A DNA stretch of 64,000 nt, taken from Candidatus Binatia bacterium. GTDB taxonomy: Bacteria > Desulfobacterota > Binatia > Bin18. How positions within the stretch are numbered: position 1 is the stretch's first letter; every line of letters begins with the position of its first letter. The DNA is taken from contig OY761159.2 of the NCBI GenBank assembly GCA_963664395.2, positions 3,424,001-3,488,000 of the forward strand. The letters run 5' to 3'. A program made the position numbers and the translations under genes. Under the pieces are notes generated by a model. It ran no database searches. It had not been told where the DNA came from and saw only the letters and a list, made by a program, of their open reading frames with translations. Below, one piece after another: positions 1 through 64,000 of the stretch.

Positions 1-564
1 ATTATGCACATAGCGTTGGGTGAAAACGTAACTGCCACCGGCGAAGTCGGGATCTTCGTCACCGATCAGGGCTACCTCCGCTCGCTCCTTAGCGCCACTC
101 GGATTTTCCGTGCCGTCAATAAACCCGGTCAGATCGCGTGAGTCCAGGTAGCGAAAGCCGTGAACCTCGTCCAGCACGTCTATCGCCTCTCCGAGCTGAC
201 CCCGAATCTGTGTGGCCAGCTCGAAATTGAGGTCCAGCCGTTTTGAGATGAGGTGAAACAGGATGTCACCGCCTGTGCTTGGTGCGGTCTTGCCCGGCAG
301 GTCAATGGCGCTGAAGGGTCGCAACCCCCTGGGCCGTCGGCCTGGGGAGAGCACATCCCAAAAGCCCGAGCCAAAACTGACCGTACACACCAGAGCGGCC
401 TCCGGGTCGTGCCGGCCAACCGCTGTCACCAACTCGGGAACGCCGGCGACCACCCCGGCGACCGTTCCGCCGTTGGTGGTTGGATTGTTGACTCTGGTGA
501 CCAGAAAGAGGGCATGTTGATTCGGCTCTGGAATGATGCCCGCCTGCGGCGTGTGTGCTGCCAT
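1..564 (-). CDS. Dyp-type peroxidase (YfeX-like), 3' end runs off window
   Basis: Not in the ORF track. Manual translation from ATG 564 gives MAAHTPQAGIIPEPNQHALFL...GFRYLDSRDLTGFIDGTENP...GGSYVFTQRYVHN, which has the DyP GxxDG motif. AGGAGG-like RBS upstream. Confidence 0.9.
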   Translation of the reverse strand, partial: MAAHTPQAGIIPEPNQHALFLVTRVNNPTTNGGTVAGVVAGVPELVTAVGRHDPEAALVCTVSFGSGFWDVLSPGRRPRGLRPFSAIDLPGKTAPSTGGDILFHLISKRLDLNFELATQIRGQLGEAIDVLDEVHGFRYLDSRDLTGFIDGTENPSGAKERAEVALIGDEDPDFAGGSYVFTQRYVHN

Positions 565-714
565 TTCTCCCTCCTGAGGTGTGCTGGATTGCGCCTCCGA
601 TACCCCTTAACTGTAATTGAGGGCGGGGCTCCATGCCAGTCAGGTTGCGGCTCGGAACGAAAGAAAGGAGAATTATAGACTGAATTGGCCATTCGCCCGT
701 TCCGCCAGACTGCC

Positions 715-1143
715 CTATAGGAACGCAAGCAGACCAAGGGCGGCCACAATCAAGCTAACAATCTTCCAGACTCTCTCCGCCTTGTCCCGTCTCTCCATTT
801 CCTCCTTGAACGTGGATTCGGTCAGGGGTTTGTCGTCCTGAATACCCGCAAGCGCCCGAACGGCGACCCGGCCCGCCTTGCCGGACTTCGCCAGACCAGC
901 AAGCCACGTTTGATGCAGCAGCCTCGCCGACACGGAATCAGCGGCATTTTCCTTGGCGTCCGTCATCGTGGGGAATTCGTCCCCACGAACATATCCGCCG
1001 TTGACGCCGAATACGTTCTGCGTGTCCCGGAGCCAGAGAACTGCCGTGTTCGAATTTGGATCGAGCTTGACGTGTCCTAGCTCTTCAATGTTCTTCCCGA
1101 CCTTCTGGAGAACGTTGTCGCTGTCCCAAACAACGCTGCTCAT
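715..1143 (-). CDS. hypothetical protein with C-terminal transmembrane helix
   Basis: Start taken at ATG 1143 (MSSVVWDSD...). Ends in hydrophobic IVSLIVAALGLLAFL. No recognisable family. Confidence 0.55.
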   Translation of the reverse strand: MSSVVWDSDNVLQKVGKNIEELGHVKLDPNSNTAVLWLRDTQNVFGVNGGYVRGDEFPTMTDAKENAADSVSARLLHQTWLAGLAKSGKAGRVAVRALAGIQDDKPLTESTFKEEMERRDKAERVWKIVSLIVAALGLLAFL

Positions 1144-1289
1144 CGTCCATCCCGTCCCGGTTGCACCGCGTGGCTCCTCTAGTTTTCTTTGGGAATTATA
1201 TATTTGACTAGCCGTTGCAGCTAGTGGAGATTTAGGGGTCAGGACTGCGGAAAATCTGGAGCAGTGGTTTTTGAAACCCGTTGATCCCG

Positions 1290-1468
1290 TTACCCTTCCA
1301 GCCACCCAAAAATCTTAGCGATATCTGTCGCCATGGTATTCAGTCTGCCCTCAAGATACTCGCGTTGGCGCTGACGGCCTTGGGCAATGCTGACCCAGAG
1401 GGCTAAGACAGAAATCACCACTGTTGCGATCGTCAGTGCAAACCCTATCCAGACCGGACAAGATGCAT
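1290..1468 (-). pseudogene. frameshifted small membrane/coiled-coil protein
   Basis: RBS AGGA plus ATG at 1468 reads MHLVRSG*. The shifted frame reads PVWIGFALTIATVVISVLALWVSIAQGRQRQREYLEGRLNTMATDIAKIFGWLEG* (TM plus coiled coil) and has no start of its own ahead of the TM helix. Confidence 0.45.
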
Positions 1469-1474
1469 GGTGTC

Positions 1475-1609
1475 CTACTCATCGAGATCGAACAACGCAC
1501 GGGCAAGCGCGGCAGCGCGCTCATGGACTTCTTCCGGGATGGGAGGGGTCTCCTGTTCAGGGGGCTCTTCTGCGGTCACCAGCGGCTGGACATCCTTTTC
1601 CTTGTCCAT
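1475..1609 (-). CDS. small acidic hypothetical protein (44 aa)
   Basis: GGAGG RBS; MDKEKDVQPL...PPIPEEVHERAAALARALFDLDE; starts 1 nt after the upstream ORF stop. Confidence 0.55.
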   Translation of the reverse strand: MDKEKDVQPLVTAEEPPEQETPPIPEEVHERAAALARALFDLDE

Positions 1610-1610
1610 G

Positions 1611-1823
1611 TTACCCTCCCTGTGAGGACGGATTGGGCTGATTACGTTCCAGGAGTGCCCGCAGGCCCGCACTCTGCTCGCGGATACCCGCAGCCATACT
1701 GAGCATGAGTTCATTACTCGCCGCACGATTATCATTGCTTTTACGCATTTCGTTAATCCCCCATAGAATTGCTCCAAGCTGGGCGAAATACGTCACAATG
1801 GACAGCCACTCAAACAGCGTCAT
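1611..1823 (-). CDS. small membrane-anchored coiled-coil protein (70 aa)
   Basis: N-terminal hydrophobic helix (LFEWLSIVTYFAQLGAILWG) followed by an amphipathic helix; purine-rich RBS. Confidence 0.6.
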   Translation of the reverse strand: MTLFEWLSIVTYFAQLGAILWGINEMRKSNDNRAASNELMLSMAAGIREQSAGLRALLERNQPNPSSQGG

Positions 1824-1883
1824 AGTCTCTCTTCCCGTTCAGTGCCACTATCCTATTTCCTTATGGCATATATACCAGGATTC

Positions 1884-2127
1884 GGTAGTGTCTCACTTTG
1901 AAATTTATTCTCCTCGCCGCTGATTGCCTGCCCATCTTTTTCGACGCCCTCGTCATTTTTCTTCACTTCCTACCAATTTTGGTAGGGACAAGAGCGGCAA
2001 ATTATGCGTAGTATCCATTCTTACCAGTGAGGCCAAAATTATCAGCGAGGCCAAAACACTGCGGCAGGCGGAGTCAAGGTCCGCCATACGAGAGCGAAAT
2101 CCAAAGGATTCAAACTGAGACACTACC
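1884..2127. mobile_element. MITE copy 1 (244 bp), probably IS1-family-derived
   Basis: TIRs GGTAGTGTCTCACTTTGAA / TTCAAACTGAGACACTACC. 8-bp TSD CAGGATTC at 1876-1883 and 2128-2135. Near-identical to 29918-30159. Confidence 0.9.
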
Positions 2128-2212
2128 CAGGATTCCGGTATATATCCCACTGTCTCAATCAGCAAGAGGCTCCGTGAGTCGGGCCTTCTGCTCAATAGAA
2201 GAGTGGCATCCA

Positions 2213-2249
2213 GGCGTGGGAGTAGCTACCCGCGTCGCCGCGAATAGGC
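2213..2249 (+). promoter_or_regulatory. conserved leader hairpin motif (copy 1)
   Basis: GGCGTGGG-AGTAGCTA-CCCGCGTC-N3-GCGAATAGGC. The same architecture with compensatory changes is at 30164-30200. Confidence 0.5.
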
Positions 2250-2341
2250 AGGACATTCATAACAGTCTCTTGCTGTGATTGGGACACGGCCCGGCACTCC
2301 CGCCGGTTCGCACCCCTCACCGTTAGAGAAGGAGGCGTATC

Positions 2342-3472
2342 ATGACGGACTGGACCAACACCCGGTTGAATCTGCGGTATCGGTGGAAAACGGTGCTCAT
2401 CTGGGGCATCGGCATCGTGGGGGCATGTGTGGTGGCGTTATGGAGTGGGCGGGCGGACGCCTGGGTGCAAGACTACCAGCCCTTTCCCGATGGCAACGCC
2501 CCCGTTGTCGTCCATCGGTTTTGCCGCGGCCCTGCATGCGGTTCTCTCTCTCAACGGGATTGGCAACAGACCATCCGGTCAGTCGTGGCCGAGTGGAACA
2601 ACACGGGGTCCGCCTTTATGTTTGAAGAGCGAGGGCTCCGCAATACCGACGATCCGTGCCGCCTGCCTGGGGCCGTAGCTGTGATCGTGACCGACCCTGC
2701 GTCCCTGTGCCCAGGAGACGGGCCACTTCGCTACAATGCGAGAACGGAGTTCGGGGGAAGACAAGCACGGGTTTATATCAATGCCACCACCCGCTCTGCT
2801 CGATCCCTGAGCAGCCTTCGCCGGATGCTCCTGCACGAATTCGGCCATGTGGCGGGGCTTAATCACCCGGATGCTGCTGGACAGAATGTGACGGCCGTTA
2901 TGAATGGCACCGTCTATTACGATCACTTACAGGCCGATGATATTGCCGGCATTCAGGCGCTCTATCCAGCATCGGAGGCCCTGGCTGGCCTCCTGGAGAA
3001 CCCAGGAGACGGTTCGTCTCGGAGCGGGATCGGAATTATCTCAGGCTGGGTATGTGAGGCGAATGAGGTGACAATCGAACTGAGTGGAGATTTCTATAAG
3101 CAAGTCTGGAAGGCGGCGTATGGGACCAACCGCCCAGACACCTGGGATGTGTGCGGGGATGGGAACAACGGGTTTGGACTGCTGTTCAACTGGAACCGGC
3201 TGGGCGATGGAAAGCATAGGGTCGTGGCGCTCGTCGATGGAGTCGAACTCGGCCGGGCCACAGTGACCGTGACGACGCTCGGGGAGGAGTTCCTGCGCGG
3301 AGCCAAAGGGGAGTACGTCCTTGAGGACTTTCCCTCCCCCGGCCGTTCGGTCGTGATTGAGTGGGAAGAATCCCTTCAGAACTTCGTCATCAGACCAAGT
3401 GGGGATGAGCCAGAAGAACCACAGGAGTGCCAGTACCCGGAGATCCCGGGGGCGTGCGGGGACGATGGGTAG
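2342..3472 (+). CDS. secreted matrixin-like (peptidase M10/metzincin) metalloprotease with conserved C-terminal repeat domain
   Basis: AGGAGG RBS; N-terminal hydrophobic segment; HEFGHVAGLNH zinc motif and Met-turn (AVMN). C-terminal LENPG...SGWVC...YGT.R.DT...CGD..NGFGLLFNWN domain shared with 30268..34281. Confidence 0.85.
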   Translation: MTDWTNTRLNLRYRWKTVLIWGIGIVGACVVALWSGRADAWVQDYQPFPDGNAPVVVHRFCRGPACGSLSQRDWQQTIRSVVAEWNNTGSAFMFEERGLRNTDDPCRLPGAVAVIVTDPASLCPGDGPLRYNARTEFGGRQARVYINATTRSARSLSSLRRMLLHEFGHVAGLNHPDAAGQNVTAVMNGTVYYDHLQADDIAGIQALYPASEALAGLLENPGDGSSRSGIGIISGWVCEANEVTIELSGDFYKQVWKAAYGTNRPDTWDVCGDGNNGFGLLFNWNRLGDGKHRVVALVDGVELGRATVTVTTLGEEFLRGAKGEYVLEDFPSPGRSVVIEWEESLQNFVIRPSGDEPEEPQECQYPEIPGACGDDG

Positions 3473-3485
3473 GGTCTCAGTTTGA
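3468..3485. repeat. solo TIR of the same MITE/IS family
   Basis: GGTAGGGTCTCAGTTTGA matches the reverse complement of the MITE right TIR at 17/18 positions and supplies the TAG stop of the matrixin gene. Confidence 0.55.
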
Positions 3486-3516
3486 CACTCCCCTAACCGT
3501 CAGGCACAAAAGAGAA

Positions 3517-3540
3517 AAGCCCTAGCAAAAGCTAGGGCTT
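3517..3540. terminator. hairpin, possible terminator
   Basis: AAGCCCTAGC-AAAA-GCTAGGGCTT perfect inverted repeat downstream of the matrixin gene. Confidence 0.5.
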
Positions 3541-3596
3541 AACCGAAGATTACCGCGTCCTGTTGGCGCAGGACACGGAGAAAGTGAGGCGCTCTC

Positions 3597-3836
3597 ATGC
3601 GTCAACGTACCCCTCGCCCTGCGGGCCGTCAAGACATCCCTGAGGAACAGCTTGCGGACAAAGTAGCGGCGTGTGAGATCGGACTCAGTGCTCTCCACGC
3701 CCTTGCGAAATTCGGTAATCCCGACTGGCATCAGGCGTTCAACCAAGAACTCAGCGCACAAGTTCGAGGTAAGGGTCTCGAACCCGCTGTTGCCAGAGCA
3801 CTGGAGCGGATGTTTGACGTGCGTTTGACTTCCTGA
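3597..3836 (+). CDS. hypothetical protein (79 aa)
   Basis: GAGG RBS and ATG start; helical-looking sequence; no family recognised. Confidence 0.4.
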   Translation: MRQRTPRPAGRQDIPEEQLADKVAACEIGLSALHALAKFGNPDWHQAFNQELSAQVRGKGLEPAVARALERMFDVRLTS

Positions 3837-3996
3837 CCCGGTGGGGCGTTTGCTCGCGCTTGGCCCGCCACTCGGCTTGGGCCTCCTGCGAGCGCTTCCT
3901 GTCTGCACGGACGATCTGCGCAACCCGTTGCTCAACGGCGGGGGCGTTGCACCTGACTTGTTCACGATAGACGTATTCAAGAAGCATAGACTGTCA

Positions 3997-4105
3997 TCAA
4001 CCCCCACCCACCAAGTCTTGATACAACAACCGCTGCCCCACACAGCCGGCTACCACATGCGCCATTTGGTCCATCGTCCCCGCCTCCCGGATATTCTGCC
4101 GATAA
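3997..4105 (-). pseudogene. IS1595-family transposase C-terminal remnant
   Basis: RQNIREAGTMDQMAHVVAGCVGQRLLYQDLV resembles the typical IS1595 transposase end (RHNIR..DT.DQM..V..GM.GKRL.Y.DL). It lies immediately inside a GGGAATTATA end; the rest of the gene is absent. Confidence 0.7.
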
Positions 4106-4122
4106 ATAGGTTTATAATTCCC

Positions 4123-4155
4123 AACAAAAGACGCCCGTTCGGCGCGTCTTTTGTT
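4123..4155 (-). terminator. intrinsic terminator of yfbR
   Basis: AACAAAAGACGC-loop-GCGTCTTTTGTT hairpin directly after the stop codon. Confidence 0.75.
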
Positions 4156-4732
4156 AACCCAATTCGTCGAGAGTGAGACGGAAACTCGGGACAAAGGTCT
4201 CCAGAAAATAGCGTACCTCCGGCAGGTCAATCTGCTCAACCGTGTCCTTGAGCGCCTGTTCGGCCTGTGAAAACTCCTGATTGCCTGCGCTGACCTCTTC
4301 CAGGCATTTGAGATACGCACACAGCTTGTCTGCGGCTTTTACCAGCTCTGTGTGGTCGTGGTCGGCTTCATCAGCCAGAAAGAAGGGTTGGTAGTCGTCT
4401 CTGAGTTCTTCGGGCAGCATGCTGAACAGCTTGTGCACCGCGGTCTGCTCAATGGTCTTATAGGCGGTCTTGATCTCAGGGTTAAAATACTTGACCGGTG
4501 TGGGCAGGTCGCCGATCAAGACCTCGCCAACATCGTGGTAGAGGGCCAGAGTTGCGGCTCGCTCCGGGTTCACCTCGCCGGAAAAAAGGCGATTCCGAAT
4601 AACGGCTAACATATGGGCAACCAGCGCGACCTGCAGGCTGTGTTCCTGGATGTTTTCCGGATAGGCGCTATGCATCAGACCCCAGCGCCGAATAAATTTC
4701 ATGCGAGAAAGATACGCAAACAGATGGCTCAT
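4154..4732 (-). CDS. yfbR: 5'-deoxynucleotidase (HD domain)
   Basis: MSHLFAYLSRMKFIRRWGLM...ENIQEHS...YHD...GDLPTPVKY...ADKLCAYLKC...GNQEF. Confidence 0.93.
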   Translation of the reverse strand: MSHLFAYLSRMKFIRRWGLMHSAYPENIQEHSLQVALVAHMLAVIRNRLFSGEVNPERAATLALYHDVGEVLIGDLPTPVKYFNPEIKTAYKTIEQTAVHKLFSMLPEELRDDYQPFFLADEADHDHTELVKAADKLCAYLKCLEEVSAGNQEFSQAEQALKDTVEQIDLPEVRYFLETFVPSFRLTLDELG

Positions 4733-4777
4733 AAGAGACTCCGCATTCGTTCTGCCCGGATCAAGAGTGAAGCCCCG

Positions 4778-6013
4778 TCAGCCTGGGATCATTCCAAATA
4801 CGCGTAAGAATTGAAAGACGCCCAAGCCCGTCACAATGAGCACAACCGCGCTGCCCGCCATATTGGCCAGGGGGCCGTTTGTGTACGCGCCGAGGAGATT
4901 CTCCTTATTCATGACGAACAGGAGACAGCCGGCAAGGAGGGGGAGTAAGCACGCGTTGACCGCTTGGGCAAGCAGGATAGCCATCAGCGGGTGCTGCCCA
5001 AAAAAGGCCAGCCCTGTCCCAATCAGGACGATCGCACTCCACACCAGTCGAACCTTCCCGCTATGGCCGTCTCCTGACCAGCCCAGCACCCCGGCCGTGG
5101 CATAGGCGGCGGCAAGTGGGGCGGTGACGGCACTGGTCAACCCGGCGGCAAACAGGCCGGTCGCAAAAAGGAGACGCGCGTGTGAGCCGACAAGCGGCTC
5201 AAGTTGTCTGGCTATGGAGGCGGCATTTTCCAATGGCATCCCCTGGCCAAAAAAAGCCGAGGCCGCGGTTGCGACCATGGCCAGGGTGAGAACACCACCC
5301 AGACTGATCGAGAGCAGCGTATCGGCACGTGCCTCACGCAGTGCTTGTGGAGCGCGCATTGTAGCCGGCCACTTGGCTTGGACCGTACTGGCGTGCAGAA
5401 ACAAATTGTACGGAACGACTGTGGTGCCGATCAGCGCCATCACTGTCACAAATGACCCGGGGGGTATGGTCGGGCTGAAGAAGCCGGACAAGATGTCCGA
5501 GAGTGCTGGTTGGACGAGAAGAGCCGTCAGCAGAAAGACCCCACTCATGAGCACAACGAGCAGAACCAGCACGCGCTCAATAGCCGCATACGTCCCGGAC
5601 CACAGCAACCCAAAGGCCAGACCGCCAATGAGCAGGGTCCAGGCTGAGGCCGGGAGCCCGGAGACATCGGCTAAGGCCACCGCCGCGCCAAGGATATTGC
5701 CCATCTCAAACGCGGCGTTGCCACAGCCAATGCCGATGACCACAAGGGTCAGGAGCGGGATACGGAGGAGTGGGGTCTGAATAACCGTCCGCAACGCTTC
5801 GCCTAATCCACTGCGCGCAACAACACCGAGTCGGGCCGCCATTTCTTGCAGGACGAGTGTTGCAAAAATGGAAAACCCTACCGCCCACACCAGGGCAAAC
5901 CCAAACTGTGCCCCTGCGATACTAGCGGTCGTTACGGTCCCCGGACCAATAAAGGCGGCGGCAACGAGAAACCCAGGACCAAAGAGACTCTTGCGCTGCA
6001 TGCCTGAGTCCAT
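4778..6013 (-). CDS. NRAMP-family (YcsG-like) transporter
   Basis: FGPGFLVAAAFIGPGTVTT, QEMAARLG, GTTVVPYNLFLH; about 11 TM helices. Start uncertain. Confidence 0.85.
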   Translation of the reverse strand: MDSGMQRKSLFGPGFLVAAAFIGPGTVTTASIAGAQFGFALVWAVGFSIFATLVLQEMAARLGVVARSGLGEALRTVIQTPLLRIPLLTLVVIGIGCGNAAFEMGNILGAAVALADVSGLPASAWTLLIGGLAFGLLWSGTYAAIERVLVLLVVLMSGVFLLTALLVQPALSDILSGFFSPTIPPGSFVTVMALIGTTVVPYNLFLHASTVQAKWPATMRAPQALREARADTLLSISLGGVLTLAMVATAASAFFGQGMPLENAASIARQLEPLVGSHARLLFATGLFAAGLTSAVTAPLAAAYATAGVLGWSGDGHSGKVRLVWSAIVLIGTGLAFFGQHPLMAILLAQAVNACLLPLLAGCLLFVMNKENLLGAYTNGPLANMAGSAVVLIVTGLGVFQFLRVFGMIPG

Positions 6014-6163
6014 AGCATGTTTATGTGGTATAGGCCGAGACAGGTGAGAGTGAACCTCCTTTTTGAGGCACACCGCACAGCCCCTGCTGAGGCAACACCG
6101 TCTCGGGAATGGTCATCGCCCGGCGCGGATGGCGCGGATAGGGCAGGCGGCCGGCCGCGCTGG

Positions 6164-7243
6164 CTAATAGCGCGCCATAACCTGCTCGGAGAAATCCTTG
6201 AACACCGTGCGCGCGGCTGCCATGGGGGGCAGGAGCGTCACTTCTTTCAGGCCGGCCTTTTCGACCGCCCGGAGCTGCTCGATGATTTCCGCCGGCTCAC
6301 CAATCAGACAGGTCGCCTGGATTGCTTCGGGCGTGACAAAGCGGCGCTCTTCGGGCACGAGAAAGGTGCAGTGGCCGTTGTGAAGCTGGAGGTAGCGCTT
6401 GTCCGGCGGCGTCTGCATCTGCTCGACGTGAGCGCAGTATTCATCCCAGATGCCTCTATAGCCGGCGGGGATAACTTCCTCACTGCCGGTTTGTTGATAT
6501 ATTTCGTACACGAAGTGGATAATGGCGGCGACCTGAGAGCCGCACATCTCAATGACCCGATCCGAGGTCAGGGACTCTCCGGGTTGCAGCACAACGGCCG
6601 TTGTAAAAGCCGCGGTATGGAAACTGTCGGGCAATGTCCGCCCCGCCTGTTCCGCCCCTGCTTGGACCTGTTGCCAATCGTTGAGAAAGGCGTCCGGTCC
6701 GGGTTTCACCCCTGCGACCCAGCCGTCCCCAAACTCACCGGTAGTTTTAAGCGCCCGCGGCCCATTGGCAGCGACAATCAGCGGAATCGGATCGTCCAAA
6801 TTCAGGAAGTGCAAGTCCTGATGAAGAAAACGGATCGTGCGCGTTGCGTCGTTGTACGTGTATTCAACTTCTTCCCCTTGGAGGAGGGTTCTGACCACCC
6901 GTAGATACTCTCGGAAGTCTCGAATACGCATCGGCTGCATACCCATGACCCGCATAGCCGTATGGCCGGTGCCAATACCTAAAAAGACTCGGCCGGGTGC
7001 CATGCGATTAATAGAAGCAATGGAGTGGGCGGTGACTGGGGCGATTCTGGTCCCGGGGATGGCAACTCCCGTCCCAATACGGATACGTGACGTGTGCTGG
7101 GCGGCCAGGGCCAAGGTGGCGTAACAGTCCGACCAGATCATCTGCGAGTCTGGGACCCAGGCCCTGTCATAGCCCAGCTCTTCCGCATAGGTGATCATTT
7201 GCCAGTCATCGATTTTCGTGGCTACACACACACCAAACTGCAT
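6164..7243 (-). CDS. LLM-class flavin-dependent oxidoreductase
   Basis: AEELGYDRAWVPDS...TSRIRIGTGV...PGRVFLGIGTG...AANGPRAL. Confidence 0.9.
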   Translation of the reverse strand: MQFGVCVATKIDDWQMITYAEELGYDRAWVPDSQMIWSDCYATLALAAQHTSRIRIGTGVAIPGTRIAPVTAHSIASINRMAPGRVFLGIGTGHTAMRVMGMQPMRIRDFREYLRVVRTLLQGEEVEYTYNDATRTIRFLHQDLHFLNLDDPIPLIVAANGPRALKTTGEFGDGWVAGVKPGPDAFLNDWQQVQAGAEQAGRTLPDSFHTAAFTTAVVLQPGESLTSDRVIEMCGSQVAAIIHFVYEIYQQTGSEEVIPAGYRGIWDEYCAHVEQMQTPPDKRYLQLHNGHCTFLVPEERRFVTPEAIQATCLIGEPAEIIEQLRAVEKAGLKEVTLLPPMAAARTVFKDFSEQVMARY

Positions 7244-7261
7244 GGTCTGCCCTCCTCGTGG

Positions 7262-9646
7262 TCAAGCGGCTGCCGCGGTTTTTGCCCGCTCAATCGCCGT
7301 CAGTACCCGCTCCGGGGTGAGCGGAATGCTAGTAACCTGTAAGCCCAATGGAGACAGCGCATCGGCGACTGCATTGGCGATCGCGGCTGGAGGCGCAATG
7401 GCACCGCCTTCACCCATTCCTTTAATTCCCCCCCTGCTGAAAGGCGAGGGCGTTTCAATGTGGCCGATCTCAACACGGGGAATATCCATGGCTGTGGGCA
7501 CGAGATAATCCATCAGCGTGCCGGTTAAGAACTGTCCGTTCTCATCATAGATGGCATGTTCATACATGGCCGTGCCGATACCCTGGGCGACACCGCCCTG
7601 AATTTGTCCGTCAACAATGATGGGGTTAATAATCCTGCCGCAGTCCTCAACAACGATATAGCGCAGCAGGCTGATCTGCCCGGTTTCAACATCCACCTCG
7701 ACCGTTGCCAGGTGAGTCGCATTGGAATGCGTTGCCGGCGGGGGTTCATAATTTGACGTTGCCTCCAGGCCGGGTTCGTCTTCCGGTGCTAAATTGCTTG
7801 ACGCGACTATGGCGTGATAGGCGATCGTCTTAATCGGCATGAGCGTGCTCCCGTCCAGTTTGCGTGTCACCATGCCGTTGGCCAATGCGAGATCATCCGG
7901 CGGAATTTCACTGAGGCGTGAGGCCGTGCGCAAAATCTTTTCGCGGATTTTTGTGGCGGCTCCAATAATCGCGCCACCGCTGGTCACTGCGGTGCGGCTC
8001 CCCCAGGTTCCCCAGCCATACGGCACAATGGTTGTGTCGTTCTGGATAACTCTTACATCCTCAAAGGCCACGCCTAATTCGTCGGCGGCCACTTGGGCAA
8101 GCGTCGTCTGATGGCCTTGTCCATGTGACGACGAGCCGGCCAGGACCGTCACTTTGCCGGCAACATCCATACGGACAGTCGCCGATTCGTAGCCGCCCAG
8201 GGGGAGGCCCATGATATTCCAAAACGAAGAGCCCAGGGCGGTGCCTTCGATGTAACAACCCAGGCCCACACCAAGATAGCGACCGGCTTGCCGGGCGCGT
8301 TCCTGTTCAGCGCGGAAGTCCGCATAGCCCAACATGCCCAGCGCCTTGTGTAAGGATTCCTGGTGACTGCCGCTTTCGATCTCTGCCCCGGTAATGGTGG
8401 TATAGGGGTGCTCGTCCTGGCGGATCATATTCCGCAGGCGGATCTCTACCGGATCAAGACCGAGCTGCTGCGCGCCAAGATTCAGCAGACGCTCCATGAC
8501 CAGGATGGCAATCGGCAGGCCCACGCCGCGGTAAGCGCCCAGTGTGACTTTATTGGTGACTATGGACACCGCTTCGTAGCGATAGGCGGGAATCTTATAC
8601 GGACCGGGCAGGGCGGATGCTGCGTGCCCGGCTTCAAGCGCAGAGCTGAACGGAAAGGCCGAATACGCGCCAACGTCGTTCAGAAAGCGGGCTTTGAGTC
8701 CGAGGATCGTTCCGTCGTTTTTCAGGGCGATCTCGGCCTGAACGATTTGATGCTTGGCGTGCATTGCCGCGACCATATTTTCACGTCTATCCTCAATCCA
8801 CTTGATCGGACAGCCAAAACGACGGGCGAAGAAGGCAATCAGGATTTCCTCGGGAAACACATGCGCCTTGGGTCCAAAGCCGCCGCCCACGTCCGGGGCG
8901 ATGGTGCGGATATGGTGTTCGGGAAAGTCTAAAAAGAGGGCGATATTTGAACGTAACACGTGCGGAATCTGGGTCGAAGACCAAACCGTGAGTGAGTCGG
9001 TGGAGGACTCATAGGCGGCCAGACAGCCGCGCGTTTCCATGGGCAGAGACATGTGGCGGCCCGTTGTAAAACGCTCAGTCACAACACAGTCAGCCGCCTG
9101 AAACGCGGCATCGACCTCGCCCATGCTGGCTTCCAGGGTCTGCATGACGTTGTCGCCCCAGTCTTCATGTGCCAGGGGGGCGTCCGGCTCCAGCGCCTGT
9201 TCCATGTCCCAGAGGACGTCGAGCGGGTCGTACTCTACGTCGACCAGCGCGGCTGCATCCTCGGCCACATAGCGATCTGTGGCAATAACGGCCACAACCA
9301 TCTCACCCACAAACCGGACTTTTCCTCGGGCCAGGACGGGCCAATCGCAGGACTTGTGAGTGGGCGCGGCTATGGGATCAAATTCAACTCGTAGCGGTTT
9401 TATAACGTCGGCGACATCCTCGCCCGTTATCACCGCATGGACGCCGGGGTGGGCTGCCGCCGCATGCGTATCAATGCTGAGGAGACGCGCGTGGGCATAC
9501 GGACTGCGGACAAAGGCGACCGCCAGTGTATCGGGCAGATGGATATCGTCCACATACTGACTTTTGCCCAGGAGCATACGCGGGTCTTCAACCCGCTTGA
9601 CCTCGGCTCCGACCATCTTTCCCGTGCCAGCAAGACTGGTTGCCAT
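7262..9646 (-). CDS. xanthine dehydrogenase/CoxL-family molybdopterin-binding subunit
   Basis: VKRVEDPR, GGGFGPK, AYRGVG loop, SHGQGHQT, GTWGSR, GQIQGGVAQGIG, KGMGEGG. Confidence 0.92.
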   Translation of the reverse strand: MATSLAGTGKMVGAEVKRVEDPRMLLGKSQYVDDIHLPDTLAVAFVRSPYAHARLLSIDTHAAAAHPGVHAVITGEDVADVIKPLRVEFDPIAAPTHKSCDWPVLARGKVRFVGEMVVAVIATDRYVAEDAAALVDVEYDPLDVLWDMEQALEPDAPLAHEDWGDNVMQTLEASMGEVDAAFQAADCVVTERFTTGRHMSLPMETRGCLAAYESSTDSLTVWSSTQIPHVLRSNIALFLDFPEHHIRTIAPDVGGGFGPKAHVFPEEILIAFFARRFGCPIKWIEDRRENMVAAMHAKHQIVQAEIALKNDGTILGLKARFLNDVGAYSAFPFSSALEAGHAASALPGPYKIPAYRYEAVSIVTNKVTLGAYRGVGLPIAILVMERLLNLGAQQLGLDPVEIRLRNMIRQDEHPYTTITGAEIESGSHQESLHKALGMLGYADFRAEQERARQAGRYLGVGLGCYIEGTALGSSFWNIMGLPLGGYESATVRMDVAGKVTVLAGSSSHGQGHQTTLAQVAADELGVAFEDVRVIQNDTTIVPYGWGTWGSRTAVTSGGAIIGAATKIREKILRTASRLSEIPPDDLALANGMVTRKLDGSTLMPIKTIAYHAIVASSNLAPEDEPGLEATSNYEPPPATHSNATHLATVEVDVETGQISLLRYIVVEDCGRIINPIIVDGQIQGGVAQGIGTAMYEHAIYDENGQFLTGTLMDYLVPTAMDIPRVEIGHIETPSPFSRGGIKGMGEGGAIAPPAAIANAVADALSPLGLQVTSIPLTPERVLTAIERAKTAAAA

Positions 9647-9757
9647 AGTGTGTTCCTTCATCATTCCCCTCTTCCTGTTGGAGAGAGGACCAGGGCGAGG
9701 GGGGAATCTCTACGACGTGAGTCTGGCAGTGTGGTAAAAGGGTGTCAAGACTTTTGC

Positions 9758-9839
9758 TTGACAGTTCACAAGAGAACGGTATACGCCACATTAAAAGGAA
9801 GCTGTCCACATATGACACTGTCTTCACAAGAGAACGGTA
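9758..9839 (+). promoter_or_regulatory. candidate sigma70 promoter with 17-bp direct repeat
   Basis: TTGACA (9758-9763) and TATACG (9780-9785). TTCACAAGAGAACGGTA occurs at 9765-9781 and 9823-9839. Confidence 0.45.
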
Positions 9840-10978
9840 CGAAAGGGAGAGGATCGCAGTTCGCGTCTCGTATGACCCGGACTCAAGCGCCTTTGCACCA
9901 AGCCCGACATCTCCCGGGTGACTTTTACACCTCGCACGAGACCTATGAATTAGAAAAGGAACGCATCTTCCAAAAAGATTGGCTCTGCGTCGGCCGAGTG
10001 GAGGAGTTTGAAAAGCCGGGTGACTACCTCACCCTGTGTATTGCGGATGAGCCGATTGTGGTCGTCCGCGATGAAGAGAGCCAACTCAGGGCCTTTTATA
10101 ACGTCTGTCGTCATCGTGGGACTGAGGTGGCGGCTGGTCAGGGCAATACCAAGCGGTTTGCGTGTCCGTATCATGGCTGGACGTATGACCTGTGCGGGCG
10201 GCTCCGAGGCGCGGCCTATACACAAGAGATCGAGAATTTCGACATGCGGCAGTACAGCCTGGTGCCACTTAAGCTTGACACCTGGGGCGGGTTTATTTTT
10301 ATCAATTTCAATCCGGATAGTGAAAGTCTGCTGGAATTCTTAGGCGACTTTCCTGAGATCTTTGGGCCATACCAACCCGAAGATCTACGTTTAGCCATTA
10401 AGTTCGTCATCGAATATGATTGTAACTGGAAAGCCACGGCTGAAAATCTGGTTGATATTTATCATCTGGCAACGCTGCATGCTTCTTCGTTCGGTCCGCA
10501 CCAGCCGCTTGAGTCGTACGAATTTCAGCTCAAACCGTGGGGCTATTGCGGTCGCTTTATAGGTGTGAGTCCTATGACGCCCGATGGCCGGCCCCGCTTT
10601 GATTTTATGCCCTGGCTGTCGGGCGAACATCTTGAGAAGGGCTATTCCAGCCACCTCCAGCCTAACATGGGCTTTTATGCCAGGCAGGATAATATTCACT
10701 ATATTACCGGATGGCCGATTGGCGCAAATCGTAGCATGGCTCTCGTCCATATGCTCTTCCCTAAGCAGTGTTTTAGTCTGCCGGATTTTAAGGAACGCGT
10801 CAAAGTCTATGAGGACTTTTTGCACCTTGCTCTGGAGGAAGACATGAGCATGGTGCAGTCTTTACAACGCGGCTTTCGGTCCCGAGCCTATCAGCCAGGG
10901 CCGATGTCGAAGTACGAGATCGCCGTGCATCATGTGATGAATTATTATCTGGACAAAGTTTTTGGGGAGCAACAATAA
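9812..10978 (+). CDS. Rieske non-heme iron oxygenase alpha subunit
   Basis: CRHRG...CPYHGW Rieske motif; ENLVDIYHLATLH and EED mononuclear Fe ligands. Start moved to ATG 9812 (AAGGA RBS). Confidence 0.9.
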   Translation: MTLSSQENGTKGRGSQFASRMTRTQAPLHQARHLPGDFYTSHETYELEKERIFQKDWLCVGRVEEFEKPGDYLTLCIADEPIVVVRDEESQLRAFYNVCRHRGTEVAAGQGNTKRFACPYHGWTYDLCGRLRGAAYTQEIENFDMRQYSLVPLKLDTWGGFIFINFNPDSESLLEFLGDFPEIFGPYQPEDLRLAIKFVIEYDCNWKATAENLVDIYHLATLHASSFGPHQPLESYEFQLKPWGYCGRFIGVSPMTPDGRPRFDFMPWLSGEHLEKGYSSHLQPNMGFYARQDNIHYITGWPIGANRSMALVHMLFPKQCFSLPDFKERVKVYEDFLHLALEEDMSMVQSLQRGFRSRAYQPGPMSKYEIAVHHVMNYYLDKVFGEQQ

Positions 10979-11004
10979 CTGGCCCGCAGACAAGGAGCAA
11001 TGTC

Positions 11005-12057
11005 ATGGCACTATCAATCAGCCAGACCAATGCGATGGTGAACCTGTTTCGGCAGGAGCTTGAACTGTGCAAAGTAAAGCCAGGGGAGACCATTGCGGTT
11101 TTGTCGGAGGCGGAACAAGCGGTTGAGTATGCGTCGGCGTTTATGATTTCGGCGCGCGAGTTGGGGGTTGATGTGTTCAACGTCAACCTGCCGGCGCGTG
11201 GCGCGGGCGGGTCACAGAACGTGGCCGGCGAGGTGGGCCAAAATGCCCTGGCCGGGAACCGGCCGGCCATTGAGGCCCTCAAAAGCGCGGACCTGATCGT
11301 GGACCTCATCTTTCTGCTGTTTTCAAAAGAGCAACTGGAGATTCAGGCCGCGGACACCCGCATCCTGCTGGTGGTGGAACCCTTTGAGGTCTTGTCGCGT
11401 CTCTTTCCAACCCAAGCACTGCGCGATCGTGTGGAAGCCGCTGAGGCGCGTTTGGCCAAGGCCCAAAACCTGCGCTTTACCAACCCGGCCGGAACGGATG
11501 TGCGCTACGAGCTGGGGCAATTCCCGATTCTGACCGAATACGGTTTTACGGACACCCCCGGTCGCTGGGATCATTGGCCGGGTGGCTTTCTGGCGACCCA
11601 GGGCAGCGAAACCGGGGTCAACGGTACGGTCGTCATGGACCGTGGCGATATTCTGTTTCCGTTTAATAAATACGTCCAGGAGCCGGTCACGTTCACCATT
11701 CGGGACGGCATGATCGTCGATATCCGCGGTGGCTTTGATGCCATGTTGGTGAAGAATTATATGGACGGTTTTCACGATCCCAGGGCGTTTGCCATCTCGC
11801 ACATCGGCTGGGGCCTGAACGATCTCGCGCGCTGGGATTATCTCGCCACCGGCGCGCCCACGGTCGGCATGGACGGACGGGCCTTTTACGGCAACGTCCT
11901 GTTCTCTACCGGTCCCAACATCGAGCTCGGCGGGAGCAACGACACGGCCTGCCATATGGACCTGCCCATGAAAGGCTGTACGCTGTATCTTGATGATGAA
12001 CTCATTGTGCAAGACGGCGACGTGATCCCCACCGAGATGCGGGCCGTAGCCGGATAA
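11005..12057 (+). CDS. nicX: 2,5-dihydroxypyridine 5,6-dioxygenase-like protein (NicX family, M29-like fold)
   Basis: TEYGFTDTPGRWDHWPGGF, ISHIGWG, MDGRAFYGNVLFSTGPN and CHMDLP closely follow NicX motifs as recalled. Confidence 0.8.
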   Translation: MALSISQTNAMVNLFRQELELCKVKPGETIAVLSEAEQAVEYASAFMISARELGVDVFNVNLPARGAGGSQNVAGEVGQNALAGNRPAIEALKSADLIVDLIFLLFSKEQLEIQAADTRILLVVEPFEVLSRLFPTQALRDRVEAAEARLAKAQNLRFTNPAGTDVRYELGQFPILTEYGFTDTPGRWDHWPGGFLATQGSETGVNGTVVMDRGDILFPFNKYVQEPVTFTIRDGMIVDIRGGFDAMLVKNYMDGFHDPRAFAISHIGWGLNDLARWDYLATGAPTVGMDGRAFYGNVLFSTGPNIELGGSNDTACHMDLPMKGCTLYLDDELIVQDGDVIPTEMRAVAG

Positions 12058-12083
12058 GAAGGAGCCAGTAAGGAGACAGTTGC

Positions 12084-13262
12084 ATGCAAACCGTAGTTGC
12101 TGACAAACGCTGGGCGGAAAAATACCCGGACATCGGTACCGGCCCGGTTGCGGCCGAGCCGTTGATTTCACAGGAGCATTTTGAACTGGAGCGGGAGAAA
12201 ATTTTTCGGCGCACCTGGCTGAATATCGGACGGGTCGAGGAGATTCCAAACCCCGGCGATTATATTGCCAAAGACCTGACTGTGTGTCGCGCCTCGGTCA
12301 TAATCATTCGAGGCAAAGACGGAGCGGTCCGCGGCTTTCACAATGTGTGCTCGCACCGCGGCAACAAGCTCGTCTGGGACGACAAGGGTACGTGTAAAGG
12401 CACGCTCACCTGCGGCTTTCATGCCTGGTCATATAACACCAAAGGCAAACTGACCTGGGTGCCGGATGAGGAGAACTTTTTCGATCTGCCCAAGTGTGAC
12501 CTGGGCCTGACCCCCATCCACACCGAGGTGTTCGAAGGCTTTATCTTTATTCATCTGGCCGAGCGTCCGCCCGAGAGCCTCCGGGAATATCTGGGCGGGG
12601 TGGCCGACCAGCTTGAGGGCGGTGGCTTTAGCCAACTGGCGCTGACCGGACGCTATAAAGTAGACGAGCACGCCAACTGGAAAATCGCCCTTGACGCCCA
12701 GAACGAGCTGTATCATCTGCCATTTCAGCACCGCCGGACCATTCCCGAGTTCTGCGTGTTGAAAGATGGGAAATATACGCGTCTGCTCGACGTGCGTCTG
12801 TTCAACCATCACAGCGTGTATTCGTCAGAATCGCACGAGGGTCGCGTCGGTCCGGCCACCGAAGGGCTGGCCGCCCAGTTCAGCCTTGCCGAGACCGAAT
12901 ATCGCCTGCCCCGTATCGGCCCCTTTGATTTTTATACGATCTTTCCCAATATGGCGCTGCTGCTCTTTCGCGGCGTCTCGCACGACTTCTATATGACGTA
13001 TAATTTCTGGCCACAGGCGGTCGATCGGACCGATTGGGATATCCGGCTCTATTTTCGTCCGGCTGAAAATGCCGGGCAGCGCGTCGGCCAGGAGTACTTC
13101 AAATGCCTGCTCCGGGATATTCTGCAAGAGGATGCCACCGCCCACGAACAGATTCATATCGGGCTGGCCTCGCGGGCCAAGAAAAAGCTGTATTTTCAGG
13201 ACGAAGAAATGCAGATTCGGTATTTCCACACCGTACTGGAGCGCTTTTACGCCGAGGCATAA
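12084..13262 (+). CDS. Rieske non-heme iron oxygenase alpha subunit
   Basis: CSHRG...CGFHAW; ELYHLPFQH; QED. Confidence 0.9.
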   Translation: MQTVVADKRWAEKYPDIGTGPVAAEPLISQEHFELEREKIFRRTWLNIGRVEEIPNPGDYIAKDLTVCRASVIIIRGKDGAVRGFHNVCSHRGNKLVWDDKGTCKGTLTCGFHAWSYNTKGKLTWVPDEENFFDLPKCDLGLTPIHTEVFEGFIFIHLAERPPESLREYLGGVADQLEGGGFSQLALTGRYKVDEHANWKIALDAQNELYHLPFQHRRTIPEFCVLKDGKYTRLLDVRLFNHHSVYSSESHEGRVGPATEGLAAQFSLAETEYRLPRIGPFDFYTIFPNMALLLFRGVSHDFYMTYNFWPQAVDRTDWDIRLYFRPAENAGQRVGQEYFKCLLRDILQEDATAHEQIHIGLASRAKKKLYFQDEEMQIRYFHTVLERFYAEA

Positions 13263-13265
13263 ACC

Positions 13266-13595
13266 GTGAGAGCGCATACACTACCCGCTGAGTTTTCTGA
13301 TCTTGAGTCCTTTGTGAGCTGGGCGCTTGCTACCGAACACGCGCGGACTAGCAAGCGACTGGCCAGCAGCATGGAGGAGATCCAGGCCTTCTATGACCGC
13401 ATGTCTGCGCGTGTGGAAGCCGTGACGGCCTATCTGAACGCCTTGCCGCTCGACGCTCTGCCGCCTGAGGCTGAGCGGCTGTTTCAGATGAGTCTGTCGT
13501 TAATGGAAGTAGCCAACGCCGTAGAAATGTTTCAAAACCCGGCCGTGATTAACGGCTTTGATATCAAACGCTTTGTGCCAGTGGAGGATGTATGA
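13266..13595 (+). CDS. conserved hypothetical protein of the type found beside Rieske oxygenases
   Basis: LPAEFSDLE..WAL.TE..R..KRL.SSMEEIQAFYD; translationally coupled within the operon. Confidence 0.75.
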   Translation: MRAHTLPAEFSDLESFVSWALATEHARTSKRLASSMEEIQAFYDRMSARVEAVTAYLNALPLDALPPEAERLFQMSLSLMEVANAVEMFQNPAVINGFDIKRFVPVEDV

Positions 13596-14059
13596 AATCC
13601 GATTGCCCGATTCAGTTTCACGGTATCGATCATGTCGTGCTGCAAGTCACGGATGTCGAAAAAACCCTGCATTTCTACACCACGGTCCTGGGCCTGAGCG
13701 TCGAGCGGGTCATCGAGGATATGGGGTTGTATCAGGTGCGGTGCGGCCGCAATCTGATTGACCTGCGGGTCCTGCCGGAAGGCAGCACGCTGGCGGAAAA
13801 AGACCAGCGCGGGGTCGATCATGTCTGCCTGCATATGCACGGCGATTTTGACGCCATTGTCCAGTATCTGAAGGACAACGCCGTGCCGATTACCTTCGGA
13901 CCCGTCGAGCTGTACGGCGCAACCGGCTATGGCACCTCGGTGTATATCACCGACCCGAACGGCCATACCCTTGAACTGAAGGCGGACTATTCCCAATACC
14001 CGCTCAAGACGACCGTCAAAGGCGCTATGGCCGGGGTGTCACGACCGGCCGCCAACTAG
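13592..14059 (+). CDS. VOC/glyoxalase family protein
   Basis: GIDHVVLQVTDVEK..FY..VLG, DHVCL, YITDPNGHTLEL. Confidence 0.88.
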   Translation: MKSDCPIQFHGIDHVVLQVTDVEKTLHFYTTVLGLSVERVIEDMGLYQVRCGRNLIDLRVLPEGSTLAEKDQRGVDHVCLHMHGDFDAIVQYLKDNAVPITFGPVELYGATGYGTSVYITDPNGHTLELKADYSQYPLKTTVKGAMAGVSRPAAN

Positions 14060-14104
14060 AGCCTCGGGCCAGGTTTAGCGCGTTCTCCGAGGAGGGCCGG
14101 CTGC

Positions 14105-15160
14105 ATGTTGCAATCCAATCCTGCTTTGACATCGTTGTTTGCTCAGGAGTTTGCCTGGTGCCAGGTGCAGTCCGGCCAGACGGCGGCGATCCTGACCGAA
14201 CCGGACTCCTCCGCGCAGTATCTGGCGACGAGCCTGGCGAGTCTGAGCGCCTGCGGGGCGCGGCCGTTTCAGCTCATGCTGCCCATTGACCCGACGCAGC
14301 AAAACGACACCGCGGTGAACCGCGGCAATGCCTGCTCCACGCTGCTGCACGGATTTCCCGAGGTGGTTGAGATGCTGAAGCAGGTTGACTTCATCGTTGA
14401 CCTCTCGGTCGAAGGGCTGATCCACTCCGAGGAACGCGGTGAAATTCTCAAACATGGCCCGCGTATGCTGTACATCCGAGAACCCGCGGACGCTCTCGCC
14501 CGTCTGCTGCCCACCGCTGAACGAGCACAGCGCATCGACCGCGCAGTCGAACTCGCCAAAGCCGCAAAAACGATGACGGTGACCTCGCCGGCGGGCACGG
14601 ATTTGCGCGTGGATCTGGCGGGCAGTCTGGTGACGGGCTCGCGCGGGTTTTGTGCCGAGCCGGGCAGCTGGGCCAACTGGGGTCAGGGGCTGATCGCTGT
14701 CTTTCCGGCCTCACTGGATGTGAACGGGCTGGCGGTGCTGGCCCCCGGCGATATTGTTTTCCCCTTTTATAAATACGTCGAAAGTCCAGTGCATTTGTAC
14801 TTCAGCGACGGGTTCGTGACCGGGGTTGAAGGCGGTGGCGTCGATGCGGCCCTGATCCGTGATTACATGGGCCGCTGGGAAGACCAGGCCGCCCGCGGTA
14901 TTTCCCACGTTGGCTGGGGAATGCACGAGAAAGCGTTGTGGCACGCCCTCAGCCTGTACAGCAAGGATGAAGCGATCGGCGTTGATGGCCGCGCGTTTGC
15001 GGGCAACTTCCTCTTGTCCACGGGGCCGAACCCGGCGGCCGGCCGGCATACGTTATGCCATTTTGATATCCCGATGCGCAACTGTAGCGTGTTTCTTGAT
15101 GCGCAACCGATTGTGGAAAACGGCACCATCGTCGAGCCCGCGCTGAGGCCGACCGCCTGA
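14105..15160 (+). CDS. second NicX-like dioxygenase paralog
   Basis: GISHVGWG, VDGRAFAGNFLLSTGPN, CHFDIPMRNC; paralogous to 11005..12057. Confidence 0.78.
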   Translation: MLQSNPALTSLFAQEFAWCQVQSGQTAAILTEPDSSAQYLATSLASLSACGARPFQLMLPIDPTQQNDTAVNRGNACSTLLHGFPEVVEMLKQVDFIVDLSVEGLIHSEERGEILKHGPRMLYIREPADALARLLPTAERAQRIDRAVELAKAAKTMTVTSPAGTDLRVDLAGSLVTGSRGFCAEPGSWANWGQGLIAVFPASLDVNGLAVLAPGDIVFPFYKYVESPVHLYFSDGFVTGVEGGGVDAALIRDYMGRWEDQAARGISHVGWGMHEKALWHALSLYSKDEAIGVDGRAFAGNFLLSTGPNPAAGRHTLCHFDIPMRNCSVFLDAQPIVENGTIVEPALRPTA

Positions 15161-15190
15161 GAGCGACTGGGCCGACAGGAGGGGAAGAGC

Positions 15191-16231
15191 ATGGACTTCT
15201 CGTTTTTTATCATCAACCAGACGCCCGAAGGTTCTTCCATGAAACAGGTATACGACGAGTGCCTGGAGCAGATCGAATGGGGCGACCGGCTCGGCTACGA
15301 CACCGTCTTTTTAGCCGAGCATGCCTTTTATCACCACGGCAAACCCTCGCCGCACGTGCTGCTGGGCAATATCGCGGCGCGGACCAAACGCATTCGCCTG
15401 GGCACGGCGGTCAGCGTCTTGCCGTGGCACAATCCGCTTGAAGTAGCCCAGGATTACGCCACCGTCGATCTGCTGTCCGACGGACGGCTGGACTTTGGGG
15501 TGGGCCGCGGCTTGTTCAAAGGCGAGTTCGACGGCTACGGCATCCCCTGGGGAGAGGCAGAGGAGCGCTTTAACGAGAGTCTGGATATTATTCTCAAAGC
15601 CTGGACCGGCGAGCCCTTTTCGTATGAGGGCCAGTTTTTCAGCATACCGGAAGTGACGGTGATGCCCAAACCGCTCCAGGAACCGCACCCGCCCTTGTGG
15701 CAGCCCTGCCTGAGTCCATCGACCATGGAAAAAGCCTTGCGGCGGGGGATTACGCCCATTCTGGGAGCCTCACTCACCCCCTTGGCCGATCTCAAGCAGT
15801 TGTTTGGGCGGCTTGACGCCGCCATGAAAAAGACGGGTCGGACCGACCTGCCGCGGGTCGGCCACCCCTTCATCTACGTGAGCGATACGACCAAAAAAGC
15901 GCAGGAAGAAGCCCGCCGGGGCATGCAGTGGTTTCTGGACGACTTTGCCATGATGTTTACCCTGCCCGAGGGAGAGACCTGGCCGGAGACGTATAAGTTC
16001 TTCGAGCCGTGGGCCGAGTATATTCGCTCTTTGAGCTATGACAAAGTGATTGAGGAAGATCTGGTCTGGTTTGGCGATCCCGAAAATATCCGCAACAGAA
16101 TTCGTTGGCTCCGAGACGAGTGTAAAGTCTCACACGTGCTGTTGTTCATGCACTTTGGCGGCCTGGAGCATGAGAAGGTCATGAAGTCGATGGAACTGTT
16201 TGCGACCCAGGTCATGCCTGAGTTTCGATAG
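15191..16231 (+). CDS. LLM-class flavin-dependent oxidoreductase (luciferase-like)
   Basis: FLAEHAF, IAARTKRIRLGTAVSVLPWHNPL, LSDGRLDFGVGRG, SMELFATQVMPEF. Confidence 0.9.
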   Translation: MDFSFFIINQTPEGSSMKQVYDECLEQIEWGDRLGYDTVFLAEHAFYHHGKPSPHVLLGNIAARTKRIRLGTAVSVLPWHNPLEVAQDYATVDLLSDGRLDFGVGRGLFKGEFDGYGIPWGEAEERFNESLDIILKAWTGEPFSYEGQFFSIPEVTVMPKPLQEPHPPLWQPCLSPSTMEKALRRGITPILGASLTPLADLKQLFGRLDAAMKKTGRTDLPRVGHPFIYVSDTTKKAQEEARRGMQWFLDDFAMMFTLPEGETWPETYKFFEPWAEYIRSLSYDKVIEEDLVWFGDPENIRNRIRWLRDECKVSHVLLFMHFGGLEHEKVMKSMELFATQVMPEFR

Positions 16232-16249
16232 AAAGGGGGAAGGGAGGTA

Positions 16250-16440
16250 TCCCTATAAGAATATCCGTATCGAGTAAGAAAATCATAGATACTTATTCGC
16301 CAACGCACGATAGCGTTCGTCGTCCCGGTCCGCCGGACGAAACTTTCCACCCCACCGCTGTGAAAAAGATGGACCAGGGTTCGAGCTGAGTTCCCTCAGC
16401 GTTACTTCGATCACGCGAGACAATGAGACGCCCTGGGTCG
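16250..16440 (-). pseudogene. decayed VapBC-type toxin-antitoxin remnant
   Basis: Reads QGVSLSRVIEVTLRELSSNPGPSFSQRW / frameshift / GKFRPADRDDERYRALANKYL*, with an ATGA overlap into MIFLLDTDILIG (PIN N-terminus) that then loses PIN similarity. Confidence 0.65.
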
Positions 16441-16535
16441 GATGGGAAGAGTATAATCCACTATTTCAGTATACCTATTTGACACCTGTCGTTAGATTAA
16501 GTAATTCTTTGTTACTTTTTTCTACAAACGAAATT

Positions 16536-17447
16536 ATGCCGGAAACCCTGCTCAGTACGCGTGAAGTCGCTGCCTACCTGCATATCAATGACAAGCAGGT
16601 CTACCGTTTGATCCGAAACGGAGCGATTCCGTGCACGCGCGTAACCGGCAAATGGCTGTTCCCACAAAGCCTGGTCGAGGACTGGGTGAAACGGAGCGTA
16701 CAGGCGCAGGGGCCAGCAGCCCCGTCCCCAGGGCAGTTCGGACCTGAACGTGGGCTCTTAATCGCGGGCAGTAACGATCTCTTGCTCGACGCCTTGCTTG
16801 ACCTGGCGGGGCAACGTTTTCCGGAACAGCTCTTTTACACCACGAATCTTGGGAGTTTCGGTGGGTTAGCGGCCCTCAAACAGGCACAGACCCATGTGGC
16901 TCTGGCCCATCTATCCGATCCCGAAACAGGCGAATACAACACGCCGTTTCTGGCACAAGCCGGCCAGTCTGACCTGGTGGCCGTGACCCTCTGGCATCGC
17001 CGGCTTGGATTGATCTCCCGGCCCGACAGCCGGCCGATACGCTCACTTGCCGAACTGCCCCGCAAGAAGAAACGTCTGGTGAACCGCCACGCCAAGTCTG
17101 GCGTTCGCTGGCTCATCGATCAGCAGCTTCGGCAGGCTCAGATCAAACCGGAACATATCAAGGGCTATGACGTAGAAGCCTGGACTCATTGGGAGGTCGG
17201 ATTACACGTGCTCCACGGTCGTGCGGATGTCGGGGTGGCCGTCCAGGCAGTGGCTGAGCTTTTGGGTCTCTCATTTACCGAAATGGTTGAGGAGCGGTTT
17301 GATTTGCTCGTCTCCAAAGATATGTATTTTGCCAAACCAGTCCAAGCTCTTCTGGATGTTGTCACCTCGCCTGAATTAAAAGAGCGTGCGACCTCGCTTG
17401 GGGGCTATGAAGTCCGCGAGGCCGGTACAGTCGTGTGTGTCACATAA
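16536..17447 (+). CDS. excisionase-type HTH plus PBP-like molybdate/tungstate-binding domain transcriptional regulator
   Basis: LSTREVAAYLHINDKQVYRL..IPCTRVTGKWLFP, AGSNDLLL, GSFGGL, NRH..SG.R, ERFDL; lies upstream of the tup genes. Confidence 0.88.
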   Translation: MPETLLSTREVAAYLHINDKQVYRLIRNGAIPCTRVTGKWLFPQSLVEDWVKRSVQAQGPAAPSPGQFGPERGLLIAGSNDLLLDALLDLAGQRFPEQLFYTTNLGSFGGLAALKQAQTHVALAHLSDPETGEYNTPFLAQAGQSDLVAVTLWHRRLGLISRPDSRPIRSLAELPRKKKRLVNRHAKSGVRWLIDQQLRQAQIKPEHIKGYDVEAWTHWEVGLHVLHGRADVGVAVQAVAELLGLSFTEMVEERFDLLVSKDMYFAKPVQALLDVVTSPELKERATSLGGYEVREAGTVVCVT

Positions 17448-17461
17448 CGGATCAACAGCCC

Positions 17462-18169
17462 ATGCAGGATTTCGGACAGGCCTTTGCCTTGGCATTTCAG
17501 CTCATTGTCTCGACTGACCCCATGCTCGGTGAAATTATATTCCTTTCACTGAGAGTGAGTATCAGTGCGGTCGTGCTGGCGAGTGTGATTGGACTCTGCA
17601 TCGGGGCAACACTCGGACTTTCGGATTTCCCCGGCCGGAGCGCGGTCGTCGTCCTCTTCAATGCCTTGATGGGCCTGCCCCCGGTTGTGGTTGGCCTGCT
17701 GGTCTATATGACGCTGTCCAACGCGGGTCCGCTCGGCTGGCTGCATCTCTTGTACACGCCGACGGCAATGATTATAGCCCAAACCATTTTGGTCACGCCC
17801 ATTATCGCCAGTTTATCACGGCAGGTGATAGAGGATCTCTATGCCGAATATCGAGAACAATTGCTCTCGCTCGGTGTTCCCCTCAGAACGGCCATTGCCG
17901 TCCTCTTATGGGACGCCCGGTATAGTTTACTGACCGTCGCCCTGGCCGGCTTCGGGCGGGCTGTTGCGGAAGTGGGCGCGGTGATTATTGTCGGCGGAAA
18001 TATCAAGCACGTGACGCGGGTGATGACGACCGCCATTGCGCTGGAAACCTCGAAAGGGGACTTGGCTCTTGCCCTGGCGTTGGGTCTCATTCTCATCCTG
18101 ATTGCGCTGAGCGTAAATGCCACCGTGTCGCTCCTGCGCCTGAGTGCATCCAGCAGAGCGTATGCCTAG
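17462..18169 (+). CDS. tupB: tungstate ABC transporter permease
   Basis: NALMGLPPVVVGL, LYTPTAMIIAQ, GFGRAVAEVGA..VGGNI...TRVMTTAIALETSKG. Confidence 0.9.
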   Translation: MQDFGQAFALAFQLIVSTDPMLGEIIFLSLRVSISAVVLASVIGLCIGATLGLSDFPGRSAVVVLFNALMGLPPVVVGLLVYMTLSNAGPLGWLHLLYTPTAMIIAQTILVTPIIASLSRQVIEDLYAEYREQLLSLGVPLRTAIAVLLWDARYSLLTVALAGFGRAVAEVGAVIIVGGNIKHVTRVMTTAIALETSKGDLALALALGLILILIALSVNATVSLLRLSASSRAYA

Positions 18170-18935
18170 TCTGGGGTGTGGGCTTCCAGCCCGCAATAAG
18201 CGCGGCCAGAATGGCCACGCTCCGCTGTTCCCGCTCCGCGTTCGCCAGCTCGTCTATAGCGTCGGTAAACAGCGGCTCATTGCCGGTATTGATCTGACAA
18301 TCGAGCAGGGCCCGCGTACGGTTATTATGGGGCCGAACGGAGCGGGTAAGAGTCTCCTGCTGCGCCTCCTGCATGGATTACTGACTCCCAGCGCAGGGGT
18401 GATTTGTTGGGGCGAAGCCCAAGCGGGAGACCTGGTGCGGCATCGCCAGGCACTCGTATTCCAACGCCCGGTTTTGTTGCGGCGCTCAGTCGGAGCGAAT
18501 CTTCGTTTTGTGCTCAAGCTGCGACAGTACGCCCGAGCCGAAAGAGAGGAGCGCCTGCGGCACATCCTGGAACTCGCCAGCCTCTCGCATCTGGTCGATC
18601 GCCCGGCCCGGGTCCTTTCCAATGGTGAGCAACAACGCGTAGCCATTGCGCGGGCCCTGGTCCTTGAACCGGAGGTACTCTTGCTCGACGAGCCAACCGT
18701 CAGTTTGGACCCGGTTTCAGTCCGCGCGATTGAAGAGCTGATGCTCGCTGCGCATGCGCGGGGGACGAAGATTATACTGGTGACCCACGATATTGGTCAG
18801 GCCCGTCGTCTCGCGGACGAAGTTGTTTTTCTCTCTCAGGGTCGGGTCGCCGAGCATTCTTCCGCTCTCCGGTTCTTTCAGCAGCCCAGCTCGGAGGAAG
18901 CTCAAACCTATGGAGAGAGCCGGATCGTTCTGTGA
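18162..18935 (+). CDS. tupC: tungstate ABC transporter ATP-binding protein
   Basis: GPNGAGKS, FQRPVLLRRSV, LSNGEQQR, LLLDEP; overlaps the tupB stop. Confidence 0.88.
   Translation: MPSLGCGLPARNKRGQNGHAPLFPLRVRQLVYSVGKQRLIAGIDLTIEQGPRTVIMGPNGAGKSLLLRLLHGLLTPSAGVICWGEAQAGDLVRHRQALVFQRPVLLRRSVGANLRFVLKLRQYARAEREERLRHILELASLSHLVDRPARVLSNGEQQRVAIARALVLEPEVLLLDEPTVSLDPVSVRAIEELMLAAHARGTKIILVTHDIGQARRLADEVVFLSQGRVAEHSSALRFFQQPSSEEAQTYGESRIVL
18172..18223 (+). repeat. REP-like palindromic repeat (inside tupC 5' end)
   Basis: TGGGGTGTGGGCTTCCAGCCCGCA...GCGGCCAGAATGGCCACGCTCC; related to 39118-39163 and 42074-42139. Confidence 0.7.
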
Positions 18936-18963
18936 GGGAGAACGCACGCTCAGGAAAACAGGC

Positions 18964-19794
18964 ATGCCAACACCTCGACTGTGGTACCTACTCGCCGTCT
19001 TCAGCCTGACGCTTCTCTTCAGTGGACCAGGTCGGGCTGAGGACCGCTTTATTATTCTCCAGTCATCGACGTCGACCCAGAATTCCGGCTTGTTTGACGC
19101 CATACTGCCCCGTTTTCAAACCAGGACCGGCATTGCAGTGCGTGTGGTTGCGGTCGGGACCGGTCAGGCGCTCAAGAACGCCCGCAACGGCGATGGCGAT
19201 GTGCTGCTGGTGCATGCCAAGCCTGAGGAAGAAGTCTTTGTCGCGGAGGGCTGGGGGGTGAAACGGTATGATGTCATGTACAACAGTTTTATGATTGTCG
19301 GTCCGGCGAACGATCCTGCAAAGATTGGTGGTATGCAGGAGGCGGGAGCTGCGCTCAGAAAGCTCTCCCAAGCCGGCGCTCCATTTGTGTCGCGCGGAGA
19401 TGAAAGCGGTACTCATAAAAAAGAACAGGCATTGTGGAAAGCTGCGGCTGTTGATCCGCTGGATGCCGGTGGGACGTGGTATCGAGAGGCTGGCGCCGGT
19501 ATGGGGGCAACCCTGAACACCACGGTCGGGATGCAGGCCTACACGCTGGCCGACCGTGGCACCTGGCTGAGTTTCCGCAACAAGGGCGACTTCACTATCC
19601 TGGTTGAGGGAGACCCGCAGCTTTTCAATCAATATGGGGTGATCCTGGTGAATCCGGATAAACACCCGCATGTGAAAGCTGAATTTGGTCAGCAGTTTAT
19701 TGACTGGCTGATCGGGTCCGAAGGGCAAAGCCTCATCGCCGGCTATACCATCGATGGTCAACAGCTCTTTTTTCCCAATGCTCCAGGAGGATAG
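18964..19794 (+). CDS. tupA: tungstate ABC transporter substrate-binding protein
   Basis: Signal peptide; SSTSTQNSGL, VGTGQAL, DVLLVHA, MYN.F, FVSRGDESGTH, GMGATL, DRGTW. Confidence 0.92.
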   Translation: MPTPRLWYLLAVFSLTLLFSGPGRAEDRFIILQSSTSTQNSGLFDAILPRFQTRTGIAVRVVAVGTGQALKNARNGDGDVLLVHAKPEEEVFVAEGWGVKRYDVMYNSFMIVGPANDPAKIGGMQEAGAALRKLSQAGAPFVSRGDESGTHKKEQALWKAAAVDPLDAGGTWYREAGAGMGATLNTTVGMQAYTLADRGTWLSFRNKGDFTILVEGDPQLFNQYGVILVNPDKHPHVKAEFGQQFIDWLIGSEGQSLIAGYTIDGQQLFFPNAPGG

Positions 19795-19816
19795 TACACA
19801 AGCCGGAGGGGTAGAT

Positions 19817-20221
19817 ATGATCACTGGAAGCTGTCACTGCCAGACCGTTCGATTTGAAATCACCGAGGAGATTCATGGCTTCATGCACTGCCATTGCCAT
19901 ACGTGTCGCAAGATCAATGGCACGCTGTATGGGTCGAGTGCGCTGGTGACGACGGCGGGGTTCACCATTGTTACCGGCCAGGACGCGCTGACCGCCTATG
20001 AGTCGTCGCCCGGAAAAAAGCGCTGTTTTTGTTCTCGATGCGGCGCGCATGTGTATGCGTATTTTGACCGTGATCCACAGACCATACTCCTTCGTATCGG
20101 CACCTTGGACGCTGATCCGGGAGTGCGCGCCGAGGGCCATATATGGGTGAGTCATAAAGCACCCTGGTATGAGATCCAGGATGACCTGCCCCGCTTTGAC
20201 GAGGGTCCTGACAAACGCTGA
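19817..20221 (+). CDS. GFA/CENP-V family Zn-binding protein
   Basis: GSCHC..VRF, CHCHTCRK, RCFCSRCG, HIWVSHKAPW. Confidence 0.9.
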   Translation: MITGSCHCQTVRFEITEEIHGFMHCHCHTCRKINGTLYGSSALVTTAGFTIVTGQDALTAYESSPGKKRCFCSRCGAHVYAYFDRDPQTILLRIGTLDADPGVRAEGHIWVSHKAPWYEIQDDLPRFDEGPDKR

Positions 20222-20314
20222 ACCTGTGACGTGGCTCCGATCTTCCGGTAAAAGTTTCTGAGAGGCGAGGTCAGCGCAGGTTGGATAAAAAGGGCGGGTA
20301 GGGGAGCGACCGGC

Positions 20315-20854
20315 GTGGAACAGGCTATTGAACGCATCCTATTCTCAGCGTCGGAAATCCGAGCAGGGATAGGCCGCGTTGCCCAGGAGGTCGCGGCCTA
20401 TTACCGGGACGCGCCCTGTACGGTTGTGTCGGTGCTCAAAGGCGGCTGTCTCTTTACGGCTGATATCATCCGCCAGCTTCCCTTCCCACTCAGCCTGAGC
20501 TTTGCCGCGGTATCGAGTTATGGAGACGGGACAACGAGTGGCAGGCTTAGCCTGGACTATTTCCCGACCGACCAGGAAATCCGGGGGCAGCGCATTCTCC
20601 TGGTCGATGACATTCTTGACACTGGCCGGACGCTCAGGTTTCTCCGAGGAGAGCTCTTGAAACAAGGGGCACGTGAAGTCAAAACATGTGTGCTGCTCGA
20701 CAAACCTGCACGTCGGGGAGTGGATTATAAAGCTGACTTTCGCTGTTTTGTCATCGAAGACGTGTTCGTTGTGGGCTATGGGCTCGACTTTGCTGGCCGC
20801 TATCGCAATCTGCCGTATATTGCCGTCTTACGGCCCGAGGTCTATGCCGAGTAG
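20315..20854 (+). CDS. hpt: hypoxanthine phosphoribosyltransferase
   Basis: VLKGG, LLVDDILDTGRTL, LLDKPARR, FVVGYGLD..YRNLPYI. Confidence 0.93.
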   Translation: MEQAIERILFSASEIRAGIGRVAQEVAAYYRDAPCTVVSVLKGGCLFTADIIRQLPFPLSLSFAAVSSYGDGTTSGRLSLDYFPTDQEIRGQRILLVDDILDTGRTLRFLRGELLKQGAREVKTCVLLDKPARRGVDYKADFRCFVIEDVFVVGYGLDFAGRYRNLPYIAVLRPEVYAE

Positions 20855-20865
20855 GAATGACAAAC

Positions 20866-20902
20866 AAAAAGAGGCGGGCCACACGGCCCGCCCCTCTTTT
20901 TT
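20866..20902. terminator. bidirectional intrinsic terminator
   Basis: AAAAAGAGGCGGGCC-ACAC-GGCCCGCCCCTCTTTTTT between convergent genes. Confidence 0.8.
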
Positions 20903-20925
20903 CGACAAGAGCGTCCTGAGACCGT

Positions 20926-21846
20926 TTACGACAGCGCGGCGTCGAGCGTTTCCACTGACGGGGCGAAGTAGAACGAACCGGAGGCCGGGTTGCTGTAAGA
21001 GGTGAGCCGGTCGCGTTCCTGACCGTCCATACCATACATGGCTCGCATCCGCTCGCGCAGCGGGGCTTGGCTCTTACAGAAGGCCATGAAGTACAAGCCA
21101 ACCATCCCATCGTGGAAGGCGTACGGAGTCGAACGACGCGAAATCTCATCTCGCTTGGGGGTGCTGTCGTTGCCGGTTCTGCCCTCGCGCAGCTCGACAT
21201 GCGAGAGATGGGAGGGAGAGGGTTGGGGGGACAGGCGGGTTGAGTCAGCCTTGGTCCGGCCAAAGACTTTTTCCTGCTCTTCAACGGGCAGGAGATTAAA
21301 GGCTTCCAGGTCATGAATCCAACGCTGGGCGATAATGAAGCTCCCGCCCGCGCCCGGCTCGCCATCCGGAACGACGGCGACTTCAACATCCCGCTCGGGC
21401 TCGGGGTTGCCGGTGCCATCTTTGAACCCGGACAGGTCGAGCGAGTCGCCGAAAATGAACGTCATGGTCTCGCGGGCAACCCGCATATGCCCTTTCAGGG
21501 CTTCCCGAGCGTCCCACTGGGCCTTCCAGACTTCATCCTTTTTTTCGCTGTTCAGCCAGAACAGGAGCTCTTCCTGGGTGCCCTTGGCTTCCTTACCACT
21601 TCCATCGATCGAATTGAACGTTTCGTAGGGCTGGAAATCGTTGGGCCCGTCGTCCGTGAGGTCCGAGAGGAGTGATGGTCCGAGGCCGATGGTCAGATTG
21701 ATGCCTTTGTCGGCACAGTCTTTCCGTAACTGCTGGACCGCAGATTTGATCACGCCCATATCAGCGCCATCCAGACGACTGAGGTGGACGTACCACTGGT
21801 GCTGGCCCATGTTTCTATTGAGAACTGCTGGTTGGGGTGTTGCCAT
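20926..21846 (-). CDS. Dyp-type peroxidase
   Basis: DLSGFKDGTGNP, GGSFIIAQRWIHDL, FGRTK, SHLSHV, RRSTPY, GLYFMAF, FYFAPS. Confidence 0.9.
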   Translation of the reverse strand: MATPQPAVLNRNMGQHQWYVHLSRLDGADMGVIKSAVQQLRKDCADKGINLTIGLGPSLLSDLTDDGPNDFQPYETFNSIDGSGKEAKGTQEELLFWLNSEKKDEVWKAQWDAREALKGHMRVARETMTFIFGDSLDLSGFKDGTGNPEPERDVEVAVVPDGEPGAGGSFIIAQRWIHDLEAFNLLPVEEQEKVFGRTKADSTRLSPQPSPSHLSHVELREGRTGNDSTPKRDEISRRSTPYAFHDGMVGLYFMAFCKSQAPLRERMRAMYGMDGQERDRLTSYSNPASGSFYFAPSVETLDAALS

Positions 21847-22082
21847 AAGGCCCTCCTTGCTTCTAATTATTATGGATAAATGTGATGTTGTCTTATCTGA
21901 GAGAACTCACTGCTGTCAAGGGATTCAGACGCTTCTCAATCCCGCTATGGCGACGGAGCCGACTGATAAAGCCCCCATTTGGTTTGCCCCTTGGTCTACC
22001 TCTTGCATGTGAAGTGGCGAATCTCTAAAAGAGAATGAACATTCACTCAGACACTCAGGCACTTAGGATAGGGGGGGACCGA

Positions 22083-23348
22083 ATGCGAATAAGAAAGCGT
22101 AGCGTCCTGTGTCTCACTGGCATAATGAGCTTGGTGGGGCTGTTGTCAGGAGGCGTGTATGCCCAGGACGGAGACCAAAAACTGCTGGATGGTTTTCTCC
22201 CTTACCGTAATGGCAGCCCACAGATTGACGGGATTACGCCCGGCATGACGCTGACCAAAGAAAATGTCCAGCTTGCCGAAAAGGTGTTGCCGCCGGAGAT
22301 CGTCCGCGTTGTCCAGGCCGGAGATTTTGAGATTCCGGTGCAGGCGACAACCGATCTTCCTATCCTGGATGCCTATATGCAGGCGTCGGTCGAAAATGCC
22401 GGCCAAACCCAACTCGGCGCCGATGGCGAACTCCAGAACTACACGCTGGGCCAGCCTTTCCCCCTGATCGATCCGGCCGACCCGCAGGCCGGGCTCAAGG
22501 CCGCCTGGAATTACCGCATGCGCTATATGGGCGATACGCTCGTAACCCACGGCGTCCTGCGTACGATCAACAGCTCCGGCAATACCGAACGGGCGGTGGA
22601 CACTCGCTATTCGCGCATGTACGGCATGTTCCGCCCGAATCCCGAGCGCAACGTACCGAAATGGGCCAAGGAAGGGACATGGTGGCGGGAACACTCAATC
22701 GTCATGAGTCCCCAAGACCTTGAAGGGGCTCAGAGTCTCACCTTTCACTATGCGGCGGATACGACAAACCAGAAGGGATGGGCCTACGACCCGCAGAGTC
22801 GCCGCACGCGCAGCATTGTCGTCAACCATCATGCGGCCTCATTCGAGGCGAGTTTCTTAATCGAAGATCATACCGGCTTTCAGGGCTATCTACACAACTT
22901 CACCTGGAAGTATCTGGGCGAACAGGTGGCACTGGTGCCGGGGTTCGTTGGCGGAACGCCTCCGGAGTATGGCGGCAAAGGCGGCTGGTATCCCCAATCC
23001 CCGTGGGAATTGCGCAAGGTCATCGTTCTTGAATCAACCTCCAACGATTCGGGCCACCCGTATGGCAAGCGGCGCTTGTACATCGATCGACAGATTTATT
23101 CGGTCTTTTACGTCTTTGTATATGACCATGAGGGCAATCATTGGCGGACGCTGCTCCACACGTTTGGTGACCCTGCCGATGATCCGGACCATGCAGAGGC
23201 GAAAGGCACGCATCTCCACTTAGGCAATGTATGGATTGACTACAAAAGCAATAGCGCCGCCCTGTGGACCGCCGACAAGGTTTTGGTCAACAAACCACTC
23301 AAACCCAAGAAGTTTACGGTCAGAGAGATGGTACGCCTGGGGAAGTGA
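22083..23348 (+). CDS. DUF1329 family periplasmic protein
   Basis: Signal peptide; G.PFP.IDP.DPQAG.K.AWN, PQDLEG, W.Y.P..RR.R, WELR, HPYGKR..YID. Confidence 0.8.
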   Translation: MRIRKRSVLCLTGIMSLVGLLSGGVYAQDGDQKLLDGFLPYRNGSPQIDGITPGMTLTKENVQLAEKVLPPEIVRVVQAGDFEIPVQATTDLPILDAYMQASVENAGQTQLGADGELQNYTLGQPFPLIDPADPQAGLKAAWNYRMRYMGDTLVTHGVLRTINSSGNTERAVDTRYSRMYGMFRPNPERNVPKWAKEGTWWREHSIVMSPQDLEGAQSLTFHYAADTTNQKGWAYDPQSRRTRSIVVNHHAASFEASFLIEDHTGFQGYLHNFTWKYLGEQVALVPGFVGGTPPEYGGKGGWYPQSPWELRKVIVLESTSNDSGHPYGKRRLYIDRQIYSVFYVFVYDHEGNHWRTLLHTFGDPADDPDHAEAKGTHLHLGNVWIDYKSNSAALWTADKVLVNKPLKPKKFTVREMVRLGK

Positions 23349-23393
23349 CGGGGAGCGAGTGATGCAAGGAGATGGGGTAAAGGCGTGCAAAGT

Positions 23394-25226
23394 ATGCAAA
23401 ATACGATGCAAGAGACGACGAATGAGCGCCCTCCATCGCTCCTGAGACGGACCGGGCTGCTCCCGCTTGGTGGCTTGATTGGTGGTTTGCTCGTTGGCCT
23501 GTTGCTCTGGCCCGCCCTGCTGTACGCCCGCTTTCTGGACGAGGCCCAAACGTTGCGCTTTAACGGCCGGGTGTATAACCGGACGGCTATGGCAGTGGAA
23601 AACGCGGACGCGAACACCCGTCTCCAGACACCGTATAATGCATTCAACATGCTCCAGAACCGCACCTTCGTCCAACTCGAAATGCGGCACAATCTGGTGG
23701 ATCTGGTTGAAGGCAGCTATCAAGGACCTCTCAGTATTCTCGCCCCTCTCCTCAAGCCGCTGCAGTGGCTCCAGCTTGAAGATATGAGTTATTTCATGAC
23801 CTATCGGGGGGAGTACGACGGCGTCTGGGACTATGGACCCGACGTGTTCCGCGAGCGCTTTCCCCTGCTCTCCAACTGTGGTCAGCCCAGTAAACACAAA
23901 CGGACCAGTCCGCGTCAGTTTGCCGACTGCTCGCGCGTCAACCCGCGCCGCACCTTACGCAAGCGCCATCGGCTGTTCGAAGCCTATGTTGATCTGTCCT
24001 GGGAGGCGCTCTTTTTGCGCATTGGGCGACAAAACCTCTCCTGGGGAGAGACCGACGCCTTCCGGCTCCTGGATCAGATCAACCCGCTCGACGCCAGCTT
24101 TGGCGGCTTTCTCGTCTCCCTGGATGACCGCCGCGTGCCCCTGGACATGGTGCGGGCCGTGTATAGCTTTGAGGATATCGGTCCCTTCTCCGAACTGAAC
24201 ATTGAGAGCTACGGGGCCTTTGACAAGAATATCTCCAGCCCGACACCGGCTGGCTCACCCTGGTCCACCCCGAACCCGCCGGGGATGCGGAGTGTCGTCA
24301 AAAAGCCGGCGCAGAATTTCAAGGACACCCGAGGCGGCTTTCGCGTCACCGCCAGGGTCGGCGAGCTGACGCTCTCCGCGGCGCATTACTACACGTTTCT
24401 GGATACGCCGGAGGTTCGCATTGTCACTCCCAGGAAGAATCCTCCGATTAGTCTGGCGGCGTTTGAGCAAGCGGTACACGAAGGGCTGGCCTCTCAGTTC
24501 ATTGTGGATAACTTCCAGGCCAATGTGCTGTATCCGAAAATTGCGATCTCCGGTCTGACGGCTTCTTTTCCCATGCCGAAGTGGTACGCGATCATCCGCA
24601 GCGAGGCGGCTGTTTTCTGGGACGAGCCGTTCTTCAAGAACTCGGGGGCTACGCAGCTCCTCGGACCGGTCCTGTCCGGCGGCCAGCTCACACCCGGTTA
24701 CCGCCAGGTCGGGATCGATCCCGCCACCGGCTCGCCGCTGCTGTCGTATGAGAACGATATTGCCCACTCACACGTTGTGCGCTGGGCGCTGGGCATCGAT
24801 ATCAATCGCTATATTCGTGCCCTCAATCCTCAGCAGTCGTTTATTATCAGCGGGCAGATGTTCGGCACGCATATCGTCGATTTTAACGACACCTCGCTGG
24901 CCTCAGCCGGGCCGTACGGCTTTGGCCATTTTGCGATTCCGGTCAGCGAGCCGAACCGCCAGAACCAATCCCTGGTCAACATCGATCAACACCAGTTTGT
25001 GAATACGCTGAGTATCTCGACCTCCTTCCGCTCCGGGGTGATTAAACCCCAGTTGGTCTTCTTCTACGACTGGCAGGGTTCCTGGCTCGTCCAACCGGGG
25101 ATTACTCTGACGCGCGACCCTTTTCGCCTGACGCTCCAGTACAACTACCTCGACGGCCAGTACAACGGCATCGGTTTGCTGCGGGATCGGGACAATCTGA
25201 TTACGCAGCTTGAGGTGGTGTTTTAG
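23394..25226 (+). CDS. DUF1302 family outer-membrane beta-barrel-like protein
   Basis: LRIGRQNLSWGETDAFRLLDQINPLD, C-terminal RDRD...EVVF; paired with DUF1329. Start uncertain. Confidence 0.78.
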   Translation: MQNTMQETTNERPPSLLRRTGLLPLGGLIGGLLVGLLLWPALLYARFLDEAQTLRFNGRVYNRTAMAVENADANTRLQTPYNAFNMLQNRTFVQLEMRHNLVDLVEGSYQGPLSILAPLLKPLQWLQLEDMSYFMTYRGEYDGVWDYGPDVFRERFPLLSNCGQPSKHKRTSPRQFADCSRVNPRRTLRKRHRLFEAYVDLSWEALFLRIGRQNLSWGETDAFRLLDQINPLDASFGGFLVSLDDRRVPLDMVRAVYSFEDIGPFSELNIESYGAFDKNISSPTPAGSPWSTPNPPGMRSVVKKPAQNFKDTRGGFRVTARVGELTLSAAHYYTFLDTPEVRIVTPRKNPPISLAAFEQAVHEGLASQFIVDNFQANVLYPKIAISGLTASFPMPKWYAIIRSEAAVFWDEPFFKNSGATQLLGPVLSGGQLTPGYRQVGIDPATGSPLLSYENDIAHSHVVRWALGIDINRYIRALNPQQSFIISGQMFGTHIVDFNDTSLASAGPYGFGHFAIPVSEPNRQNQSLVNIDQHQFVNTLSISTSFRSGVIKPQLVFFYDWQGSWLVQPGITLTRDPFRLTLQYNYLDGQYNGIGLLRDRDNLITQLEVVF

Positions 25227-26562
25227 GCCGGAGCGCGGCGATGAGATCGCCTTCACCCAGCGCTTGCTGCTTCCCGGTTGCCAGGTCCTTCAGGGTATAG
25301 AGCCGGCGCTCGACTTCATCGGGTCCGAGAATGAGCGCATAGGGAATCTGCTGGGCGTCCGCGGCTGAGAGTTGGCGCTTCAACTTGCTCTGTTCCGGAT
25401 AGACCTCAACTGTAATTCCTGCCTGCCGCAGGCGCGAGGCAAGTCCGACCGCCGGTGGCAGCGGGGTATCCGGCAGGACGCAGACCATTACCTGGGCCGT
25501 CAGTTGCAGCGCCGGAAACATGTTCCGCTCTTCCATTAAGAGCAGAATACGTTCCAAACCCAGGGAAAAGCCGACCGCCGGCACCTGCTTGTTGCTAAAC
25601 ATGCCAACCAGGTTGTCGTAGCGTCCGCCGCCACCTAACGAGCCACTAAAGTCTTGTGAGACGACTTCGAAGATTGGACCGGTATAGTAGCTCAGGCCAC
25701 GTGCCAGCGCCGGCGCCAGGTGGACATGCGAACCTGCCGGTGCATCCAGAGTTAGGGACAAAAGCGTTTCAAGGTCACCCAGCGCCTGCTGCGCTTCGGG
25801 CTGTGACAGTTGCCCGCGCAACGTTTCCAATACGCCGTGATTGTCCGTTTGTGTTGAGGTCAGAGCGAGCAGACGGTGGGCGGACTCCTGAGCAATCCCA
25901 CGTTGCATGAGTTCTTCCCGAACCCCGTCAACGCCAATTTTGTCCAGCTTATCAATAGCGATGAGAGCGGAACCCTCAAGGCCGGGGTCAATGCCGGCCG
26001 TCCCGATCATGCTGCGAAGAATCACCCGGTGGTTGAGCGCAATTGAGAAGTTCGAAAAACCGAGATCGAGTAAGGCATTGCTGACCGCGTTCATCACCTC
26101 GGCTTCGGCCAGCAGCGACGTTGTGCCAGTCAGATCAACATCGCACTGATAAAACTCACGAAAGCGACCTTTTGCCGGCCGGTCCGCCCGCCAGACGGGT
26201 TGAATCTGATAGCGCTTAAACATCCTGGGCAGGCTGTTGCCATACTGGGCCACGACGCGAGCTAACGGAACCGTGAGATCGTAGCGCAGTCCCAGCTCGG
26301 CCAGGTCCCCGGCTTCGGGGGACTCTTTTTCCAGGGCACGGGTGAGTTTGTCGCCCCGGTGGAGGAGCCGAAAGAGGAGTTGGTCGCCCTCCTCCCCATA
26401 CTTCCCTAACAGCGTGGTCAGATTTTCGATGGCCGGAGTTTCGAGGGGCAGAAAACCATAGCGCTGAAAGACGTCCTCAATCTTCGCCACAACGTAGCGT
26501 CGTTTTGCCACCGTCTCGGGTAAATAATCTCGCATGCCACTGGGCGGCTTGGTACTCGGCAT
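25201..26562 (-). CDS. hisS: histidine--tRNA ligase
   Basis: GMRDYLP, LRYDLTVPLAR, WRADRPAKGRFREFYQCD, LARGLSYYTG, GGGRYDNL, GFSLGLER. Confidence 0.95.
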   Translation of the reverse strand: MPSTKPPSGMRDYLPETVAKRRYVVAKIEDVFQRYGFLPLETPAIENLTTLLGKYGEEGDQLLFRLLHRGDKLTRALEKESPEAGDLAELGLRYDLTVPLARVVAQYGNSLPRMFKRYQIQPVWRADRPAKGRFREFYQCDVDLTGTTSLLAEAEVMNAVSNALLDLGFSNFSIALNHRVILRSMIGTAGIDPGLEGSALIAIDKLDKIGVDGVREELMQRGIAQESAHRLLALTSTQTDNHGVLETLRGQLSQPEAQQALGDLETLLSLTLDAPAGSHVHLAPALARGLSYYTGPIFEVVSQDFSGSLGGGGRYDNLVGMFSNKQVPAVGFSLGLERILLLMEERNMFPALQLTAQVMVCVLPDTPLPPAVGLASRLRQAGITVEVYPEQSKLKRQLSAADAQQIPYALILGPDEVERRLYTLKDLATGKQQALGEGDLIAALRPKTPPQAA

Positions 26563-26685
26563 AAGGTCACCTTTGGCAGTTGGAGTCAGTGAAGAAGTGT
26601 ATCCGTTCCTGAGAGAGCTGTCAGGGCCGTAGGTCGAATTAGCGGAGCGTAATCCGGCACCAGAGCTCACCTCGTACGTTTCGAT

Positions 26686-28632
26686 TCAGCCCCGGACCGC
26701 CGCCCGGAGGGCTGCGCGTCCCTTGTCCGACAAGGAGAGACGACGCTCCCATATGCCGTGGCTTTGCACCTGGCCAATGCGTTCCAGGCGACTGACGACC
26801 ACGCCGAGGGCCGAGGCATTCGCCTCAAGCGCTCCTCCCAAGGTGCGTAGCGTCTGCGGGCCGCTCTCAATCTGCCTGAGGACCTGGAGTCCAAGGGCGT
26901 GGACTGAAGAGGGCGGCGGGGTAGATTCTCCAGATTCTTCACTATCTCCACGATCCTCCACCCGTTGCTCTCCTTGGGGAGTAATCCTAAGGGTGAAAAA
27001 GTCCGGGCCTGATTGAGCCTGACGCCGGACCAGGCCAGCGGCTATCAGTTCATTAACCAGGTGGTTCCCGTGCGCGGCGTCCATTCCAAGAAAATCGGTC
27101 AGCTCAACCATCTGTCCATAGCCTTGGTGAAGCAGGTCCAGGAACTGTTCATGCTCGGCGGTGAGGGGGGAGGGTTCCTGGTCAACTCCTACGCGCCCGT
27201 CCCGTTGGTTTACCGGCCGTGAAGTTGCCAGTGAGATCAGAACGATCAAAGGCAGGGTGACGAAGGTTCCGATAAGAACCGTATGCGTTGACCAGGCGGT
27301 CACGCCCGTCAGCTGTAAGCCCTCGTATACGAGCATGACCAGCATCCCGATGAGCGTCCCCCAAAACGCGCCCGCGGCGGTTATCCGCGACCAGCGGTGC
27401 CCGAGTAAAAAGATCAGAGCCGCCGGCCCCAGCATCGCGCAGCTGATGGCCAGCAGAAAATAGGGCCCGCCGGGGTAAAAACTTAACAGCCAAATGCCGC
27501 CGCCGGTGACGACGGTGAGAAGCCGGCTGATACGCAAGACCTGCTCGCGGGTTGCCTCCGGATGCAGAAAGCGTTGATACAGGTCACGCACCAGGGTCGA
27601 GGTAATCCCCAGGTGGGCGTTGCTGGTGGTTGAGATGGTGGCCGCCAAGGCCGCCACCAAGCCGAAGAGCGCCACCCCCGGGGGGAGGTCGCGCATCAGC
27701 ATGCCATACGCACTCATGGGGTTGGCCCCACCGAGAAAGGCTGTGCGGTACACACTCCCCGCGTACAATCCGAGCATGCCCAACGCACCGTGGACTATCA
27801 GGACGACGACGGCCCCACCAATCAGATATTGCCAGCGCGCGACAAACTCGGTACGGGCCGCCGCGGCGCGCAGCCAGTAGTAGTTGCCACCCCACTGAAT
27901 AAACATGCCCACCACCAGGGAGACGGTGATAATGCTGGGATAGCTCAGGCGTAACCACGGAAACGTGCCGGCCGTTCCCTGGGTCAACGGAGCCGAGGAA
28001 ACAAACTGGGCCTGGATCATGTCCCAGCCACCAAACGTCCACGCACAGTAGCCGACTAGGGCCGGCAGCAGGATGAAGCCCAGAATAACCTGCACGACAT
28101 CGGTCAGGGTCAATGCCCACAGGCCGCCGAGGAGGAGAAACATGAGGTGGCCGCCGAGAATCAGCGTCACCATCAGCCACAGCGGAGCGTCAAGAAAGCC
28201 GATCATAATCAGCGCCATGGCAATGACATTCATGGCGACCAGGCCGGTCACACCGAGGAGGGTGGCAATGCTGACCACCAAGCGGGTCCGGGCATCAAAG
28301 CGCATTTCCAACCACTCCGGCAGGGTGTAGGCACCGGAGCGACGGATATACGGACAGGCCAGCAGGCCGTATATCCAATAACCAACGACCGCCGGCAGGC
28401 TAATGCCCCACACCCAGCCAAAAAAGCCGTACTGAATGGTCAGGCCCGGGATAATGCTGGTGACACTGCCGGCAAACGCGATCCCACAAATCCCGGCAAT
28501 ACCGGGGAGCAGACTGACCTGACGGCCGGCAAGCAGATAATCGGCATCGGTCGAAACCCAGCGTTTGGCATACCAGCCCAGAGACCAGAGAATAGCGATC
28601 AGGATGAGAACGGACAGGCCGGAGATAAGCAC
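26686..28632 (-). CDS. sodium:solute symporter family protein fused to two C-terminal winged-helix domains
   Basis: DYLLAGR, YTLPEWLEMRFD..R, GGL.A..LTDVVQ, AATIST, RDLYQRF, AGAFWG; about 13 TM. Then two MarR-like segments ending LRITPQG and LSLSDKG. Confidence 0.85.
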   Translation of the reverse strand: MLISGLSVLILIAILWSLGWYAKRWVSTDADYLLAGRQVSLLPGIAGICGIAFAGSVTSIIPGLTIQYGFFGWVWGISLPAVVGYWIYGLLACPYIRRSGAYTLPEWLEMRFDARTRLVVSIATLLGVTGLVAMNVIAMALIMIGFLDAPLWLMVTLILGGHLMFLLLGGLWALTLTDVVQVILGFILLPALVGYCAWTFGGWDMIQAQFVSSAPLTQGTAGTFPWLRLSYPSIITVSLVVGMFIQWGGNYYWLRAAAARTEFVARWQYLIGGAVVVLIVHGALGMLGLYAGSVYRTAFLGGANPMSAYGMLMRDLPPGVALFGLVAALAATISTTSNAHLGITSTLVRDLYQRFLHPEATREQVLRISRLLTVVTGGGIWLLSFYPGGPYFLLAISCAMLGPAALIFLLGHRWSRITAAGAFWGTLIGMLVMLVYEGLQLTGVTAWSTHTVLIGTFVTLPLIVLISLATSRPVNQRDGRVGVDQEPSPLTAEHEQFLDLLHQGYGQMVELTDFLGMDAAHGNHLVNELIAAGLVRRQAQSGPDFFTLRITPQGEQRVEDRGDSEESGESTPPPSSVHALGLQVLRQIESGPQTLRTLGGALEANASALGVVVSRLERIGQVQSHGIWERRLSLSDKGRAALRAAVRG

Positions 28633-28813
28633 GGACTTCCTTGCCCCCTTGCTTCTTCAATAAGCGTTCCGTGTCCTGATAGCGTAAGCAAGCCGGAGGA
28701 CACAAGGCGTACCGGATTCGATGCGCTTCGACTCACCTGAAAATTTTGCGCGTTGGGTTGCATAATTGCTACTGACCAAATACTGAGGCTTTGAATCAAA
28801 AAAGGAGAAACGC

Positions 28814-29872
28814 ATGACCCAATATGTCTACGCTGGTGCGTCGCAGTTTTCCAGGAACGGCCACACCGCTCCACTCAGCGGCCTGTGTCGTCAAAGAGTC
28901 GGGGAGGCGGAGTGGCAGATTTTGAGCCAGGGCCTCCCGGAGCAGGCTGAGATTCGGGCCATTCTTATCCACCCTGATAATCCGCAGCTGCTATATGTCG
29001 GCACCCAGCAGGGGCCGTACCGCAGTACGGATGGCGGGGCGCACTGGGAGCGGCTGGATTTTCCGGACGCCGGGATGGCCGTATGGTCGTTGCTGTTTCG
29101 CCCAAATGATCCGCAGGTCCTGTATTGCGGCACCGCCCCTGCTGCCATCTATCGGAGTGACAACGGCGGCGACACCTGGAAACGCCTGACCCTTGCCGAG
29201 CCTGCCGGCATGGTTGAAATGGGTTTTCCGTGCCGTATCATCGACCTTGCAGCTGATCCCAACAATCCGGATGCGCTGTATGCCGGCCTGGAGGTCGGCG
29301 GAGTCATCCGCAGCGGAGACGGCGGCGACACCTGGGAGGACTGTACCAAAGCACTGCTCCAGTTTGCCGAGCAGGATTATTTGAAGAGTCGTATTTTGAG
29401 TAATACCGATGCCGAAGGCATGATGGACACGCATGCCGTGGCGCTGAGCGCGGCTCAGCCGGGCACCGTCTTTCTCGCTACACGCATGGGTCTCTTCCAA
29501 AGCCCGGACCAGGGCCAGACCTGGGCTGATATGGAAATCTGGCGCTCTTCGCCGTTGACGTATACGCGCGATATCCAGGTCGCCCCCAGTGACCCCAACA
29601 CGCTCTACGCCGCCCTGAGTCCGGGGGCGCTCAGCTTGAACGGCTCTGTCTATCGCAGCCCGGACCTGGGTCAGACCTGGCAGCGCTTTGCTCAGGGCAT
29701 CACCGCCCGGAGTACGATGATGACCGTTGCTCTCAGCCGCCAGGACCCGCAGCTCGCGTACTGTGGCACACGGGAAGGCCAGGTGTTCGGCACCCAGGAC
29801 GGCGGGACGACCTGGGGCGAGTCTGCGCTGCCGGACGGATGCCAGAACGTCTATACCTTGGCATGCGGATAA
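28814..29872 (+). CDS. BNR/Asp-box beta-propeller protein
   Basis: Repeated S.DGG.TW motifs (RSTDGGAHW, RSDNGGDTW, RSGDGGDTW, SPDQGQTW); AGGAG RBS. Confidence 0.85.
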   Translation: MTQYVYAGASQFSRNGHTAPLSGLCRQRVGEAEWQILSQGLPEQAEIRAILIHPDNPQLLYVGTQQGPYRSTDGGAHWERLDFPDAGMAVWSLLFRPNDPQVLYCGTAPAAIYRSDNGGDTWKRLTLAEPAGMVEMGFPCRIIDLAADPNNPDALYAGLEVGGVIRSGDGGDTWEDCTKALLQFAEQDYLKSRILSNTDAEGMMDTHAVALSAAQPGTVFLATRMGLFQSPDQGQTWADMEIWRSSPLTYTRDIQVAPSDPNTLYAALSPGALSLNGSVYRSPDLGQTWQRFAQGITARSTMMTVALSRQDPQLAYCGTREGQVFGTQDGGTTWGESALPDGCQNVYTLACG

Positions 29873-29917
29873 AAGCCGCTGGGCAGGGATTGAAGAATAG
29901 AATACCTACCAAACGTA

Positions 29918-30159
29918 GGTAGTGTCTCACTTTGAAATTGCTTCTCCTCGCCGCTGATTGCCTGCCCATCTTTTTCGACGCCCTCGTCATTTTTTTTCAC
30001 TTCCTACTAATTTTGGTAGGGACAAGGGCGGCAAATTATGCACAGTATCCCTTTATCAGCGAGGCTAAAATTATCAGTGAGGCCAAAACACTGCGGCAGG
30101 CGGAGTCAAGGTCCGCCATACGAGAGCGAAAGCCAAAGGATTCAAACTGAGACACTACC
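29918..30159. mobile_element. MITE copy 2 (242 bp)
   Basis: Same TIRs as copy 1. 8-bp TSD CAAACGTA at 29910-29917 and 30160-30167. Confidence 0.9.
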
Positions 30160-30163
30160 CAAA

Positions 30164-30200
30164 CGTACGGGAGTCGCGACCCGTGCGATGGCGAATAGGC
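30164..30200 (+). promoter_or_regulatory. conserved leader hairpin motif (copy 2)
   Basis: CGTACGGG-AGTCGCGA-CCCGTGCG-N3-GCGAATAGGC. Confidence 0.5.
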
Positions 30201-30267
30201 GGAATCATCATTCCATCAATTGGAGCGTGGAGGCGATTCCGAAGTGACGGAAGCAGGACTCACGACA

Positions 30268-33200
30268 ATGCGGCAGCACGCAGGACGCGTACTGCTGGGA
30301 GCGATGCTGGCCTTAGTCGGGTCAAACGCTTCGGCCCAAACCCCGGCGGTAACGGTGTATTTCGGCGACTCCGCCTACTCTGTAAACGAAGGCGGCAGCG
30401 TGGCGGTGCAAGTCCAATTGAGCGCCGACCCCGAGCGCGCCCTGACCATTCCCCTGGAAGCGACACCCGGCGCCGCTATTGTGACCATCGCCGACAACGA
30501 CGATCCGGCGGTGACGGTCTCGTTTGGCTCGGCGACCTCCACCGTCACCGAAGGCTGGACCGTAGACGTGATGGTGACGCTGAGCGCCGACCCCGAGCGG
30601 ACCGTGACGATTCCAGTCGAGGCGTCGCCTGCTGCGTCCGGCGATTATTCGATACCCGGCAGTGTCACGTTTAATGCCGGCGAGACGCAAAAGCCCGTCA
30701 ATTTCGCCACGGTCGACGACACGGTGGTCGAAAACGCGGAGACGTTCACCTTATCTTTCGGCAGTGACCTGCCAGAGGGAGTCAGCGCGAGCGGTCAGAC
30801 CACCACCCAGGTGACTATTACGGACGACGACGCACCGGACCCCGGCGGGCTGGAGCTGAGCGCGCTCGCGGTGACCGATGGGGTGGGAAGCATGTACCCG
30901 GTCTTTAATCCCAGGACGTACCACTACGCCATACGTTGCCCGGATGCCACCACCTTACGCGTGACGGCAACCGCGGGAGACGCCTTGCACCAACTGACAC
31001 TGAACAATATCCCGGTACCGGGCATGGAACTGGACAAAAACGTCGTCGTGGACAGCGACCATGATATCGCAATCGAACTCAGCGGCGGCGGTGACTCGGT
31101 GACCTATATCGTGCACTGCATCCCCTCGAATTTTCCCAACATCAAGATCACCAAGAAGCAGGCTGGTGTGTCGGATGGCCTGATGTTCTTCACGCCTGCG
31201 CGGAATCTTGGCTCTCGAACTCCGGCCTTTCTGGCCATCATGGACAACAACGGCGTGCCCAGATTCGTCAGACCCTCCCCGGACAAGATTCCGCTGAACT
31301 TCCGCCGTCATGTCACCGACCTCGAGATCGACGGACGGCCCGTACACTATTCGGTCACGCACCGCCTCGGGTCGTCGTTTGACGGCGGGCACTCCCTGCT
31401 CGATGCCTCCTTCAACGTCATCGGGACCGTAGAAACGACGCACGCGGATCACACCGCCAGCCTGCATGATTTTCTGATCACCGAAGACGACACCTTCCTG
31501 TTTTTCTCCCACGGGACTGTGACCCGCGACGTTGGGGGGAATGAAAAAAGTACAGTCGAGAACGTTATTGAGGAGGTCTCGCCAACCGGAGAAGTATTGT
31601 GGAGTTGGAACTCCTGGGACCATCTGACGATCGATCCCGACTGTCTGGAGTATAGGTATGGCTTGAGATCGGACCCGCCCATTACTGCGCACATCAACGC
31701 CCTCACCTTGATCGACGGAGATGTTGTCGCGTCATCCAGGGGCTGCGCGCAAGTCGTGAGGATCAACCGGTCCGGGAAATCGGAGACGGATGACGGCACC
31801 GACCTCGTGTGGCAACTCGGCGGGACGGACCAGGACGCCGACGACCGCGCATTCCTGGCGATCAGCGGCGACGAGAGCGGCAGGAATGAATTTTGCCGGC
31901 AGCACCATGCAACGGAGACCGCTGCGGGGACGGTGGTGTTGTTCGACAACGGCGTGAACTGCCTGTCCGCGGAAATGGGCGAGCCCAATGGGCGGGAAAG
32001 AGGCGACCTCCCAACGTTCTCCAGAGCCGTAGAGTATGACATCGACACGGCCACCGGCACGGCCGAGTTCCACCGCGAGGTCCGGCTGGACCGCAGGTAC
32101 GGCTATGCTCCTTTTACCGGCAGCGTCGACATACTGGAAAACGGGCACTGGCTGATCAACTGGGGCTATCTGCGCTATGCGGATCCCAGCCTGAGCGTGG
32201 AGGAATATTCGATAGCCATCAGCGAGGTGGACGCTTCTGGCACCGAGTTGTTGCAAGTCAAAACTTGGGAGTGGGAGGGCACCTCTCGTTACAGCACGTT
32301 CCGGGTGTACCGGGAATCCGAGGCCGACGTGGAAATCCCGCTGAATCTCCCGGTGACGCTGACGCTGGAGAGCGAGCGAGCGGCAGAGAGCGCCGGGGAG
32401 ATGGTGTTCGAGGTCGAGCTGAGCGTGGCGAGTAGTGAGGAGATAACCGTAGACTATGAGACCGCGAATGGCACGGCGACGGCGGGCCAGGACTACACGG
32501 CACAGAGCGGCACGCTGAGGTTCCCGGCGAACAGTACGACCCCACAGGAGATCTGCGTCCCCATCCTCAACGACGCCATGGACGAGGCCGAGGAAGAGAC
32601 GTTTACAGTGCGGCTACGCAACGCGACGAACGCGACCTTGGCAGGTGGCGGGACAACCTTGACAGCGACGGGGACGATTACGGACGATGACGAGCCGGTG
32701 GTGGCGGTGTCATTCAAAGCGGCACGCTACACGGTGGACGAAGGCAAGGCCGTCGAGGTCACGGTGCGGCTGAGTGCCGACCCGGAACGCCAGGTGGAGA
32801 TTCCGTTGACGCGCACGCCTGGGAACAACGTGGAGCCGTCTGACTACTCGGGAGTGCCGGACATGGTCGTGTTCGAGAGCGGCGACCGTGAACGGAGTTT
32901 TTCCTTTATTGCTCTGGCCGACCAGGAGGAGGAGGCCGCCGAGACGGTCACCATCGACTTAGGCGTGCCGCTGCCGACCGGGGTGGAGCTGGGCAGTCCC
33001 GCTACGACGGTCGTGATGATTGGGAGGCTGTCCCCACTACCGCCACCACCACCGCCTGGCGGTGGCGGGGAGGACCGCCGTGACCTGCATGGTAACACCC
33101 CCGCCCAAGCGACCCGTGTCCGGCTGGGCAGTTCCGCGCCCTGGGCGTCTTCCACGGACGGGCAGATCAACCCGGCCAGCGAGGTGGATTACTTCACCCT

Positions 33201-34281
33201 CATGGTGCCGCAGGCCGGCGTGCTGGTGGTCCAGACCACCGGCTCCACCGCGACCGTGGGCATGGCATGGCAGGCCGGCGTGGAGCTGGGCAGCGCGGAC
33301 AGGGGCGGCGTGCGCCAGAACTTCCGGCTCAGCGTACCGGTGGCAGCCGGGCCGGTGGTGATTGCCGTGGCCGGGCAGGGGAGTCGGACCGGGAGTTATA
33401 CCGTAGAGACCCGCCTGATGGTGGGGTATCTGGAGAACCCCGGGAATACCTCCTTTCAGAGCGGCATCGGCGTGCTGTCGGGCTGGGTGTGTGCGGCCGA
33501 GGAAGTTGAGATCACGCTCGGGGCGTTGACCCCGCAGATGGCCGCCTACGGCACCGAGCGACTGGACACGGCCAGCAAGTGTGGGGATACGGACACCGGG
33601 TTTGGGTTGCCGTTCAACTGGAACCTGCTGGGCGACGGGGCACATGAAGTGGTCGCCCTGGTCGATGGTGTGGAATTGGACCGGGCCACCGTGACGGTGA
33701 CGACGCTAGGGCAGGAGTTTCTGCGCGGTGTTGAAGGCACGTGTACGGTGTCCGACTTTCCGAGCCTGGGCAAGACGGTCACCCTCCTGTGGCAAGAGGC
33801 GAGGCAGAACTTCGCCATTGCGGACGGCGCAGCCCCGAGTGGGGAGACTCGTTCCGGGGCGGCGGACGTGGGGTATCTGGAGAATCCGAGCCCGAACTCG
33901 TTCCAGAGTGGGGTAGGGGTGCTCTCCGGCTGGGTGTGTGAGGCCGAGGAAGTGGAGATCATGCTGGGGGACTTAGCCCCGCAGATGGCGGCCTACGGCA
34001 CCGAGCGGCTGGACACGGCCAGCGAGTGTGGGGATACGGACAATGGGTTTGGCTTATTATTCAACTGGAACCTGCTGGGCGCCGGGGAGTATGTCGTGGT
34101 GGCCCGGGTGGATGGGGAAGAACTGGGCCGGACCACCGTGCGGGTGACGACCCTGGGGGCGGAGTTTCTGCGCGGAGTTGCGGGGGAATGTACGGTCGCA
34201 GACTTCCCCATGACAGGCGAGACGGTCACGCTGGAGTGGCAACAGAACAGTCAGAACTTTGTGATTACGGATTTCGAGTGA
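30268..34281 (+). CDS. large secreted multidomain protein: Calx-beta repeats, arylsulfotransferase (ASST)-like propeller, two conserved C-terminal repeat domains
   Basis: Signal peptide ending ASA-Q; VTI.DDD Calx-beta motifs; ASST motifs LHDF, HINAL, FCRQHHA, LFDNG, SRAVEY; poly-Pro linker; tandem LENP...SGWVC domains at 33424-33819 and 33871-34278. Confidence 0.85.
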   Translation: MRQHAGRVLLGAMLALVGSNASAQTPAVTVYFGDSAYSVNEGGSVAVQVQLSADPERALTIPLEATPGAAIVTIADNDDPAVTVSFGSATSTVTEGWTVDVMVTLSADPERTVTIPVEASPAASGDYSIPGSVTFNAGETQKPVNFATVDDTVVENAETFTLSFGSDLPEGVSASGQTTTQVTITDDDAPDPGGLELSALAVTDGVGSMYPVFNPRTYHYAIRCPDATTLRVTATAGDALHQLTLNNIPVPGMELDKNVVVDSDHDIAIELSGGGDSVTYIVHCIPSNFPNIKITKKQAGVSDGLMFFTPARNLGSRTPAFLAIMDNNGVPRFVRPSPDKIPLNFRRHVTDLEIDGRPVHYSVTHRLGSSFDGGHSLLDASFNVIGTVETTHADHTASLHDFLITEDDTFLFFSHGTVTRDVGGNEKSTVENVIEEVSPTGEVLWSWNSWDHLTIDPDCLEYRYGLRSDPPITAHINALTLIDGDVVASSRGCAQVVRINRSGKSETDDGTDLVWQLGGTDQDADDRAFLAISGDESGRNEFCRQHHATETAAGTVVLFDNGVNCLSAEMGEPNGRERGDLPTFSRAVEYDIDTATGTAEFHREVRLDRRYGYAPFTGSVDILENGHWLINWGYLRYADPSLSVEEYSIAISEVDASGTELLQVKTWEWEGTSRYSTFRVYRESEADVEIPLNLPVTLTLESERAAESAGEMVFEVELSVASSEEITVDYETANGTATAGQDYTAQSGTLRFPANSTTPQEICVPILNDAMDEAEEETFTVRLRNATNATLAGGGTTLTATGTITDDDEPVVAVSFKAARYTVDEGKAVEVTVRLSADPERQVEIPLTRTPGNNVEPSDYSGVPDMVVFESGDRERSFSFIALADQEEEAAETVTIDLGVPLPTGVELGSPATTVVMIGRLSPLPPPPPPGGGGEDRRDLHGNTPAQATRVRLGSSAPWASSTDGQINPASEVDYFTLMVPQAGVLVVQTTGSTATVGMAWQAGVELGSADRGGVRQNFRLSVPVAAGPVVIAVAGQGSRTGSYTVETRLMVGYLENPGNTSFQSGIGVLSGWVCAAEEVEITLGALTPQMAAYGTERLDTASKCGDTDTGFGLPFNWNLLGDGAHEVVALVDGVELDRATVTVTTLGQEFLRGVEGTCTVSDFPSLGKTVTLLWQEARQNFAIADGAAPSGETRSGAADVGYLENPSPNSFQSGVGVLSGWVCEAEEVEIMLGDLAPQMAAYGTERLDTASECGDTDNGFGLLFNWNLLGAGEYVVVARVDGEELGRTTVRVTTLGAEFLRGVAGECTVADFPMTGETVTLEWQQNSQNFVITDFE

Positions 34282-34322
34282 GTGGGACAACAGCGGGGCT
34301 GATGCGGGCTGCGTACGCAAGC

Positions 34323-35273
34323 CTAATGCAACACCCGCACTGGCGCACCCTGCAAAAAGGCCTGAATATCCTCCACTGTCTCGTCAAAGAAGACTTGATA
34401 CGTCTCCTGCGTCACATAGCCGATATGGGGCGTGATAACGGTGTTTGCCGTGCGTCGTAGCGGATGGTCCAGCGGCAATGGCTCCTCGTCAAACACATCC
34501 AAGCCTGCCCCTGCAATCGTTCCATCATGGAGGGCCGCGATAAGCGCTGCCTCGTCGACAATCGGTCCCCGTGAGGTGTTAATCAAATAAGCTGTGGGTT
34601 TCATCCGGTTGAGTTCCTGGTGTCCGATGAGACCACGCGAACGGGCGCTCAGGACCAGGTGAATCGAAAGAATGTCGGCGCGGGCCAGGAGTTCGTCTTT
34701 ACTTACTAAGGTCGCGCCGCACTCAGCCGCGCGTTCCGCGGTCAGATTTTGACTCCAGGCAATGACGTCCATCTGAAAGGCGTTGCCGACTCTTGCCACC
34801 TCTGACCCCAACCGTCCCAACCCCATCAGCCCGAGCGTTTTGCCATTCAGGCCCTGCCCTATACTGACCTGCCAGCTCCCCGCTTGGGTGGCGTGATCTT
34901 CGTCCGGAATATGCCGCAGGAGCGATAAAATCAGACCCCAGGTGAGTTCGGCGGTCGGATACAGGAGACCTCCGGTTCCGCACACCAGGACGTTACAGTC
35001 TGCGGCGGCCTGCATATCGATGGCGGCGTTGCGCATGCCCGTTGTGGTCAGCAATTGCAACCGTGACAACTGCTCCAGCAGCGTACGCGGGAAGGGCGTC
35101 CGTTCCCGCATCGCCATGACGATGTCGAAGTCCTTGAGCCGCTTGGCCACGGCGGTCTGGTCGGTGAGGTGATCGCGGAACACCGCGACCTCAACGTCCG
35201 CCGGCAGCACGCTCCAGTCGGTCATCTTTCGAGCAACGTCCTGATAATCATCCAGAACCGCAACGCGTAGCAT
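34323..35273 (-). CDS. D-2-hydroxyacid dehydrogenase family protein
   Basis: VAVLDDYQ, MRERT, GLGRLG, INTSRGPIVDE, TPHIGY. Confidence 0.92.
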   Translation of the reverse strand: MLRVAVLDDYQDVARKMTDWSVLPADVEVAVFRDHLTDQTAVAKRLKDFDIVMAMRERTPFPRTLLEQLSRLQLLTTTGMRNAAIDMQAAADCNVLVCGTGGLLYPTAELTWGLILSLLRHIPDEDHATQAGSWQVSIGQGLNGKTLGLMGLGRLGSEVARVGNAFQMDVIAWSQNLTAERAAECGATLVSKDELLARADILSIHLVLSARSRGLIGHQELNRMKPTAYLINTSRGPIVDEAALIAALHDGTIAGAGLDVFDEEPLPLDHPLRRTANTVITPHIGYVTQETYQVFFDETVEDIQAFLQGAPVRVLH

Positions 35274-35294
35274 ACATCTGTCTCCGGGTTGTTC

Positions 35295-36281
35295 TCATTT
35301 CTGAAGTCGAACGAATTTTTGCAGCACATGCCCGTCAAGGGGGATCAAGCCCTGTCTCCCGCCGGCGCTATAGTTCACTTCGCTGACGTACAGGTCACCG
35401 CGTGAGTCGGCCCAGATGCCGTGCGGCGCATAGAAATTGCCCGGCTCCAGGCCATGCCCGCCAAAGCGGTGTTGGACCTCCCCATCCAGCGTGAGCACGG
35501 TCACACACGCGGGGGGTTCGTGCGGCGGCACCGCGGCTCCCATATTATTCGGCATAGACGCGACTTTGAAACCCAGCTCGGCGACAAAGAGATTCTCGTC
35601 CGCGTCGATATACAGATCGTCCGGCCGATTCACATGCGTCCACTCGGTGACGTAGTCGCCCTCAGCGCTAAAAAGCTGAATGCGCGAGTTCTCCCGGTCG
35701 GCGACATACACCCGTCCGCGCCGGTCAACGGCAATCGCGTGGGGTATTTTGAATTGTCCGGGGCCACTGCCGGGCTCCCCCCAGGAGAACTGAAGTTCCC
35801 CCGCGGCCGAGAATTTATGCACCCGCGCGTTGCCATAGCCATCGGCGATATACATATCGCCTTGGGGTGAGAGGGCGACATTCGTGACCATATTGAACGG
35901 CCCGGCGGATTGTTGGACCGGCGTGGTCCAGGCCTCAAAGCCGGTCTCCGCGGGCTTGTCTTTCTCACCCAGCGTTTTGATGAGGGCGCCGTCCGGGGTG
36001 AAGAGACGGACCGTATGGTCGAAGTTGTCGGCACAATAGATGGTGTCATCAGGGCCAATAAAGATGCCGTGGGCGTTGGTAAAGATATCTTCCCCCCAGG
36101 CGTTCAGAAAATTGCCGTCCCGATCAAAAACGATCATGGGATGCGCGCCCCGGTTAAAGGCATACACCCGGTCCTGCGAGTCGGTCGCGACCCCGGCAAC
36201 CTCAACAAACGACCAGCCTTCGGGCAGTTGTTCCCAGCCTTCGATGACCTCGTATTCGACCTTATTCTGTCCCAGTGCCAT
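35295..36281 (-). CDS. NHL-repeat / peptidyl-alpha-hydroxyglycine lyase-like protein
   Basis: ADGYGNARVHKF, GPGQFKIPHAIAVD, VADRENSRIQLF. Confidence 0.88.
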   Translation of the reverse strand: MALGQNKVEYEVIEGWEQLPEGWSFVEVAGVATDSQDRVYAFNRGAHPMIVFDRDGNFLNAWGEDIFTNAHGIFIGPDDTIYCADNFDHTVRLFTPDGALIKTLGEKDKPAETGFEAWTTPVQQSAGPFNMVTNVALSPQGDMYIADGYGNARVHKFSAAGELQFSWGEPGSGPGQFKIPHAIAVDRRGRVYVADRENSRIQLFSAEGDYVTEWTHVNRPDDLYIDADENLFVAELGFKVASMPNNMGAAVPPHEPPACVTVLTLDGEVQHRFGGHGLEPGNFYAPHGIWADSRGDLYVSEVNYSAGGRQGLIPLDGHVLQKFVRLQK

Positions 36282-36291
36282 AGGTCCTCCT

Positions 36292-36738
36292 TTACGCCAC
36301 CCGCTGATCGAGTTGCAGCACGATACCGTCGGGGTCTTTGAAGAGTGTGGTCAGAACCTGTCCGCCCGACTCTTCGCCATAGGCCACGCTATCAAAGGTT
36401 GTGGGCGGCATAACGATAGGCACCCCGGCGGCCCGAACTTTTTTAAATGTGGCTTCGAGGTCGTCCACCCAAAAAGCAAAATGGTGAATGCCGACCTGAT
36501 TGAGGCTGAGCGCCCCACCGGAAACCGGTTGGTTCTCCGACAGGACGATAAAAGTGGCATCCGGTCCCTCGTCCCAACGCAGGTATACCCCGTGGCGCGG
36601 CTTGGGCAAGGCCCCGCCCGGATTCTCGAGCGGATCGTCCAGGCTGACCCGCAGCCCCAAGATGTCACGATAAAATGTGAGCGATTGCTCCATATTGCTG
36701 ACCCCAATGGCAATATGTGAGGTGTTGCGAATTTTCAT
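36292..36738 (-). CDS. VOC family protein
   Basis: SHIAIGVSNMEQSLTFYRDILG, HHFAFWVDD, KDPDGIVLQL. Confidence 0.88.
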   Translation of the reverse strand: MKIRNTSHIAIGVSNMEQSLTFYRDILGLRVSLDDPLENPGGALPKPRHGVYLRWDEGPDATFIVLSENQPVSGGALSLNQVGIHHFAFWVDDLEATFKKVRAAGVPIVMPPTTFDSVAYGEESGGQVLTTLFKDPDGIVLQLDQRVA

Positions 36739-36769
36739 CTTCCGCCTCCTTTTGCTCTCCGCTCGGCCC

Positions 36770-37549
36770 TTATGTACCTGACCAGCGTGGAGCGCGTTTT
36801 TCACGAAAGGCGCGCAAGCCTTCCTGCTGGTCTGCCGATAAAAAGCACTCGGTCGCCGCTTCATTCTCGCCCATGATCGCCGTCTCAATGTCAACGTCGC
36901 GGTTACGGGCAAAGCACTGTTTGACCTGGGAGACGGCAATCGGTCCACGGCTGACGAGGGTATCGACCAGGGTGTTGACACGCTCGTCGAGGGCGTCCGG
37001 TTTCACGCAGGCGGTGAGCAGGCCAATCCGCTCGGCCTCGGTAGCCTCGATAATATCCCCCGTCATACCGAGTTCTTTGGCCTTGGTCTCACCAATCAGG
37101 CGGGGCAGAATATACGTAGCGCCGTTGGTCATGGGTTGGTTGATATTGACCTCGGCCGACCCGATGCGAGCGGTGCTTGCGGCAATGCGGAAATCGCACA
37201 CCAGCGTCAGCTCGAAGCCCGCGCCAACAACCACGCCGTTAATGGCTGCGATGGTGGGCTTGGGCAGGGTGCGGATCAACGACCAAGTCGCCGCCAGCTC
37301 GTGCAGAAACGTCCGGAAGTCATCCAGACTTGTGTGCTCCATGACGCTGATGTCAGCGCCGGCGCAGAATCCCCGACCCGCCCCGGTGAAGACGACGGCC
37401 CGCACCTGTGTATCCTCTTGCGCGTCGCGACAGGCGTGCTTGAGACTGCGAACCAGCGTGGGCGAGAGGGCATTCAGCACGGTCGGGCGATTGAGGGTGA
37501 TCCAGGCCGCCTGGCCACGTTTTTCATACAGTATATCTTGCAGCTCCAT
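36770..37549 (-). CDS. enoyl-CoA hydratase/isomerase family protein
   Basis: ITLNRP..LNAL, FCAGAD, KPTIAAING, GAGFEL, EGLRAFREKRAP. Confidence 0.92.
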   Translation of the reverse strand: MELQDILYEKRGQAAWITLNRPTVLNALSPTLVRSLKHACRDAQEDTQVRAVVFTGAGRGFCAGADISVMEHTSLDDFRTFLHELAATWSLIRTLPKPTIAAINGVVVGAGFELTLVCDFRIAASTARIGSAEVNINQPMTNGATYILPRLIGETKAKELGMTGDIIEATEAERIGLLTACVKPDALDERVNTLVDTLVSRGPIAVSQVKQCFARNRDVDIETAIMGENEAATECFLSADQQEGLRAFREKRAPRWSGT

Positions 37550-37615
37550 GGTGTTCCCTCCTGTCTGCAAGAGAACATGACATGGGGGGCTACAAATTAC
37601 CAGGCTCAGATCCCG

Positions 37616-39088
37616 TCAGGCGGAATGGACTTCCGCCTGACGGATGAGCTGGACCTTGCGTTCGTACAGGCTTTCCTCAAGCCCGACCGGATACTGTCCG
37701 GGCCGGTTCAAGCGGGTGATCTCGCCGGGAAGTTTGGCGAGCTGCTCCTGGGTACGCTGTCGGATGTGGGTCAGGGACGGACTGTCGTAGACGACTCTGC
37801 CCTGACGGAATACCGGAGCCAATAAGTCGGAAAAAGCCGTGTCCGCCGGAATCCTGCGGCGTGTGGTCGTATCCGTCATATCGACCATGGTGCAGCCATC
37901 TGTGAGGTCGGCCTCTTTGCCGTACATCACGTCGCACAGAAATCCTTTTTGCGTATGGTAACGGCGGACCTGGGGAATATCCGGATTGGTCACTTTCACC
38001 GTCTCTTCCGAAAGCTTGATCCGATCCTGCCAAGCGCCATCGGGAGCGCGGATCGCGGTCAGCTTATACACCCCGCCCAGGGCGGGCTGATCGTACGCGG
38101 TCACGAGTTTCGTCCCCACCCCCCATACGTCAATCGTGCTGCCCTGCGCCTTGAGCTGGGTGATCAGGTGTTCGTCCAGATCGCTGCTGCCGACAATGCG
38201 CGCGTTGGGAAAGCCGGTGTCGTCCAGTATTTTTCGGGCTTCGATGCTCAGTTGGGCCAGGTCCCCCGAATCGAGCCGGATGCCGATCATTTCATGGCCG
38301 TGTGCCCGCAGCCATTGCCCCACCTGGGCGGCTTTCCGTACACCTTCCACGGTGTTGTAGGTGTCCACGAGGAAGATGCAGTTATTGGGCATGGCCTCGG
38401 CATAGGTCTGAAACGCTTCCAGATCGTCATCAAAGACCATCACCCAGCTATGCGCGTGCGTTCCTCTGACCGGAATCCCGAACAGCTTGCCGGCCAGCAC
38501 ATTCGAGGTGGCGTCGCAGCCGCCAATATACGCGGCCCGGCTGGCGGCCAGACCGCCGTCGATTCCCTGCGCGCGGCGCAGGCCGAACTCCAGGACGGGT
38601 TCTCCGCCTGTCGCCAGGCAGATCCGAGCGGCTTTGGTCGCGACCAGCGTTTGGAAGTTGATCAGATTGAGCAGCGCCGTCTCGATGAGCTGACACTGAA
38701 TAAGCGGCCCTTGGACGCGGACCAACGGCTCGGGCGGGAAGACAAGCGTGCCTTCCGGGATCGCATCGACCTGGCAGCTGAAGGCCATGGACTGCAAAGA
38801 GTCAAGAAATGCCGGGTCGAACAGGGGTTTGCCATCCGTGCCACGCACCTCGGTCAGAAAGGCGGTGTCGTCCGCCTCGAACCGAAAATGGCTCAGAAAA
38901 TCCACCACATACTCAAGGCCGCAGGCGATGCTGAAGCTGCCCCCAAAAGGATTGTGACGGAAGAACAGGTTGAAGACGGCTTCCCTGTCTGCGAGTCCGG
39001 ACTTCCAATAGCCATACGCCATGGTGAGCTGGTAGAGATCGGTCAGCAGAGCCAGGGAGGGCCGGTACAGCCCGGACGGAATTTTCAT
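37616..39088 (-). CDS. pncB: nicotinate phosphoribosyltransferase
   Basis: [51 protein letters not shown]. Confidence 0.95.
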
Positions 39089-39117
39089 GATCGTGCAGCC
39101 ATCATCTAGCCGTCATT

Positions 39118-39203
39118 CTGGAAACGCGGCCTGTTTTTGCGGGCTGGAAGCCCGCACTCCCAGACAGGAACCCCACACGGCGGACACACAGGTCGGTCCC
39201 TAC
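39118..39203. repeat. cluster of REP-like palindromes
   Basis: TGCGGGCTGGAAGCCCGCACTCCCAG (family of 18172 and 42074), followed by GGCGGACACACAGGTCGGTCCCTAC, a GTAG-type REP that overlaps the upstream gene's stop. Confidence 0.7.
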
Positions 39204-40789
39204 ATCTCAAGATTGGCCTCAATGAGCAGCGGCCCCGGATTTTTGAGGGCCGAGTGGAGTGCATCGTTGAGTTCTTCCGTGGTGTGCACCGCGCGCCCTT
39301 CCACGCCAAAGCCTTCGGATAATTTTACAAAGTCGAACTCAGGAGAATCGAGCGCCGTCAGCGACAGGCTGGCAGCCCCCGGTGTCATCTTGGCCCGTTC
39401 AAACTCCCAGCGCAGGATGGAATAGGCTTTGTTCTTACAAATAATACTGGTCACATTCTGTTTCTCGCGCGCCATGGTCCACAAGGACTGGATGGTATAC
39501 AGCGAAGAGCCGTCGCCTTCGAGGCAGATCGTCGGACGGTCCGGTTCGGCGGCCGCGGCGCCTACCGCACACGGCAGACCTTGGCCGATAGAACCACCAG
39601 TGAGCGCCATATACGTAAACGGCGGGGCGCCGCCGGCCAGGCCATGATAGGCAAACCCCGCGGTTGCGCCTTCATCCATGACGATGGCCCCCTCGGGCTG
39701 GGCCGCAGCCAGGGCTTTGCACATATTCGCGGGAGTTAAGGGGCCGCGTGGTACTTCCGGGCGGGGCAGGGCCGGAGCCTGCCGAACCGCGGGCGCATCG
39801 AGCGCATCCGCCACAGCCGTGAGTGCGGTCGCGGGGTCGATGTTGGCACTGCATAGCTGCATGATCTGCGCGTCCTCCGCGCACAAACTGCTGCGTGTAT
39901 TTGGATAGCCGAAAAACGCGACCGGTTCGTGCGCGCCGGCCAGAACGACTTTTTTATACGGCTCCAGGAGCTGACTGGCCGGCTCGGGTGCGTAGGGGAT
40001 TTTATCTGGAGAGATCAAGCCGATGCCCCGGTCCTGAATGGGAGGGAACGTCGGTGTGAGGACGCGACAGCCAGTGGCTCGCTCAATACGGTCTGCGGCT
40101 TGGAGACCCGAGGCGCGCAGGGCGCTTCCGCTCAGCACGAGCGCGGCCCGGCCCGAACGCAGCGCCTTTGTCGCGCGTTCAATCTCGTACACATTCGGCG
40201 GCGCGGGCGGGGGAATCGTTGGCCGCGCTGGTTTGGGCCGTCCTGGCTTGGCACTGACGGTTGCCCATTGTACATCGCCCGGCAGGATCAACGTGGTGGG
40301 GCCGGTTGGCAGTTGGGCCGCGCGGGTAATGACGTCAGCCATATCCCGCCCGACCATGTCCGGGCTTTTTGCGGTCAGGACAAACTGCGACATGGGCTGG
40401 GCCAGGGTTTCAATGTCGGCGGTCAGCGGCGCGTTTGCGGCAACATGCCACGTAGCATGTTCGCCCACGATGGAGACTACGGGCGAGTGGGCTTTACGGG
40501 CGTTATGCAAATTGGCCTGTCCGTTGGCCAGCCCTGGGCCCAAATGCAGTAAGGCCAAAGCCGGTCGTCCGGTGACCCGTGCATAGCCGTCAGCCGCCCC
40601 GGTACACACGCCTTCAAACACGGCCAAAATCGGCTTGATGGCCGGGCAGCGATCAAGGGCCTGGACGAGATACAGCTCGGTCGTGCCTGGGTTGGCGAAA
40701 CACACATCAATGCCGGCGGCCGCCGCGGTCTGAATGGCGACGTCTGCGCCGGTGAGGGGTTGTGAGCTTGATTGTGTCTCCATTGTCAT
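39200..40789 (-). CDS. ThDP-dependent acetolactate synthase-like enzyme
   Basis: CFANPGTTE, GAADGYAR, LHLGPGLANG, GGSIGQG, GDGSSLYTIQSLWT. Start set at MTMETQ. Confidence 0.9.
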   Translation of the reverse strand: MTMETQSSSQPLTGADVAIQTAAAAGIDVCFANPGTTELYLVQALDRCPAIKPILAVFEGVCTGAADGYARVTGRPALALLHLGPGLANGQANLHNARKAHSPVVSIVGEHATWHVAANAPLTADIETLAQPMSQFVLTAKSPDMVGRDMADVITRAAQLPTGPTTLILPGDVQWATVSAKPGRPKPARPTIPPPAPPNVYEIERATKALRSGRAALVLSGSALRASGLQAADRIERATGCRVLTPTFPPIQDRGIGLISPDKIPYAPEPASQLLEPYKKVVLAGAHEPVAFFGYPNTRSSLCAEDAQIMQLCSANIDPATALTAVADALDAPAVRQAPALPRPEVPRGPLTPANMCKALAAAQPEGAIVMDEGATAGFAYHGLAGGAPPFTYMALTGGSIGQGLPCAVGAAAAEPDRPTICLEGDGSSLYTIQSLWTMAREKQNVTSIICKNKAYSILRWEFERAKMTPGAASLSLTALDSPEFDFVKLSEGFGVEGRAVHTTEELNDALHSALKNPGPLLIEANLEM

Positions 40790-40958
40790 GCCTGCTGCTC
40801 GCTTTCTTTGATCGTCCGAGGTTGTCTGAAATCCTGAAATTGTCCGTGTCATACCACAAAATGCCGGGAGTGTAAGCAAAGGGAGGGAAGAAGAGGGGTG
40901 AGGGGTGAGGGTGGCCACCGAGAGTTGCCTTCTTTGTGCCAGGGCATAGAATGCTGCT

Positions 40959-41228
40959 ATGCCTGAGCTGAGCAGGTTCTTCGGGATCATTATCGGTATG
41001 TATGCTGAATTCGGGGCTCCACATCACGATCCCCATTTCCATGCTTACTATCAAGACGACGTCGCAATCTATGGAATAGAAACGCTTGAGCCGATTGCAG
41101 GCTCCCTCCCGAGACGCCAGCAACGATGAGTGGAAGCGTGGGCCGAATTACACCAAGAAGAGCTGCTGGCTGACTGGCAACGCTTGCAGGAAGGTCGAAA
41201 GCCAAACCCTATTGATCCACTCAAATAA
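40959..41228 (+). pseudogene. DUF4160 (DhiT-like) toxin with premature TGA at 41127-41129
   Basis: MPELSRFFGIIIGMY..HHDPHFHAYY...GSLPRRQQR*VEAWAELHQEELLADW...PIDPLK. Confidence 0.8.
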
Positions 41229-41240
41229 AAAGAGGGACAT

Positions 41241-41573
41241 ATGCGGCATTCCATATACAGGGTCAAATCATTTAAGAGATTGGCTCCTTATACGCTCCGT
41301 ATTTGCTTTGACGATGACACTGAACAAACGATTGACTTTCAACCTGTCCTCGCCGGCGAACTGTATGGACCACTACAGGACCCTGTCGCCTTCGAGCAGG
41401 TGAGAATAGACTCGGAAGTGCACACGCTTGTCTGGCCGAACGGCGCAGATTTCGACCCTGCGCTCTTACACGACTGGCCTTTACACCAGGCTGAATTTGT
41501 CGCCCGTGCCCGGCAGTGGGGAGCGACTGGAGAGAAAGAGCGTATTTCAACGAACAATTCTACCCCGATGTAA
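41241..41573 (+). CDS. DUF2442 antitoxin-like protein
   Basis: YTLRICFDD, GELYGPL.D...F.QV, TLVWPNGADFDPALL; follows DUF4160. Confidence 0.85.
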   Translation: MRHSIYRVKSFKRLAPYTLRICFDDDTEQTIDFQPVLAGELYGPLQDPVAFEQVRIDSEVHTLVWPNGADFDPALLHDWPLHQAEFVARARQWGATGEKERISTNNSTPM

Positions 41574-41579
41574 TACTGT

Positions 41580-42062
41580 ATGGCGACTCCTCCACAATCA
41601 GACCACACTGAGCTGAAACTCGCGCGGCTGCGCGATGCGCAGCGTATCGCGCTCATGTCGCGTGATCTGGTTGAGCACGGTTTGCCGTGGGCGTGGACCG
41701 CCCGTCGGGTCGCCGCGCATATTCGTGGGCGCGACAGCAATGTCCTCACCGCCTGGCACGCGGGCAGGCTGGTTGGCTTCGCCATTATGCAGTTTTACGC
41801 CGAGCGGGCCCATCTGAACCTGCTTGCAGTCGAGCCTGCTGCCCGCCGGTTGGGGATAGGGCGGCGTCTGGTTGAGTGGCAAGAGCAGGTGGCCCGCGCC
41901 GGTGGTATCCCGGTCGTCAACCTGGAGGTGCGCGCCAATAACGTTGGAGCCCAAGCATTCTACTGCCGGCTGGGCTACCGCCAAATCAAACATCTGCCCG
42001 GCTATTACAGTGGCCGAGAGGCAGCCAGCCGCATGAGCCACGATTTACGCGGCCGTGTGTAG
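41580..42062 (+). CDS. GNAT family N-acetyltransferase (RimI-like)
   Basis: LAVEPAARRLGIGRRL, LEVRANN..A.AFY..LGY, YY..E.A. Confidence 0.85.
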   Translation: MATPPQSDHTELKLARLRDAQRIALMSRDLVEHGLPWAWTARRVAAHIRGRDSNVLTAWHAGRLVGFAIMQFYAERAHLNLLAVEPAARRLGIGRRLVEWQEQVARAGGIPVVNLEVRANNVGAQAFYCRLGYRQIKHLPGYYSGREAASRMSHDLRGRV

Positions 42063-42073
42063 GGGCTGCCTCA

Positions 42074-42139
42074 CTGGGAGTGCGGGCTTCCAGCCCGCAA
42101 ACAAAATGCGGCCAGGATGAGAAGGCTGGCCGCCCTCCA
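42074..42139. repeat. REP-like palindromic repeat
   Basis: CTGGGAGTGCGGGCTTCCAGCCCGCA...GCGGCCAG...CTGGCCGCCCTCCA between convergent genes. Confidence 0.7.
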
Positions 42140-42208
42140 AAGAGAAAAGGCGGCCACCTTCGCAGGCCGAGGGCGACGTCCAAATCAGGCCGGGAGAAGT
42201 GTCCCTGT

Positions 42209-42907
42209 TCACTGCTCTTCATACCACTGGATTGCACCGCGTAGCCCGCGTTCTTTTCTGACGCGCAGAATCTCGTCATTGCCCGAGCCGAAGTGAAAAA
42301 TGGCGTCGTATTCGGCGCCTGACAGAACGGCGGTCCGAAAACCTTGCAGATCCATTAAGGTTTCAGCCGGAAAGGTCCGAGTGGCAAAGCCCATAGCCTC
42401 GGCCTCTTTGCCGCTGATCTGACTGCCCGGCAAAAACGCCATATACTTGGTTCGGTGCGGTCCGACCAGCCAGTTCCACATCGAACTCACAAAGCCCGCT
42501 CCGGCGGGCAGTGACGGAAAGCCGAGCCGGGCATTGTCGGCCATGAAAATGACATCCGAGCAGGCGCAGATCTGACTCGCCCCGGCCAGGCAGTAGCCGT
42601 GGACCATGGCAATCACCGGCTTGGGCAGCTCGCGCAGGCTGAGCCAGCGTTCAATCATTTTTTGCAGCTCGGTTCGGTCGGTATCGACGGTTTTTCCTCC
42701 CCCTCCAGCGGCTAGGTCATAGCCGGCCGAAAAAGCCCGTCCGGCGCCCCGAATGATGAGGACTTTGATCTCCTCATCCGCGCCAACCGAGGCGATTGCC
42801 TCAGAAAATTCGCCCAACAGCGTCGGGTTCATCGCGTTCAGCTTCTCGGGGCGATTGAGCGTCAGCGTTCCGACCCGATCCTGTTTGTCCAAGAGTACCA
42901 AGTCCAT
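42209..42907 (-). CDS. enoyl-CoA hydratase family protein, apparently with internal in-frame deletion
   Basis: LTLNRPEKLNAM, FSAGYDL, KPVIAMVHGYCLAG. The helix expected after FPAETL appears missing. Confidence 0.8.
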   Translation of the reverse strand: MDLVLLDKQDRVGTLTLNRPEKLNAMNPTLLGEFSEAIASVGADEEIKVLIIRGAGRAFSAGYDLAAGGGGKTVDTDRTELQKMIERWLSLRELPKPVIAMVHGYCLAGASQICACSDVIFMADNARLGFPSLPAGAGFVSSMWNWLVGPHRTKYMAFLPGSQISGKEAEAMGFATRTFPAETLMDLQGFRTAVLSGAEYDAIFHFGSGNDEILRVRKERGLRGAIQWYEEQ

Positions 42908-42959
42908 AGTTGCCTCCTCATACACGGCCGACTCCAGCCCAGCATTCAGGGGCAGCAGA

Positions 42960-45023
<2,064 letters not shown>

Positions 45024-45062
45024 TCAAAAATCCGAATAGTAGGTCCTCATGAGGGCCGATAG

Positions 45063-46136
45063 TTACGGCTGATAGTTTCTGTCACAAGCCGGTTGCTGCA
45101 TGGTGACGCAATGCAGCGCCCCAAAGCCTACCACAAGATCAGTACACGGAATCCCTATCACTCTTCGATCTGGAAACAGTTCTTGGAGTATGGCTAGGGC
45201 GATGTCGTCATGGGGGTGGTCATAGGTTGGGACAAGAACGGTGCTATTGGCGATGTAGAAATTGGCATAACTGGCCGGCAGGCGTTCGGCTGCATACTCC
45301 ACCGGCCCGGGCATGGGGAGCGGCACCACGTGGAGCGGTTGTCCTCGTTGGTCGTGCATGGACCGCAGTCGATGCAGGTTGTCCTGGAGCGGTTTGTAGT
45401 TCGCGTCGGCTGGATCGTCTTCAACCGCACACACCACGGTCGTGGGAGTGACAAACCGGGCGATGTCGTCCACATGGCCGTCCGTATCATCCCCAACGAT
45501 CCCCTCTCCGAGCCAGCCAATGTGTTGAACGCCTAGAAACGCTTTCAGAATGTGCTCAATAGCGGAACGGGTGAGGGTCGGATTACGATTGGGGTTGAGT
45601 AAGCAGGATTCGGTCGTCAGCAACATGCCCCGACCGTTAACATCGATGGACCCGCCTTCAAGCACTATGTCCGGAGTAAACGGAACGAGGTCGAGACATT
45701 GGGCGATGCGTTCCGGAACGCTGTTGTCCCGGTCCCACGGCGGGTATTTGGCCCCCCAGGCGTTAAACGTCCAGTTTGTCAGGCCGAGTTCGATGATCTG
45801 CTCGTGCCGACGGGTCAGAAAGAGCGGACCGTGATCCCGGGTCCAAGCGTCGCTGGTCGGAATTTCGTACACACCAATACGAGCGAGGTCCACTCCGGCG
45901 GCGTCAAGGGTGTGGCGGACGTGCCCCGCGGTCGCGAAATCGTTCACACAAATATGCACCCGTTCGTCCCGGTGCAAGGCGGTGATCATCTGCAAATACA
46001 CAGCGGGAATGGCCGAGAGCCTACCAGGCCACGTTTCCCGATTATGCGGCCAAGCCAGCCAGGTGGCGGCATGCGGTTCCCATTCCGCCGGCATCCGAAA
46101 GCCGAGCTGTGCGGGTGTAGGCTGGTGGTATGTCAT
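45063..46136 (-). CDS. aguA: agmatine deiminase
   Basis: RMPAEWEPH, DAWTRDHGP, FNAWG, LEGGS, TDGHVD, ASYANFY, GALHCVT. Confidence 0.93.
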   Translation of the reverse strand: MTYHQPTPAQLGFRMPAEWEPHAATWLAWPHNRETWPGRLSAIPAVYLQMITALHRDERVHICVNDFATAGHVRHTLDAAGVDLARIGVYEIPTSDAWTRDHGPLFLTRRHEQIIELGLTNWTFNAWGAKYPPWDRDNSVPERIAQCLDLVPFTPDIVLEGGSIDVNGRGMLLTTESCLLNPNRNPTLTRSAIEHILKAFLGVQHIGWLGEGIVGDDTDGHVDDIARFVTPTTVVCAVEDDPADANYKPLQDNLHRLRSMHDQRGQPLHVVPLPMPGPVEYAAERLPASYANFYIANSTVLVPTYDHPHDDIALAILQELFPDRRVIGIPCTDLVVGFGALHCVTMQQPACDRNYQP

Positions 46137-46188
46137 ACGAGCGGAATAGGCAGAATATATTGGTACACGCAATAAAGACCGGCCGGCC

Positions 46189-47082
46189 CTACGAGTCAAG
46201 AAAACGCTTGGTCAGGTCCGCGTAGGCGTCAATCCGGCGGTCGCGGAAAAATGGCCAATACTGACGAGTGGTGTTGAGCTGACTGAGTGCGCACGGAATA
46301 ATCAGGGTTTCTTCACTGTCGGCGCTTGCCTGCTTGAGTACACGGCCAAACGGATCGCTGACGAATGACCTGCCCCAGAAATTGAGCACCCCTTCCCGGC
46401 CGACGCGGTTGACCGCGGCGACATACAGTCCATTGGCGATCGCGTGGCTGCGCTGCATGATTTGCCAGGCTTCACGCTGGGCCTGATGCTCTTCTGCACC
46501 GTCGTCCGGATGGTCGCCAATCGCGCTTGGATAAAACAGGAGCTGGGCGCCGCTCAGCGCGGTGAGCCGTGCGCCCTCGGGAAACCACTGGTCCCAGCAG
46601 ATGAGCACCCCAATCCGCGCGTAGCGGGTGTGGAAGGTGCGAAAGCCGAGGTCGCCGGGGGTAAAGTAGAACTTCTCGTAATAGAGCGGGTCGTCCGGGA
46701 TATGCATCTTGCGGTACTGTCCGAGGAGCGTCCCGTCGGCATCGATAACCACTGCGCTGTTATGAAAAATCCCCTCGGCTCTTTTCTCGAATATCGGCAC
46801 GATCAAGACGACCTGATGGGCAGCGGCGAGCGGCCTCAGTCGCTCGGTGGTCGGCCCAGGGATCGGCTCGGCCAGAGCGAACCGCTCAACGTCTTCGCTC
46901 TGGCAAAAATAGCGCGACCCGAACAATTCCTGGAGGCAGATGATCTGCGCCCCCTGACCGGCGGCCTCACGGATAGCGTCAGCGGCCTTCTCCAGGTTTT
47001 CGCTTGGCCGGTCGCTACACGACATCTGGACCAAGCCGAGGCTGACCTGCTGTGCTTGGGCTGAAGAGGGTATGCTCGTCAC
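46189..47082 (-). CDS. aguB: N-carbamoylputrescine amidase (carbon-nitrogen hydrolase)
   Basis: LQELF, YRKMHIPDDP.YYEKFYF.PGD, ICWDQWFPE, WPFFRDRR; adjacent to aguA. Confidence 0.9.
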   Translation of the reverse strand: MTSIPSSAQAQQVSLGLVQMSCSDRPSENLEKAADAIREAAGQGAQIICLQELFGSRYFCQSEDVERFALAEPIPGPTTERLRPLAAAHQVVLIVPIFEKRAEGIFHNSAVVIDADGTLLGQYRKMHIPDDPLYYEKFYFTPGDLGFRTFHTRYARIGVLICWDQWFPEGARLTALSGAQLLFYPSAIGDHPDDGAEEHQAQREAWQIMQRSHAIANGLYVAAVNRVGREGVLNFWGRSFVSDPFGRVLKQASADSEETLIIPCALSQLNTTRQYWPFFRDRRIDAYADLTKRFLDS

Positions 47083-47417
47083 AACGAGGAATTGTAAGGG
47101 ATGGCGTTTCCGGGCTCAATGCCACCCACTCTCAGGCAGGCTTTTGACACGGAATGTGAAAATCCCTATATACTTGAACGAGCTGGAAACTCAGACAAGT
47201 TGAGACCAAGAATATTGACTGGACTCGTCGTTCCTCCCTTGGCATTTCTGGACCTTCGGGTGAAATCTCCCTGTCGAGCATTTCTCGCGAATCTCTGCTT
47301 TCCCTTATCGACAACACCATTTTGATGTAACCCGTTGATACGAGGCGTGAGGAAGACAGCGGCCTCTCCTCTGCCGACAGATCAACGGCGCCCCGGATAT
47401 ATGACTGCCATAGGGGT

Positions 47418-49427
47418 GTGTCTTTCATGACTAGTATGACGAAGCGCGAAACAGCGGACACGAGACGGATTTTCCCGACCCCGGCGTGGGAAGCTGCGGG
47501 CGTGGTTGTGGATAGCCGAGCGTCGTCTGTCCACACGGCTCTGGAAGAGACTATCGCTCTCTACGGTATTCAGCACTGGGGAAGTGAGTACTTCAGCGTG
47601 AACACAAACGGGGAAGTCGTGTGTGCATTTCCCGCGTCGCAGCCTGCAACTACTCCGTTGAAAGAGATCATTGCCCGGCTTGAAGAACAGGGGATTTCAA
47701 CCCCCGTCGTGCTGCGTTTTCCGCAGATCATTGCGTACCAATTGAACAAGCTCGCCGGGGCCTTTCAAGCTGCGATAAAAGAATTTGGCTACCAGAAGGA
47801 TTACATCCCCGCCTATCCCATCAAAGTCAACCAAAAGAAAGAGGTGGTTCGAGATGTCCTGCACTTTGGGGACCCGTATCAAGTCGGCCTTGAGGTCGGC
47901 AGCAAAGCGGAGCTGGCAGTTGCCCTGGCCCTGACCCGTAATCGGCAATCGCCCGTTATTTGTAATGGAGTGAAGGACACCGACTATCTCAAACTGGCCC
48001 TCATCGGAAAGCAGATCGGCAAACGCGTCTTTATTGTATCGGAGAGCCTGTTTGAGTTGCACTCACTGATAGAGCTTAGCCAACGCCTGGGGATGCGGCC
48101 GTTTATCGGCCTCCGACTGAAATTAGCGGCCCGCGGAAGTGGGAAATGGGAGAAATCGAGTGGTGATCTGTCCAAGTTCGGGTTTACCACAACGGATCTC
48201 CTCAAATGTATCCGCCTCCTTCAAGAGGCCGATATGCTTGACTGCCTCAGTCTGCTGCATTTTCACATCGGCTCACAGGTCACGGAGATCAGACGAGTCA
48301 AATATGCGGTCAAAGAGGCCGCACGCACCTATGCCAAGTTGCGGCAAATCTGTCCGCAGCTCCACTATCTCGATGTAGGCGGCGGACTTGGGATCGATTA
48401 TGACGGCTCACGGACGGCCTCAGAGTCGAGTGTCAATTACTCTGTCCAAGAGTATGCCAACGACATTATTTACTCGATCAAGGAGGTATGTGAGAGCGAA
48501 GAGGTCGAAGAACCAACTGTGCTGACGGAGACCGGACGGATGATTGCCGCTCCGCACGCCATGCTGGTTTTCAATGCGGTAGATGAAATTGCGCTCTCGA
48601 ACGGTCCGGTCCATGTCGAGGACCACGGGGGGAAGCCCGAAGTCATTCAAGAGATGTACGACATTTATACCGGGACGAATGCCAAGAATTACCGGGAGTA
48701 TTATCACGACATCCTGGAGCAGCGCGAAGAAATGTTCTCGCTGTTTAACCTTGGTTATCTCTCGCTTGAAGACCGAGGGCTGGGTCAGGAACTCTTCTGG
48801 GGGACGTGTGAACGGGCGCTCAAGTTTGCCAAGTCGGTGAAGCATATGCCTGAAGAGTTTGAAGACCTGGAACAACGTCTGGCACACAAGTTCATTTGTA
48901 ATTTCTCTGTCTTCCAGTCCATTCCCGATTCCTGGGCGCTTGAGCAACTCTTTCCCATCATGCCGATTCACCGGCTGAATGAAGTGCCTGAGCGCAGGGG
49001 CTATTTGGCGGATTTAACCTGTGACTCGGATGGCAAGGTCGATAATTTTGTCGATCTCCACAACATTAAGGAATATCTGGAACTCCATAGGCTGAACGGA
49101 GAGCCGTATTACCTTGGCGTGTTCTTTACCGGGGCGTACCAAGATGTCATGGGTGACTACCATAATCTCTTCGGCCACGTACACGATGTGTCCGTAGTGG
49201 TGGATGAAAATGGGGCCGCTCGGATCACGAACATTACTCCAGGCCAGACGGTGGAAGATGTGCTGCGCGTCTTTCGTTATGAACGAGAAGAACTCCTTGC
49301 TGAATTTTGCAGTCGTATCCACGAAGGCCCTGCACGGAATGGCCGGCCTACGGAATCGGAGGAAAACCTGATTCGAGAGTATGAAGCGATTTTGGGAAGC
49401 TATACGTATCTGACACCTGATAAATGA
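47418..49427 (+). CDS. speA: biosynthetic arginine decarboxylase
   Basis: YPIKVNQ, GLEVGSKAEL, CNGVKD, HFHIGSQ, DVGGGLGIDYDG, NFSVFQS.PD.W, DLTCDSDG. Start uncertain. Confidence 0.95.
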   Translation: MSFMTSMTKRETADTRRIFPTPAWEAAGVVVDSRASSVHTALEETIALYGIQHWGSEYFSVNTNGEVVCAFPASQPATTPLKEIIARLEEQGISTPVVLRFPQIIAYQLNKLAGAFQAAIKEFGYQKDYIPAYPIKVNQKKEVVRDVLHFGDPYQVGLEVGSKAELAVALALTRNRQSPVICNGVKDTDYLKLALIGKQIGKRVFIVSESLFELHSLIELSQRLGMRPFIGLRLKLAARGSGKWEKSSGDLSKFGFTTTDLLKCIRLLQEADMLDCLSLLHFHIGSQVTEIRRVKYAVKEAARTYAKLRQICPQLHYLDVGGGLGIDYDGSRTASESSVNYSVQEYANDIIYSIKEVCESEEVEEPTVLTETGRMIAAPHAMLVFNAVDEIALSNGPVHVEDHGGKPEVIQEMYDIYTGTNAKNYREYYHDILEQREEMFSLFNLGYLSLEDRGLGQELFWGTCERALKFAKSVKHMPEEFEDLEQRLAHKFICNFSVFQSIPDSWALEQLFPIMPIHRLNEVPERRGYLADLTCDSDGKVDNFVDLHNIKEYLELHRLNGEPYYLGVFFTGAYQDVMGDYHNLFGHVHDVSVVVDENGAARITNITPGQTVEDVLRVFRYEREELLAEFCSRIHEGPARNGRPTESEENLIREYEAILGSYTYLTPDK

Positions 49428-49472
49428 ACAGAGATGAAGATCTAGGCTGGACAAAGAAAAGGCCCCCGGCCT

Positions 49473-50450
49473 ATGGCACACATTCTTGATGGTAACGAAC
49501 CGCAGACAATCGCTCGCGCAGCTGAACGACTCCAGGCTGGAGATATCGTGGCTTTCCCCACAGAGACGGTCTACGGCCTGGGGGCGAACGCGCTGAATGA
49601 AAAAGCGGTTGCCACAGTCTTTGCTGCAAAGAACCGCCCCGAGTTTGACCCACTGATTGTCCATGTCGCACACAAAAAGGTTGTTTCAAAATATGCGACA
49701 GGAGTAGACGAACGCGCCCGGCAACTCATAGACACATTCTGGCCCGGCCCGCTGACACTCGTTCTCCCCAAGCGAGCCCTTATTCCAGACCTTGTGACCG
49801 CCGGCCTGGAGACCGTTGCTCTTCGTATGCCGTCGCATCCGGTTGCGCTCGCGCTCTTACGAACCGTCGATTTCCCGATTGCTGCACCAAGCGCCAACCC
49901 GTTCGGGTACGTGAGCCCGACAACCGCGGCGCATGTGCAAGACTCGCTCGGGGATGCTGTTGATCTCATTATTGATGGCGGGCGGTGCACGGTCGGCGTT
50001 GAATCAACGGTGTGTGCGTTGACCGAGTACCAGGCAGTGCTGCTCCGGCCCGGGGGCGTAACGCTCGAACAGATAGAGTCGGTCATTGGGCCAGTCCACG
50101 TGGGTGAACCAACGCAAGCGGATAAACGTTCGCCGGGCACGCTGCTGTCGCATTATGCGCCGAGGGTTCCGGTTCAACTCCTTGGGCCTGGAGACTCTCT
50201 TCCTCAGCCCAGGGCCGGAGAACGAGTCGGGCTGCTCAGTCTCAGCCCTCGGTCCGATGCGACCGGTTATACGATAACGGAATCGCTTTCAGGGGACGGG
50301 AATCTGATAGACGCGGCGGCCTACTTGTTTGCCGCGCTCAGACGGCTGGATACATATGGATTGGATCGAGTCGTCATCGAATCCGTTCCTGAGACTGGCA
50401 TTGGCCGGGCCATCATGGATCGCCTCCGCCGGGCAGCGGCGCGTGACTGA
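49473..50450 (+). CDS. sua5: L-threonylcarbamoyladenylate synthase (Sua5 type)
   Basis: AFPTETVYGL, KNRP..DPLIVH, FWPGPLT, APSANPFG, SPG.L.SHYAP, AIMDRL. Confidence 0.93.
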   Translation: MAHILDGNEPQTIARAAERLQAGDIVAFPTETVYGLGANALNEKAVATVFAAKNRPEFDPLIVHVAHKKVVSKYATGVDERARQLIDTFWPGPLTLVLPKRALIPDLVTAGLETVALRMPSHPVALALLRTVDFPIAAPSANPFGYVSPTTAAHVQDSLGDAVDLIIDGGRCTVGVESTVCALTEYQAVLLRPGGVTLEQIESVIGPVHVGEPTQADKRSPGTLLSHYAPRVPVQLLGPGDSLPQPRAGERVGLLSLSPRSDATGYTITESLSGDGNLIDAAAYLFAALRRLDTYGLDRVVIESVPETGIGRAIMDRLRRAAARD

Positions 50451-51101
50451 TTACTTCAAGAGGCCCATCTGCGTGCTTGATACGTCCGCCGATTGGGAAT
50501 GATTGGAGTACGTCGTCCATGTCGGCGTGTACTGCTTCGATTGATTCCCCCAGGTGGACCAGCCTTCCCTGGGGCCACGTGCAAACAACTCAATAAACGG
50601 TCCGGGACTGCACGCTTCTATGATTGCGTACTGCTCGTCGGGCTTCCGGCTGTGCTCCCTCTTCCTGGAGAGCATGATATTTTCCTGTCTTCTGCCGGGT
50701 GCCAAGGTCCTGGCATGCTGCCCCTTCACGCCGAACAGCACCATCTCGGTGACGTTCCTGAAATAGAACCCGACTCCCCTTCTATCGGGGCCGCCGTCTT
50801 GTCTGACCTTGTACCAGATCAGATTCGTTTTGTACTGAAATCCCCAGCACTTCATGACCTGTAAGCCCTCCGCCAATAAGGCGTTGGGCACCCAGAGATA
50901 GAGATGGGCGGTCTCCTCCACCACGTCCCTGACGGGTAGGTTCTCAATTTCCTCAAACGTGAGCGTCGGATAGCGTGCCAGCCGTTTGTGCTCGGGTGCG
51001 ACCTTGCCGGTCTTGTTCTGAAATCGCCACGGTGGGTCGGCAAGCACGGTAGCGAACTTCCTTGTACCAACCTCTTCTCTGAAGTCTTCGGCCGCGCTCA
51101 T
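50451..51101 (-). CDS. MT-A70 family N6-adenine methyltransferase
   Basis: ADPPW, HLYLWVPN, WGF.YKTN, GVGFYFRN.TE, REHSRKP, ELFAR, WGNQ. Confidence 0.92.
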   Translation of the reverse strand: MSAAEDFREEVGTRKFATVLADPPWRFQNKTGKVAPEHKRLARYPTLTFEEIENLPVRDVVEETAHLYLWVPNALLAEGLQVMKCWGFQYKTNLIWYKVRQDGGPDRRGVGFYFRNVTEMVLFGVKGQHARTLAPGRRQENIMLSRKREHSRKPDEQYAIIEACSPGPFIELFARGPREGWSTWGNQSKQYTPTWTTYSNHSQSADVSSTQMGLLK

Positions 51102-51206
51102 TCGCTTGACATCTCCTTGGCCGACTTTCTGCTGAAGGGTTCTGAGGAGGTACGGAGAGGGCGGCAAGCGACCTCTCCGCTACAAGAGAAAGGGGTGCGG
51201 TGTATA

Positions 51207-53435
51207 TTACAGCGCGTCGATAATGGCGTTGAAGGTCGCGCTGGGACGCATGGCCGGTTCGGCCCTGGCCGGGTCGGGGAAATAATATCCGCCGATGTCC
51301 ATCGGTTCGCCTTGGGCGGCGATCATTTCCTGTGTGATTGTGGCTTCGTTCTCCTTGAGCGTTTTGGCAACGCCGGCAAAACGGGCCCGCAGGGAGGCAT
51401 CTGTGTTCTGGGCCGCCAGGGCTTCCGACCAATACAGGGCGAGGTAGAAGGTGCTGCCGCGGTTATCGATCTCATGCACCTTGCGCGAGGGGGATTTGGC
51501 GTTTTCAAAATATTTGCTGACTGCCTGATCCAGGGTTTCCGCGAGAACCTTGGCCTTGTCGTTCCCGGTGTTGGCGGCGATCAACTCAAACGAGGGGACG
51601 AGGGCGCAGTATTCGCCCAGGGAGTCCCAGCGGAGGTGGCCTTCTTTGAGGAACTGTTGCACGTGCTTGGGGGCCGAGCCGCCGGCACCGGTCTCGAAGA
51701 GGCCGCCGCCTTCCATCAGCGGGACGATAGAGAGCATTCGGGCGCTGGTCCCGAGTTCGAGAATCGGGAACAGGTCGGTCAGATAGTCTCGCAACACATT
51801 GCCGGTCACGGCAATCGTATCTTCGCCTCCGCGAATCCGTTCCAGGGCAAACCGCATCCCGGCCTGCGGCTCCATGATGCGAATATCAAGACCGGTGGTG
51901 TCGTGCTCCGGCAGATAGCGGTTGACTTTTTTGATTATTTCCGTGTCATGCCCTCTGCGCTCGTCCAGCCAGAAAATCGCGGGCGAACCGGACGCTTTGG
52001 CTCTGGCGACCGCCAGCCGGACCCAGTCGCGGATCGGCGCGTCCTTGGTCTGGCTCATTCTGAAGATGTCCCCGCTTTCGACAGGCTGCTCCAGAAGGGT
52101 GGTGCCGGAACCGTCCACAACGCGAATCGTTCCGGCCGCGGGTGCTTCAAACGTTTTGTCGTGCGACCCGTACTCTTCGGCTTTTTGGGCCATCAGGCCG
52201 ACGTTGGAAACGCTGCCCATGGTCGCCGGGTCGAACTGTCCGTACTTTTTGGCGTTTTCCAGGATTTCTTTGTATACGGTGGCGTAGCACCGGTCCGGTA
52301 TCATGGCGATGGTGTCTTGCAGTTGGTCTTGTGTATTCCACATCCGGCCCCCATCGCGCACGACATTCGGCATGGAGGCGTCAATAATGATGTCATTGGG
52401 CACGTGGAGGTTGGTCGTGCCTCGGCGTGAGTCGACCATGGCCAGGGCGGGGCGTTTTTCGTACACCGCGGCGATGTCGGCTTCAATCTCGGCTTTTGTA
52501 TTGGCCGGCAGGCGGTCAAGTCTGGCCAGCACATCCGCGAGTCCGTTGTTGACATTCGCGCCGACCTCAGCGAGCGCGTCCGCGTGCTTTTCTAACGCCT
52601 CCCGGAAGTACACCGACACGCAATGCCCGAACATAATGGGATCGGAGACCTTCATCATGGTCGCCTTGAGATGCAAAGACAGCAGCACGCCGTCTCTTTT
52701 GGCTGCGTCCATCTGCTCGGCATAGAATGCGCGTAAGGCCTTCACGTTCATGACCGAGGTGTCAATCACCTCGCCTGCAAGCAGAGACAGCCCCTCTTTG
52801 AGGACGGTCACGTTTCCGTCCGCGGCAACACATTCGATCCGCACGTCAGTCGCGGCGGCCAGGGTGGTCGATTTTTCGCTTTCAAAAAAGTCTTTTGCCT
52901 GCATGTGGACGACTTGGGCTTTCGAGCCGCTTTCCGGCCACTGCTGCATCATTTTGTGGGGATTTTTCTGGGCGAATTTCTTGACCGAGGCTGCGGCCCT
53001 GCGGTCCGAGTTGCCTTCCCGCAGGACAGGATTCACGGCTGAACCGAGCACCACGGCAAAGCGTGCTTGTAATGCCCGCTCCTCAGCGGTTGTGGGCTCT
53101 TCCGGATAATCGGGGATAGCGTACCCCTTGGCTTGGAGTTCCTTGATCGCGTCTTTCAACTGAGGAATGGTTGCGCTGATATTCGGCAGCTTAATGATAT
53201 TGGCTTCCGGCGTCTTGGTCATTGCACCGAGTTGCGTCAGGTAATCCGGGATTTTTTGCTCTTCAGTGAGGGCGTCGGGAAAGTTGGCGATGATTCTGCC
53301 GACAAGGGAGATATCGCTTGTTTCGACCTCAATACCCGAACCTTTGGTATAGGCCCGCACGACCGGAAGGAGGGCAAAGGTTGCCAAGGCCGGTGCTTCA
53401 TCAATCTGGGTCCATGTGATTTTCGCTGTAGTCAT
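51207..53435 (-). CDS. icd: monomeric NADP-dependent isocitrate dehydrogenase
   Basis: [58 protein letters not shown]. Confidence 0.96.
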
Positions 53436-53598
53436 GTTCGCTCCTTAACTGTCCCATGACGGTATGTGAGCATGGGATTATACCAAATCGCGGGTCTATC
53501 GTAAGGGTGGGGGCGGTGTGACACCGCCCGTCGCATTGCAAAGCGTGGGGGAAGATAGTAGACAGTGAAAGTTGTTCAGCCAGCGGAAGGAGGCGGGT

Positions 53599-54663
53599 AT
53601 GCGACGAATGCTGCTCCTTTGTTCTCTTGTGTGTGTTCTTGGTTTCTTCTCAGCGTGTCATGAAGCGGTTGAGGAAGTCCCGCTGAGTACCAGCCTGATT
53701 ACTATTACTGATAAATTTTTTGACGTAGAGGCCCTCTCGGCTGACACAGCGGTGGTTGTCGGCTATGCGGGCAAGATTCTCCGCACCGCCGATGGCGGCC
53801 AAAGCTGGCAGGTCAAGGACAGCGGGACGAATGCCGCGCTGTACAGTATTGCTTTTCCTGATGAGCACAATGGCTGGGTCAGTGGGCAGGATGGCACCCT
53901 GCTGCACTCCAAGGATGGGGGCGAGACCTGGCAGCGGCAGGACAGCCAACTGAGTGATCCGATATTTGGCCTTTCTTTCATCGATACCCACCACGGCTGG
54001 GCCGCGGCTGATCGGGCGACGTATCTGAAAACGACAAACGGCGGAGAGTCCTGGGAGTCGGGCTATATCCAGCCCTCGCTCGAAGGAGTCGGAGCGGATG
54101 CAACCCTGGCCCTGGTGGACCCCATCTTCTACGCTGTGCAGTTTCTTGACGAAAACTCTGGCTGGATTGTTGGCGAGTTTGGCAAGATTCACCACACCAC
54201 AGATGGCGGGCAGCACTGGGTGGAGCAGCAGAACAGCCTGCTCGGACAGTTGGGATTTACCGATGCCTTAAACCTCCCCACCTTCTTTGGGCTCTCCTTT
54301 TCCGACGCGAACAATGGCGTGGTTGTCGGACTTGAGGGGAAAATTGCGACCACATCCAATGCCGGTCAGCAGTGGAACTTTACCGGACAAGCCGGCCCTG
54401 GTGGAGCCCTATTCGATACTGAACCACTCTATGCGCCACATTTAATAGGGACTGAGGGCCGTGGCTGGATCGTGGGTGGAGCCGGCCGGGTCCTGCGCCT
54501 TCAAGCTGGAGAATGGACACCGACGAGTATTGGCATGCCTATCGCAACCTGGCTGCGTGCGGTCGATTTCTACGATGCCGAGCATGGCTGGATTGTGGGT
54601 GGGTATGGAGCCATCTTACGGACGACGGACGGCGGCAAGAGCTGGCTGCGTGTTTTTGGATAA
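53599..54663 (+). CDS. YCF48-like BNR-repeat beta-propeller lipoprotein
   Basis: Lipobox-like FFSAC; repeated GW.VG..G.I..T.DGG..W. Confidence 0.85.
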   Translation: MRRMLLLCSLVCVLGFFSACHEAVEEVPLSTSLITITDKFFDVEALSADTAVVVGYAGKILRTADGGQSWQVKDSGTNAALYSIAFPDEHNGWVSGQDGTLLHSKDGGETWQRQDSQLSDPIFGLSFIDTHHGWAAADRATYLKTTNGGESWESGYIQPSLEGVGADATLALVDPIFYAVQFLDENSGWIVGEFGKIHHTTDGGQHWVEQQNSLLGQLGFTDALNLPTFFGLSFSDANNGVVVGLEGKIATTSNAGQQWNFTGQAGPGGALFDTEPLYAPHLIGTEGRGWIVGGAGRVLRLQAGEWTPTSIGMPIATWLRAVDFYDAEHGWIVGGYGAILRTTDGGKSWLRVFG

Positions 54664-54705
54664 CAACCGATTATTCAAATTCTTCAAATTGGGGAGTAAA
54701 AGTAT

Positions 54706-55500
54706 ATGACCGATACGGCGTTTGATATTGCAGGCAAAGTGACCGTTGTCACCGGCGGTGGAACCGGCATTGGTGCGGAGATCGCGGCTGAGTTCTGCCG
54801 ACGGGGCGCTCCGGTCATGATTACGAGCCGGACGATGGATCATTTAGGGCCGGTGGCTGAAGGGATACGGAAGAACGGCGGCGAGGTCGAAACTATTGTG
54901 TGTGATGTCCGCAAAAACGATCAGGTTGAGGCCGTTATCAAGAAGACAGTAGAGAAGTGGGGCCAGGTCGATATCTTGATCAATAATGCCGGGGCGAGCT
55001 TTGTTGCCAACGCACACGAGATTTCCGCGAATGGATTCAGCGCCATTGTGGCTATTAATCTGAACGGCACCTTCCTCTTCTCCAAGGCGGCCGCCTTGGT
55101 GATGATGGAAAAGAAGACCGGCGGCAATATTATTAATATTGCGTCTGATGCCGGGGTGTTCGGTTCGGCCACGATGTCCCACTATGGGGCGGCAAAGGCG
55201 GGCATTATCAATCTGACCCGCTCGCTGGCCATTGAATGGGCAGACTATGGCATTCGGGTGAACTGTATCTCGCCCGGTCCGATTGAAACGCCAGGGGTCA
55301 AAGAAGTCCTGTGGCCTACAAAGGAGCTGCAAGATAAGGCAACCGGCTCAACCGCACTGAATCGCTTTGGGACGGGACTCGAAGTGGCGTGGCCCTGTGT
55401 TTTCCTGGCTTCAAAAGCCGGTGGGTATATTAATGGTGTCAACCTCCAAGTCGACGGCTGCATGACACGGGCCGGCATACCCGAGAGTCGGCTCAATTAG
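54706..55500 (+). CDS. SDR family oxidoreductase (dienoyl-CoA reductase-like)
   Basis: TGGGTGIG, NNAG, YGAAK, VNCISPGPI. Confidence 0.9.
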   Translation: MTDTAFDIAGKVTVVTGGGTGIGAEIAAEFCRRGAPVMITSRTMDHLGPVAEGIRKNGGEVETIVCDVRKNDQVEAVIKKTVEKWGQVDILINNAGASFVANAHEISANGFSAIVAINLNGTFLFSKAAALVMMEKKTGGNIINIASDAGVFGSATMSHYGAAKAGIINLTRSLAIEWADYGIRVNCISPGPIETPGVKEVLWPTKELQDKATGSTALNRFGTGLEVAWPCVFLASKAGGYINGVNLQVDGCMTRAGIPESRLN

Positions 55501-55544
55501 GCTGGATTACACCAGAAACCGGAGTATTGAACGGAGTATTGAAT

Positions 55545-56945
55545 ATGGTCGGTATTGTTTCGTATGGGTCGTATATCCCTTCGTATCGTCTCCCGCGCGA
55601 TGTGATTGCCAAAGAGTGGGATTCTCCGTCGTTAGGCGGGGAGCGGGCGCTGGCGAGTTTTGACGAGGATAGCCTGACCCTGGCAATGAATGCGAGTATT
55701 GACGCCCTGGGAGATCGCAATCCTAAAGATATCGCGGGGATATTTTTTGCCTCAACGACCTCGCCCTACCGAGAGAAGCAGGCCGCCGCCACCGTTGCCA
55801 CCGTCCTGGATACGGGTAAAGAGCTGCGGACCATGGATTTTACAGATTCGCTGCGCGCCGGTACCTCAGCGCTCATAACCGCGTTGGATTTAGCCAAAGC
55901 CGGCGAACTGTTCGTGGTCTGTGCCGGCGACTCGCGCATGGGCGAGCCTGACACGTTGCAGGAACAGAACTACGGGGATGCCGGTGGTGCAGTTGTCATT
56001 GGTACAGAAAACGTGATTGCGGAGTTGGTTGGTACCTACACGGTGAGTGAAGAATTCATAGGGACGTGGCGGACCGAAGAGCAGGACTATCTCAAATCGT
56101 TTCCGGGCGGGTTTGAGAACAAATTTGGCTATAATAGATTTGTTGCAGCCACCGTCCAGGGCATCCTGCAAAAATGTCATCTCGAAGCTAAGGACATTGC
56201 CACCGCGGCTATTGCCGCCCCGACGCAAAAGGCATTGCAGAGCGCATTGCGCAGCCAAGGGCTGGACATGAAGACCCAAGTCCAGGAAACGTTTTGGAAT
56301 ACGATTGGCGACGCCGGAACAGCGCAGCCCTTGGTGCTTTTAGCCGCGGTATTGGAACGAGCTAAGCCCGGCGATCTGATACTCGTTGTCGGTTACGGTG
56401 ATGGGGGTGATGCCGCGATCTTTCGGGCCACGGCTGCGATTGCCGATTTTCAGGTTGTGCGCAGCGTATACTCGCAGATTGAAATCAAGCGGACGCTAAA
56501 ATCGTATGGGAAGTATGCGCGTTTCAGGAAGCTGATGCGTAAAGATTACTCGACAGAAGACGCCTCAACCCCTGTGGTGCTTCTGCGTGATCAAAAACAG
56601 ATCCTGCCGCTCTACGGGGGGAAATGCCCGGCCTGTGGCGTCATCCAGTTTCCCATTCACCGCATCTGTACGGAATGCGGCTATCGTGACGGACTTGAAG
56701 AGGTCAAGCTGTCCCGGCGGGGGACGCTCTTTACCTTTACGAACGATTATCTGACCGAGACGCCCGACCCGCCAACAACGCACGCCGTGGTCGATCTTGA
56801 GGGCGGCGGTCGTGTCTTTGTCCAACTGACGGATTGCGAGGCGGACAGGGTTGAAATCGGCATGCCGCTTGAGTTGACATTCCGGAAATATCATGAAGGC
56901 TACGGGATCAAGAATTATTTTTGGAAGGCCAGACCCGCGGAATAG
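55545..56945 (+). CDS. HMG-CoA synthase-like domain fused to DUF35 Zn-ribbon/OB-fold
   Basis: GIVSYGSYIP.YRL, DEDSLTLA, GDAGGA, IGDAG; C-terminal CPACG..CTECG and ELTFRK..YFWKARP. Confidence 0.85.
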   Translation: MVGIVSYGSYIPSYRLPRDVIAKEWDSPSLGGERALASFDEDSLTLAMNASIDALGDRNPKDIAGIFFASTTSPYREKQAAATVATVLDTGKELRTMDFTDSLRAGTSALITALDLAKAGELFVVCAGDSRMGEPDTLQEQNYGDAGGAVVIGTENVIAELVGTYTVSEEFIGTWRTEEQDYLKSFPGGFENKFGYNRFVAATVQGILQKCHLEAKDIATAAIAAPTQKALQSALRSQGLDMKTQVQETFWNTIGDAGTAQPLVLLAAVLERAKPGDLILVVGYGDGGDAAIFRATAAIADFQVVRSVYSQIEIKRTLKSYGKYARFRKLMRKDYSTEDASTPVVLLRDQKQILPLYGGKCPACGVIQFPIHRICTECGYRDGLEEVKLSRRGTLFTFTNDYLTETPDPPTTHAVVDLEGGGRVFVQLTDCEADRVEIGMPLELTFRKYHEGYGIKNYFWKARPAE

Positions 56946-56993
56946 AAAGTCTGAAAGTCGAAAAGACGGAGCACGTCCTCGAAAGGAGGCAGT

Positions 56994-58139
56994 ATGAACA
57001 TTCGGGATAAGGTGGCAGTGATTGGTGCCGGCTGTAGTAAGTTTGGTGAGAACTACGACAAAAGCGCCGAAGACATGATTGTCGAGGCAGCCCTTGAGGC
57101 ATACAAGGACGCGGGCATTGATCCGAGTCAGATTCAAGCCGCCTGGGTTGGGACGCTCAGCTCGGCCAGTGCCGGAAACGCCTTGGCCGACCCGCTCAAA
57201 CTGTTCAATATTCCGATTACCCGCGTAGAAAACTACTGCGCCTCCGGCATGGATGCGTTCCGTAATGCGTGCATGGCAGTTGCCTCCGGGATGTATGATG
57301 TGGTTTTGGTACTGGGTTTTGAGAAGCTGCGTGACTCCGGTCAGCGCGGTCTGGGGACGTTTGGCTCCCATCCGGTTGTGGGCTATGGCACAACGGCCCC
57401 GTCGCTGTTTGCCATGGCAGCTACCCGCTACTTTGAGACGTATGGCATTGATAAGACCGCCTTGGCCAAAGTCGCAATAAAGAATCATCATAACGGGACG
57501 ATGAGCCCCAAGGCCCACTTTCGGATGGAAGTGTCGGAAGATCAAGTCGTCAATGCTCCCCTGATTTGTAGCCCCTTAGGTCTGCTTGACTGCTGCCCGA
57601 CTACGGACGGTGCGGCGGCGGTGATCATCTGCAAGGAAGCACTCGCCAAGTCTTTCCGACCCGACTCGCTGAAAGTAAAGGGGGTCGGTCTCTCCGTCAC
57701 CTCGGGTGAGCCGTATATGAAACCGAGCTTCGCCTACACCGGCTTTCCGGCCACCGCGCAGGCGGCCCAATCGGCCTATGAGCAAGCTGGCATGACGGCC
57801 AAGGATATGGATCTGGTTGAATGCCATGACTGCTTTACCATCACCGAGATCCTGAATTATGAAGACTTGGGCCTGTGTGAAAAGGGTGAAGGCTGGCGCT
57901 ATGTGGCCGAAGGCCGCGCCGACATTGATGGGGGAGCGGTTCCCGTGAACCCGTCCGGTGGGTTGAAATCGTTTGGCCATCCTATTGGGGCAACTGGCAT
58001 TCGCATGATTTACGAAGTATCTCAGCATTTGTGGGATAAAGCTGGTGATCGACAAGTCAAGGATGCTGAAGTTGGTTTGGCACACAACCTGGGTGGTCCG
58101 GGTTCGGTCGGCTGTGTGACCATTTTGGCGAATAGCTAA
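56994..58139 (+). CDS. SCP2-type thiolase family protein
   Basis: VENYCASG, KNHHNG, DGAAA, ECHDCFT, NPSGGLKSFGHPIGATG, HNLGG. Confidence 0.92.
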   Translation: MNIRDKVAVIGAGCSKFGENYDKSAEDMIVEAALEAYKDAGIDPSQIQAAWVGTLSSASAGNALADPLKLFNIPITRVENYCASGMDAFRNACMAVASGMYDVVLVLGFEKLRDSGQRGLGTFGSHPVVGYGTTAPSLFAMAATRYFETYGIDKTALAKVAIKNHHNGTMSPKAHFRMEVSEDQVVNAPLICSPLGLLDCCPTTDGAAAVIICKEALAKSFRPDSLKVKGVGLSVTSGEPYMKPSFAYTGFPATAQAAQSAYEQAGMTAKDMDLVECHDCFTITEILNYEDLGLCEKGEGWRYVAEGRADIDGGAVPVNPSGGLKSFGHPIGATGIRMIYEVSQHLWDKAGDRQVKDAEVGLAHNLGGPGSVGCVTILANS

Positions 58140-58158
58140 ATCAAACGTAAACAGTAGG

Positions 58159-58197
58159 GAACGAGGACTGGGAGCCACTCAGTCCTCGTTCTTTTTT
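58159..58197 (+). terminator. intrinsic terminator
   Basis: GAACGAGGACTG-loop-CAGTCCTCGTTC followed by TTTTTT. Confidence 0.8.
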
Positions 58198-58208
58198 GTG
58201 GGGGCTGC

Positions 58209-59330
58209 ATGGATTTTGGTTTTAGTGAAGAGCAGGGTCTGCTGCGTCAATCAGCCGCAGACTTTTTACGCAACGAGTGTCCCATGTCCTATGTCCGCCA
58301 AATGATGGAGGACGAGCGGGGCTATGCGGATGAGGTGTGGAACAAGATGGCCGAGCTGGGCTGGATGGGGCTGATTGCGCCGGAAGAATACGGTGGCGCC
58401 GGGCTGTCCCTGGTTGATCTGGTCGTTGTGCTGGAAGAGATGGGCAAAGTCCTTCTGCCGGGACCCTTCTTTTCGAGTGTTGCGCTGGGTGGGCTGTGTG
58501 TGCAGGCGGCTGGGAGTGAAGAGCAGAAAAAGACACTGCTGTCCGGTATGGCCTCTGGGCACACCAAGCTGACCGTGGCCCTGCTCGAAGAAAATGCGCG
58601 CTGGGATGAGGCCGGCGTCAACCTCAGCGCGGAGAAGGACGGCAGTGGGTATGTGTTGAATGGGCTGAAATTATTTGTGTCTGATGCCCATGTTGTCGAT
58701 CACATCATCTGTGCCGCGCGAACGTCTGAAGGCGTGACGCTGTTTCTGCTTGACCGTCAACAGGCCGGCCTTGGAACGCGCCTGCTGAAAACCATGGATC
58801 AGACGCGTAGGTTGTGTGAAGTGACCCTGGAAAACGTGCACGTCGGCACTGAAGCTCTGCTGGGAGAGTCCGGACAAGGCTGGGATTTCTTGTCTCGGGT
58901 CATGAATCAGAGCAAAGTGGCCCTGAGCGCCGAAATGTGTGGAGGCGCACAACAGGTGCTGGACATGAGTGTGGAATACGCCAAAGTGCGCGAGCAGTTT
59001 GGTCGCCCGATTGGGTCGTTTCAAGCCATCCAGCATAAATGCGCCGATATGCTGGTGCAGGTCGAGGGGGCAAAGTCGGCCACGTATTACGCCGCCTGGG
59101 CCGTCTCACAGGATACGCCCGATGCAGCGCTTGCCGCTGCCATGGCCAAAGCGTATTGCAGCGATGCCTACCGTAAGGTGACGAGTGAAGGGATACAGGT
59201 CCACGGCGGCATTGGTTTTACCTGGGAGCATGACATGCATCTGTATTTCAAGCGCGCCAAGGGCTCAGAGGTGACCTTTGGCGATGCGACCTGGAATCGT
59301 GAATTAGTGGCGCAGCATACGCTGGATTAG
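58209..59330 (+). CDS. acyl-CoA dehydrogenase family protein (FadE27-like short chain)
   Basis: MDFGFSEEQ, EEYGGAG, REQFGRPIGSFQAIQHK, QVHGGIGFTWEHD. Confidence 0.92.
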   Translation: MDFGFSEEQGLLRQSAADFLRNECPMSYVRQMMEDERGYADEVWNKMAELGWMGLIAPEEYGGAGLSLVDLVVVLEEMGKVLLPGPFFSSVALGGLCVQAAGSEEQKKTLLSGMASGHTKLTVALLEENARWDEAGVNLSAEKDGSGYVLNGLKLFVSDAHVVDHIICAARTSEGVTLFLLDRQQAGLGTRLLKTMDQTRRLCEVTLENVHVGTEALLGESGQGWDFLSRVMNQSKVALSAEMCGGAQQVLDMSVEYAKVREQFGRPIGSFQAIQHKCADMLVQVEGAKSATYYAAWAVSQDTPDAALAAAMAKAYCSDAYRKVTSEGIQVHGGIGFTWEHDMHLYFKRAKGSEVTFGDATWNRELVAQHTLD

Positions 59331-59364
59331 GAGCATTTGGCCAACCCTCAGCGACTCACCGGTA

Positions 59365-59562
59365 TCAACTGGAGAACAGGAATTGCAGACAGACCATTCC
59401 CGTTAAGCTCAAAACGAAAAAGAGCAACATTCCGCCTAAGAGCGCCAGCGGCCGGAGCGGCTTGCGCGAGGGAAACCAGCGACGGCCGGCAAGGAGCAAC
59501 CACAGGCTGAAGATCCACACGATGCATAGAACAATACCGATTATGTGAGACACAAGAGGCAT
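59365..59562 (-). CDS. small two-TM membrane protein
   Basis: Two hydrophobic helices separated by a basic loop; no family recognised. Confidence 0.45.
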   Translation of the reverse strand: MPLVSHIIGIVLCIVWIFSLWLLLAGRRWFPSRKPLRPLALLGGMLLFFVLSLTGMVCLQFLFSS

Positions 59563-59691
59563 GGAGGTGGCAGCATATACCGACAGCGAACGCTACGGCA
59601 ACGAACCTGAAGCGAGACTGAAGTACTGTTGCTGAAAAAGCGCCGGAGCGAATCGGCAGAAGGGCGAACCGAGCGTTCGGACTTGGTGCGA

Positions 59692-59720
59692 TTGCGTTGC
59701 ATTGTGACTGGTTTCATAAT
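59692..59720 (+). promoter_or_regulatory. candidate sigma70 promoter of yceD-rpmF-fab operon
   Basis: TTGCGT-N17-CATAAT, 27 nt before a GGAGG-led GTG start. Confidence 0.45.
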
Positions 59721-59747
59721 ATAGATTTCCACTCAGGGAGGTGAAGC

Positions 59748-60335
59748 GTGCAAATCCTCGTTGAAAATATTGTCTCGTCTCCGACCGAAGTACAGTTTCA
59801 TGAGGATGCTCAGACGCTGAATCGATTCCTGAGCCACCGCCCAGGGCGGGATGGGGGCGAATATCAGTTGACGAGTCCATTACAGGTTGGCATGCACTAT
59901 ATGCGTTCCGGTGAAGACCTCTTGTTTTATGGTATGCTGAGTGGTGACCTCGCTGGGCAGTGCGCCCGTTGTCTCGACGAATTTCCGCTGTCGTTGAGTC
60001 GTCCCTTCTCATGTGTGCTGCTGCCTGCCCGTCCGTCAAGTTCTCTCGGCCGCGAAATGGAACTGAACCAAGAAGACTTGGCCGCGAGCTTTTATAGCGG
60101 GGGTAGTGTTGATGTGTCGCTCTTGGTTCGGGAGCAGTTTTTCTTATCACTGCCGAGTCGCCCGCTGTGTCAGGAGACGTGCAAGGGGTTGTGTGAGCAG
60201 TGTGGGGTGAATCTCAACGGTGAGACATGCCCCTGCCGCCCTCTGTGGACAGACCGCCGTCTCGCCGTCCTGGCTCCCTTACGCCTGCCCACGCAGAGGT
60301 CGTCTTCTCAGAAGACAGCAAAAGCCCACTCGTAG
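59748..60335 (+). CDS. yceD: DUF177/YceD family protein
   Basis: CARCL, LSLP..PLC.E.CKGLC.QCG.NLN...C.C, D.RLA.L; upstream of rpmF. Confidence 0.9.
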
Positions 60336-60363
60336 TTTGTATTTGTATATTAAGGAAGAAGCT

Positions 60364-60546
60364 ATGGCTGTACCAAAACGTAAAACGTCAAAGTCAAAAC
60401 GTAACCAACGTCGTTCTCACCACGCTCTTGTCGCCCCGCAGTGGTCAACCTGTGCCCAATGCGGAGACCCTGTGCTGCCGCACCGCATCTGTGGGGTCTG
60501 TGGCTATTACCGAGGGCGGCAAGTGATTACAATTGAAGAAGAGTAA
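60364..60546 (+). CDS. rpmF: 50S ribosomal protein L32 (Zn-ribbon form)
   Basis: [19 protein letters not shown]...CAQCG...[14 protein letters not shown]. Confidence 0.96.
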
Positions 60547-60714
60547 GGTCGTCCGGCTTACGCGTGTGGTGAATCTGATGAAGCCGTATTGCGCGGAGGA
60601 TGTCCAGGCCGCAGCAGCCGTCTGCGGCTACTACGGGCGTGACCTGCCCGGCGCCTCAACTGGATCGCCACCGCCAGCAGGAACTCTGATAAGAACGGCT
60701 GTGAGTGGCCGACT

Positions 60715-61893
60715 ATGTATATCGCGCTAGATGCTATGGGGGGAGATCTTGCTCCCCAGGCCGTTGTGGCAGGGGCCGTCCAAGCCGCCCACGAGTACGG
60801 CGTCTCACTCCTCTTGGTTGGTGATCAAGAAAAGATCCGACAGGAGTTGAGCCGGAACGGGCAGCGAGAGTCCTCTCAGCTTGCCATCCAGCATGCGAGC
60901 GAAGTCATTGAGATGGGAGATTCTCCTGTCGCGGCCCTCCGGCGTAAACGTGACTCATCATTGCGTGTGGCCTTTACCCACGTCAAAGCGGGTAAGGCTG
61001 GCGCTGTCGTGAGTGCGGGGAATTCGGGCGCTGTCCTTGGTCTTGCGGTCACCATGCTGGGCTGCCTGCCCGACGTGGACCGCCCGGCTATTTTGACCGT
61101 TGTTCCGGCCTTAACCGGCCGCACCTGCTTGGTTGACGCCGGGGCCAATGTTGAGTGTAAACCTTTGCACTTGGTGCAATTCGCGATTATGGGCGAAGTC
61201 TACGCCCGAGTCGTGCGTGGCATTGAGAGTCCGAGTGTCGGGGTCCTGAGTAACGGCAAGGAAGAGTCGAAAGGGACAGAAACAACGCGTGCAGCCCACG
61301 CCGTCCTCGAAGGGCTCCCTCTCAACTATATCGGTTATATTGAAGGCCGAGATCTGAATAGCGGCGAGGTCGACGTCGTGGTCACCGACGGATTTACCGG
61401 TAATATAGCGCTCAAGACGATGGAAGGGTTTTATGACTTCACTCAAGGCCAGCTCCGTTCCCTCTTCTCGTCGAGCTGGCGCGGGAACCTCGCCTTCCTG
61501 CTGCTCAAGCGTTCGTTTGCCGATTTGCGGGCACGCATTGATTACGACGAAGTCGGAGGCGCGCCACTGCTGGGAACGGACGGAGTGACCATTATCGCGC
61601 ATGGGTCGTCCTCACCCAAAGCGATCAAGAACGCTATTCGGGTTGCCCACGAATCGCTTCAGCGAGGAGTCAACCAGCACATCATAGAAAGCTTGCACGA
61701 TTTACCAGACACGGAAGCGCTCATCGCTGGGGATGGCCGCAGGCGCAAAATATGGTCGCAACTGCGCCGGAAATTCCGCTATACAAAAGATGCCGGAGAA
61801 GAGTCTGGAGCAACCGTCAAGCCTGACAAGACCGGCTCAGTCAATCAGATCGACACAAGGAATGAGACGGATCCGCCGGGGACTGCCGAATGA
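60715..61893 (+). CDS. plsX: phosphate acyltransferase
   Basis: IALDAMGGD, SAGNSGA, DRPA, DAGAN, EESKG, TDGFTGN, GGAPLLG, HGSS. Confidence 0.95.
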   Translation: MYIALDAMGGDLAPQAVVAGAVQAAHEYGVSLLLVGDQEKIRQELSRNGQRESSQLAIQHASEVIEMGDSPVAALRRKRDSSLRVAFTHVKAGKAGAVVSAGNSGAVLGLAVTMLGCLPDVDRPAILTVVPALTGRTCLVDAGANVECKPLHLVQFAIMGEVYARVVRGIESPSVGVLSNGKEESKGTETTRAAHAVLEGLPLNYIGYIEGRDLNSGEVDVVVTDGFTGNIALKTMEGFYDFTQGQLRSLFSSSWRGNLAFLLLKRSFADLRARIDYDEVGGAPLLGTDGVTIIAHGSSSPKAIKNAIRVAHESLQRGVNQHIIESLHDLPDTEALIAGDGRRRKIWSQLRRKFRYTKDAGEESGATVKPDKTGSVNQIDTRNETDPPGTAE

Positions 61894-62828
61894 GCCGTCC
61901 GCTGGCCTTTCTTTTCCCCGGGCAGGGGTCTCAGACTGTCGGTATGGGCCGGGCCTTGGTTGAGCGGTTCCCTGTGGCGGCTGAAGTGTTTGCCGAGGCT
62001 GATGCAGCACTGGGTTTCTCGTTGTCCAGGCTGTGTTTTGAGGGGCCGGAAGAAGACCTCGCCCTGACCCAAAACACCCAGCCGGCCATCGTCACAACTA
62101 GTGTTGCGGCCTGGCGTGTCTCGGTGCAGGAAGGTGATTTGCAGCCGGCCTGTGTTGCCGGCCATAGTTTGGGCGAGTATGCAGCCTTGGTCGCGGCTGG
62201 CGCGCTCGACTTCGCTGATGCGGTGCGTATCGTGCGAGAGCGTGGTCGCCTGATGCAGACGGCGGTGCCGCGAGGTGTAGGCGCAATGGCGGCACTGTTT
62301 GGCCTGTCTGAGCAGATTGTCGCAGAGGTGTGCGCTGAAGCGGCTCAAGGCGAAGTCGTCTCTCCGGCTAATCTCAATGGTGGCGGGCAAGTTGTGATAG
62401 CCGGTCATGCCGGAGCGGTTCAAAGAGCAGTGGTTGGTGCCAGGGACCGGGGGGCAAAACGAGCAGTCGAGCTTGCGGTCAGCGCGCCTTTCCATTGTGC
62501 GCTCATGGCACCAGCGGCCGAGGGGCTCGCGCGGGTCCTTGACTCGGTCGTCGTTCGCCCGCCGACGGTCGGCGTGATTGCGAATGTCACCGCAGAAGCC
62601 CACCGTGATGCCCGGCAGGTCAAAGACTTGCTGGTACGCCAAGTCACCGCTCCCGTCCGGTGGGAAGAGAGCATGCAGCGGGTGCGGGACCTCGGCTGTG
62701 CGGGGGCAGTGGAACTGGGAGCGGGGCGGGTGCTCAGTGGCTTGTTCAAACGCATTGATCGAAAATTCCGGTGCGTTTCAATCAGCGACCCCGACAGCTT
62801 GGCCATAAGCCTGGAGTCGTTGCACTAA
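61890..62828 (+). CDS. fabD: malonyl-CoA:ACP transacylase
   Basis: FPGQGSQ, TQPA, GHSLGEY, VSAPFHC, PVRW. Confidence 0.96.
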   Translation: MSRPLAFLFPGQGSQTVGMGRALVERFPVAAEVFAEADAALGFSLSRLCFEGPEEDLALTQNTQPAIVTTSVAAWRVSVQEGDLQPACVAGHSLGEYAALVAAGALDFADAVRIVRERGRLMQTAVPRGVGAMAALFGLSEQIVAEVCAEAAQGEVVSPANLNGGGQVVIAGHAGAVQRAVVGARDRGAKRAVELAVSAPFHCALMAPAAEGLARVLDSVVVRPPTVGVIANVTAEAHRDARQVKDLLVRQVTAPVRWEESMQRVRDLGCAGAVELGAGRVLSGLFKRIDRKFRCVSISDPDSLAISLESLH

Positions 62829-63595
62829 TGGGTTCAGACGCAGGCGGCTGTGCCTGTTTGGACGGACGCGTCGCCCTTGTGACCGGGGCCTCACGCGGTA
62901 TTGGCCGCGCGGTCGCGGAACGCCTGGCCCGAGACGGTGCGACTGTGGTGATTAACTATGTCCGGAATCAAGCAGCCGCTGAGGACGTGCTCGCCGGTAT
63001 TGAGGCCCAAGAGGGCCGGGCCGAAGTCTGTCAATTCGATATTGCAGACGGGGCTGCAGTCACAACAGCAACGCAAGCTATTCTTGAGCGTTGGGGAAAG
63101 ATCGACATTCTGGTCAATAATGCTGGAATGTCGATTGATACGCTCCTTGTACGGCTCAAGGAAGACGAGTGGGAAACGGTACTCAATACGAATTTGACCG
63201 GTGTCTTTCGTTGTACGAAGGCGGTCACGCGCTCCATGATGAAGCAGCGCTTTGGGCGTATCATTAATATGGCGTCAGTTGTCGCCCAAACGGGTAATGC
63301 TGGACAGGCGGCTTATTCAGCCGCAAAAGCCGGCATCATTGGTTTTACCAAGACGATGGCGAAAGAGCTCGCCTCACGCTCGATTACGGTGAATGCCGTC
63401 GCCCCAGGGTTTATTGAGACCGATATGACAAGGTCCTTGCCAGAAGAGGCAAAAACAGGATATCTGAGCCATATTCCCGCTGGCCGTTGGGGAACGGTCG
63501 AGGAAGTTGCCGACACGGTCGCGTTCTTGGCGAACCCCCGAGCGGGCTATATCACTGGGCAGGTTATTAATGTAAATGGCGGCCTGTATATGTAA
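62828..63595 (+). CDS. fabG: 3-oxoacyl-ACP reductase
   Basis: TGASRGIG, NNAG, GNAGQAAYSAAK, VAPGFIETDMT, VNGGLYM; TAATG coupling to fabD. Confidence 0.96.
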   Translation: MGSDAGGCACLDGRVALVTGASRGIGRAVAERLARDGATVVINYVRNQAAAEDVLAGIEAQEGRAEVCQFDIADGAAVTTATQAILERWGKIDILVNNAGMSIDTLLVRLKEDEWETVLNTNLTGVFRCTKAVTRSMMKQRFGRIINMASVVAQTGNAGQAAYSAAKAGIIGFTKTMAKELASRSITVNAVAPGFIETDMTRSLPEEAKTGYLSHIPAGRWGTVEEVADTVAFLANPRAGYITGQVINVNGGLYM

Positions 63596-63658
63596 CTGGA
63601 GTTGGTTCGGCCAACTCCTCAGATATCGCCGAGCGAAAAGAGAGAGGAGGTCCCGGCT

Positions 63659-64000
63659 ATGGCAGCAACTTTGACCGAGGCACGCGTCAAGGAACTTATC
63701 TGTGAAGAATTGGGAGCGAGTGAGGAAGAGGTTAAGCTGGCTTCTTCGTCTATCAAACTCCTTACCGAAGAGATTAGCGAAGATGTTCGTTCGCCCGAGA
63801 GACGCGTCAAAGAACTTATCTGTGAGAACTTAGGAGCGAGTGAGGAAGAGGTTAAGCTGGATTCTTCGTTTATCGAAGATCTTGGCGCAGACTCTCTGGA
63901 TATTGTCGAACTCGTGATGGCGCTGGAAGAAGAGTACGATACCGAAATCTCTGACGAACAGGCGGAAAAGATTCGGACGGTCCAGAACGTCATCGATCAT
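63659..64000 (+). CDS. acpP: acyl carrier protein with N-terminal internal duplication, runs off window
   Basis: Not in the ORF track. GAGGAGG RBS; [31 protein letters not shown]...[46 protein letters not shown]; DSL phosphopantetheine site. Confidence 0.93.

Follow-up and report, generated by a model that had tools for sequence, protein, structure and literature searches.

What is the 37-nt hairpin motif that stands before two genes of the 64,000-nt window (the whole stretch of DNA that was analysed), and does it act as RNA or as DNA? The first gene (2342-3472) encodes a matrixin-like protease and the second (30268-34281) a protein containing Calx-beta and arylsulfotransferase domains; common to both is a C-terminal domain of ~145 amino acids without a Pfam match. 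Hairpin copies were placed at 2213-2249 and 30164-30200 by the initial annotation, which read them as a covarying, undescribed cis-regulatory RNA or as a DNA recombination or protein-binding site. The primary observations are accurate. The sequence is exactly as reported, the 8-bp stem pairs along its full length in both copies when G-U pairs are counted (two wobbles in copy 1 and one in copy 2), the loop hexamers TAGCTA (copy 1) and TCGCGA (copy 2) are each self-complementary, and GCGAATAGGC follows 3 nt after the hairpin in either copy. The start codons lie 92 nt beyond the motif in copy 1 (ATG 2342) and 67 nt beyond it in copy 2 (ATG 30268).

Within the window, a combined pattern consisting of the GGGAGT-N-GC-N-ACCC core, 8 free bases and GCGAATAGGC was found at only two places when up to three mismatches were allowed, and these are the two copies; none of 100 shuffled sequences matched. 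Because the counts of the sub-motifs taken singly were not above chance in the window, it is their combination that constitutes the unit. A window search using the full covariance model described below, with filters off, yielded no additional copy.

Further copies had been called for, and they were sought in a genome collection containing one genome per species by means of a relaxed pattern with 18 fixed bases, which matched 21 loci. The flanks of most of these loci share far more than the pattern itself: GYCGGG and CTGCTGAATACAACAGCC precede it and GGCCCGGC follows. From 16 of these sequences, a covariance model (R1) was derived, which matched 17 of the 21 loci at 41-109 bits; the remaining four (L003, L005, L006 and L010) gave no R1 match, are regarded as chance occurrences of the pattern, and entered none of the alignments. 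Three partial loci (L008, L014 and L016) were excluded from the 15 copies referred to here as complete, and alignment A3 kept only L016 among them. The 17 loci that share the structure are distributed over four phyla, with six in Binatia/Binatota, six in Gammaproteobacteria, one in Paracoccaceae, three in Bryobacterales (Acidobacteriota) and one in Spirochaetia. All come from metagenome-assembled genomes, with a single full copy at each locus and in each 64-kb window. Because the search pattern fixed GGGAGT, CCC and GCGAATAGG, conservation at these positions was forced and is not evidence, and more divergent copies lie outside the reach of the pattern.

Comparison of these loci revealed that the 37 nt are not the whole element, as had been supposed, but only helix P4 and half of an internal loop within an element of ~150 nt. 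Leader copy 1, a complete copy, spans ~2151-2295, and a competing hairpin extends to 2306. The parts of both copies and of their surroundings are as follows.

1884..2127, no strand assigned: MITE copy upstream of leader copy 1, with target duplications CAGGATTC at 1876-1883 and 2128-2135.
2139..2144, + strand: candidate -10 hexamer TATATA of the leader promoter (promoter scan, 8/12).
2151..2169, + strand: helix a 5' strand, outer part 2151-2159 and inner part 2162-2169 (MFE fold, duplex energies, covariation).
2178..2186, + strand: P1 5' strand GTCGGGCCT, with its partner at 2287-2295, crossing helix a (cells paired 95.1% in the nested and 93.7% in the pseudoknot structure; two compensatory pairs).
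2187..2192, + strand: P2 5' strand TCTGCT, with its partner at 2247-2252 (cells paired 96.9% nested and 98.1% pseudoknot; two compensatory pairs).
2193..2202, + strand: 5' side of the internal loop, consensus GAAUACAACA and CAATAGAAGA in copy 1 (alignment columns invariant or almost so; matched to the AAUACAA loop in sRNA-Xcc1).
2203..2206, + strand: P3 5' strand, with its partner at 2238-2241 (three solid pairs and one weak pair; two compensatory).
2213..2236, + strand: P4 hairpin, whose loop at 2221-2228 is AG plus the palindrome TAGCTA (pattern match, covariation).
2238..2252, + strand: P3 3' strand (2238-2241), 3' side of the loop GAATA (2242-2246) and P2 3' strand GGCAGG (2247-2252).
2266..2286, + strand: helix a 3' strand, inner part 2266-2273, bulge TGTG, outer part 2278-2286 (MFE fold, duplex energies, covariation).
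2287..2295, + strand: P1 3' strand CGGCCCGGC (covariation).
2291..2306, + strand: hairpin T, CCGGC, loop ACTCCC, GCCGG, re-using the P1 3' strand (folds so in 15/15 complete copies).
2330..2344, + strand: Shine-Dalgarno sequence AGGAGG (2330-2335) and ATG (2342-2344) of the matrixin-like gene.
29878..29904, + strand: putative 5' remnant of copy 2, P1-5'-like GCTGGGCAG at 29878-29886 and loop-like GAATAGAATA at 29895-29904 (by inference from the sequence).
29918..30159, no strand assigned: MITE inserted in leader copy 2, with 8-bp target duplications CAAACGTA at 29910-29917 and 30160-30167.
30164..30200, + strand: copy 2 P4 hairpin (30164-30187, loop AG plus TCGCGA) and GCGAATAGGC at 30191-30200.

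The conserved string that follows the hairpin, GCGAATAGGC, thus has a structural identity in copy 1, where it lies within 2238..2252 and is made up of the P3 3' strand, the GAAUA side of the loop and the start of the P2 3' strand.

Four nested helices, P1 to P4, were proposed by RNAalifold, with the consensus GYCGGGYYN/NRRCCCGGC for P1, YCUGCU/GGCAGG for P2 and GCC/GGC for P3; P4 is the hairpin first noted. In the MAFFT alignment of 16 sequences, 93.3% of the cells in these helices are paired, compared with 84.5% in shuffled and 31-47% in slid alignments, and compensatory changes occur in 11 of 27 pairs. The observed value was reached by none of 500 shuffles on four of five measures, and on the remaining one, the count of pairs with both-sided changes, by three of 500. 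For P4 itself, this alignment contains compensatory changes in five of the eight pairs. The claim that the hairpin covaries therefore holds by way of the 17 related loci, whereas the two window copies alone were insufficient for it: in the outer stem, they differ on both sides in two of five pairs and on one side in the other three.

An additional long-range helix, helix a, links ~20 nt upstream of P1 with the stretch between P2 and P1 and dominates the MFE fold of window copy 1. Because helix a and P1 cross, the structure is a pseudoknot; a sterically tight topology would be required for it, as judged from a check on paper. Across 18 sequences, the pseudoknot structure (helix a plus P1-P4) comprises 44 pairs and is 93.0% paired, versus 73.8% when shuffled and 33-43% when slid, with compensatory changes in 27 of the 44 pairs, in an alignment (A5) that was fitted to the model and is thus biased towards the structure. 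The compensatory changes seen in 16 of the 17 pairs of helix a likewise come from the model-fitted alignment and lean towards the structure. A comparison of the helix a arms that uses no alignment gave a mean duplex energy of -28.7 kcal/mol for cognate arms in the 18 sequences, against -16.2 +/- 4.9 for arms taken from different loci. With 12 non-redundant representatives, the corresponding values were -30.5 kcal/mol for cognate and -15.6 +/- 0.95 for mismatched arms, and none of 20000 derangements reached the observed mean. Other local pairings were considered and set aside: a small hairpin GCTG/CAGC around AATACAA was replaced by the P2/P3 pairing, which RNAalifold proposed and which covaries; replacement of helix a by a local hairpin was unsupported in L016; and a local hairpin between P2 and P1 folds only in the degenerate locus L008.

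The strand and the chemical nature of the structure can be read from its wobble pairs. Among 717 cells, 83 are G-U and 19 are A-C, and pairing amounts to 93.0% on the strand of the downstream gene and 84.1% on the opposite strand. Because G-U exceeds A-C, the structure is assigned to the gene strand and to RNA, or at any rate to single-stranded nucleic acid. The element is thus a structured RNA whose covariation is real; it shares the strand of the downstream gene and occupies the position of a 5' leader. In this respect, the reading as a cis-regulatory RNA was broadly right, but it was too narrow, the element being about four times larger than described.

Two single-stranded parts of the element stand out. 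The 5' side of the internal loop, GAAUACAACA, is nearly invariant, even though the search pattern left it free. The P4 loop hexamer is self-complementary in 18 of 19 copies (TAGCTA in 13, TCATGA in four and TCGCGA in one), the exception being TCGCTA in degenerate L008, and with the flanking G and C it forms an 8-nt palindrome, G-T-NNNN-A-C, in the same 18. Because this palindrome cannot pair inside one hairpin, its sequence suggests loop-loop pairing between two RNA molecules. Such a contact would be reminiscent of the kissing-loop hairpins of the retroviral DIS, in which a self-complementary loop hexamer changes between lineages and stays self-complementary; the P4 loop has 8 nt with two 5' purines, and the palindrome is broken in L008. 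Complementarity to the P4 loop at another site close to the start codon was noticed by eye in a few loci, but not consistently, and was discarded.

Copy 2 had been taken for an equivalent second copy, and it is instead a remnant split by a MITE and devoid of helix a, P1 and P2 pairing. The same MITE, of 242-244 bp, is present at 1884-2127 and at 29918-30159, where it separates the 5' remnant of copy 2 from P4. When the MITE and one target duplication are subtracted, the spacing from remnant to P4 is 23 nt, compared with 24 nt in copy 1. Model R1 scores copy 1 at 101.5 bits and copy 2 at 24.5 bits, with the P1 and P2 pairs of copy 2 flagged as non-standard, and downstream of the copy 2 P4 there is no partner for P1, P2 or helix a. 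We read copy 2 from its sequence as a leader that decayed and was afterwards split by the MITE. The hairpins had been described as lying outside the MITE. This is not so in copy 2: there, the 8-bp target-site duplication takes in the first 4 nt of the hairpin's 5' arm (30164-30167), so that hairpin and insertion are directly adjacent.

Two hexamers resembling a promoter, typically TTGAC-N and a -10 box, lie upstream of the element; their 3' end falls 31-38 nt short of P1, a few bases before helix a. Scores of at least 8/12 were obtained at 11 of 16 loci, compared with 7.8% of 4000 control windows, and scores of at least 9/12 at six of 16 loci, compared with 1.0% of control windows. At window copy 1, only the -10 hexamer is still in place; the MITE lies between it and the expected -35 and occupies the position of the latter, which accounts for the failure of the stricter scan to find a site of at least 9/12 at this copy.

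Directly after P1, all 15 complete copies contain hairpin T, in which the CCCGGC strand pairs with a downstream GCCGG(G). Because hairpin T re-uses the P1 3' strand, P1 and T are mutually exclusive. The stem extension of T covaries between loci (CCGGCAC/GTGCCGG and CCGGCGC/GCGCCGG). A U-tract after P1 or hairpin T is absent in most loci, and as T is without one, the read-out would not be that of a classical attenuator; a terminator scan at window copy 1 found no terminator-like site. Nor is hairpin T clearly connected with the ribosome-binding site. In nearly all loci, the element is followed by an ORF in the same orientation, often with a clear ribosome-binding site.

The proposed tie to the repeat-domain gene family did not survive the comparison of downstream genes, because a profile of the ~145-aa domain finds it within 5 kb at only three of the 17 related loci (the first gene of L017 and of L018, and the second gene of L019). 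Matrixin-like genes occur at L009 and L004, a TonB-dependent receptor at L011, two CsgG-like genes at L013, a YHYH-domain protein at L007 and a small lipoprotein at L021 and L015; a DUF3472 protein is also among the downstream genes. The proteins of L001, L002, L012, L016 and L020 have no convincing family match (an MsyB row for L020 was far below the cut-off), and the degenerate loci L008 and L014 have no clear ORF. The N-termini of the downstream proteins, judged by eye, are mostly signal-peptide-like, which points to mostly exported or envelope proteins. The neighbourhood includes IS1595 transposases (L001 and L002), a MobA/ArdC relaxase (L009) and VapE (L020), and ordinary housekeeping genes lie near others. 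Blastn searches of window positions 2148-2310 against plasmids and phages, and of the L011 copy against E. coli genomes, gave no match.

The element had been called undescribed, which is correct at Rfam gathering thresholds: no family was found at these thresholds in the window or in 15 loci, and an E-value scan of window copy 1 (E up to 10) gave no match. The description is nevertheless only partly right, in that sRNA-Xcc1 (RF02221) recurs below threshold in four of the five loci tested, the fifth being window copy 1. It was the top match at L011 (24.8 bits, E 0.017), L020 (22.9 bits) and L012 (18.8 bits), and scored 15.0 bits at L021. The four matches agree in register and have the correct orientation; they extend over model positions 1-87, except in L021, where positions 4-76 are covered. 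In each, P1, P2, both sides of the internal loop and P3 are aligned, and an insertion of 30-34 nt coincides with P4. The curated gathering score of RF02221 is 53 bits, so that with 15-25 bits the element is not a member by Rfam's rule; furthermore, the four matching loci are mutually homologous and count as one resemblance rather than four. Rows for abiF, sul1, microRNAs and lncRNAs in the E-value scans were short chance matches and were rejected.

The resemblance extends to architecture. Common to the element and sRNA-Xcc1 is the order P1 (9 bp, GCCGGG/CCCGGC), P2, the asymmetric internal loop AAUACAA/GAAUA, and a G/C-rich P3 of 3 bp. They differ in that the element has a P4 hairpin of 30-34 nt in place of the small P3 loop, and in that long-range helix a with a 5' extension replaces the local hairpin between P2 and P1, giving rise to the pseudoknot, so that the total length is ~150 nt versus ~87 nt. 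The element is also without the 3' U-tail, and the integron context was not seen among the 57 neighbouring ORFs scanned. Its hosts are Binatota, Acidobacteriota, Spirochaetota, and Alpha- and Gammaproteobacteria, in contrast to Xanthomonas and relatives for sRNA-Xcc1. Judged from this shared order of sequence and pairing, the element is likely a true distant relative of sRNA-Xcc1.

According to the accessible portions of the published reports, sRNA-Xcc1 is an 88-nt RNA of Xanthomonas campestris that was validated by Northern blot (PMC2996969), is present in several copies in Xylella (PMC12189769), stands upstream of symE in a widespread integron cassette, pointing away from the cassette promoter (10.1101/2025.06.18.660453), and precedes an ORF6N gene in some APSE phages (10.1101/2020.03.17.996009). 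No cis-regulatory reinterpretation of sRNA-Xcc1 was found in the literature, and the portions of it that were accessible gave no established mechanism. Searches by motif strings returned unrelated primers only, and the literature on riboswitches and RNA motifs of sponges and symbionts contained nothing relevant.

Leaders of this size with a pseudoknot and strong covariation are usually riboswitches, ribozymes or protein-binding regulators. With riboswitches, the element shares a conserved, covarying, aptamer-like domain in the 5' leader and a closing helix P1 with a strand that also enters an alternative hairpin. Unlike most riboswitches, it precedes heterogeneous genes that represent no single pathway, and unlike riboswitch expression platforms, its hairpin T neither ends in the U-tail of a terminator nor obviously occludes the ribosome-binding site.

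Taken together, the observations are best accounted for by a structured 5'-leader RNA of ~150 nt, an expanded relative of the sRNA-Xcc1 fold, that probably acts in cis on the downstream gene. Transcription would proceed from a sigma-70-type promoter directly upstream of the leader, and the RNA would begin with the 5' strand of helix a, which pairs beyond the P2-P3-P4 arm in a helix of ~17 bp. P1 (GYCGGG/CCCGGC) closes this arm, crossing helix a. The core of P1, P2, internal loop and P3 would correspond to a distant sRNA-Xcc1 relative in which P4 was inserted in the P3 loop and helix a took the place of the local hairpin. The P1 3' strand can enter either P1 or hairpin T, and which of them forms may depend on a partner (ligand, protein or RNA) that binds the conserved loop or acts through the palindromic P4 loop. 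The outcome of this choice may be altered translation or stability of the downstream mRNA.

A different function for the same RNA, rather unlikely in our judgement, is that of a free-standing or 5'-UTR-derived small RNA acting in trans, for which the downstream gene is incidental or a co-transcript separated by processing. The element has a promoter-like site of its own, and a stable RNA could well have such a compact fold and long 5'-terminal helix. Its probable relative sRNA-Xcc1 is reportedly trans-acting, as the title of a 2011 report by Chen et al. has it, and is said to occur in integron cassettes, transposons and plasmids. Furthermore, sRNA-Xcc1 appears as a discrete RNA of ~88 nt on Northern blots, according to the accessible part of the Xanthomonas study (PMC2996969). 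Against action in trans, the window element is without a terminator-like site, most loci are without a U-tract after hairpin T, and an ORF with a ribosome-binding site stands close behind in most loci; as far as the accessible text of the sources goes, the position upstream of a gene also recurs among members of sRNA-Xcc1, with symE (10.1101/2025.06.18.660453) and the ORF6N gene (10.1101/2020.03.17.996009). Distinctly improbable is a constitutive module for mRNA stability or expression, in which helix a and the fold would block 5'-end-dependent decay with no switching. The stabilising stem-loops of the ompA 5' UTR type offer a possible analogy, as they too place a helix at the mRNA 5' end of an envelope-protein gene. 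Helix a starts at about the predicted transcription start, the downstream proteins appear by their N-termini to be mostly exported or of the envelope, and a heterogeneous gene set fits a generic module better than a metabolite sensor. However, the element is far larger than the ompA-type stabilisers and has conserved loops and a pseudoknot. Neither this pseudoknot nor an internal loop without variation would be needed for stabilisation, and the same applies to the palindrome in the P4 loop and to the hairpin that competes with P1 in every complete copy.

That the motif works as DNA, whether as a promoter (-35 GGGAGT, -10 CGAATA), an operator for a dimeric protein, an attC-type recombination site or the ends of a small mobile element, is very improbable. 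The 16-nt spacing of GGGAGT and GCGAAT resembles that of alternative-sigma promoters, the P4 palindrome is perfect in all but one copy, and a MITE adjoins both window copies. Duplex DNA, however, would not select for covariation over ~150 nt with an excess of G-U over A-C, and a separate promoter-like site lies upstream. An ECF-type promoter, whose spacer should be free to vary, was dropped as a reading because the flanks and the supposed spacer pair and covary as RNA and the upstream site is sigma-70-like; no ECF sigma gene is present in the window. The attC sites of integrons have an inverse core RYYYAAC and a core GTTRRRY at their ends and a variable centre, whereas in the element the centre is conserved and the ends are variable. 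Neither attC core motifs nor flanking direct repeats (shared 6-mers) were found in any of the 15 copies, and none of the 57 neighbouring ORFs scanned encodes an integron integrase; the occurrence of sRNA-Xcc1 relatives in integron cassettes, to the extent given in the accessible text (10.1101/2025.06.18.660453), is a point in favour of such a site. In contrast to a MITE or a transposon with terminal inverted repeats, the arms of helix a differ between loci and a single full copy is present in 64 kb; the motif is not a transposon end. The alternative of a recombination or protein-binding site, raised by the initial annotation, finds no support in these results. Mere shared ancestry of two paralogous and functionless upstream regions can hardly be credited. 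The window genes do share a C-terminal domain and the same MITE, but the recurrence of one structure in 17 loci of four phyla, before unrelated genes and with compensatory changes, contradicts it.

The cis-acting leader RNA thus remains the preferred reading, and the window provides a natural contrast between an intact copy and a MITE-split copy. A more far-reaching version, which we regard as unlikely as a whole, is that this pseudoknotted offshoot of the sRNA-Xcc1 fold represents a new class of sensing leader that spread horizontally, promoter and leader together as one module, through uncultured bacteria of four phyla. In this scenario, a shared external or host-derived signal would bind at the invariant internal loop and thereby activate the genes of secreted and surface proteins (matrixin-like proteases, proteins with sulfotransferase and Calx-beta domains, and TonB-dependent receptors), and the leaders would act as homodimers via the P4 palindrome. 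If this were true, the trans-acting label of sRNA-Xcc1 would be a misreading, and that RNA too would be a sensor acting in cis.

The element lies below every Rfam threshold and was found only in metagenome-assembled genomes of poorly studied phyla. Its link to sRNA-Xcc1 would place a widespread RNA of mobile elements in a larger family, and suggests that the internal loop shared by the two may be the functional site and that the family may act in cis.

The proteins encoded behind leader copies 1 and 2, P0001 (matrixin-like) and P0002 (Calx-beta and arylsulfotransferase), share with loci L017, L018 and L019 of the genome-collection pattern scan a domain of ~145 aa with the pattern LENPG...SGIG..SGW.C...GFG..FNWN.LG.G, for which no match was found in Pfam or NCBIfam. 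Window proteins carry it at the C-terminus, and in the Binatia proteins it comes immediately behind the signal peptide. Its copies lie as follows:

Window 2940-3420 (P0001 aa 200-360)
Window 33390-34278, two copies (P0002 aa 1040-1337)
L017 4429-4887
L018 4420-4887
L019 6217-6681

Behind the leader of L021, a small lipoprotein ORF of 110 aa is intact (4587-4919), while the matching ORF of L015 (5113-5451) ends at ~23 codons and resumes in a different frame, a break due either to a frameshift or to an error in assembly. In the window, a gene for an Nramp-type metal transporter (4778-6073, minus strand) lies 2.4 kb from copy 1, and an Rfam scan of the window found no family, the manganese riboswitch included.

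The degenerate Bryobacterales leader copy of L008 (4960-5010, minus strand) lacks helix a and P1, and a strong local hairpin folds between P2 and the 3' end. This arrangement is that of sRNA-Xcc1 (RF02221), and the L008 copy may represent an intermediate form.

The leaders of two loci have tRNA genes nearby:

L002 4720-4811, tRNA gene, ~120 nt upstream of the leader promoter region
L016 3711-3782 and 6530-6600, tRNA genes close to the leader

IS1595 transposases occur near the leaders of L001 and L002. Leader regions with such neighbors may be insertion hot spots.

The window also contains a MITE of ~244 bp, with terminal inverted repeats starting GGTAGTGTCTCA and 8-bp target duplications (CAGGATTC, CAAACGTA):

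Window 1884-2127, full copy, between the expected -35 and -10 of the leader-bearing gene
Window 29918-30159, full copy, within leader copy 2
Window 3468-3486, a third, lone repeat-like end with 3 mismatches, overlapping the stop codon of gene 2342-3472

Upstream regions of leader-bearing genes were the landing place of both full copies in the window (2/2). Once the MITE and one duplication copy are removed, the first target lies within an inverted repeat, ATATATACC ... GGTATATAT (1869-1883 with 2128-2145), and the second target lies in the 5' arm of leader hairpin P4. Hairpin-forming DNA may be a preferred target of this MITE.

What the first reader, a model, noticed from the sequence alone, without database searches (positions are those of the whole stretch)
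2342..34281. Modular secreted-protein family: different enzyme cargos joined to one conserved ~133-aa C-terminal domain
Seen: a matrixin-like protease (2342-3472, one copy at about 2987-3392) and a Calx-beta/arylsulfotransferase protein (30268-34281, two tandem copies at about 33424-33819 and 33871-34278) end in the same domain, G.LENP...SG.G..SGWVC.A.EV.I...AAYGT.R.DT...CGD...GFGL.FNWN.LG.G.H/Y.VVA.VDG.EL.R.TV.VTTLG.EFLRG...DFP..G..V...W.E/Q..QNF.I. Two Cys are invariant. Both proteins have N-terminal export signals and are otherwise unrelated. Inference: the domain is a lineage-specific surface-anchoring or sorting module, analogous in role to SLH or T9SS-type C-terminal domains, onto which host-interaction enzymes are shuffled. 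Both genes also share an upstream hairpin and a MITE insertion (separate findings).
Basis: partly seen in the sequence, partly recalled or inferred. Interest (0 to 1): 0.78.

Follow-up and report, generated by a model that had tools for sequence, protein, structure and literature searches.

The report
Shared end-module on Binatia secreted proteins
An uncultured Binatia bacterium attaches the same undescribed pair of antibody-like domains to about 75 different secreted enzymes and adhesion-type proteins, probably to hold them all on one common surface target, and two sister species have replaced it on their secreted proteins with a different, unrelated module.

Summary
The ~134-aa domain ("X") occurs once in the matrixin gene and twice in the Calx-beta/arylsulfotransferase gene. 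It occurs 146 times in 87 open frames of this 5.04-Mb genome. It has no Pfam or NCBIfam model and matches 3461 protein clusters in public data. Where records are named, they are almost all Binatia.

The core (residues 1-96) is predicted as an Ig-like sandwich. A 40-residue extension becomes confident only in the tandem model. The usual unit is a fixed D1-linker-D2 cassette that moves as a whole. It is joined to its cargo by a low-complexity linker and often a PPC-like module.

It is terminal, but not always C-terminal: 185 of 250 proteins carry it at the C-terminus, 35 at the N-terminus, 20 hold little else, and 10 carry it internally.

Two complete genomes of the same genus lack X. There, large secreted proteins end in four copies of an unrelated 118-aa domain ("Y"). 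X and Y never co-occur in 54 family genomes.

Best reading (0.45): a multivalent retention or anchoring cassette for a lineage-specific ligand. A sorting tag is less likely (0.25). No function was tested.

The parts
2342..3472 (+). Matrixin-like (M10) secreted metalloprotease gene carrying one X domain
   Evidence: ORF. Pfam Peptidase_M10, E 1e-7. HEFGHVAGLNH at 2834-2866. Hydrophobic N-terminal segment.
2984..3394 (+). Single X domain, followed by a 25-aa Cys-containing tail
   Evidence: Alignments. Genome match E 2.0e-76.
30268..34281 (+). Calx-beta / arylsulfotransferase (ASST) secreted protein gene ending in the linker, PPC-like module, D1 and D2 cassette
   Evidence: ORF. Pfam Calx-beta E 8.3e-36 and Arylsulfotrans E 4.8e-23. 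Signal-like N-terminus MRQHAGRVLLGAMLALVGSNASAQ.
33034..33069 (+). Pro/Gly low-complexity linker between cargo and cassette
   Evidence: PLPPPPPPGGGG located. A poly-G or poly-P run lies upstream of the module in 23 of 29 paralogues that have the module.
33082..33420 (+). PPC-like (pre-peptidase C-terminal-like) module directly upstream of D1
   Evidence: A jackhmmer search seeded with this stretch finds it 0-3 aa before D1 in 29 of 53 C-terminal-class ORFs. Its relatives in G110 and G281 coincide with Pfam PPC hits, up to E 5e-12. The window copy itself gave no PPC hit.
33421..33822 (+). X domain, copy D1 of the tandem cassette
   Evidence: (E 9.2e-80).
33823..33867 (+). 15-aa inter-domain linker (DGAAPSGETRSGAAD)
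   Evidence: The linker is 15-17 aa in 36 of 41 tandem pairs of the genome.
33868..34278 (+). X domain, copy D2, ending ...QNFVITDFE at the last residue before the stop codon (34279-34281)
   Evidence: (E 4.6e-80). Conserved C-terminal ending in paralogues.
29968..30165 (.). 198-bp repeated element upstream of the ASST gene; 88 bp of it also lie upstream of the matrixin gene at about 2042-2129
   Evidence: blastn. The genome holds 11 copies, 5 of them within 500 bp of the start of an X-bearing gene.

Best explanation
X is an extracytoplasmic domain of about 134 aa with no description in the libraries searched. Its core is an Ig-like sandwich with an invariant Cys pair (a disulfide is inferred). 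A 40-residue C-terminal extension follows the core.

The working unit is normally a fixed two-domain cassette, D1, a 15-17-aa linker, then D2. A flexible low-complexity linker, often with a PPC-like module, tethers it to either end of Sec-exported cargo.

I propose that the cassette is a multivalent binding (retention) module. It would hold a large and varied secretome (proteases, sulfo- and glyco-enzymes, lipase, nuclease, adhesin-type repeats) on one common, lineage-specific ligand. The most likely ligand is a polymer of the cell's own envelope or matrix. In role this resembles SLH, cell-wall-binding or CBM repeats.

Shown here: the family, its size, its predicted fold, its architecture and its distribution, and its replacement by an unrelated cassette in two congeners.

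Inferred: binding, the nature of the ligand, the disulfide, and export across the outer membrane by a general route such as T2SS.
For: 1. Scale and cargo diversity. The genome holds 146 copies in 87 open frames (12 of these copies lie on small contigs that partly duplicate contig 1). The cargo families are unrelated to each other. In public data X matches 3461 clusters at E<=1e-3.

2. Export. A crude hydrophobicity scan finds a signal-like N-terminus in 53 of 74 ORFs of 200 aa or more. In the N-terminal class the domain starts 0-8 residues after an AxA-type site. Two Cys are invariant in 34 diverse copies.

3. Position-independent but terminal, as for binding modules. Of 250 proteins, 185 carry it at the C-terminus, 35 at the N-terminus, 20 hold little else and 10 carry it internally. 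It is joined to cargo by poly-G/P/S/T linkers.

4. Repeats, which suggest avidity. 50 of 87 open frames have two copies. The inter-domain linker is 15-17 aa in 36 of 41 pairs. D1 copies cluster with D1 and D2 with D2 across proteins, so the pair is one old unit. The extension rises from pLDDT 65-76 in the single-domain model to 83-93 in the tandem model, whose pTM is 0.77.

5. Fold. The best structural matches are Ig-like accessory modules of glycoside hydrolases: 6tn6 at Z 11.5, rmsd 1.8 over 84 residues, and 2bvt and the CbhA X1 modules at Z 9-10.

6. Conserved residues. Many conserved polar and aromatic residues go beyond what a scaffold needs: E5, N6, S14, R47, D49, T50, D56, N59, N66, W67, H75 and Q129.

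7. Replacement at the level of the secretome. The closed genomes G110 and G281, of the same genus, have no X even at E<=1. Their large secreted proteins (8 of 8 examined) end in four copies of a 118-aa, 4-Cys domain Y. Y is unrelated to X (hhalign probability 0.06%). In the family, 51 genomes plus G000 have X without Y, 2 have Y without X, 1 has neither and none has both. X occurs in all 10 genera of the family, so it is ancestral. By RpoB, G110 and G281 are sister species on a deep branch.

8. No dedicated machinery was seen. No recurrent neighbour gene appears in 78 related loci.
Against: - No binding, ligand or localisation was tested.
- 74% of the 250 proteins carry the cassette at the extreme C-terminus. 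The very end is conserved: the last residue is E in 42 of 61 C-terminal-class ORFs, typically ...QNFVITDVE. Y also has a conserved end. This is what a C-terminal recognition tag would show.
- The fold matches are to a very common Ig-like fold (22 chains at Z>=8) and imply no function.
- Only 2 of 5 tandem models were confident, and I could not inspect the domain-domain contacts.
- Replacing a binding module on dozens of genes at once is hard to explain, whatever the partner is.
- The 250 proteins are the top-scoring hits, which favours multi-copy proteins.
Confidence: 0.45

Rival explanations
1. Sorting or secretion tag. X (and Y in the sister lineage) would be recognised by a still unknown outer-membrane export or attachment pathway. 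It would then be cleaved, or used to link cargo covalently to the surface, as the T9SS C-terminal domain is by PorU/PorV.
For: - Extreme C-terminal position in 185 of 250 proteins, and within 10 aa of the stop in 67 of 87 own ORFs.
- A conserved last tripeptide, D-V-E-stop.
- An Ig-like sandwich, as in T9SS CTDs; the mirolase CTD 8qb1 matches at Z 8.1, rmsd 2.3 over 73 residues.
- Dozens to more than 100 cargos per genome.
- The X/Y exclusivity fits a tag that co-varies with its machinery.
Against: - 35 of 250 proteins carry the pair at the N-terminus, right after the signal peptide, and 10 carry it internally.
- The copies are repeated, two for X and four for Y, unlike the single-copy tags I recall being described (recalled, not tested here).
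- No match in G000 to SprA_N, Por_Secre_tail, Peptidase_C25 or exosortase. For three of these four searches the control genomes were also silent, so this is weak evidence.
- No conserved neighbour that could be machinery.
- The 8qb1 match lies within the general Ig-like background.
Confidence: 0.25
2. Targeting to an external substrate or host matrix. The cassette would be a lectin- or CBM-like module that binds an environmental or host polymer (for example a sulfated glycan or collagen-like matrix), not the bacterium's own surface. It would concentrate enzymes and adhesins on that material.
For: - The fold is nearest to accessory modules of glycoside hydrolases.
- The cassette is tethered by linkers at either end.
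- Cargos include sulfotransferase, GH97, proteases and cadherin/fn3/LRR/Calx-beta repeats, and sulfatases and SRCR in relatives.
- Binatota are reported in sponges (PMC9999580 and PMC9531527, passages read).
Against: - One identical module on enzymes with quite different substrates (nuclease, lipase, beta-lactamase-fold, FGE-sulfatase) suggests a common destination rather than a substrate.
- The habitat of this genome, and of most X-bearing genomes, was not established here.
- No ligand was tested.
Confidence: 0.2
3. Passive Ig-like stalk or folding and stability domain with no specific partner.
For: - Ig-like fold.
- Weak Big_7 matches: 3 of 34 copies at E>=0.015, and one three-copy ORF at 34.8 bits.
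- Many bacterial Ig-like domains are spacers (general knowledge, not tested here).
Against: - It sits at the ends of proteins, not between domains.
- The pair geometry is fixed.
- Strongly conserved polar residues and a conserved C-terminal end.
- Paralogues on unrelated cargos keep a median identity of 64%.
- Replacement by Y in two genomes, with no genome holding both.
Confidence: 0.07

Closest known systems
T9SS C-terminal domains (Pfam Por_Secre_tail PF18962; for example the mirolase CTD, PDB 8qb1)
   Same: An Ig-like sandwich at the extreme C-terminus of dozens to hundreds of unrelated secreted proteins within one lineage. The structural match is Z 8.1, rmsd 2.3 over 73 residues.
   Different: - No sequence match.
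- X is 134 aa, with an extra 40-residue extension, and is normally a tandem pair.
- 45 of 250 proteins carry it at the N-terminus or internally.
- No T9SS marker was found in G000, though the control genomes were silent too.
SLH domains and other cell-envelope-binding repeats (role as recalled; not tested here)
   Same: Repeated copies at either terminus tether many different exoproteins to one envelope polymer. This is the functional model I favour.
   Different: No homology, since no Pfam family matches at E<=10. X is predicted all-beta, apart from one short helix, and Ig-like. Binding by X has not been shown.
Ig-like accessory or X1/Fn3-like modules and Big_7 (PF17957) of glycoside hydrolases (PDB 6tn6, 2bvt, 3pe9)
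   Same: The core fold of residues 1-96: Z 11.5, 10.0 and 9.7. A few copies and relatives touch Big_7. The language-model neighbours are clusters in which 11-66% of members carry Big_7.
   Different: - Most copies fail Big_7 (31 of 34 give no hit at E<=1).
- X has an invariant Cys pair, a 40-residue extension and a fixed tandem form.
- X is expanded massively within single genomes.
PPC, the bacterial pre-peptidase C-terminal domain (PF04151)
   Same: A beta-rich module at the C-terminal side of secreted enzymes. A PPC-like module sits directly before D1 in 29 of 53 C-terminal-class ORFs.
   Different: PPC is a separate module upstream of X, not X itself. X gives no PPC match.

Membership tests
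Pfam Big_7 (PF17957), E-set Ig-like | Sequence match above the Pfam gathering score | tested here: inconclusive
   The three window copies give no family at E<=10. Of 34 diverse copies, 3 match at E 0.015 or weaker. One three-copy ORF scores 34.8 bits against a cut-off of 24.1. Some relatives carry a precomputed PF17957 hit.
Pfam Big_7 (PF17957), E-set Ig-like | Ig-like beta-sandwich fold | tested here: met
   In the AF2 model, residues 1-96 have pLDDT above 90. The VIA-align best match is 6tn6 at Z 11.5, rmsd 1.8 over 84 residues, and every top row is an Ig-like module. This rests on a predicted structure only.
T9SS C-terminal domain (Por_Secre_tail) | Sequence match to PF18962 | tested here: not met
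   A Pfam scan of the three copies at E<=10 returned no family, and none of 34 copies matched at E<=1. The genome-wide PF18962 search gave no match, but the control genomes were silent.
T9SS C-terminal domain (Por_Secre_tail) | Always at the extreme C-terminus, as a single copy | tested here: not met
   35 of 250 proteins carry it at the N-terminus and 10 internally, and 235 of 250 have two copies. In the own genome 16 of 87 ORFs have more than 40 aa after the last copy.
T9SS C-terminal domain (Por_Secre_tail) | T9SS machinery present (SprA, or a PorU-type C25 peptidase) | tested here: inconclusive
   PF14349 and PF01364 gave no match in G000, which is 95.9% complete. Nothing rang in the 14 control genomes either.
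PEP-CTERM / exosortase-type sorting | An exosortase gene, and a C-terminal transmembrane helix tag on the cargo | tested here: not met
   PF09721 gave no match in G000, while the control rang in 1 genome. The cargos end ...QNFVITDVE with no hydrophobic tail.
SLH domain | Sequence match to the SLH family | tested here: not met
   No Pfam family at E<=10 for the three window copies. The resemblance is in proposed role only.
PPC (PF04151), for the module upstream of D1 | Sequence match above the Pfam gathering score | tested here: inconclusive
   The window protein gave no PPC hit at E<=0.1. Its module aligns at 40-46% identity to regions of G110 and G281 proteins. Pfam scores those regions as PPC at 21-47 bits against a cut-off of 25.9.

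The most novel reading that the evidence does not exclude
X and Y are alternative address domains of an undescribed protein-sorting or surface-attachment system of Binatia. A dedicated receptor, translocon or ligand-synthesis locus would co-vary with the tag. A lineage could then re-tag its secretome by swapping cassettes at the low-complexity linkers.
Probability: 0.2. Interest if true: 0.85.

Novelty: new variant of a known kind. Interest (0 to 1): 0.62.

Why it matters
The cassette marks what is probably a large part of the exported, surface-directed proteome of a widespread, uncultured lineage. In this genome the X-bearing open frames of 150 aa or more total 71,047 aa, about 4% of the DNA.

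- A profile of X (alignment A3) would let annotators recognise this secretome. Today the named database entries say only 'hypothetical protein' or name the cargo.
- The X-versus-Y switch between congeners is a natural experiment. Genes that track the switch are candidates for the receptor, the ligand pathway or a sorting machine.
- If a new sorting or anchoring system lies behind it, it would join T9SS CTDs, sortase and exosortase tags and SLH as a way in which bacteria address proteins to their surface.

Tried and rejected
- PDB sequence search with X: nothing significant (best was OspA at E 0.0095). The same search with Y also found nothing.
- Foldseek on the single domain: only weak Ig-like hits, best E 7.5e-4.
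- Fold searches on the tandem model: no match to the pair as a whole. Foldseek TM-score (normalised to the query) was at most 0.24. The VIA-align rows with low rmsd align only about one domain's worth of residues, 72-89. So I cannot name a known two-domain architecture.
- Phylum-level sample: 0 of 200 other genomes had X. This was uninformative, because only 5 of them were of the same class; the class sample replaced it.
- Conserved upstream motif or k-mer among 48 X genes: only shared repeat elements between paralogues, and no enriched 8-mer.
- Recurrent neighbour genes in 78 related loci: only large metabolic paralogue families such as luciferase-like monooxygenase, SDR, amidohydrolase and CoA-transferase. 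No candidate partner emerged.
- The idea that N-terminal-class proteins are membrane-anchored scaffolds presenting X was rejected. They have no C-terminal anchor.
- Complex prediction, to test D1 against D2 with controls, was not available. Whether the two domains pack against each other therefore rests on the tandem AF2 model alone.
- ESM Atlas gave no usable hit for Y.
- Literature: four searches and passages of two papers turned up no description of this domain. Supplements were not opened.
- My first RpoB tree picked wrong shadow ORFs for G110 and G281. It was redone.
Full report
**Observation.** The window holds two genes that end in the same domain.
- The first is 2342-3472 (+), 376 aa. 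Pfam finds Peptidase_M10 at E 1e-7, and the zinc motif HEFGHVAGLNH lies at 2834-2866.
- The second is 30268-34281 (+). Pfam finds three Calx-beta stretches and an arylsulfotransferase domain.
- The protease has one copy of the domain (2984-3394), followed by 25 more residues. The second protein has two copies (33421-33822 and 33868-34278), and the second copy ends at the last residue before the stop codon.
- The copies are 59-64% identical, with 73 invariant columns including both Cys.
- Neither Pfam (E<=10) nor NCBIfam (E<=1) recognises the domain. A PDB sequence search gives nothing significant.

I call the domain X.

**Scale in this genome.**
- A profile of the three copies finds 142 matches in the window's own genome (5.04 Mb, 14 contigs, 95.9% complete).
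- My own hmmsearch over stop-to-stop frames finds 146 domains in 87 open frames. 50 frames have two copies, 33 have one, 3 have three and 1 has four.
- 12 of the 146 copies lie on small contigs, some of which duplicate contig 1. The count may therefore be slightly inflated.
- Several short frames are the 3' parts of larger genes broken at poly-Gly tracts.
- The 75 frames of 150 aa or more total 71,047 aa.
- Cargos are very diverse. The enzymes are subtilases, M4, M10, M12B-like and M14 peptidases, GH97, a pectate-lyase-like protein, glucose/sorbosone dehydrogenase with a spondin domain, GDSL lipase, a staphylococcal-nuclease homologue, a beta-lactamase-fold protein and FGE-sulfatase. The repeat types are cadherin, fn3, Calx-beta, LRR, Glug, SWM and CARDB.
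- 27 of the 73 frames scanned gave no Pfam family at E<=1e-5.

**Scale elsewhere.**
- A word-indexed search found 2941 proteins at E<=1e-3 among the 8000 candidates scored, so that number is capped.
- An exhaustive HMMER search of 1.84 billion cluster representatives found 3461 at E<=1e-3, 2456 at E<=1e-10 and 1541 at E<=1e-30.
- The only source names among the 120 proteins listed in each are 'hypothetical protein' or 'S8 family serine peptidase', from 'Candidatus Binatia bacterium' or 'Desulfurellaceae bacterium'.
- A pattern scan of one genome per species found 337 stretches that encode relatives. Of the 78 loci kept, nearly all have record titles naming Candidatus Binatia or Binatota MAGs. 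A few are labelled Thermodesulfobacteriota or Deltaproteobacteria, one is a 1.7-kb contig labelled Acidimicrobiia, and one contig is labelled Enterobacteriaceae. That scan used one motif, so divergent relatives are missed.
- Earlier notes of this scan also call this genome an uncultured Binatia bacterium.

**Taxonomic distribution.**
- In a sample of 401 genomes of the class, 70 have X. By family: f1 has it in 51 of 54 genomes plus G000, f85 in 1 of 1, f89 in 16 of 20 and f90 in 1 of 19.
- The other 16 families have it in 0 of 306 genomes.
- First-look candidate counts reach 171 in one genome.
- A phylum-level sample gave 0 of 200, but only 5 of those genomes were of the same class.

**Anatomy of the domain.**
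- An alignment of 34 diverse copies has 16 invariant positions: P7, S14, G15, G21, W22, C24, C54, F61, N66, G73, V93, T95, F100, P114, W124 and Q129. Many further polar positions are nearly invariant.
- AlphaFold2 on this alignment gives pLDDT 86.5 and pTM 0.72. Residues 1-96 score above 90. The last 40 residues, three strands, score only 65-76.
- Residues 1-96 form an Ig-like sandwich. The best VIA-align matches are the C-terminal Ig-like modules of two mannanases (6tn6: Z 11.5, rmsd 1.8, 84 residues; 2bvt: Z 10.0). Next come the sulfite-oxidase dimerisation domain (Z about 10) and the CbhA X1 modules (Z 9.7). A T9SS CTD, 8qb1, appears at Z 8.1, within the general background of 22 chains at Z>=8.
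- Foldseek gives only weak hits.
- A language-model search points to unnamed clusters in which 11-66% of members carry Big_7. Big_7 itself matches only 3 of 34 copies, at E>=0.015, and one three-copy protein above its threshold.
- X is thus a divergent Ig-like (E-set-type) family with no model of its own.

**The cassette.**
- In the 41 clean tandem pairs, the inter-domain linker is 15-17 aa in 36.
- In a tree of 115 full-length copies, first copies cluster with first copies and second with second. Mean identity is 69.2% for D1-D1, 72.6% for D2-D2 and 67.5% for D1-D2 between proteins. The pair is therefore an old unit that moves as a whole.
- Seven single N-terminal copies form a clade of their own. 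They carry SGWKC and end ...QHLE, and are fused to FGE-sulfatase, beta-lactamase-fold, nuclease and other cargos.
- In a tandem AF2 model (pLDDT 87.7, pTM 0.77), the extensions rise to pLDDT 83-93. This suggests that each extension is ordered by the neighbouring domain. Only 2 of 5 models were confident, and I could not inspect contacts.
- No solved structure matches the pair as a whole.
- Upstream of D1, 29 of 53 C-terminal-class frames have a PPC-like module 0-3 residues away. 23 of those 29 have a poly-G or poly-P run before the module. Most of the remaining frames have a low-complexity G/S/P/T/N linker directly before D1.

**Position.**
- In the own genome the last copy ends within 10 residues of the stop in 67 of 87 frames. 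In 16 frames more than 40 residues follow it.
- Among the 250 best public proteins, 185 carry X at the C-terminus, 35 at the N-terminus, 20 consist of little else and 10 carry it internally. 235 have two copies. These are top scorers, which favours multi-copy proteins.
- In N-terminal forms the domain begins 0-8 residues after an AxA-type signal-peptidase site. The pair is then followed by a low-complexity linker and the cargo. There is no C-terminal membrane anchor.
- In C-terminal forms the very end is conserved. The last residue is E in 42 of 61, and the typical ending is ...QNFVITDVE.

**The replacement cassette.**
- Three genomes of family f1 lack X even at E<=1. Two of them, G110 and G281, belong to the same genus, have only 2 and 1 contigs, and are 100% complete.
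- I looked at what their large secreted proteins carry. All 8 that I examined end in exactly four tandem copies of a different 118-aa domain, Y. Y has four conserved Cys, and the last copy ends ...VIPVKN or ...IVPVKN.
- Y has no Pfam family, only weak partial WC-rich hits. It has no PDB or Atlas relatives. It is unrelated to X by profile-profile comparison (probability 0.06%).
- Y has no match in G000. In the family it occurs in 2 of 54 genomes, G110 with 38 matches and G281 with 43. In the class sample it occurs in 2 of 401. Only 100 public proteins match it at E<=1e-5.
- Within the family, 51 genomes plus G000 have X only, 2 have Y only, 1 has neither (G430, 93% complete) and none has both.
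- The cargo parts of the 8 Y proteins find their best G000 match in an X-bearing frame in 7 of 8 cases. These matches are only 30-48% identical, over repeat modules, so this shows the same kind of cargo, not orthology.
- In a single-gene RpoB tree, midpoint-rooted, G110 and G281 are sister species (support 1.0). They sit on a deep branch next to the X-bearing G265 and G329. Their identity to G000 is similar: 82-84%, against 82.7% and 84.6%.
- X occurs in all 10 genera of the family. The simplest history is therefore loss of X and gain of Y in one lineage.

**Interpretation.** The replacement is hard to square with a passive spacer. It implies that the cassette serves a function common to the whole secretome and matched to something that can differ between lineages.

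Two readings fit: a binding (retention) module, or a sorting tag.

I favour binding (0.45) for three reasons. The module works at either end of the protein. It is linker-tethered. It is repeated (2x X, 4x Y), as avidity-based anchors are. By contrast, the sorting tags I know of are single and strictly C-terminal (recalled, not tested here).

The conserved C-terminal end and the 74% C-terminal placement keep the tag reading alive (0.25). No T9SS, C25-peptidase or exosortase marker was found in G000, but the control genomes were silent for three of these four searches. Three secretins are present, so a general T2SS-type route is possible. No partner gene recurs next to X genes in 78 related loci.

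Whether the ligand is the cell's own envelope or an external or host polymer (0.20) is open. Binatota are reported from sponges (PMC9999580 and PMC9531527, passages read). I did not establish the habitat of this genome.

**Novelty.** Four literature searches found no description of the domain. The named database entries call the proteins hypothetical or name them after the cargo. The idea of a shared terminal module is well known. This family, its two-domain form, its size and the X/Y switch appear to be undescribed.

Noticed in passing
window 29968-30165 and about 2042-2129: A 198-bp element lies upstream of the ASST gene, and 88 bp of it also lie upstream of the matrixin gene. The genome has 11 copies, 5 of them within 500 bp of the start of an X-bearing gene. 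It may be a shared promoter or 5' region spread along with the gene family rather than a random MITE.
   Followed up: partly
G110 and G281 (loci L156-L169), e.g. L156:115-1623: A second undescribed C-terminal cassette: four tandem copies of a 118-aa domain with four Cys ('Y'). It is found only in the two congeners that lack X. It has 100 public relatives and no Pfam, PDB or Atlas match.
   Followed up: yes
own genome, e.g. C1:109912-113170, C1:973159-974590, C1:4608894-4612542, C1:2800814-2804548: Several X genes are split into adjacent or overlapping frames at poly-Gly or low-complexity tracts, or carry a single in-frame stop. These could be assembly errors at repeats, pseudogenes or slippage-prone tracts. 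I could not tell which.
   Followed up: no
window 28814-29872 (+): The 352-aa ORF directly upstream of the ASST gene shows about six repeats of an S/T-x-D-x-G-x-T-W motif in its translation. From memory this resembles the Asp-box of BNR-type beta-propellers. No family search was run on it.
   Followed up: no
own genome contigs C2, C4, C13 against C1: X genes on small contigs have upstream regions 89-100% identical to loci on contig 1, for example C2:20058-23840 against C1:2747310-2750864 at 100% over 303 bp. This suggests strain variants or uncollapsed duplicates, in line with the 5.4% contamination estimate.
   Followed up: no
own genome C1:443204-445012 (L036): A 603-aa protein with a signal peptide and three X matches also gives Pfam sCache_2 and dCache_2 hits at residues 478-552. 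This is an odd pairing of X with a sensor-type domain, or else an overlap artefact.
   Followed up: no

Follow-up and report, generated by a model that had tools for sequence, protein, structure and literature searches.

The window analysed here is a stretch of 64,000 nucleotides from an uncultured Binatia bacterium. It contains an intact, single open reading frame for a protein of 648 aa, the end coordinate of which includes the stop codon (Table 1). The orthologues start at the same position as the window gene, with either ATG or GTG as the initiation codon. In the translation, a sodium:solute symporter (SSS) domain is followed by the two stretches EQFLDLL...LRITPQG and LQVLRQI...LSLSDKG and by the acidic, proline-containing linker RVEDRGDSEESGESTPPPSS that joins them. 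The initial annotation of the window had described the protein in these terms, as a complete SSS domain running in frame into two MarR-like winged-helix units, and this description is borne out by the Pfam SSF score, the AF2 models, the VIA-align comparisons and the profile matches given below.

Table 1. Position of the SSS gene, its parts and the adjoining features in the window.
Feature	Coordinates	Strand	Description
Whole ORF	26686..28632	(-)	648 codons + stop (26686-26688), GTG start at 28632
SSS/SLC5 transporter domain	27223..28632	(-)	residues 1-470, 13 transmembrane helices
Flexible tether, TM13 to WH1	27166..27222	(-)	residues 471-489; pLDDT <50 at 475-484 (full-length model)
WH1	26965..27165	(-)	residues 490-556; AF2 elements and MepR structural match
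Acidic/Pro inter-unit linker	26908..26964	(-)	residues 557-575; pLDDT <50 at 568-573
WH2	26689..26907	(-)	residues 576-648; AF2 elements and PadR/MarR structural match
Conserved upstream block	28672..28708	(-)	GCCTTGTGTCC...GCTATCAGGACA; kept in 11-13 orthologue loci
Divergent BNR/sortilin-like gene	28814-29872		181-nt intergenic region (28633-28813) to SSS gene

Residues 32–429 match the whole of the Pfam SSF profile (PF00474, positions 1–406 of 406; E 3.9e-27), and the score of 95.6 bits against a curated cut-off of 22.8 places the protein in the SSS family. TIGR00813 is also matched (E 1.1e-28), under its curated cut-off. No named equivalog (PutP, PanF, VC_2705/ActP-like) was found with the NCBIfam models, all matches being far under the cut-offs (TIGR03648, 64.3 against 320.75; PutP, 46.3 against 515.5). 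Judged by its sequence, the domain is a distinct SSS subfamily without a name. The full-length AF2 model (pLDDT 91.3, pTM 0.90) has 13 long helices, and the loops are alternately K/R-rich, which fits a 13-TM topology. Since there are 13 TM helices with K/R-rich alternate loops, the positive-inside pattern predicts that the C-terminal tail faces the cytoplasm. Thirteen TMDs are described for PutP-type members and for CbrA in a passage of PMC7918813.

A profile of the family matches the vSGLT structure in the PDB (E 6e-40). In this alignment, S334/T335 of the window protein fall on the 'SS' of vSGLT in core TM8, which we take to be the Na2 pair. Across the 43-sequence family alignment S334 is invariant and T335 is present in at least 90%. 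The Na2 site is defined in a passage of PMC7918813 as two Ser/Thr hydroxyls in core TM8, and by the alignment the window protein has both. Because this pair is invariant or nearly so, the transporter is probably functional rather than vestigial, and Na+-coupled activity is predicted. The dN/dS of the TM domain is 0.05–0.07.

The tail begins with a disordered tether of about 20 residues, which varies in length and sequence among relatives. AF2 modelling of the tail, using a 31-sequence alignment, gave two H-H-H-beta-beta-H units (pLDDT 86.2, pTM 0.76), in agreement with the two winged-helix units expected by the initial annotation. In WH1 the elements are H492-502, H508-515, H519-531, E535-537 and E547-550, and in WH2 they are H576-589, H595-602, H606-618, E622-625, E631-634 and H636-647. 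From the full-length pTM of 0.90, it seems that the placement of the tail against the TM domain is also predicted fairly confidently.

The units differ from each other. WH1 is acidic (net -6, pI 4.8) and its wing, SGPDFF, has no Arg at the MarR wing position; across the family WH1 is usually acidic and without a wing arginine. Residues G504, Y505, E510 and D513 of WH1 are invariant among the Binatia, and D513/R537 are retained at 90% or more family-wide. WH2 is basic (net +5, pI 11.7) and has the wing GIWERR, in which R630 lies opposite the Arg of 'DKRQ' in MarR chain 5hlh in the profile-PDB alignment. G626/W628/R630 are invariant among Binatia tails. Of the two units, WH2 is the more basic in 35 of the 43 fused proteins and in 25 of the 28 that stand alone. 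The linker between the units has a net charge of -4, ranges from 5 to 29 residues across the family, and is weakly constrained (dN/dS 0.25–0.88). The values for WH1 (0.09–0.18) and WH2 (0.10–0.25) indicate that both units are under purifying selection.

The Pfam winged-helix scores of the window protein are below the cut-offs, at 18.6 bits for MarR_2 (23.2 with the tail alone; cut-off 27) and 17.0 bits for MarR (21.7 with the tail alone; cut-off 24.6), with both matches at residues 508–540. The term 'MarR-like' is therefore not significant from the sequence of this protein alone, and significance was reached only with profiles, the best E of a single-sequence PDB search of the tail being 0.47. 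Other members do exceed the Pfam cut-offs, including the paralogue in the same genome (MarR_2, 33.2 against 27; HTH_24, 32.7 against 21.9) and the distant members P0075 (MarR_2, 31.8) and P0067 (TrmB, 36.9). A profile of the tail matches MarR-family chains in the PDB at E 5.5e-4 to 1e-3, with WH1 aligned to MarR chain 9qdr. A profile of the stand-alone proteins described below has its best PDB match at E 4.5e-6, and the whole-family profile reaches a MarR chain at 6.1e-6. Almost all of the PDB matches of the tail and stand-alone profiles are to MarR-family or related wHTH regulators. In structural comparison using VIA-align, unit 1 matches MepR (Z 12.0, rmsd 2.2 A, 73 residues), and unit 2 matches PadR, MarR, BldR and VanR at Z 11–13 (rmsd 1.6–2.9 A, 73–80 residues), led by PadR at Z 13.0 and the E. 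coli MarR-DNA complex at Z 12.7 (rmsd 1.6 A, 73 residues). The matches of both units include MarR-DNA and PadR-DNA complexes, and both units have the wHTH core fold of the MarR family. Models and profiles together show that the predicted fold of the tail is that of MarR-type DNA-binding domains, to which it is homologous. In the protein atlas the scores were only 0.77, to assorted wHTH clusters, and these are leads only.

The initial annotation raised the concern that the fusion might be confined to this assembly, which is not the case. The fusion is present in frame in 44/44 Binatia loci fetched (17 close orthologue loci and 27 paralogue-type loci), often as two paralogues per genome, and these loci stem from many independent assemblies, closed chromosomes included. 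A search with the tail profile gave 202 representative matches with E no higher than 1e-3. The fusion occurs in at least 27 distant clusters of full-length proteins, and in 27 of the 28 distant full-length proteins; named members are found in Atribacteria, Negativicutes and Syntrophobacteraceae, and three Syntrophobacterales loci are fused. Among 80 SSS loci retrieved by means of a distant fused member, the tandem module occurs in three fused ones only and is absent from the other 77, whether fused or as a neighbour.

A split form also exists. In Lachnospiraceae and in Bathyarchaeota-like contigs, a stand-alone tandem module is encoded directly downstream of an SSS gene of the same subfamily. 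The gap between the two genes is 16 nt in one case (L045/L046), with an SSS protein 29% identical to that of the window (E 3e-50), and in the other case (L052/L053) there is an overlap of 8 nt, with an SSS protein 27% identical to that of the window (E 1e-44). This adjacency describes the two stand-alone lineages with fetched context, in a set that holds about 45 other stand-alone clusters. The profile of the tail alignment, of which the window tail is the first row, matches the stand-alone profile at 99.9% probability (E 3.3e-34, 158 columns). The split SSS proteins have an extra C-terminal stretch of about 90 aa, for which Pfam gives no family even at an E limit of 5, and which has no similarity to the tail profile. 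A stand-alone-profile match in a second Clostridia genome (G556/L051, E 4.5e-10) is an ordinary single-domain MarR adjoining ArsA and is not a member; as a genuine MarR gene, it adds to the case for homology with MarR proteins.

The window protein has both the paired wHTH units and the association with an SSS transporter that mark this SSS-associated tandem winged-helix module. As far as sequence can tell, this is an unnamed family in which the module always accompanies one SSS subfamily, either fused to its C-terminus or as a protein of about 160 aa encoded immediately downstream. No characterised SSS-wHTH fusion was known to the initial annotation, and the literature search likewise found none described, only SSS-histidine-kinase fusions being reported. 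The family is undescribed in the literature searched. The split forms, the inequality of the acidic WH1 and basic WH2, and the location of paralogues in aromatic/oxidative catabolic clusters are new relative to that annotation.

The genes around the paralogue-type loci differ from those around the window gene. Paralogues are located in aromatic/oxidative catabolic clusters with HpaB, MetE-like, luciferase-like monooxygenase, aminotransferase, Amidohydro_2 and Rieske genes. Other clusters of the family contain FMN and 2-hydroxyacid dehydrogenases with xanthine-dehydrogenase-type subunits; cyclase, FAA hydrolase, cupin, enoyl-CoA hydratase and acyl-CoA synthetase; or cyclase, beta-eliminating lyase and aldehyde dehydrogenase. 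In the catabolic clusters, the flanking genes scanned contain no further transcription-factor domain. These neighbours suggest that the substrate is an aromatic or other organic acid. Candidates would be 2-oxo and 2-hydroxy acids of aromatic type, acids like hydroxyphenylacetate, and aromatic amino acids with the products of their breakdown.

The region 5' of the window gene contains a conserved block that adjoins the SSS gene and reads TTGTGT-N18-TATCAG, with a 7-nt inverted repeat, GTGTCCT-N19-AGGACAC. Read as hexamers, this block is probably the promoter of the SSS gene itself; a scan for consensus promoters did not list it. A search for inverted repeats at seed 6 found none in 28600-28850, and no palindrome or 10-mer was common to 18 orthologue-type and 25 paralogue-type upstream regions. 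The promoter of the paralogue operon has a conserved footprint, about 40 nt long and centred on a TTGcG-N-CGCAA pseudo-palindrome, of which each of 14 loci, the divergent L022 and L025 among them, has a single copy. The footprint region reads ATTTGC-N-TTG-N6-AACAC-N-GCGTA. With one mismatch allowed, TTGCGNCGCAA has 2 matches in the window, against 3.8 expected, and none near the SSS gene. A 5'-UTR hairpin or riboswitch upstream of the SSS gene was considered and is unsupported (MFE z 0.16; 113 of 200 shuffled sequences fold just as well); the pairing register varies between genomes, and with an E limit of 1 no Rfam match was found upstream of the gene. The paralogue leader has a mini-ORF of 18 codons, which was also rejected, being interrupted in the window's own genome and missing in L022 and L025.

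The SLC5/STAC histidine kinases (CbrA, CrbS/MxtR and RpuS) are like the window protein in having an N-terminal 13-TM SSS domain and a cytoplasmic signalling module. The domains that follow the SSS domain in these kinases are given in a passage of PMC7918813 as STAC, PAS, HisKA and HATPase_c. None of these four has a Pfam match in the window protein at E up to 1, and the space after TM13 is taken by the two winged-helix units rather than by kinase domains. The proposed output would also differ, being direct through the winged-helix pair of the same chain and not through a phosphorelay to a response regulator. CbrA is called a 'rare transceptor' in PMC13022988 and PMC7918813, the latter of which describes it as lacking the Na2 residues, whereas the window protein keeps the Na2-site Ser/Thr pair.

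The likeness to ToxR and CadC is that of a winged-helix domain held at the membrane. These are bitopic proteins with an N-terminal winged helix, one TM helix and a periplasmic sensor, and full-length membrane-bound CadC binds its promoter, as described in passages of PMC5936718. The window protein is not bitopic, and its module is C-terminal, MarR/PadR-like, duplicated and carried on a 13-TM transporter without a periplasmic sensor. In the same source, LysP is described as conveying substrate information to CadC by conformational change (PMC5936718). The split pairs of SSS and tandem-wHTH proteins resemble LysP and CadC, and the fused form would be such a pair in one chain. In Mlc-PtsG and MalT-MalK, a soluble regulator is captured by the transporter according to transport state. 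These systems are a natural model for the split form, although their genes are not known to be adjacent and translationally coupled, their proteins are not known to be fused and the folds are others.

Each unit shares the wHTH core, H-H-H-wing, with the MarR family (MarR, OhrR, MepR, ST1710 and SlyA), and the WH2 Arg aligns with the MarR wing Arg. The MarR homodimer is built from N- and C-terminal helices that flank the wHTH. The units of the window protein, at about 67–73 residues, are without these dimerisation helices, and the two heads are present by tandem duplication in one chain rather than as a homodimer. The sub-cut-off Pfam scores, and the acidic WH1 with no wing Arg, also set the window protein apart from the family. 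SarS similarly has two MarR-like winged-helix domains in one polypeptide and is ranked third by Foldseek (1p4x, E 6e-4); however, the overall superposition is poor (TM 0.36/0.26, rmsd 14 A), so that the inter-domain arrangement need not be shared, and SarS is soluble and unlinked to a transporter.

The most likely reading, tentative as it is, is that the protein is a transporter-coupled one-component regulator, or 'transceptor'. The flexible tether would join the cytoplasmic C-terminus of the SSS domain to a single-chain MarR/PadR-type winged-helix pair. WH2 is the putative nucleic-acid-binding head, since it is basic and keeps the wing arginine. WH1 is a putative adaptor that may contact the transporter or mask WH2, since it is acidic, has no wing arginine and bears a separate conserved surface, G-Y...E..D. 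Transport of the substrate would then, in the course of its cycle, shift the occupancy of promoters by the module, with nearby uptake and catabolic genes as the targets. In favour of this reading are the MarR-type fold and homology of both units, the pairing of fused and split forms, the restriction to one SSS subfamily, the purifying selection, the basic WH2 with its wing Arg, the predicted cytoplasmic tail, the catabolic clusters with no second regulator among the flanking genes scanned, the footprint in the paralogue promoter and the probably functional transporter. It is possible, at a still more tentative level, that the polytopic secondary transporter is itself a transcription factor, sitting as a single-chain pseudo-dimer on operator DNA with its occupancy set by the transport cycle, and that in the split pairs of Lachnospiraceae and Bathyarchaeota-like archaea the transporter captures and releases a dedicated regulator.

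Several observations weigh against the transceptor reading. The window copy is located between hisS and the BNR gene, with no obvious catabolic operon, and the footprint of the paralogue promoter is missing from its own promoter. No operator-like motif is common to the orthologue and paralogue promoters, and the conserved block upstream of the window gene may simply be the promoter. Across the wider family, none of the polar residues of WH2 reaches 90% conservation, and WH1 is acidic with no wing Arg. The whole window tail is net acidic (-6, pI 5.5), and the median net charge among Binatia tails is -3. The tandem winged helices of ScpB, SelB, Rpc34 and SNF8 bind protein or RNA, and such binders are also among the structural and sequence matches of the tail. 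Genes that are fused or tightly coupled in translation, with 1:1 stoichiometry, more commonly encode the subunits of a complex than a transcription factor and its target. In addition, a regulator permanently tethered to a protein with 13 TM helices needs its DNA brought to the membrane, which is uncommon, and is known for CadC/ToxR from passages of PMC5936718.

The main rival, itself a doubtful possibility, is that the winged-helix module does not bind nucleic acid and is a regulatory or adaptor subunit that docks on the cytoplasmic face of the SSS domain to gate or stabilise it, mediates oligomerisation, or recruits a cytoplasmic partner, for example the first catabolic enzyme. The fusion and translational coupling, which imply 1:1 stoichiometry and physical association, would fit such a subunit, as would the conserved surface of the acidic WH1, the negative overall charge of the tail, the hint of a defined tail-transporter arrangement in the full-chain pTM, the presence of protein-binding tandem winged helices (ScpB, SNF8 and UFL1/DDRGK1) among the matches, and the finding of no shared operator in the upstream regions compared. 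However, the nearest sequence and structure relatives of the tail are overwhelmingly DNA-binding regulators, WH2 keeps its basic charge and wing Arg, and no other regulator was found in the catabolic clusters scanned. The neighbouring enzymes vary widely between lineages, which argues against one fixed enzyme partner.

The initial annotation suggested a membrane-tethered regulator that senses transport and perhaps controls the divergent BNR gene. Such a role for the tail, as a repressor or activator of this BNR/sortilin-like gene, is unlikely, and the survey gave it no specific support. The divergent arrangement across a short intergenic region, and the conserved block with its inverted repeat in that region, are consistent with such control, as is the adjacency of the two genes in 12 of the 17 orthologue loci. 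However, a CMD-family gene lies between them in the other five (L012, L013, L014, L016 and L042), and the BNR neighbour is found in these 17 close orthologue loci only, being absent from beside the paralogues and distant members. The orthologue loci are near relatives, with neighbours 81–95% identical, and synteny of the BNR gene is therefore expected. The conserved block adjoins the SSS gene and fits a -35/-10 pair.

It is very improbable that the tail is an RNA-binding module like the winged helices of SelB, acting on the operon mRNA or another RNA at the membrane. WH2 is basic, and complexes of SelB WH with SECIS RNA are at Foldseek ranks 2, 4 and 8 (E 4e-4 to 9e-4); however, the SelB TM-scores are low (0.27–0.45, rmsd 8–10 A), the per-domain matches to MarR/PadR are better, and there is no conserved stable RNA structure or Rfam family upstream. 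Conservation is lower in the tail than in the TM domain, as would be the case for a neutrally evolving appendage that arose when two genes were joined by loss of a stop codon or by faulty assembly, but this reading is effectively refuted by the same in-frame fusion in all of the Binatia loci from independent assemblies and in 27 distant full-length clusters, by a dN/dS of 0.09–0.25 for the units, and by the confident fold prediction.

Imported nutrients are usually sensed by separate sensors, and the handful of bacterial 'transceptors' known (CbrA, CrbS) rely on a kinase together with a second protein to signal. If the transceptor reading is true, no route from uptake to transcription could be shorter than a transporter that itself bears DNA-binding heads. 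The membrane-integrated one-component systems, described in the source on ToxR and CadC as bitopic proteins of the ToxR/CadC type, would gain a polytopic class, and the family would be a new class of one-component transceptor in bacteria and archaea, tied to aromatic or organic acid uptake. Should the tail instead be a regulatory subunit that does not bind DNA, it would still represent a kind of accessory module that is undescribed for these transporters. The family occurs naturally in fused and in split form, and the split pair is a ready experimental handle on binding, release and DNA occupancy. The tie to a single SSS subfamily, seen in catabolic clusters of the uncultured lineages Binatia, Atribacteria, Syntrophobacteraceae and Bathyarchaeota, could help in substrate assignment. 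In the uncultured Binatia bacterium, the module may link nutrient uptake directly to gene control.

The window gene is one uninterrupted reading frame (648 codons, starting with GTG), in which a complete SSF domain (Pfam; residues 32-429, E 3.9e-27, 95.6 bits, cut-off 22.8) continues in frame into the C-terminal tail. The initial annotation had read the locus in this way, and both of the winged-helix stretches that it quoted, together with the acidic and proline-rich linker RVEDRGDSEESGESTPPPSS, are present in the translation. The full-length AlphaFold2 model (pLDDT 91.3) has 13 long helices followed by a disordered tether at residues 475-484; its pTM of 0.90 hints at a defined position of the tail relative to the transporter. 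A 13-TM arrangement, equal to that of the window protein, is described for CbrA and MxtR in the available text of an SSS review (PMC7918813). Hydropathy and the presence of Lys and Arg in alternate loops are compatible with an N-out, C-in topology and, because of this topology and the 13 helices, the tail is placed in the cytoplasm. The family profile matches vSGLT (E 6e-40), and in this alignment S334 (invariant) and T335 (nearly so) fall on the 'SS' of vSGLT core TM8, presumably the Na2 pair. The transporter domain is under strong constraint (dN/dS 0.05-0.07). The hydroxyl ligand pair of the Na2 site is placed in core TM8 in the same portion of the review (PMC7918813). From its sequence, the SSS domain looks like a working symporter rather than a degenerate sensor. 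Its subfamily is left unnamed, because no NCBIfam equivalog comes near its own cut-off for the window transporter.

From the window sequence alone, calling the tail MarR-like was a reasonable guess and not a demonstration, because the Pfam matches (MarR_2, MarR, TrmB and HTH_34) are all under the curated cut-offs, even with the tail as the only query, and a single-sequence search of PDB chains gave a best E of 0.47. An AlphaFold2 model of the tail, built on an alignment of 31 tails (pLDDT 86.2, pTM 0.76), has two helix-helix-helix-strand-strand-helix units with a disordered linker between them. Foldseek matches of the tail include MarR-family regulators and the two-domain SarS, and also the RNA- or protein-binding tandem winged helices of SelB, ScpB and RNA polymerase III subunits. 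In a VIA-align search of 48,161 chains, independent of Foldseek, the top ranks are DNA-binding winged-helix regulators: MepR for the first unit, WH1 (Z 12.0), and for the second, WH2, the PadR-DNA complex (Z 13.0), the E. coli MarR-DNA complex (Z 12.7, rmsd 1.6 Å over 73 residues), BldR and VanR. Against PDB chains of the MarR family, the tail profile scores E 5.5e-4 to 1e-3, with values down to 4.5e-6 for a profile of stand-alone relatives lacking the transporter and 6.1e-6 for the full-length family profile. A second copy in the same genome exceeds the Pfam cut-offs (MarR_2, 33.2 bits against 27; HTH_24, 32.7 against 21.9). These results make the tail two MarR/PadR-type winged-helix domains in tandem, and the two units originally proposed are borne out. 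MarR proteins dimerise through helices flanking the winged helix, whereas each tail unit is a bare core of about 70 residues and the flanking helices are absent from both units in the AlphaFold2 models. On these models the tail does not qualify as a strict MarR-family member.

The two units differ in character: the net charge in the window protein is -6 for WH1 (pI 4.8) and +5 for WH2 (pI 11.7). Among fused proteins WH2 is the more basic unit in 35 of 43, and among stand-alone ones in 25 of 28; median net charges are about -2/-3 for WH1 and +2/+3 for WH2. The wing Arg of MarR contacts DNA. In alignments with MarR chains, the invariant R630 of the WH2 wing (GIWERR) is paired with the Arg in 'DKRQ', the MarR wing, and WH1 has SGPDFF at the place matching this region. 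Four WH1 residues do not vary in Binatia (G504, Y505, E510 and D513), and conservation of D513 and R537 across the family is at least 90%. Purifying selection acts on both units, with dN/dS of 0.09-0.18 in WH1 and 0.10-0.25 in WH2, and the acidic linker is hardly constrained (0.25-0.88).

No assembly accident accounts for the fusion. With the tail as query, a word-based search brought up 15 full-length relatives, and a scan of species-representative genomes gave 44 loci, mostly from Candidatus Binatia MAGs and including several closed chromosomes. All 44 encode the fused form, as do distant full-length members, so that the fusion is not unique to the assembly. There are 17 loci of the orthologue type, with neighbours 81-95% identical, and 27 of a paralogue type (58-68% identity); the window's own genome has two fused copies. 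Paralogue tails end in low-complexity (S/G)(V/I/M)E(S) repeats, up to about 12 copies in a number that varies by genome, and then LRPKGP-like ends. The tail was found in at least 18 of 151 genomes of a class sample, all of one family (17 of 18 in the family sample and none of 132 in 18 other families), and in at least 2 of 121 across the phylum, both counts being floors as 24-30 first-look candidates were scored per genome. When 1.84 billion representatives were searched exhaustively with a profile, 202 matched at E ≤1e-3. Script classification of the 150 matches listed gave 27 full-length fused proteins, 25 shorter proteins, probably fragments, in which TM segments precede both units, 47 two-unit proteins that stand alone, are at most 200 aa long and have no TM segments, 39 partial matches, 8 multi-repeat HTH proteins and 4 others. 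Pfam SSF is present in 27 of 28 full-length matches scanned, the exception (P0075) having 11 predicted TM segments. Named cluster members are from Atribacteria, Negativicutes and Syntrophobacteraceae, annotated merely as 'sodium:solute symporter'.

Profile-profile comparison of the stand-alone proteins with the tail (99.9% probability, E 3.3e-34, 158 columns) indicates that they are true homologues. Their genomic context was obtained in two lineages. In two Lachnospiraceae MAGs a 160-aa gene begins 16 nt past a 563-aa SSS gene, the product of which is 29% identical to the window transporter over its whole length (E 3e-50). In two metagenome contigs a 171-aa gene, annotated at source as Bathyarchaeota archaeon, has an 8-nt overlap with the end of a 558-aa SSS gene (27% identity, E 1e-44). 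A control scan with both tail HMMs covered 80 SSS loci that had been fetched with a distant fused member; the module is present in three, all fused Syntrophobacterales, and in none of the remaining 77, fused or nearby. The adjacency of the split pairs and this control show that the tandem module belongs to one SSS subfamily, with the two parts joined or adjacent, which is a classic signature of proteins working together. In the split systems, the SSS proteins are longer by a soluble C-terminal stretch of about 90 aa that is missing from fused forms; it belongs to no Pfam family and does not resemble the tail profile.

Locations of the features discussed (L numbers are fetched loci; other positions are those of the window)
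Feature	Location	Strand	Remark
DUF1329 (LolA-like) and DUF1302 gene pair	22035-25226	+	just beyond hisS
hisS, longest ORF	25201-26670	-	starts 15 nt past SSS stop codon
Promoter-like site for hisS	26624-26596		
SSS-winged-helix gene	26686-28632	-	
Conserved upstream block	28672-28708		7-nt inverted repeat
Calx-beta repeat and arylsulfotransferase (ASST) beta-propeller protein	30220-34281	+	1,353 aa; two near-identical ~150-aa repeats in C-terminal part
Second fused copy	L054:7116-9086		657 aa; WH1 above Pfam cut-offs; L054 = G000:C1:2576000-2593000
Small membrane protein	L054:6628-7110	+	~165 aa; 5 nt gap to SSS gene
Small membrane ORF homologues	L021:5469-5972; L024:1302-1808; L022:4418-4915		
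ORF between HpaB and divergent promoter	L054:6073-6642	-	homologue, e.g. L027:4911-5540
Region containing ~40-nt footprint	L054:6440-6640		
27-nt footprint pattern (example)	L027:5380-5406		
C-terminal repeats of paralogue tails (examples)	L029:7420-7977; L036:7420-8022; L035:7420-8001		
Insertion in SSS-BNR intergenic region	L009 ~5700-5880		tandem ~15-nt units
CMD-family gene	L014:5375-5983		~202 aa; ends 17 nt before SSS start
'Putative cyclase' (PF04199)	L055:7830-8681; L052:1038-1814		fused (overlaps SSS 3' end); split
Extra C-terminal stretch of split SSS	L046:3700-3981; L052:4239-4505		

The window copy lies between hisS, downstream on the same strand, and a divergent BNR/sortilin-like gene, a synteny common only to the 17 close orthologue loci. 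Because the HisRS domain (Pfam) begins at residue 45, with a Met at residue 37 and a promoter-like site just upstream, the sequence suggests a later start and an independent promoter for hisS. A CMD (carboxymuconolactone-decarboxylase)-family gene, absent from the window, is found between BNR and SSS in five orthologue loci (L012, L013, L014, L016 and L042). The intergenic insertion of L009, another orthologue locus, has CCCCTCTTCACTCGC-like units. Control of the BNR gene, as first proposed, did not gain ground: its support is adjacency in close relatives, and no more.

The paralogue, including the second copy at L054, is in an apparent operon of a small membrane ORF, SSS-winged-helix, MetE-like, luciferase-like monooxygenase and aminotransferase genes, divergent from the gene of an HpaB-family hydroxylase. 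The small membrane protein, directly upstream of the fusion, has no Pfam family, was detected in 21 loci at 51-79% identity and may be an accessory subunit. The ORF next to HpaB matches no Pfam family; it has homologues in 18 further paralogue-type loci, and about 140 of its C-terminal residues are conserved. Other members adjoin Amidohydro_2 genes and a Rieske oxygenase. Neighbours of the Lachnospiraceae split locus are FMN and 2-hydroxyacid dehydrogenases and a xanthine-dehydrogenase-type enzyme; those on the Bathyarchaeota-like contig are a cyclase, FAA hydrolase, cupin, enoyl-CoA hydratase and ADP-forming acyl-CoA synthetase; and those of the fused Syntrophobacteraceae locus (L055) are a cyclase, beta-eliminating lyase and aldehyde dehydrogenase. 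The PF04199 cyclase, beside both fused and split SSS genes, may recur as a functional partner. What these neighbourhoods share is oxidative or aromatic acid catabolism, and the substrate would presumably be of the same class. No further transcription-factor domain was found in the flanking genes scanned of these catabolic clusters. An HTH_3 gene about 4.4 kb downstream at L054 looks like a separate unit.

A conserved ~40-nt footprint lies in the paralogue operon promoter, flanked by -35-like and -10-like hexamers and centred on a TTGcG-N-CGCAA pseudo-palindrome. Each of 14 loci has a single occurrence of a 27-nt pattern taken from it, L022 and L025 with their diverged flanks included. The footprint is a candidate operator and could equally be core promoter sequence. 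The region upstream of the window gene does not have this motif, has no inverted repeat at seed 6 and has no motif in common with the paralogue promoters. Its single conserved block fits a promoter, TTGTGT-N18-TATCAG. As an RNA hairpin this block is no more stable than shuffles (z 0.16) and has no Rfam match.

The best-supported reading, held tentatively at somewhat less than even probability, is a transporter-coupled regulator. The SSS domain would import a substrate and the cytoplasmic tandem module would provide two MarR-type heads in a single chain, with WH2 as the head that probably binds nucleic acid and WH1 as the probable adaptor on the transporter side, and the transport cycle would alter the ability of the module to occupy nearby promoters. 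Both halves of the transceptor idea have precedents. In the available text of the reviews, CbrA and CrbS have an SSS domain fused to a signalling output (PMC7918813), and full-length CadC binds its promoter from the membrane with substrate information from the transporter LysP (PMC5936718). The window protein resembles CbrA and CrbS in having an SSS domain and a cytoplasmic module in one chain, but its output would be a winged-helix pair. The main rival, possible but less likely, is that the module does not bind nucleic acid and instead serves the transporter as a regulatory or adaptor subunit. The 1:1 stoichiometry, acidic WH1 and net-negative tail, lack of a shared operator and protein-binding tandem winged helices among the matches all favour it.

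The fusions and regulators described so far in the available parts of these reviews are SSS-histidine-kinase fusions (PMC7918813) and bitopic ToxR/CadC-type regulators (PMC5936718). In the portion of the SSS review available (PMC7918813), 'winged' and 'DNA-binding' are absent and 'helix-turn-helix' occurs once, in the abbreviation list of a figure legend. No SSS-winged-helix fusion was found in the open full-text literature searched or in the available parts of the SSS and one-component reviews. Likewise, no SSS-associated tandem winged-helix protein is described in the full-text literature searched, in agreement with the view that the family had not been characterised. The SSS-winged-helix fusion would add to the known transceptors and membrane-integrated one-component systems.
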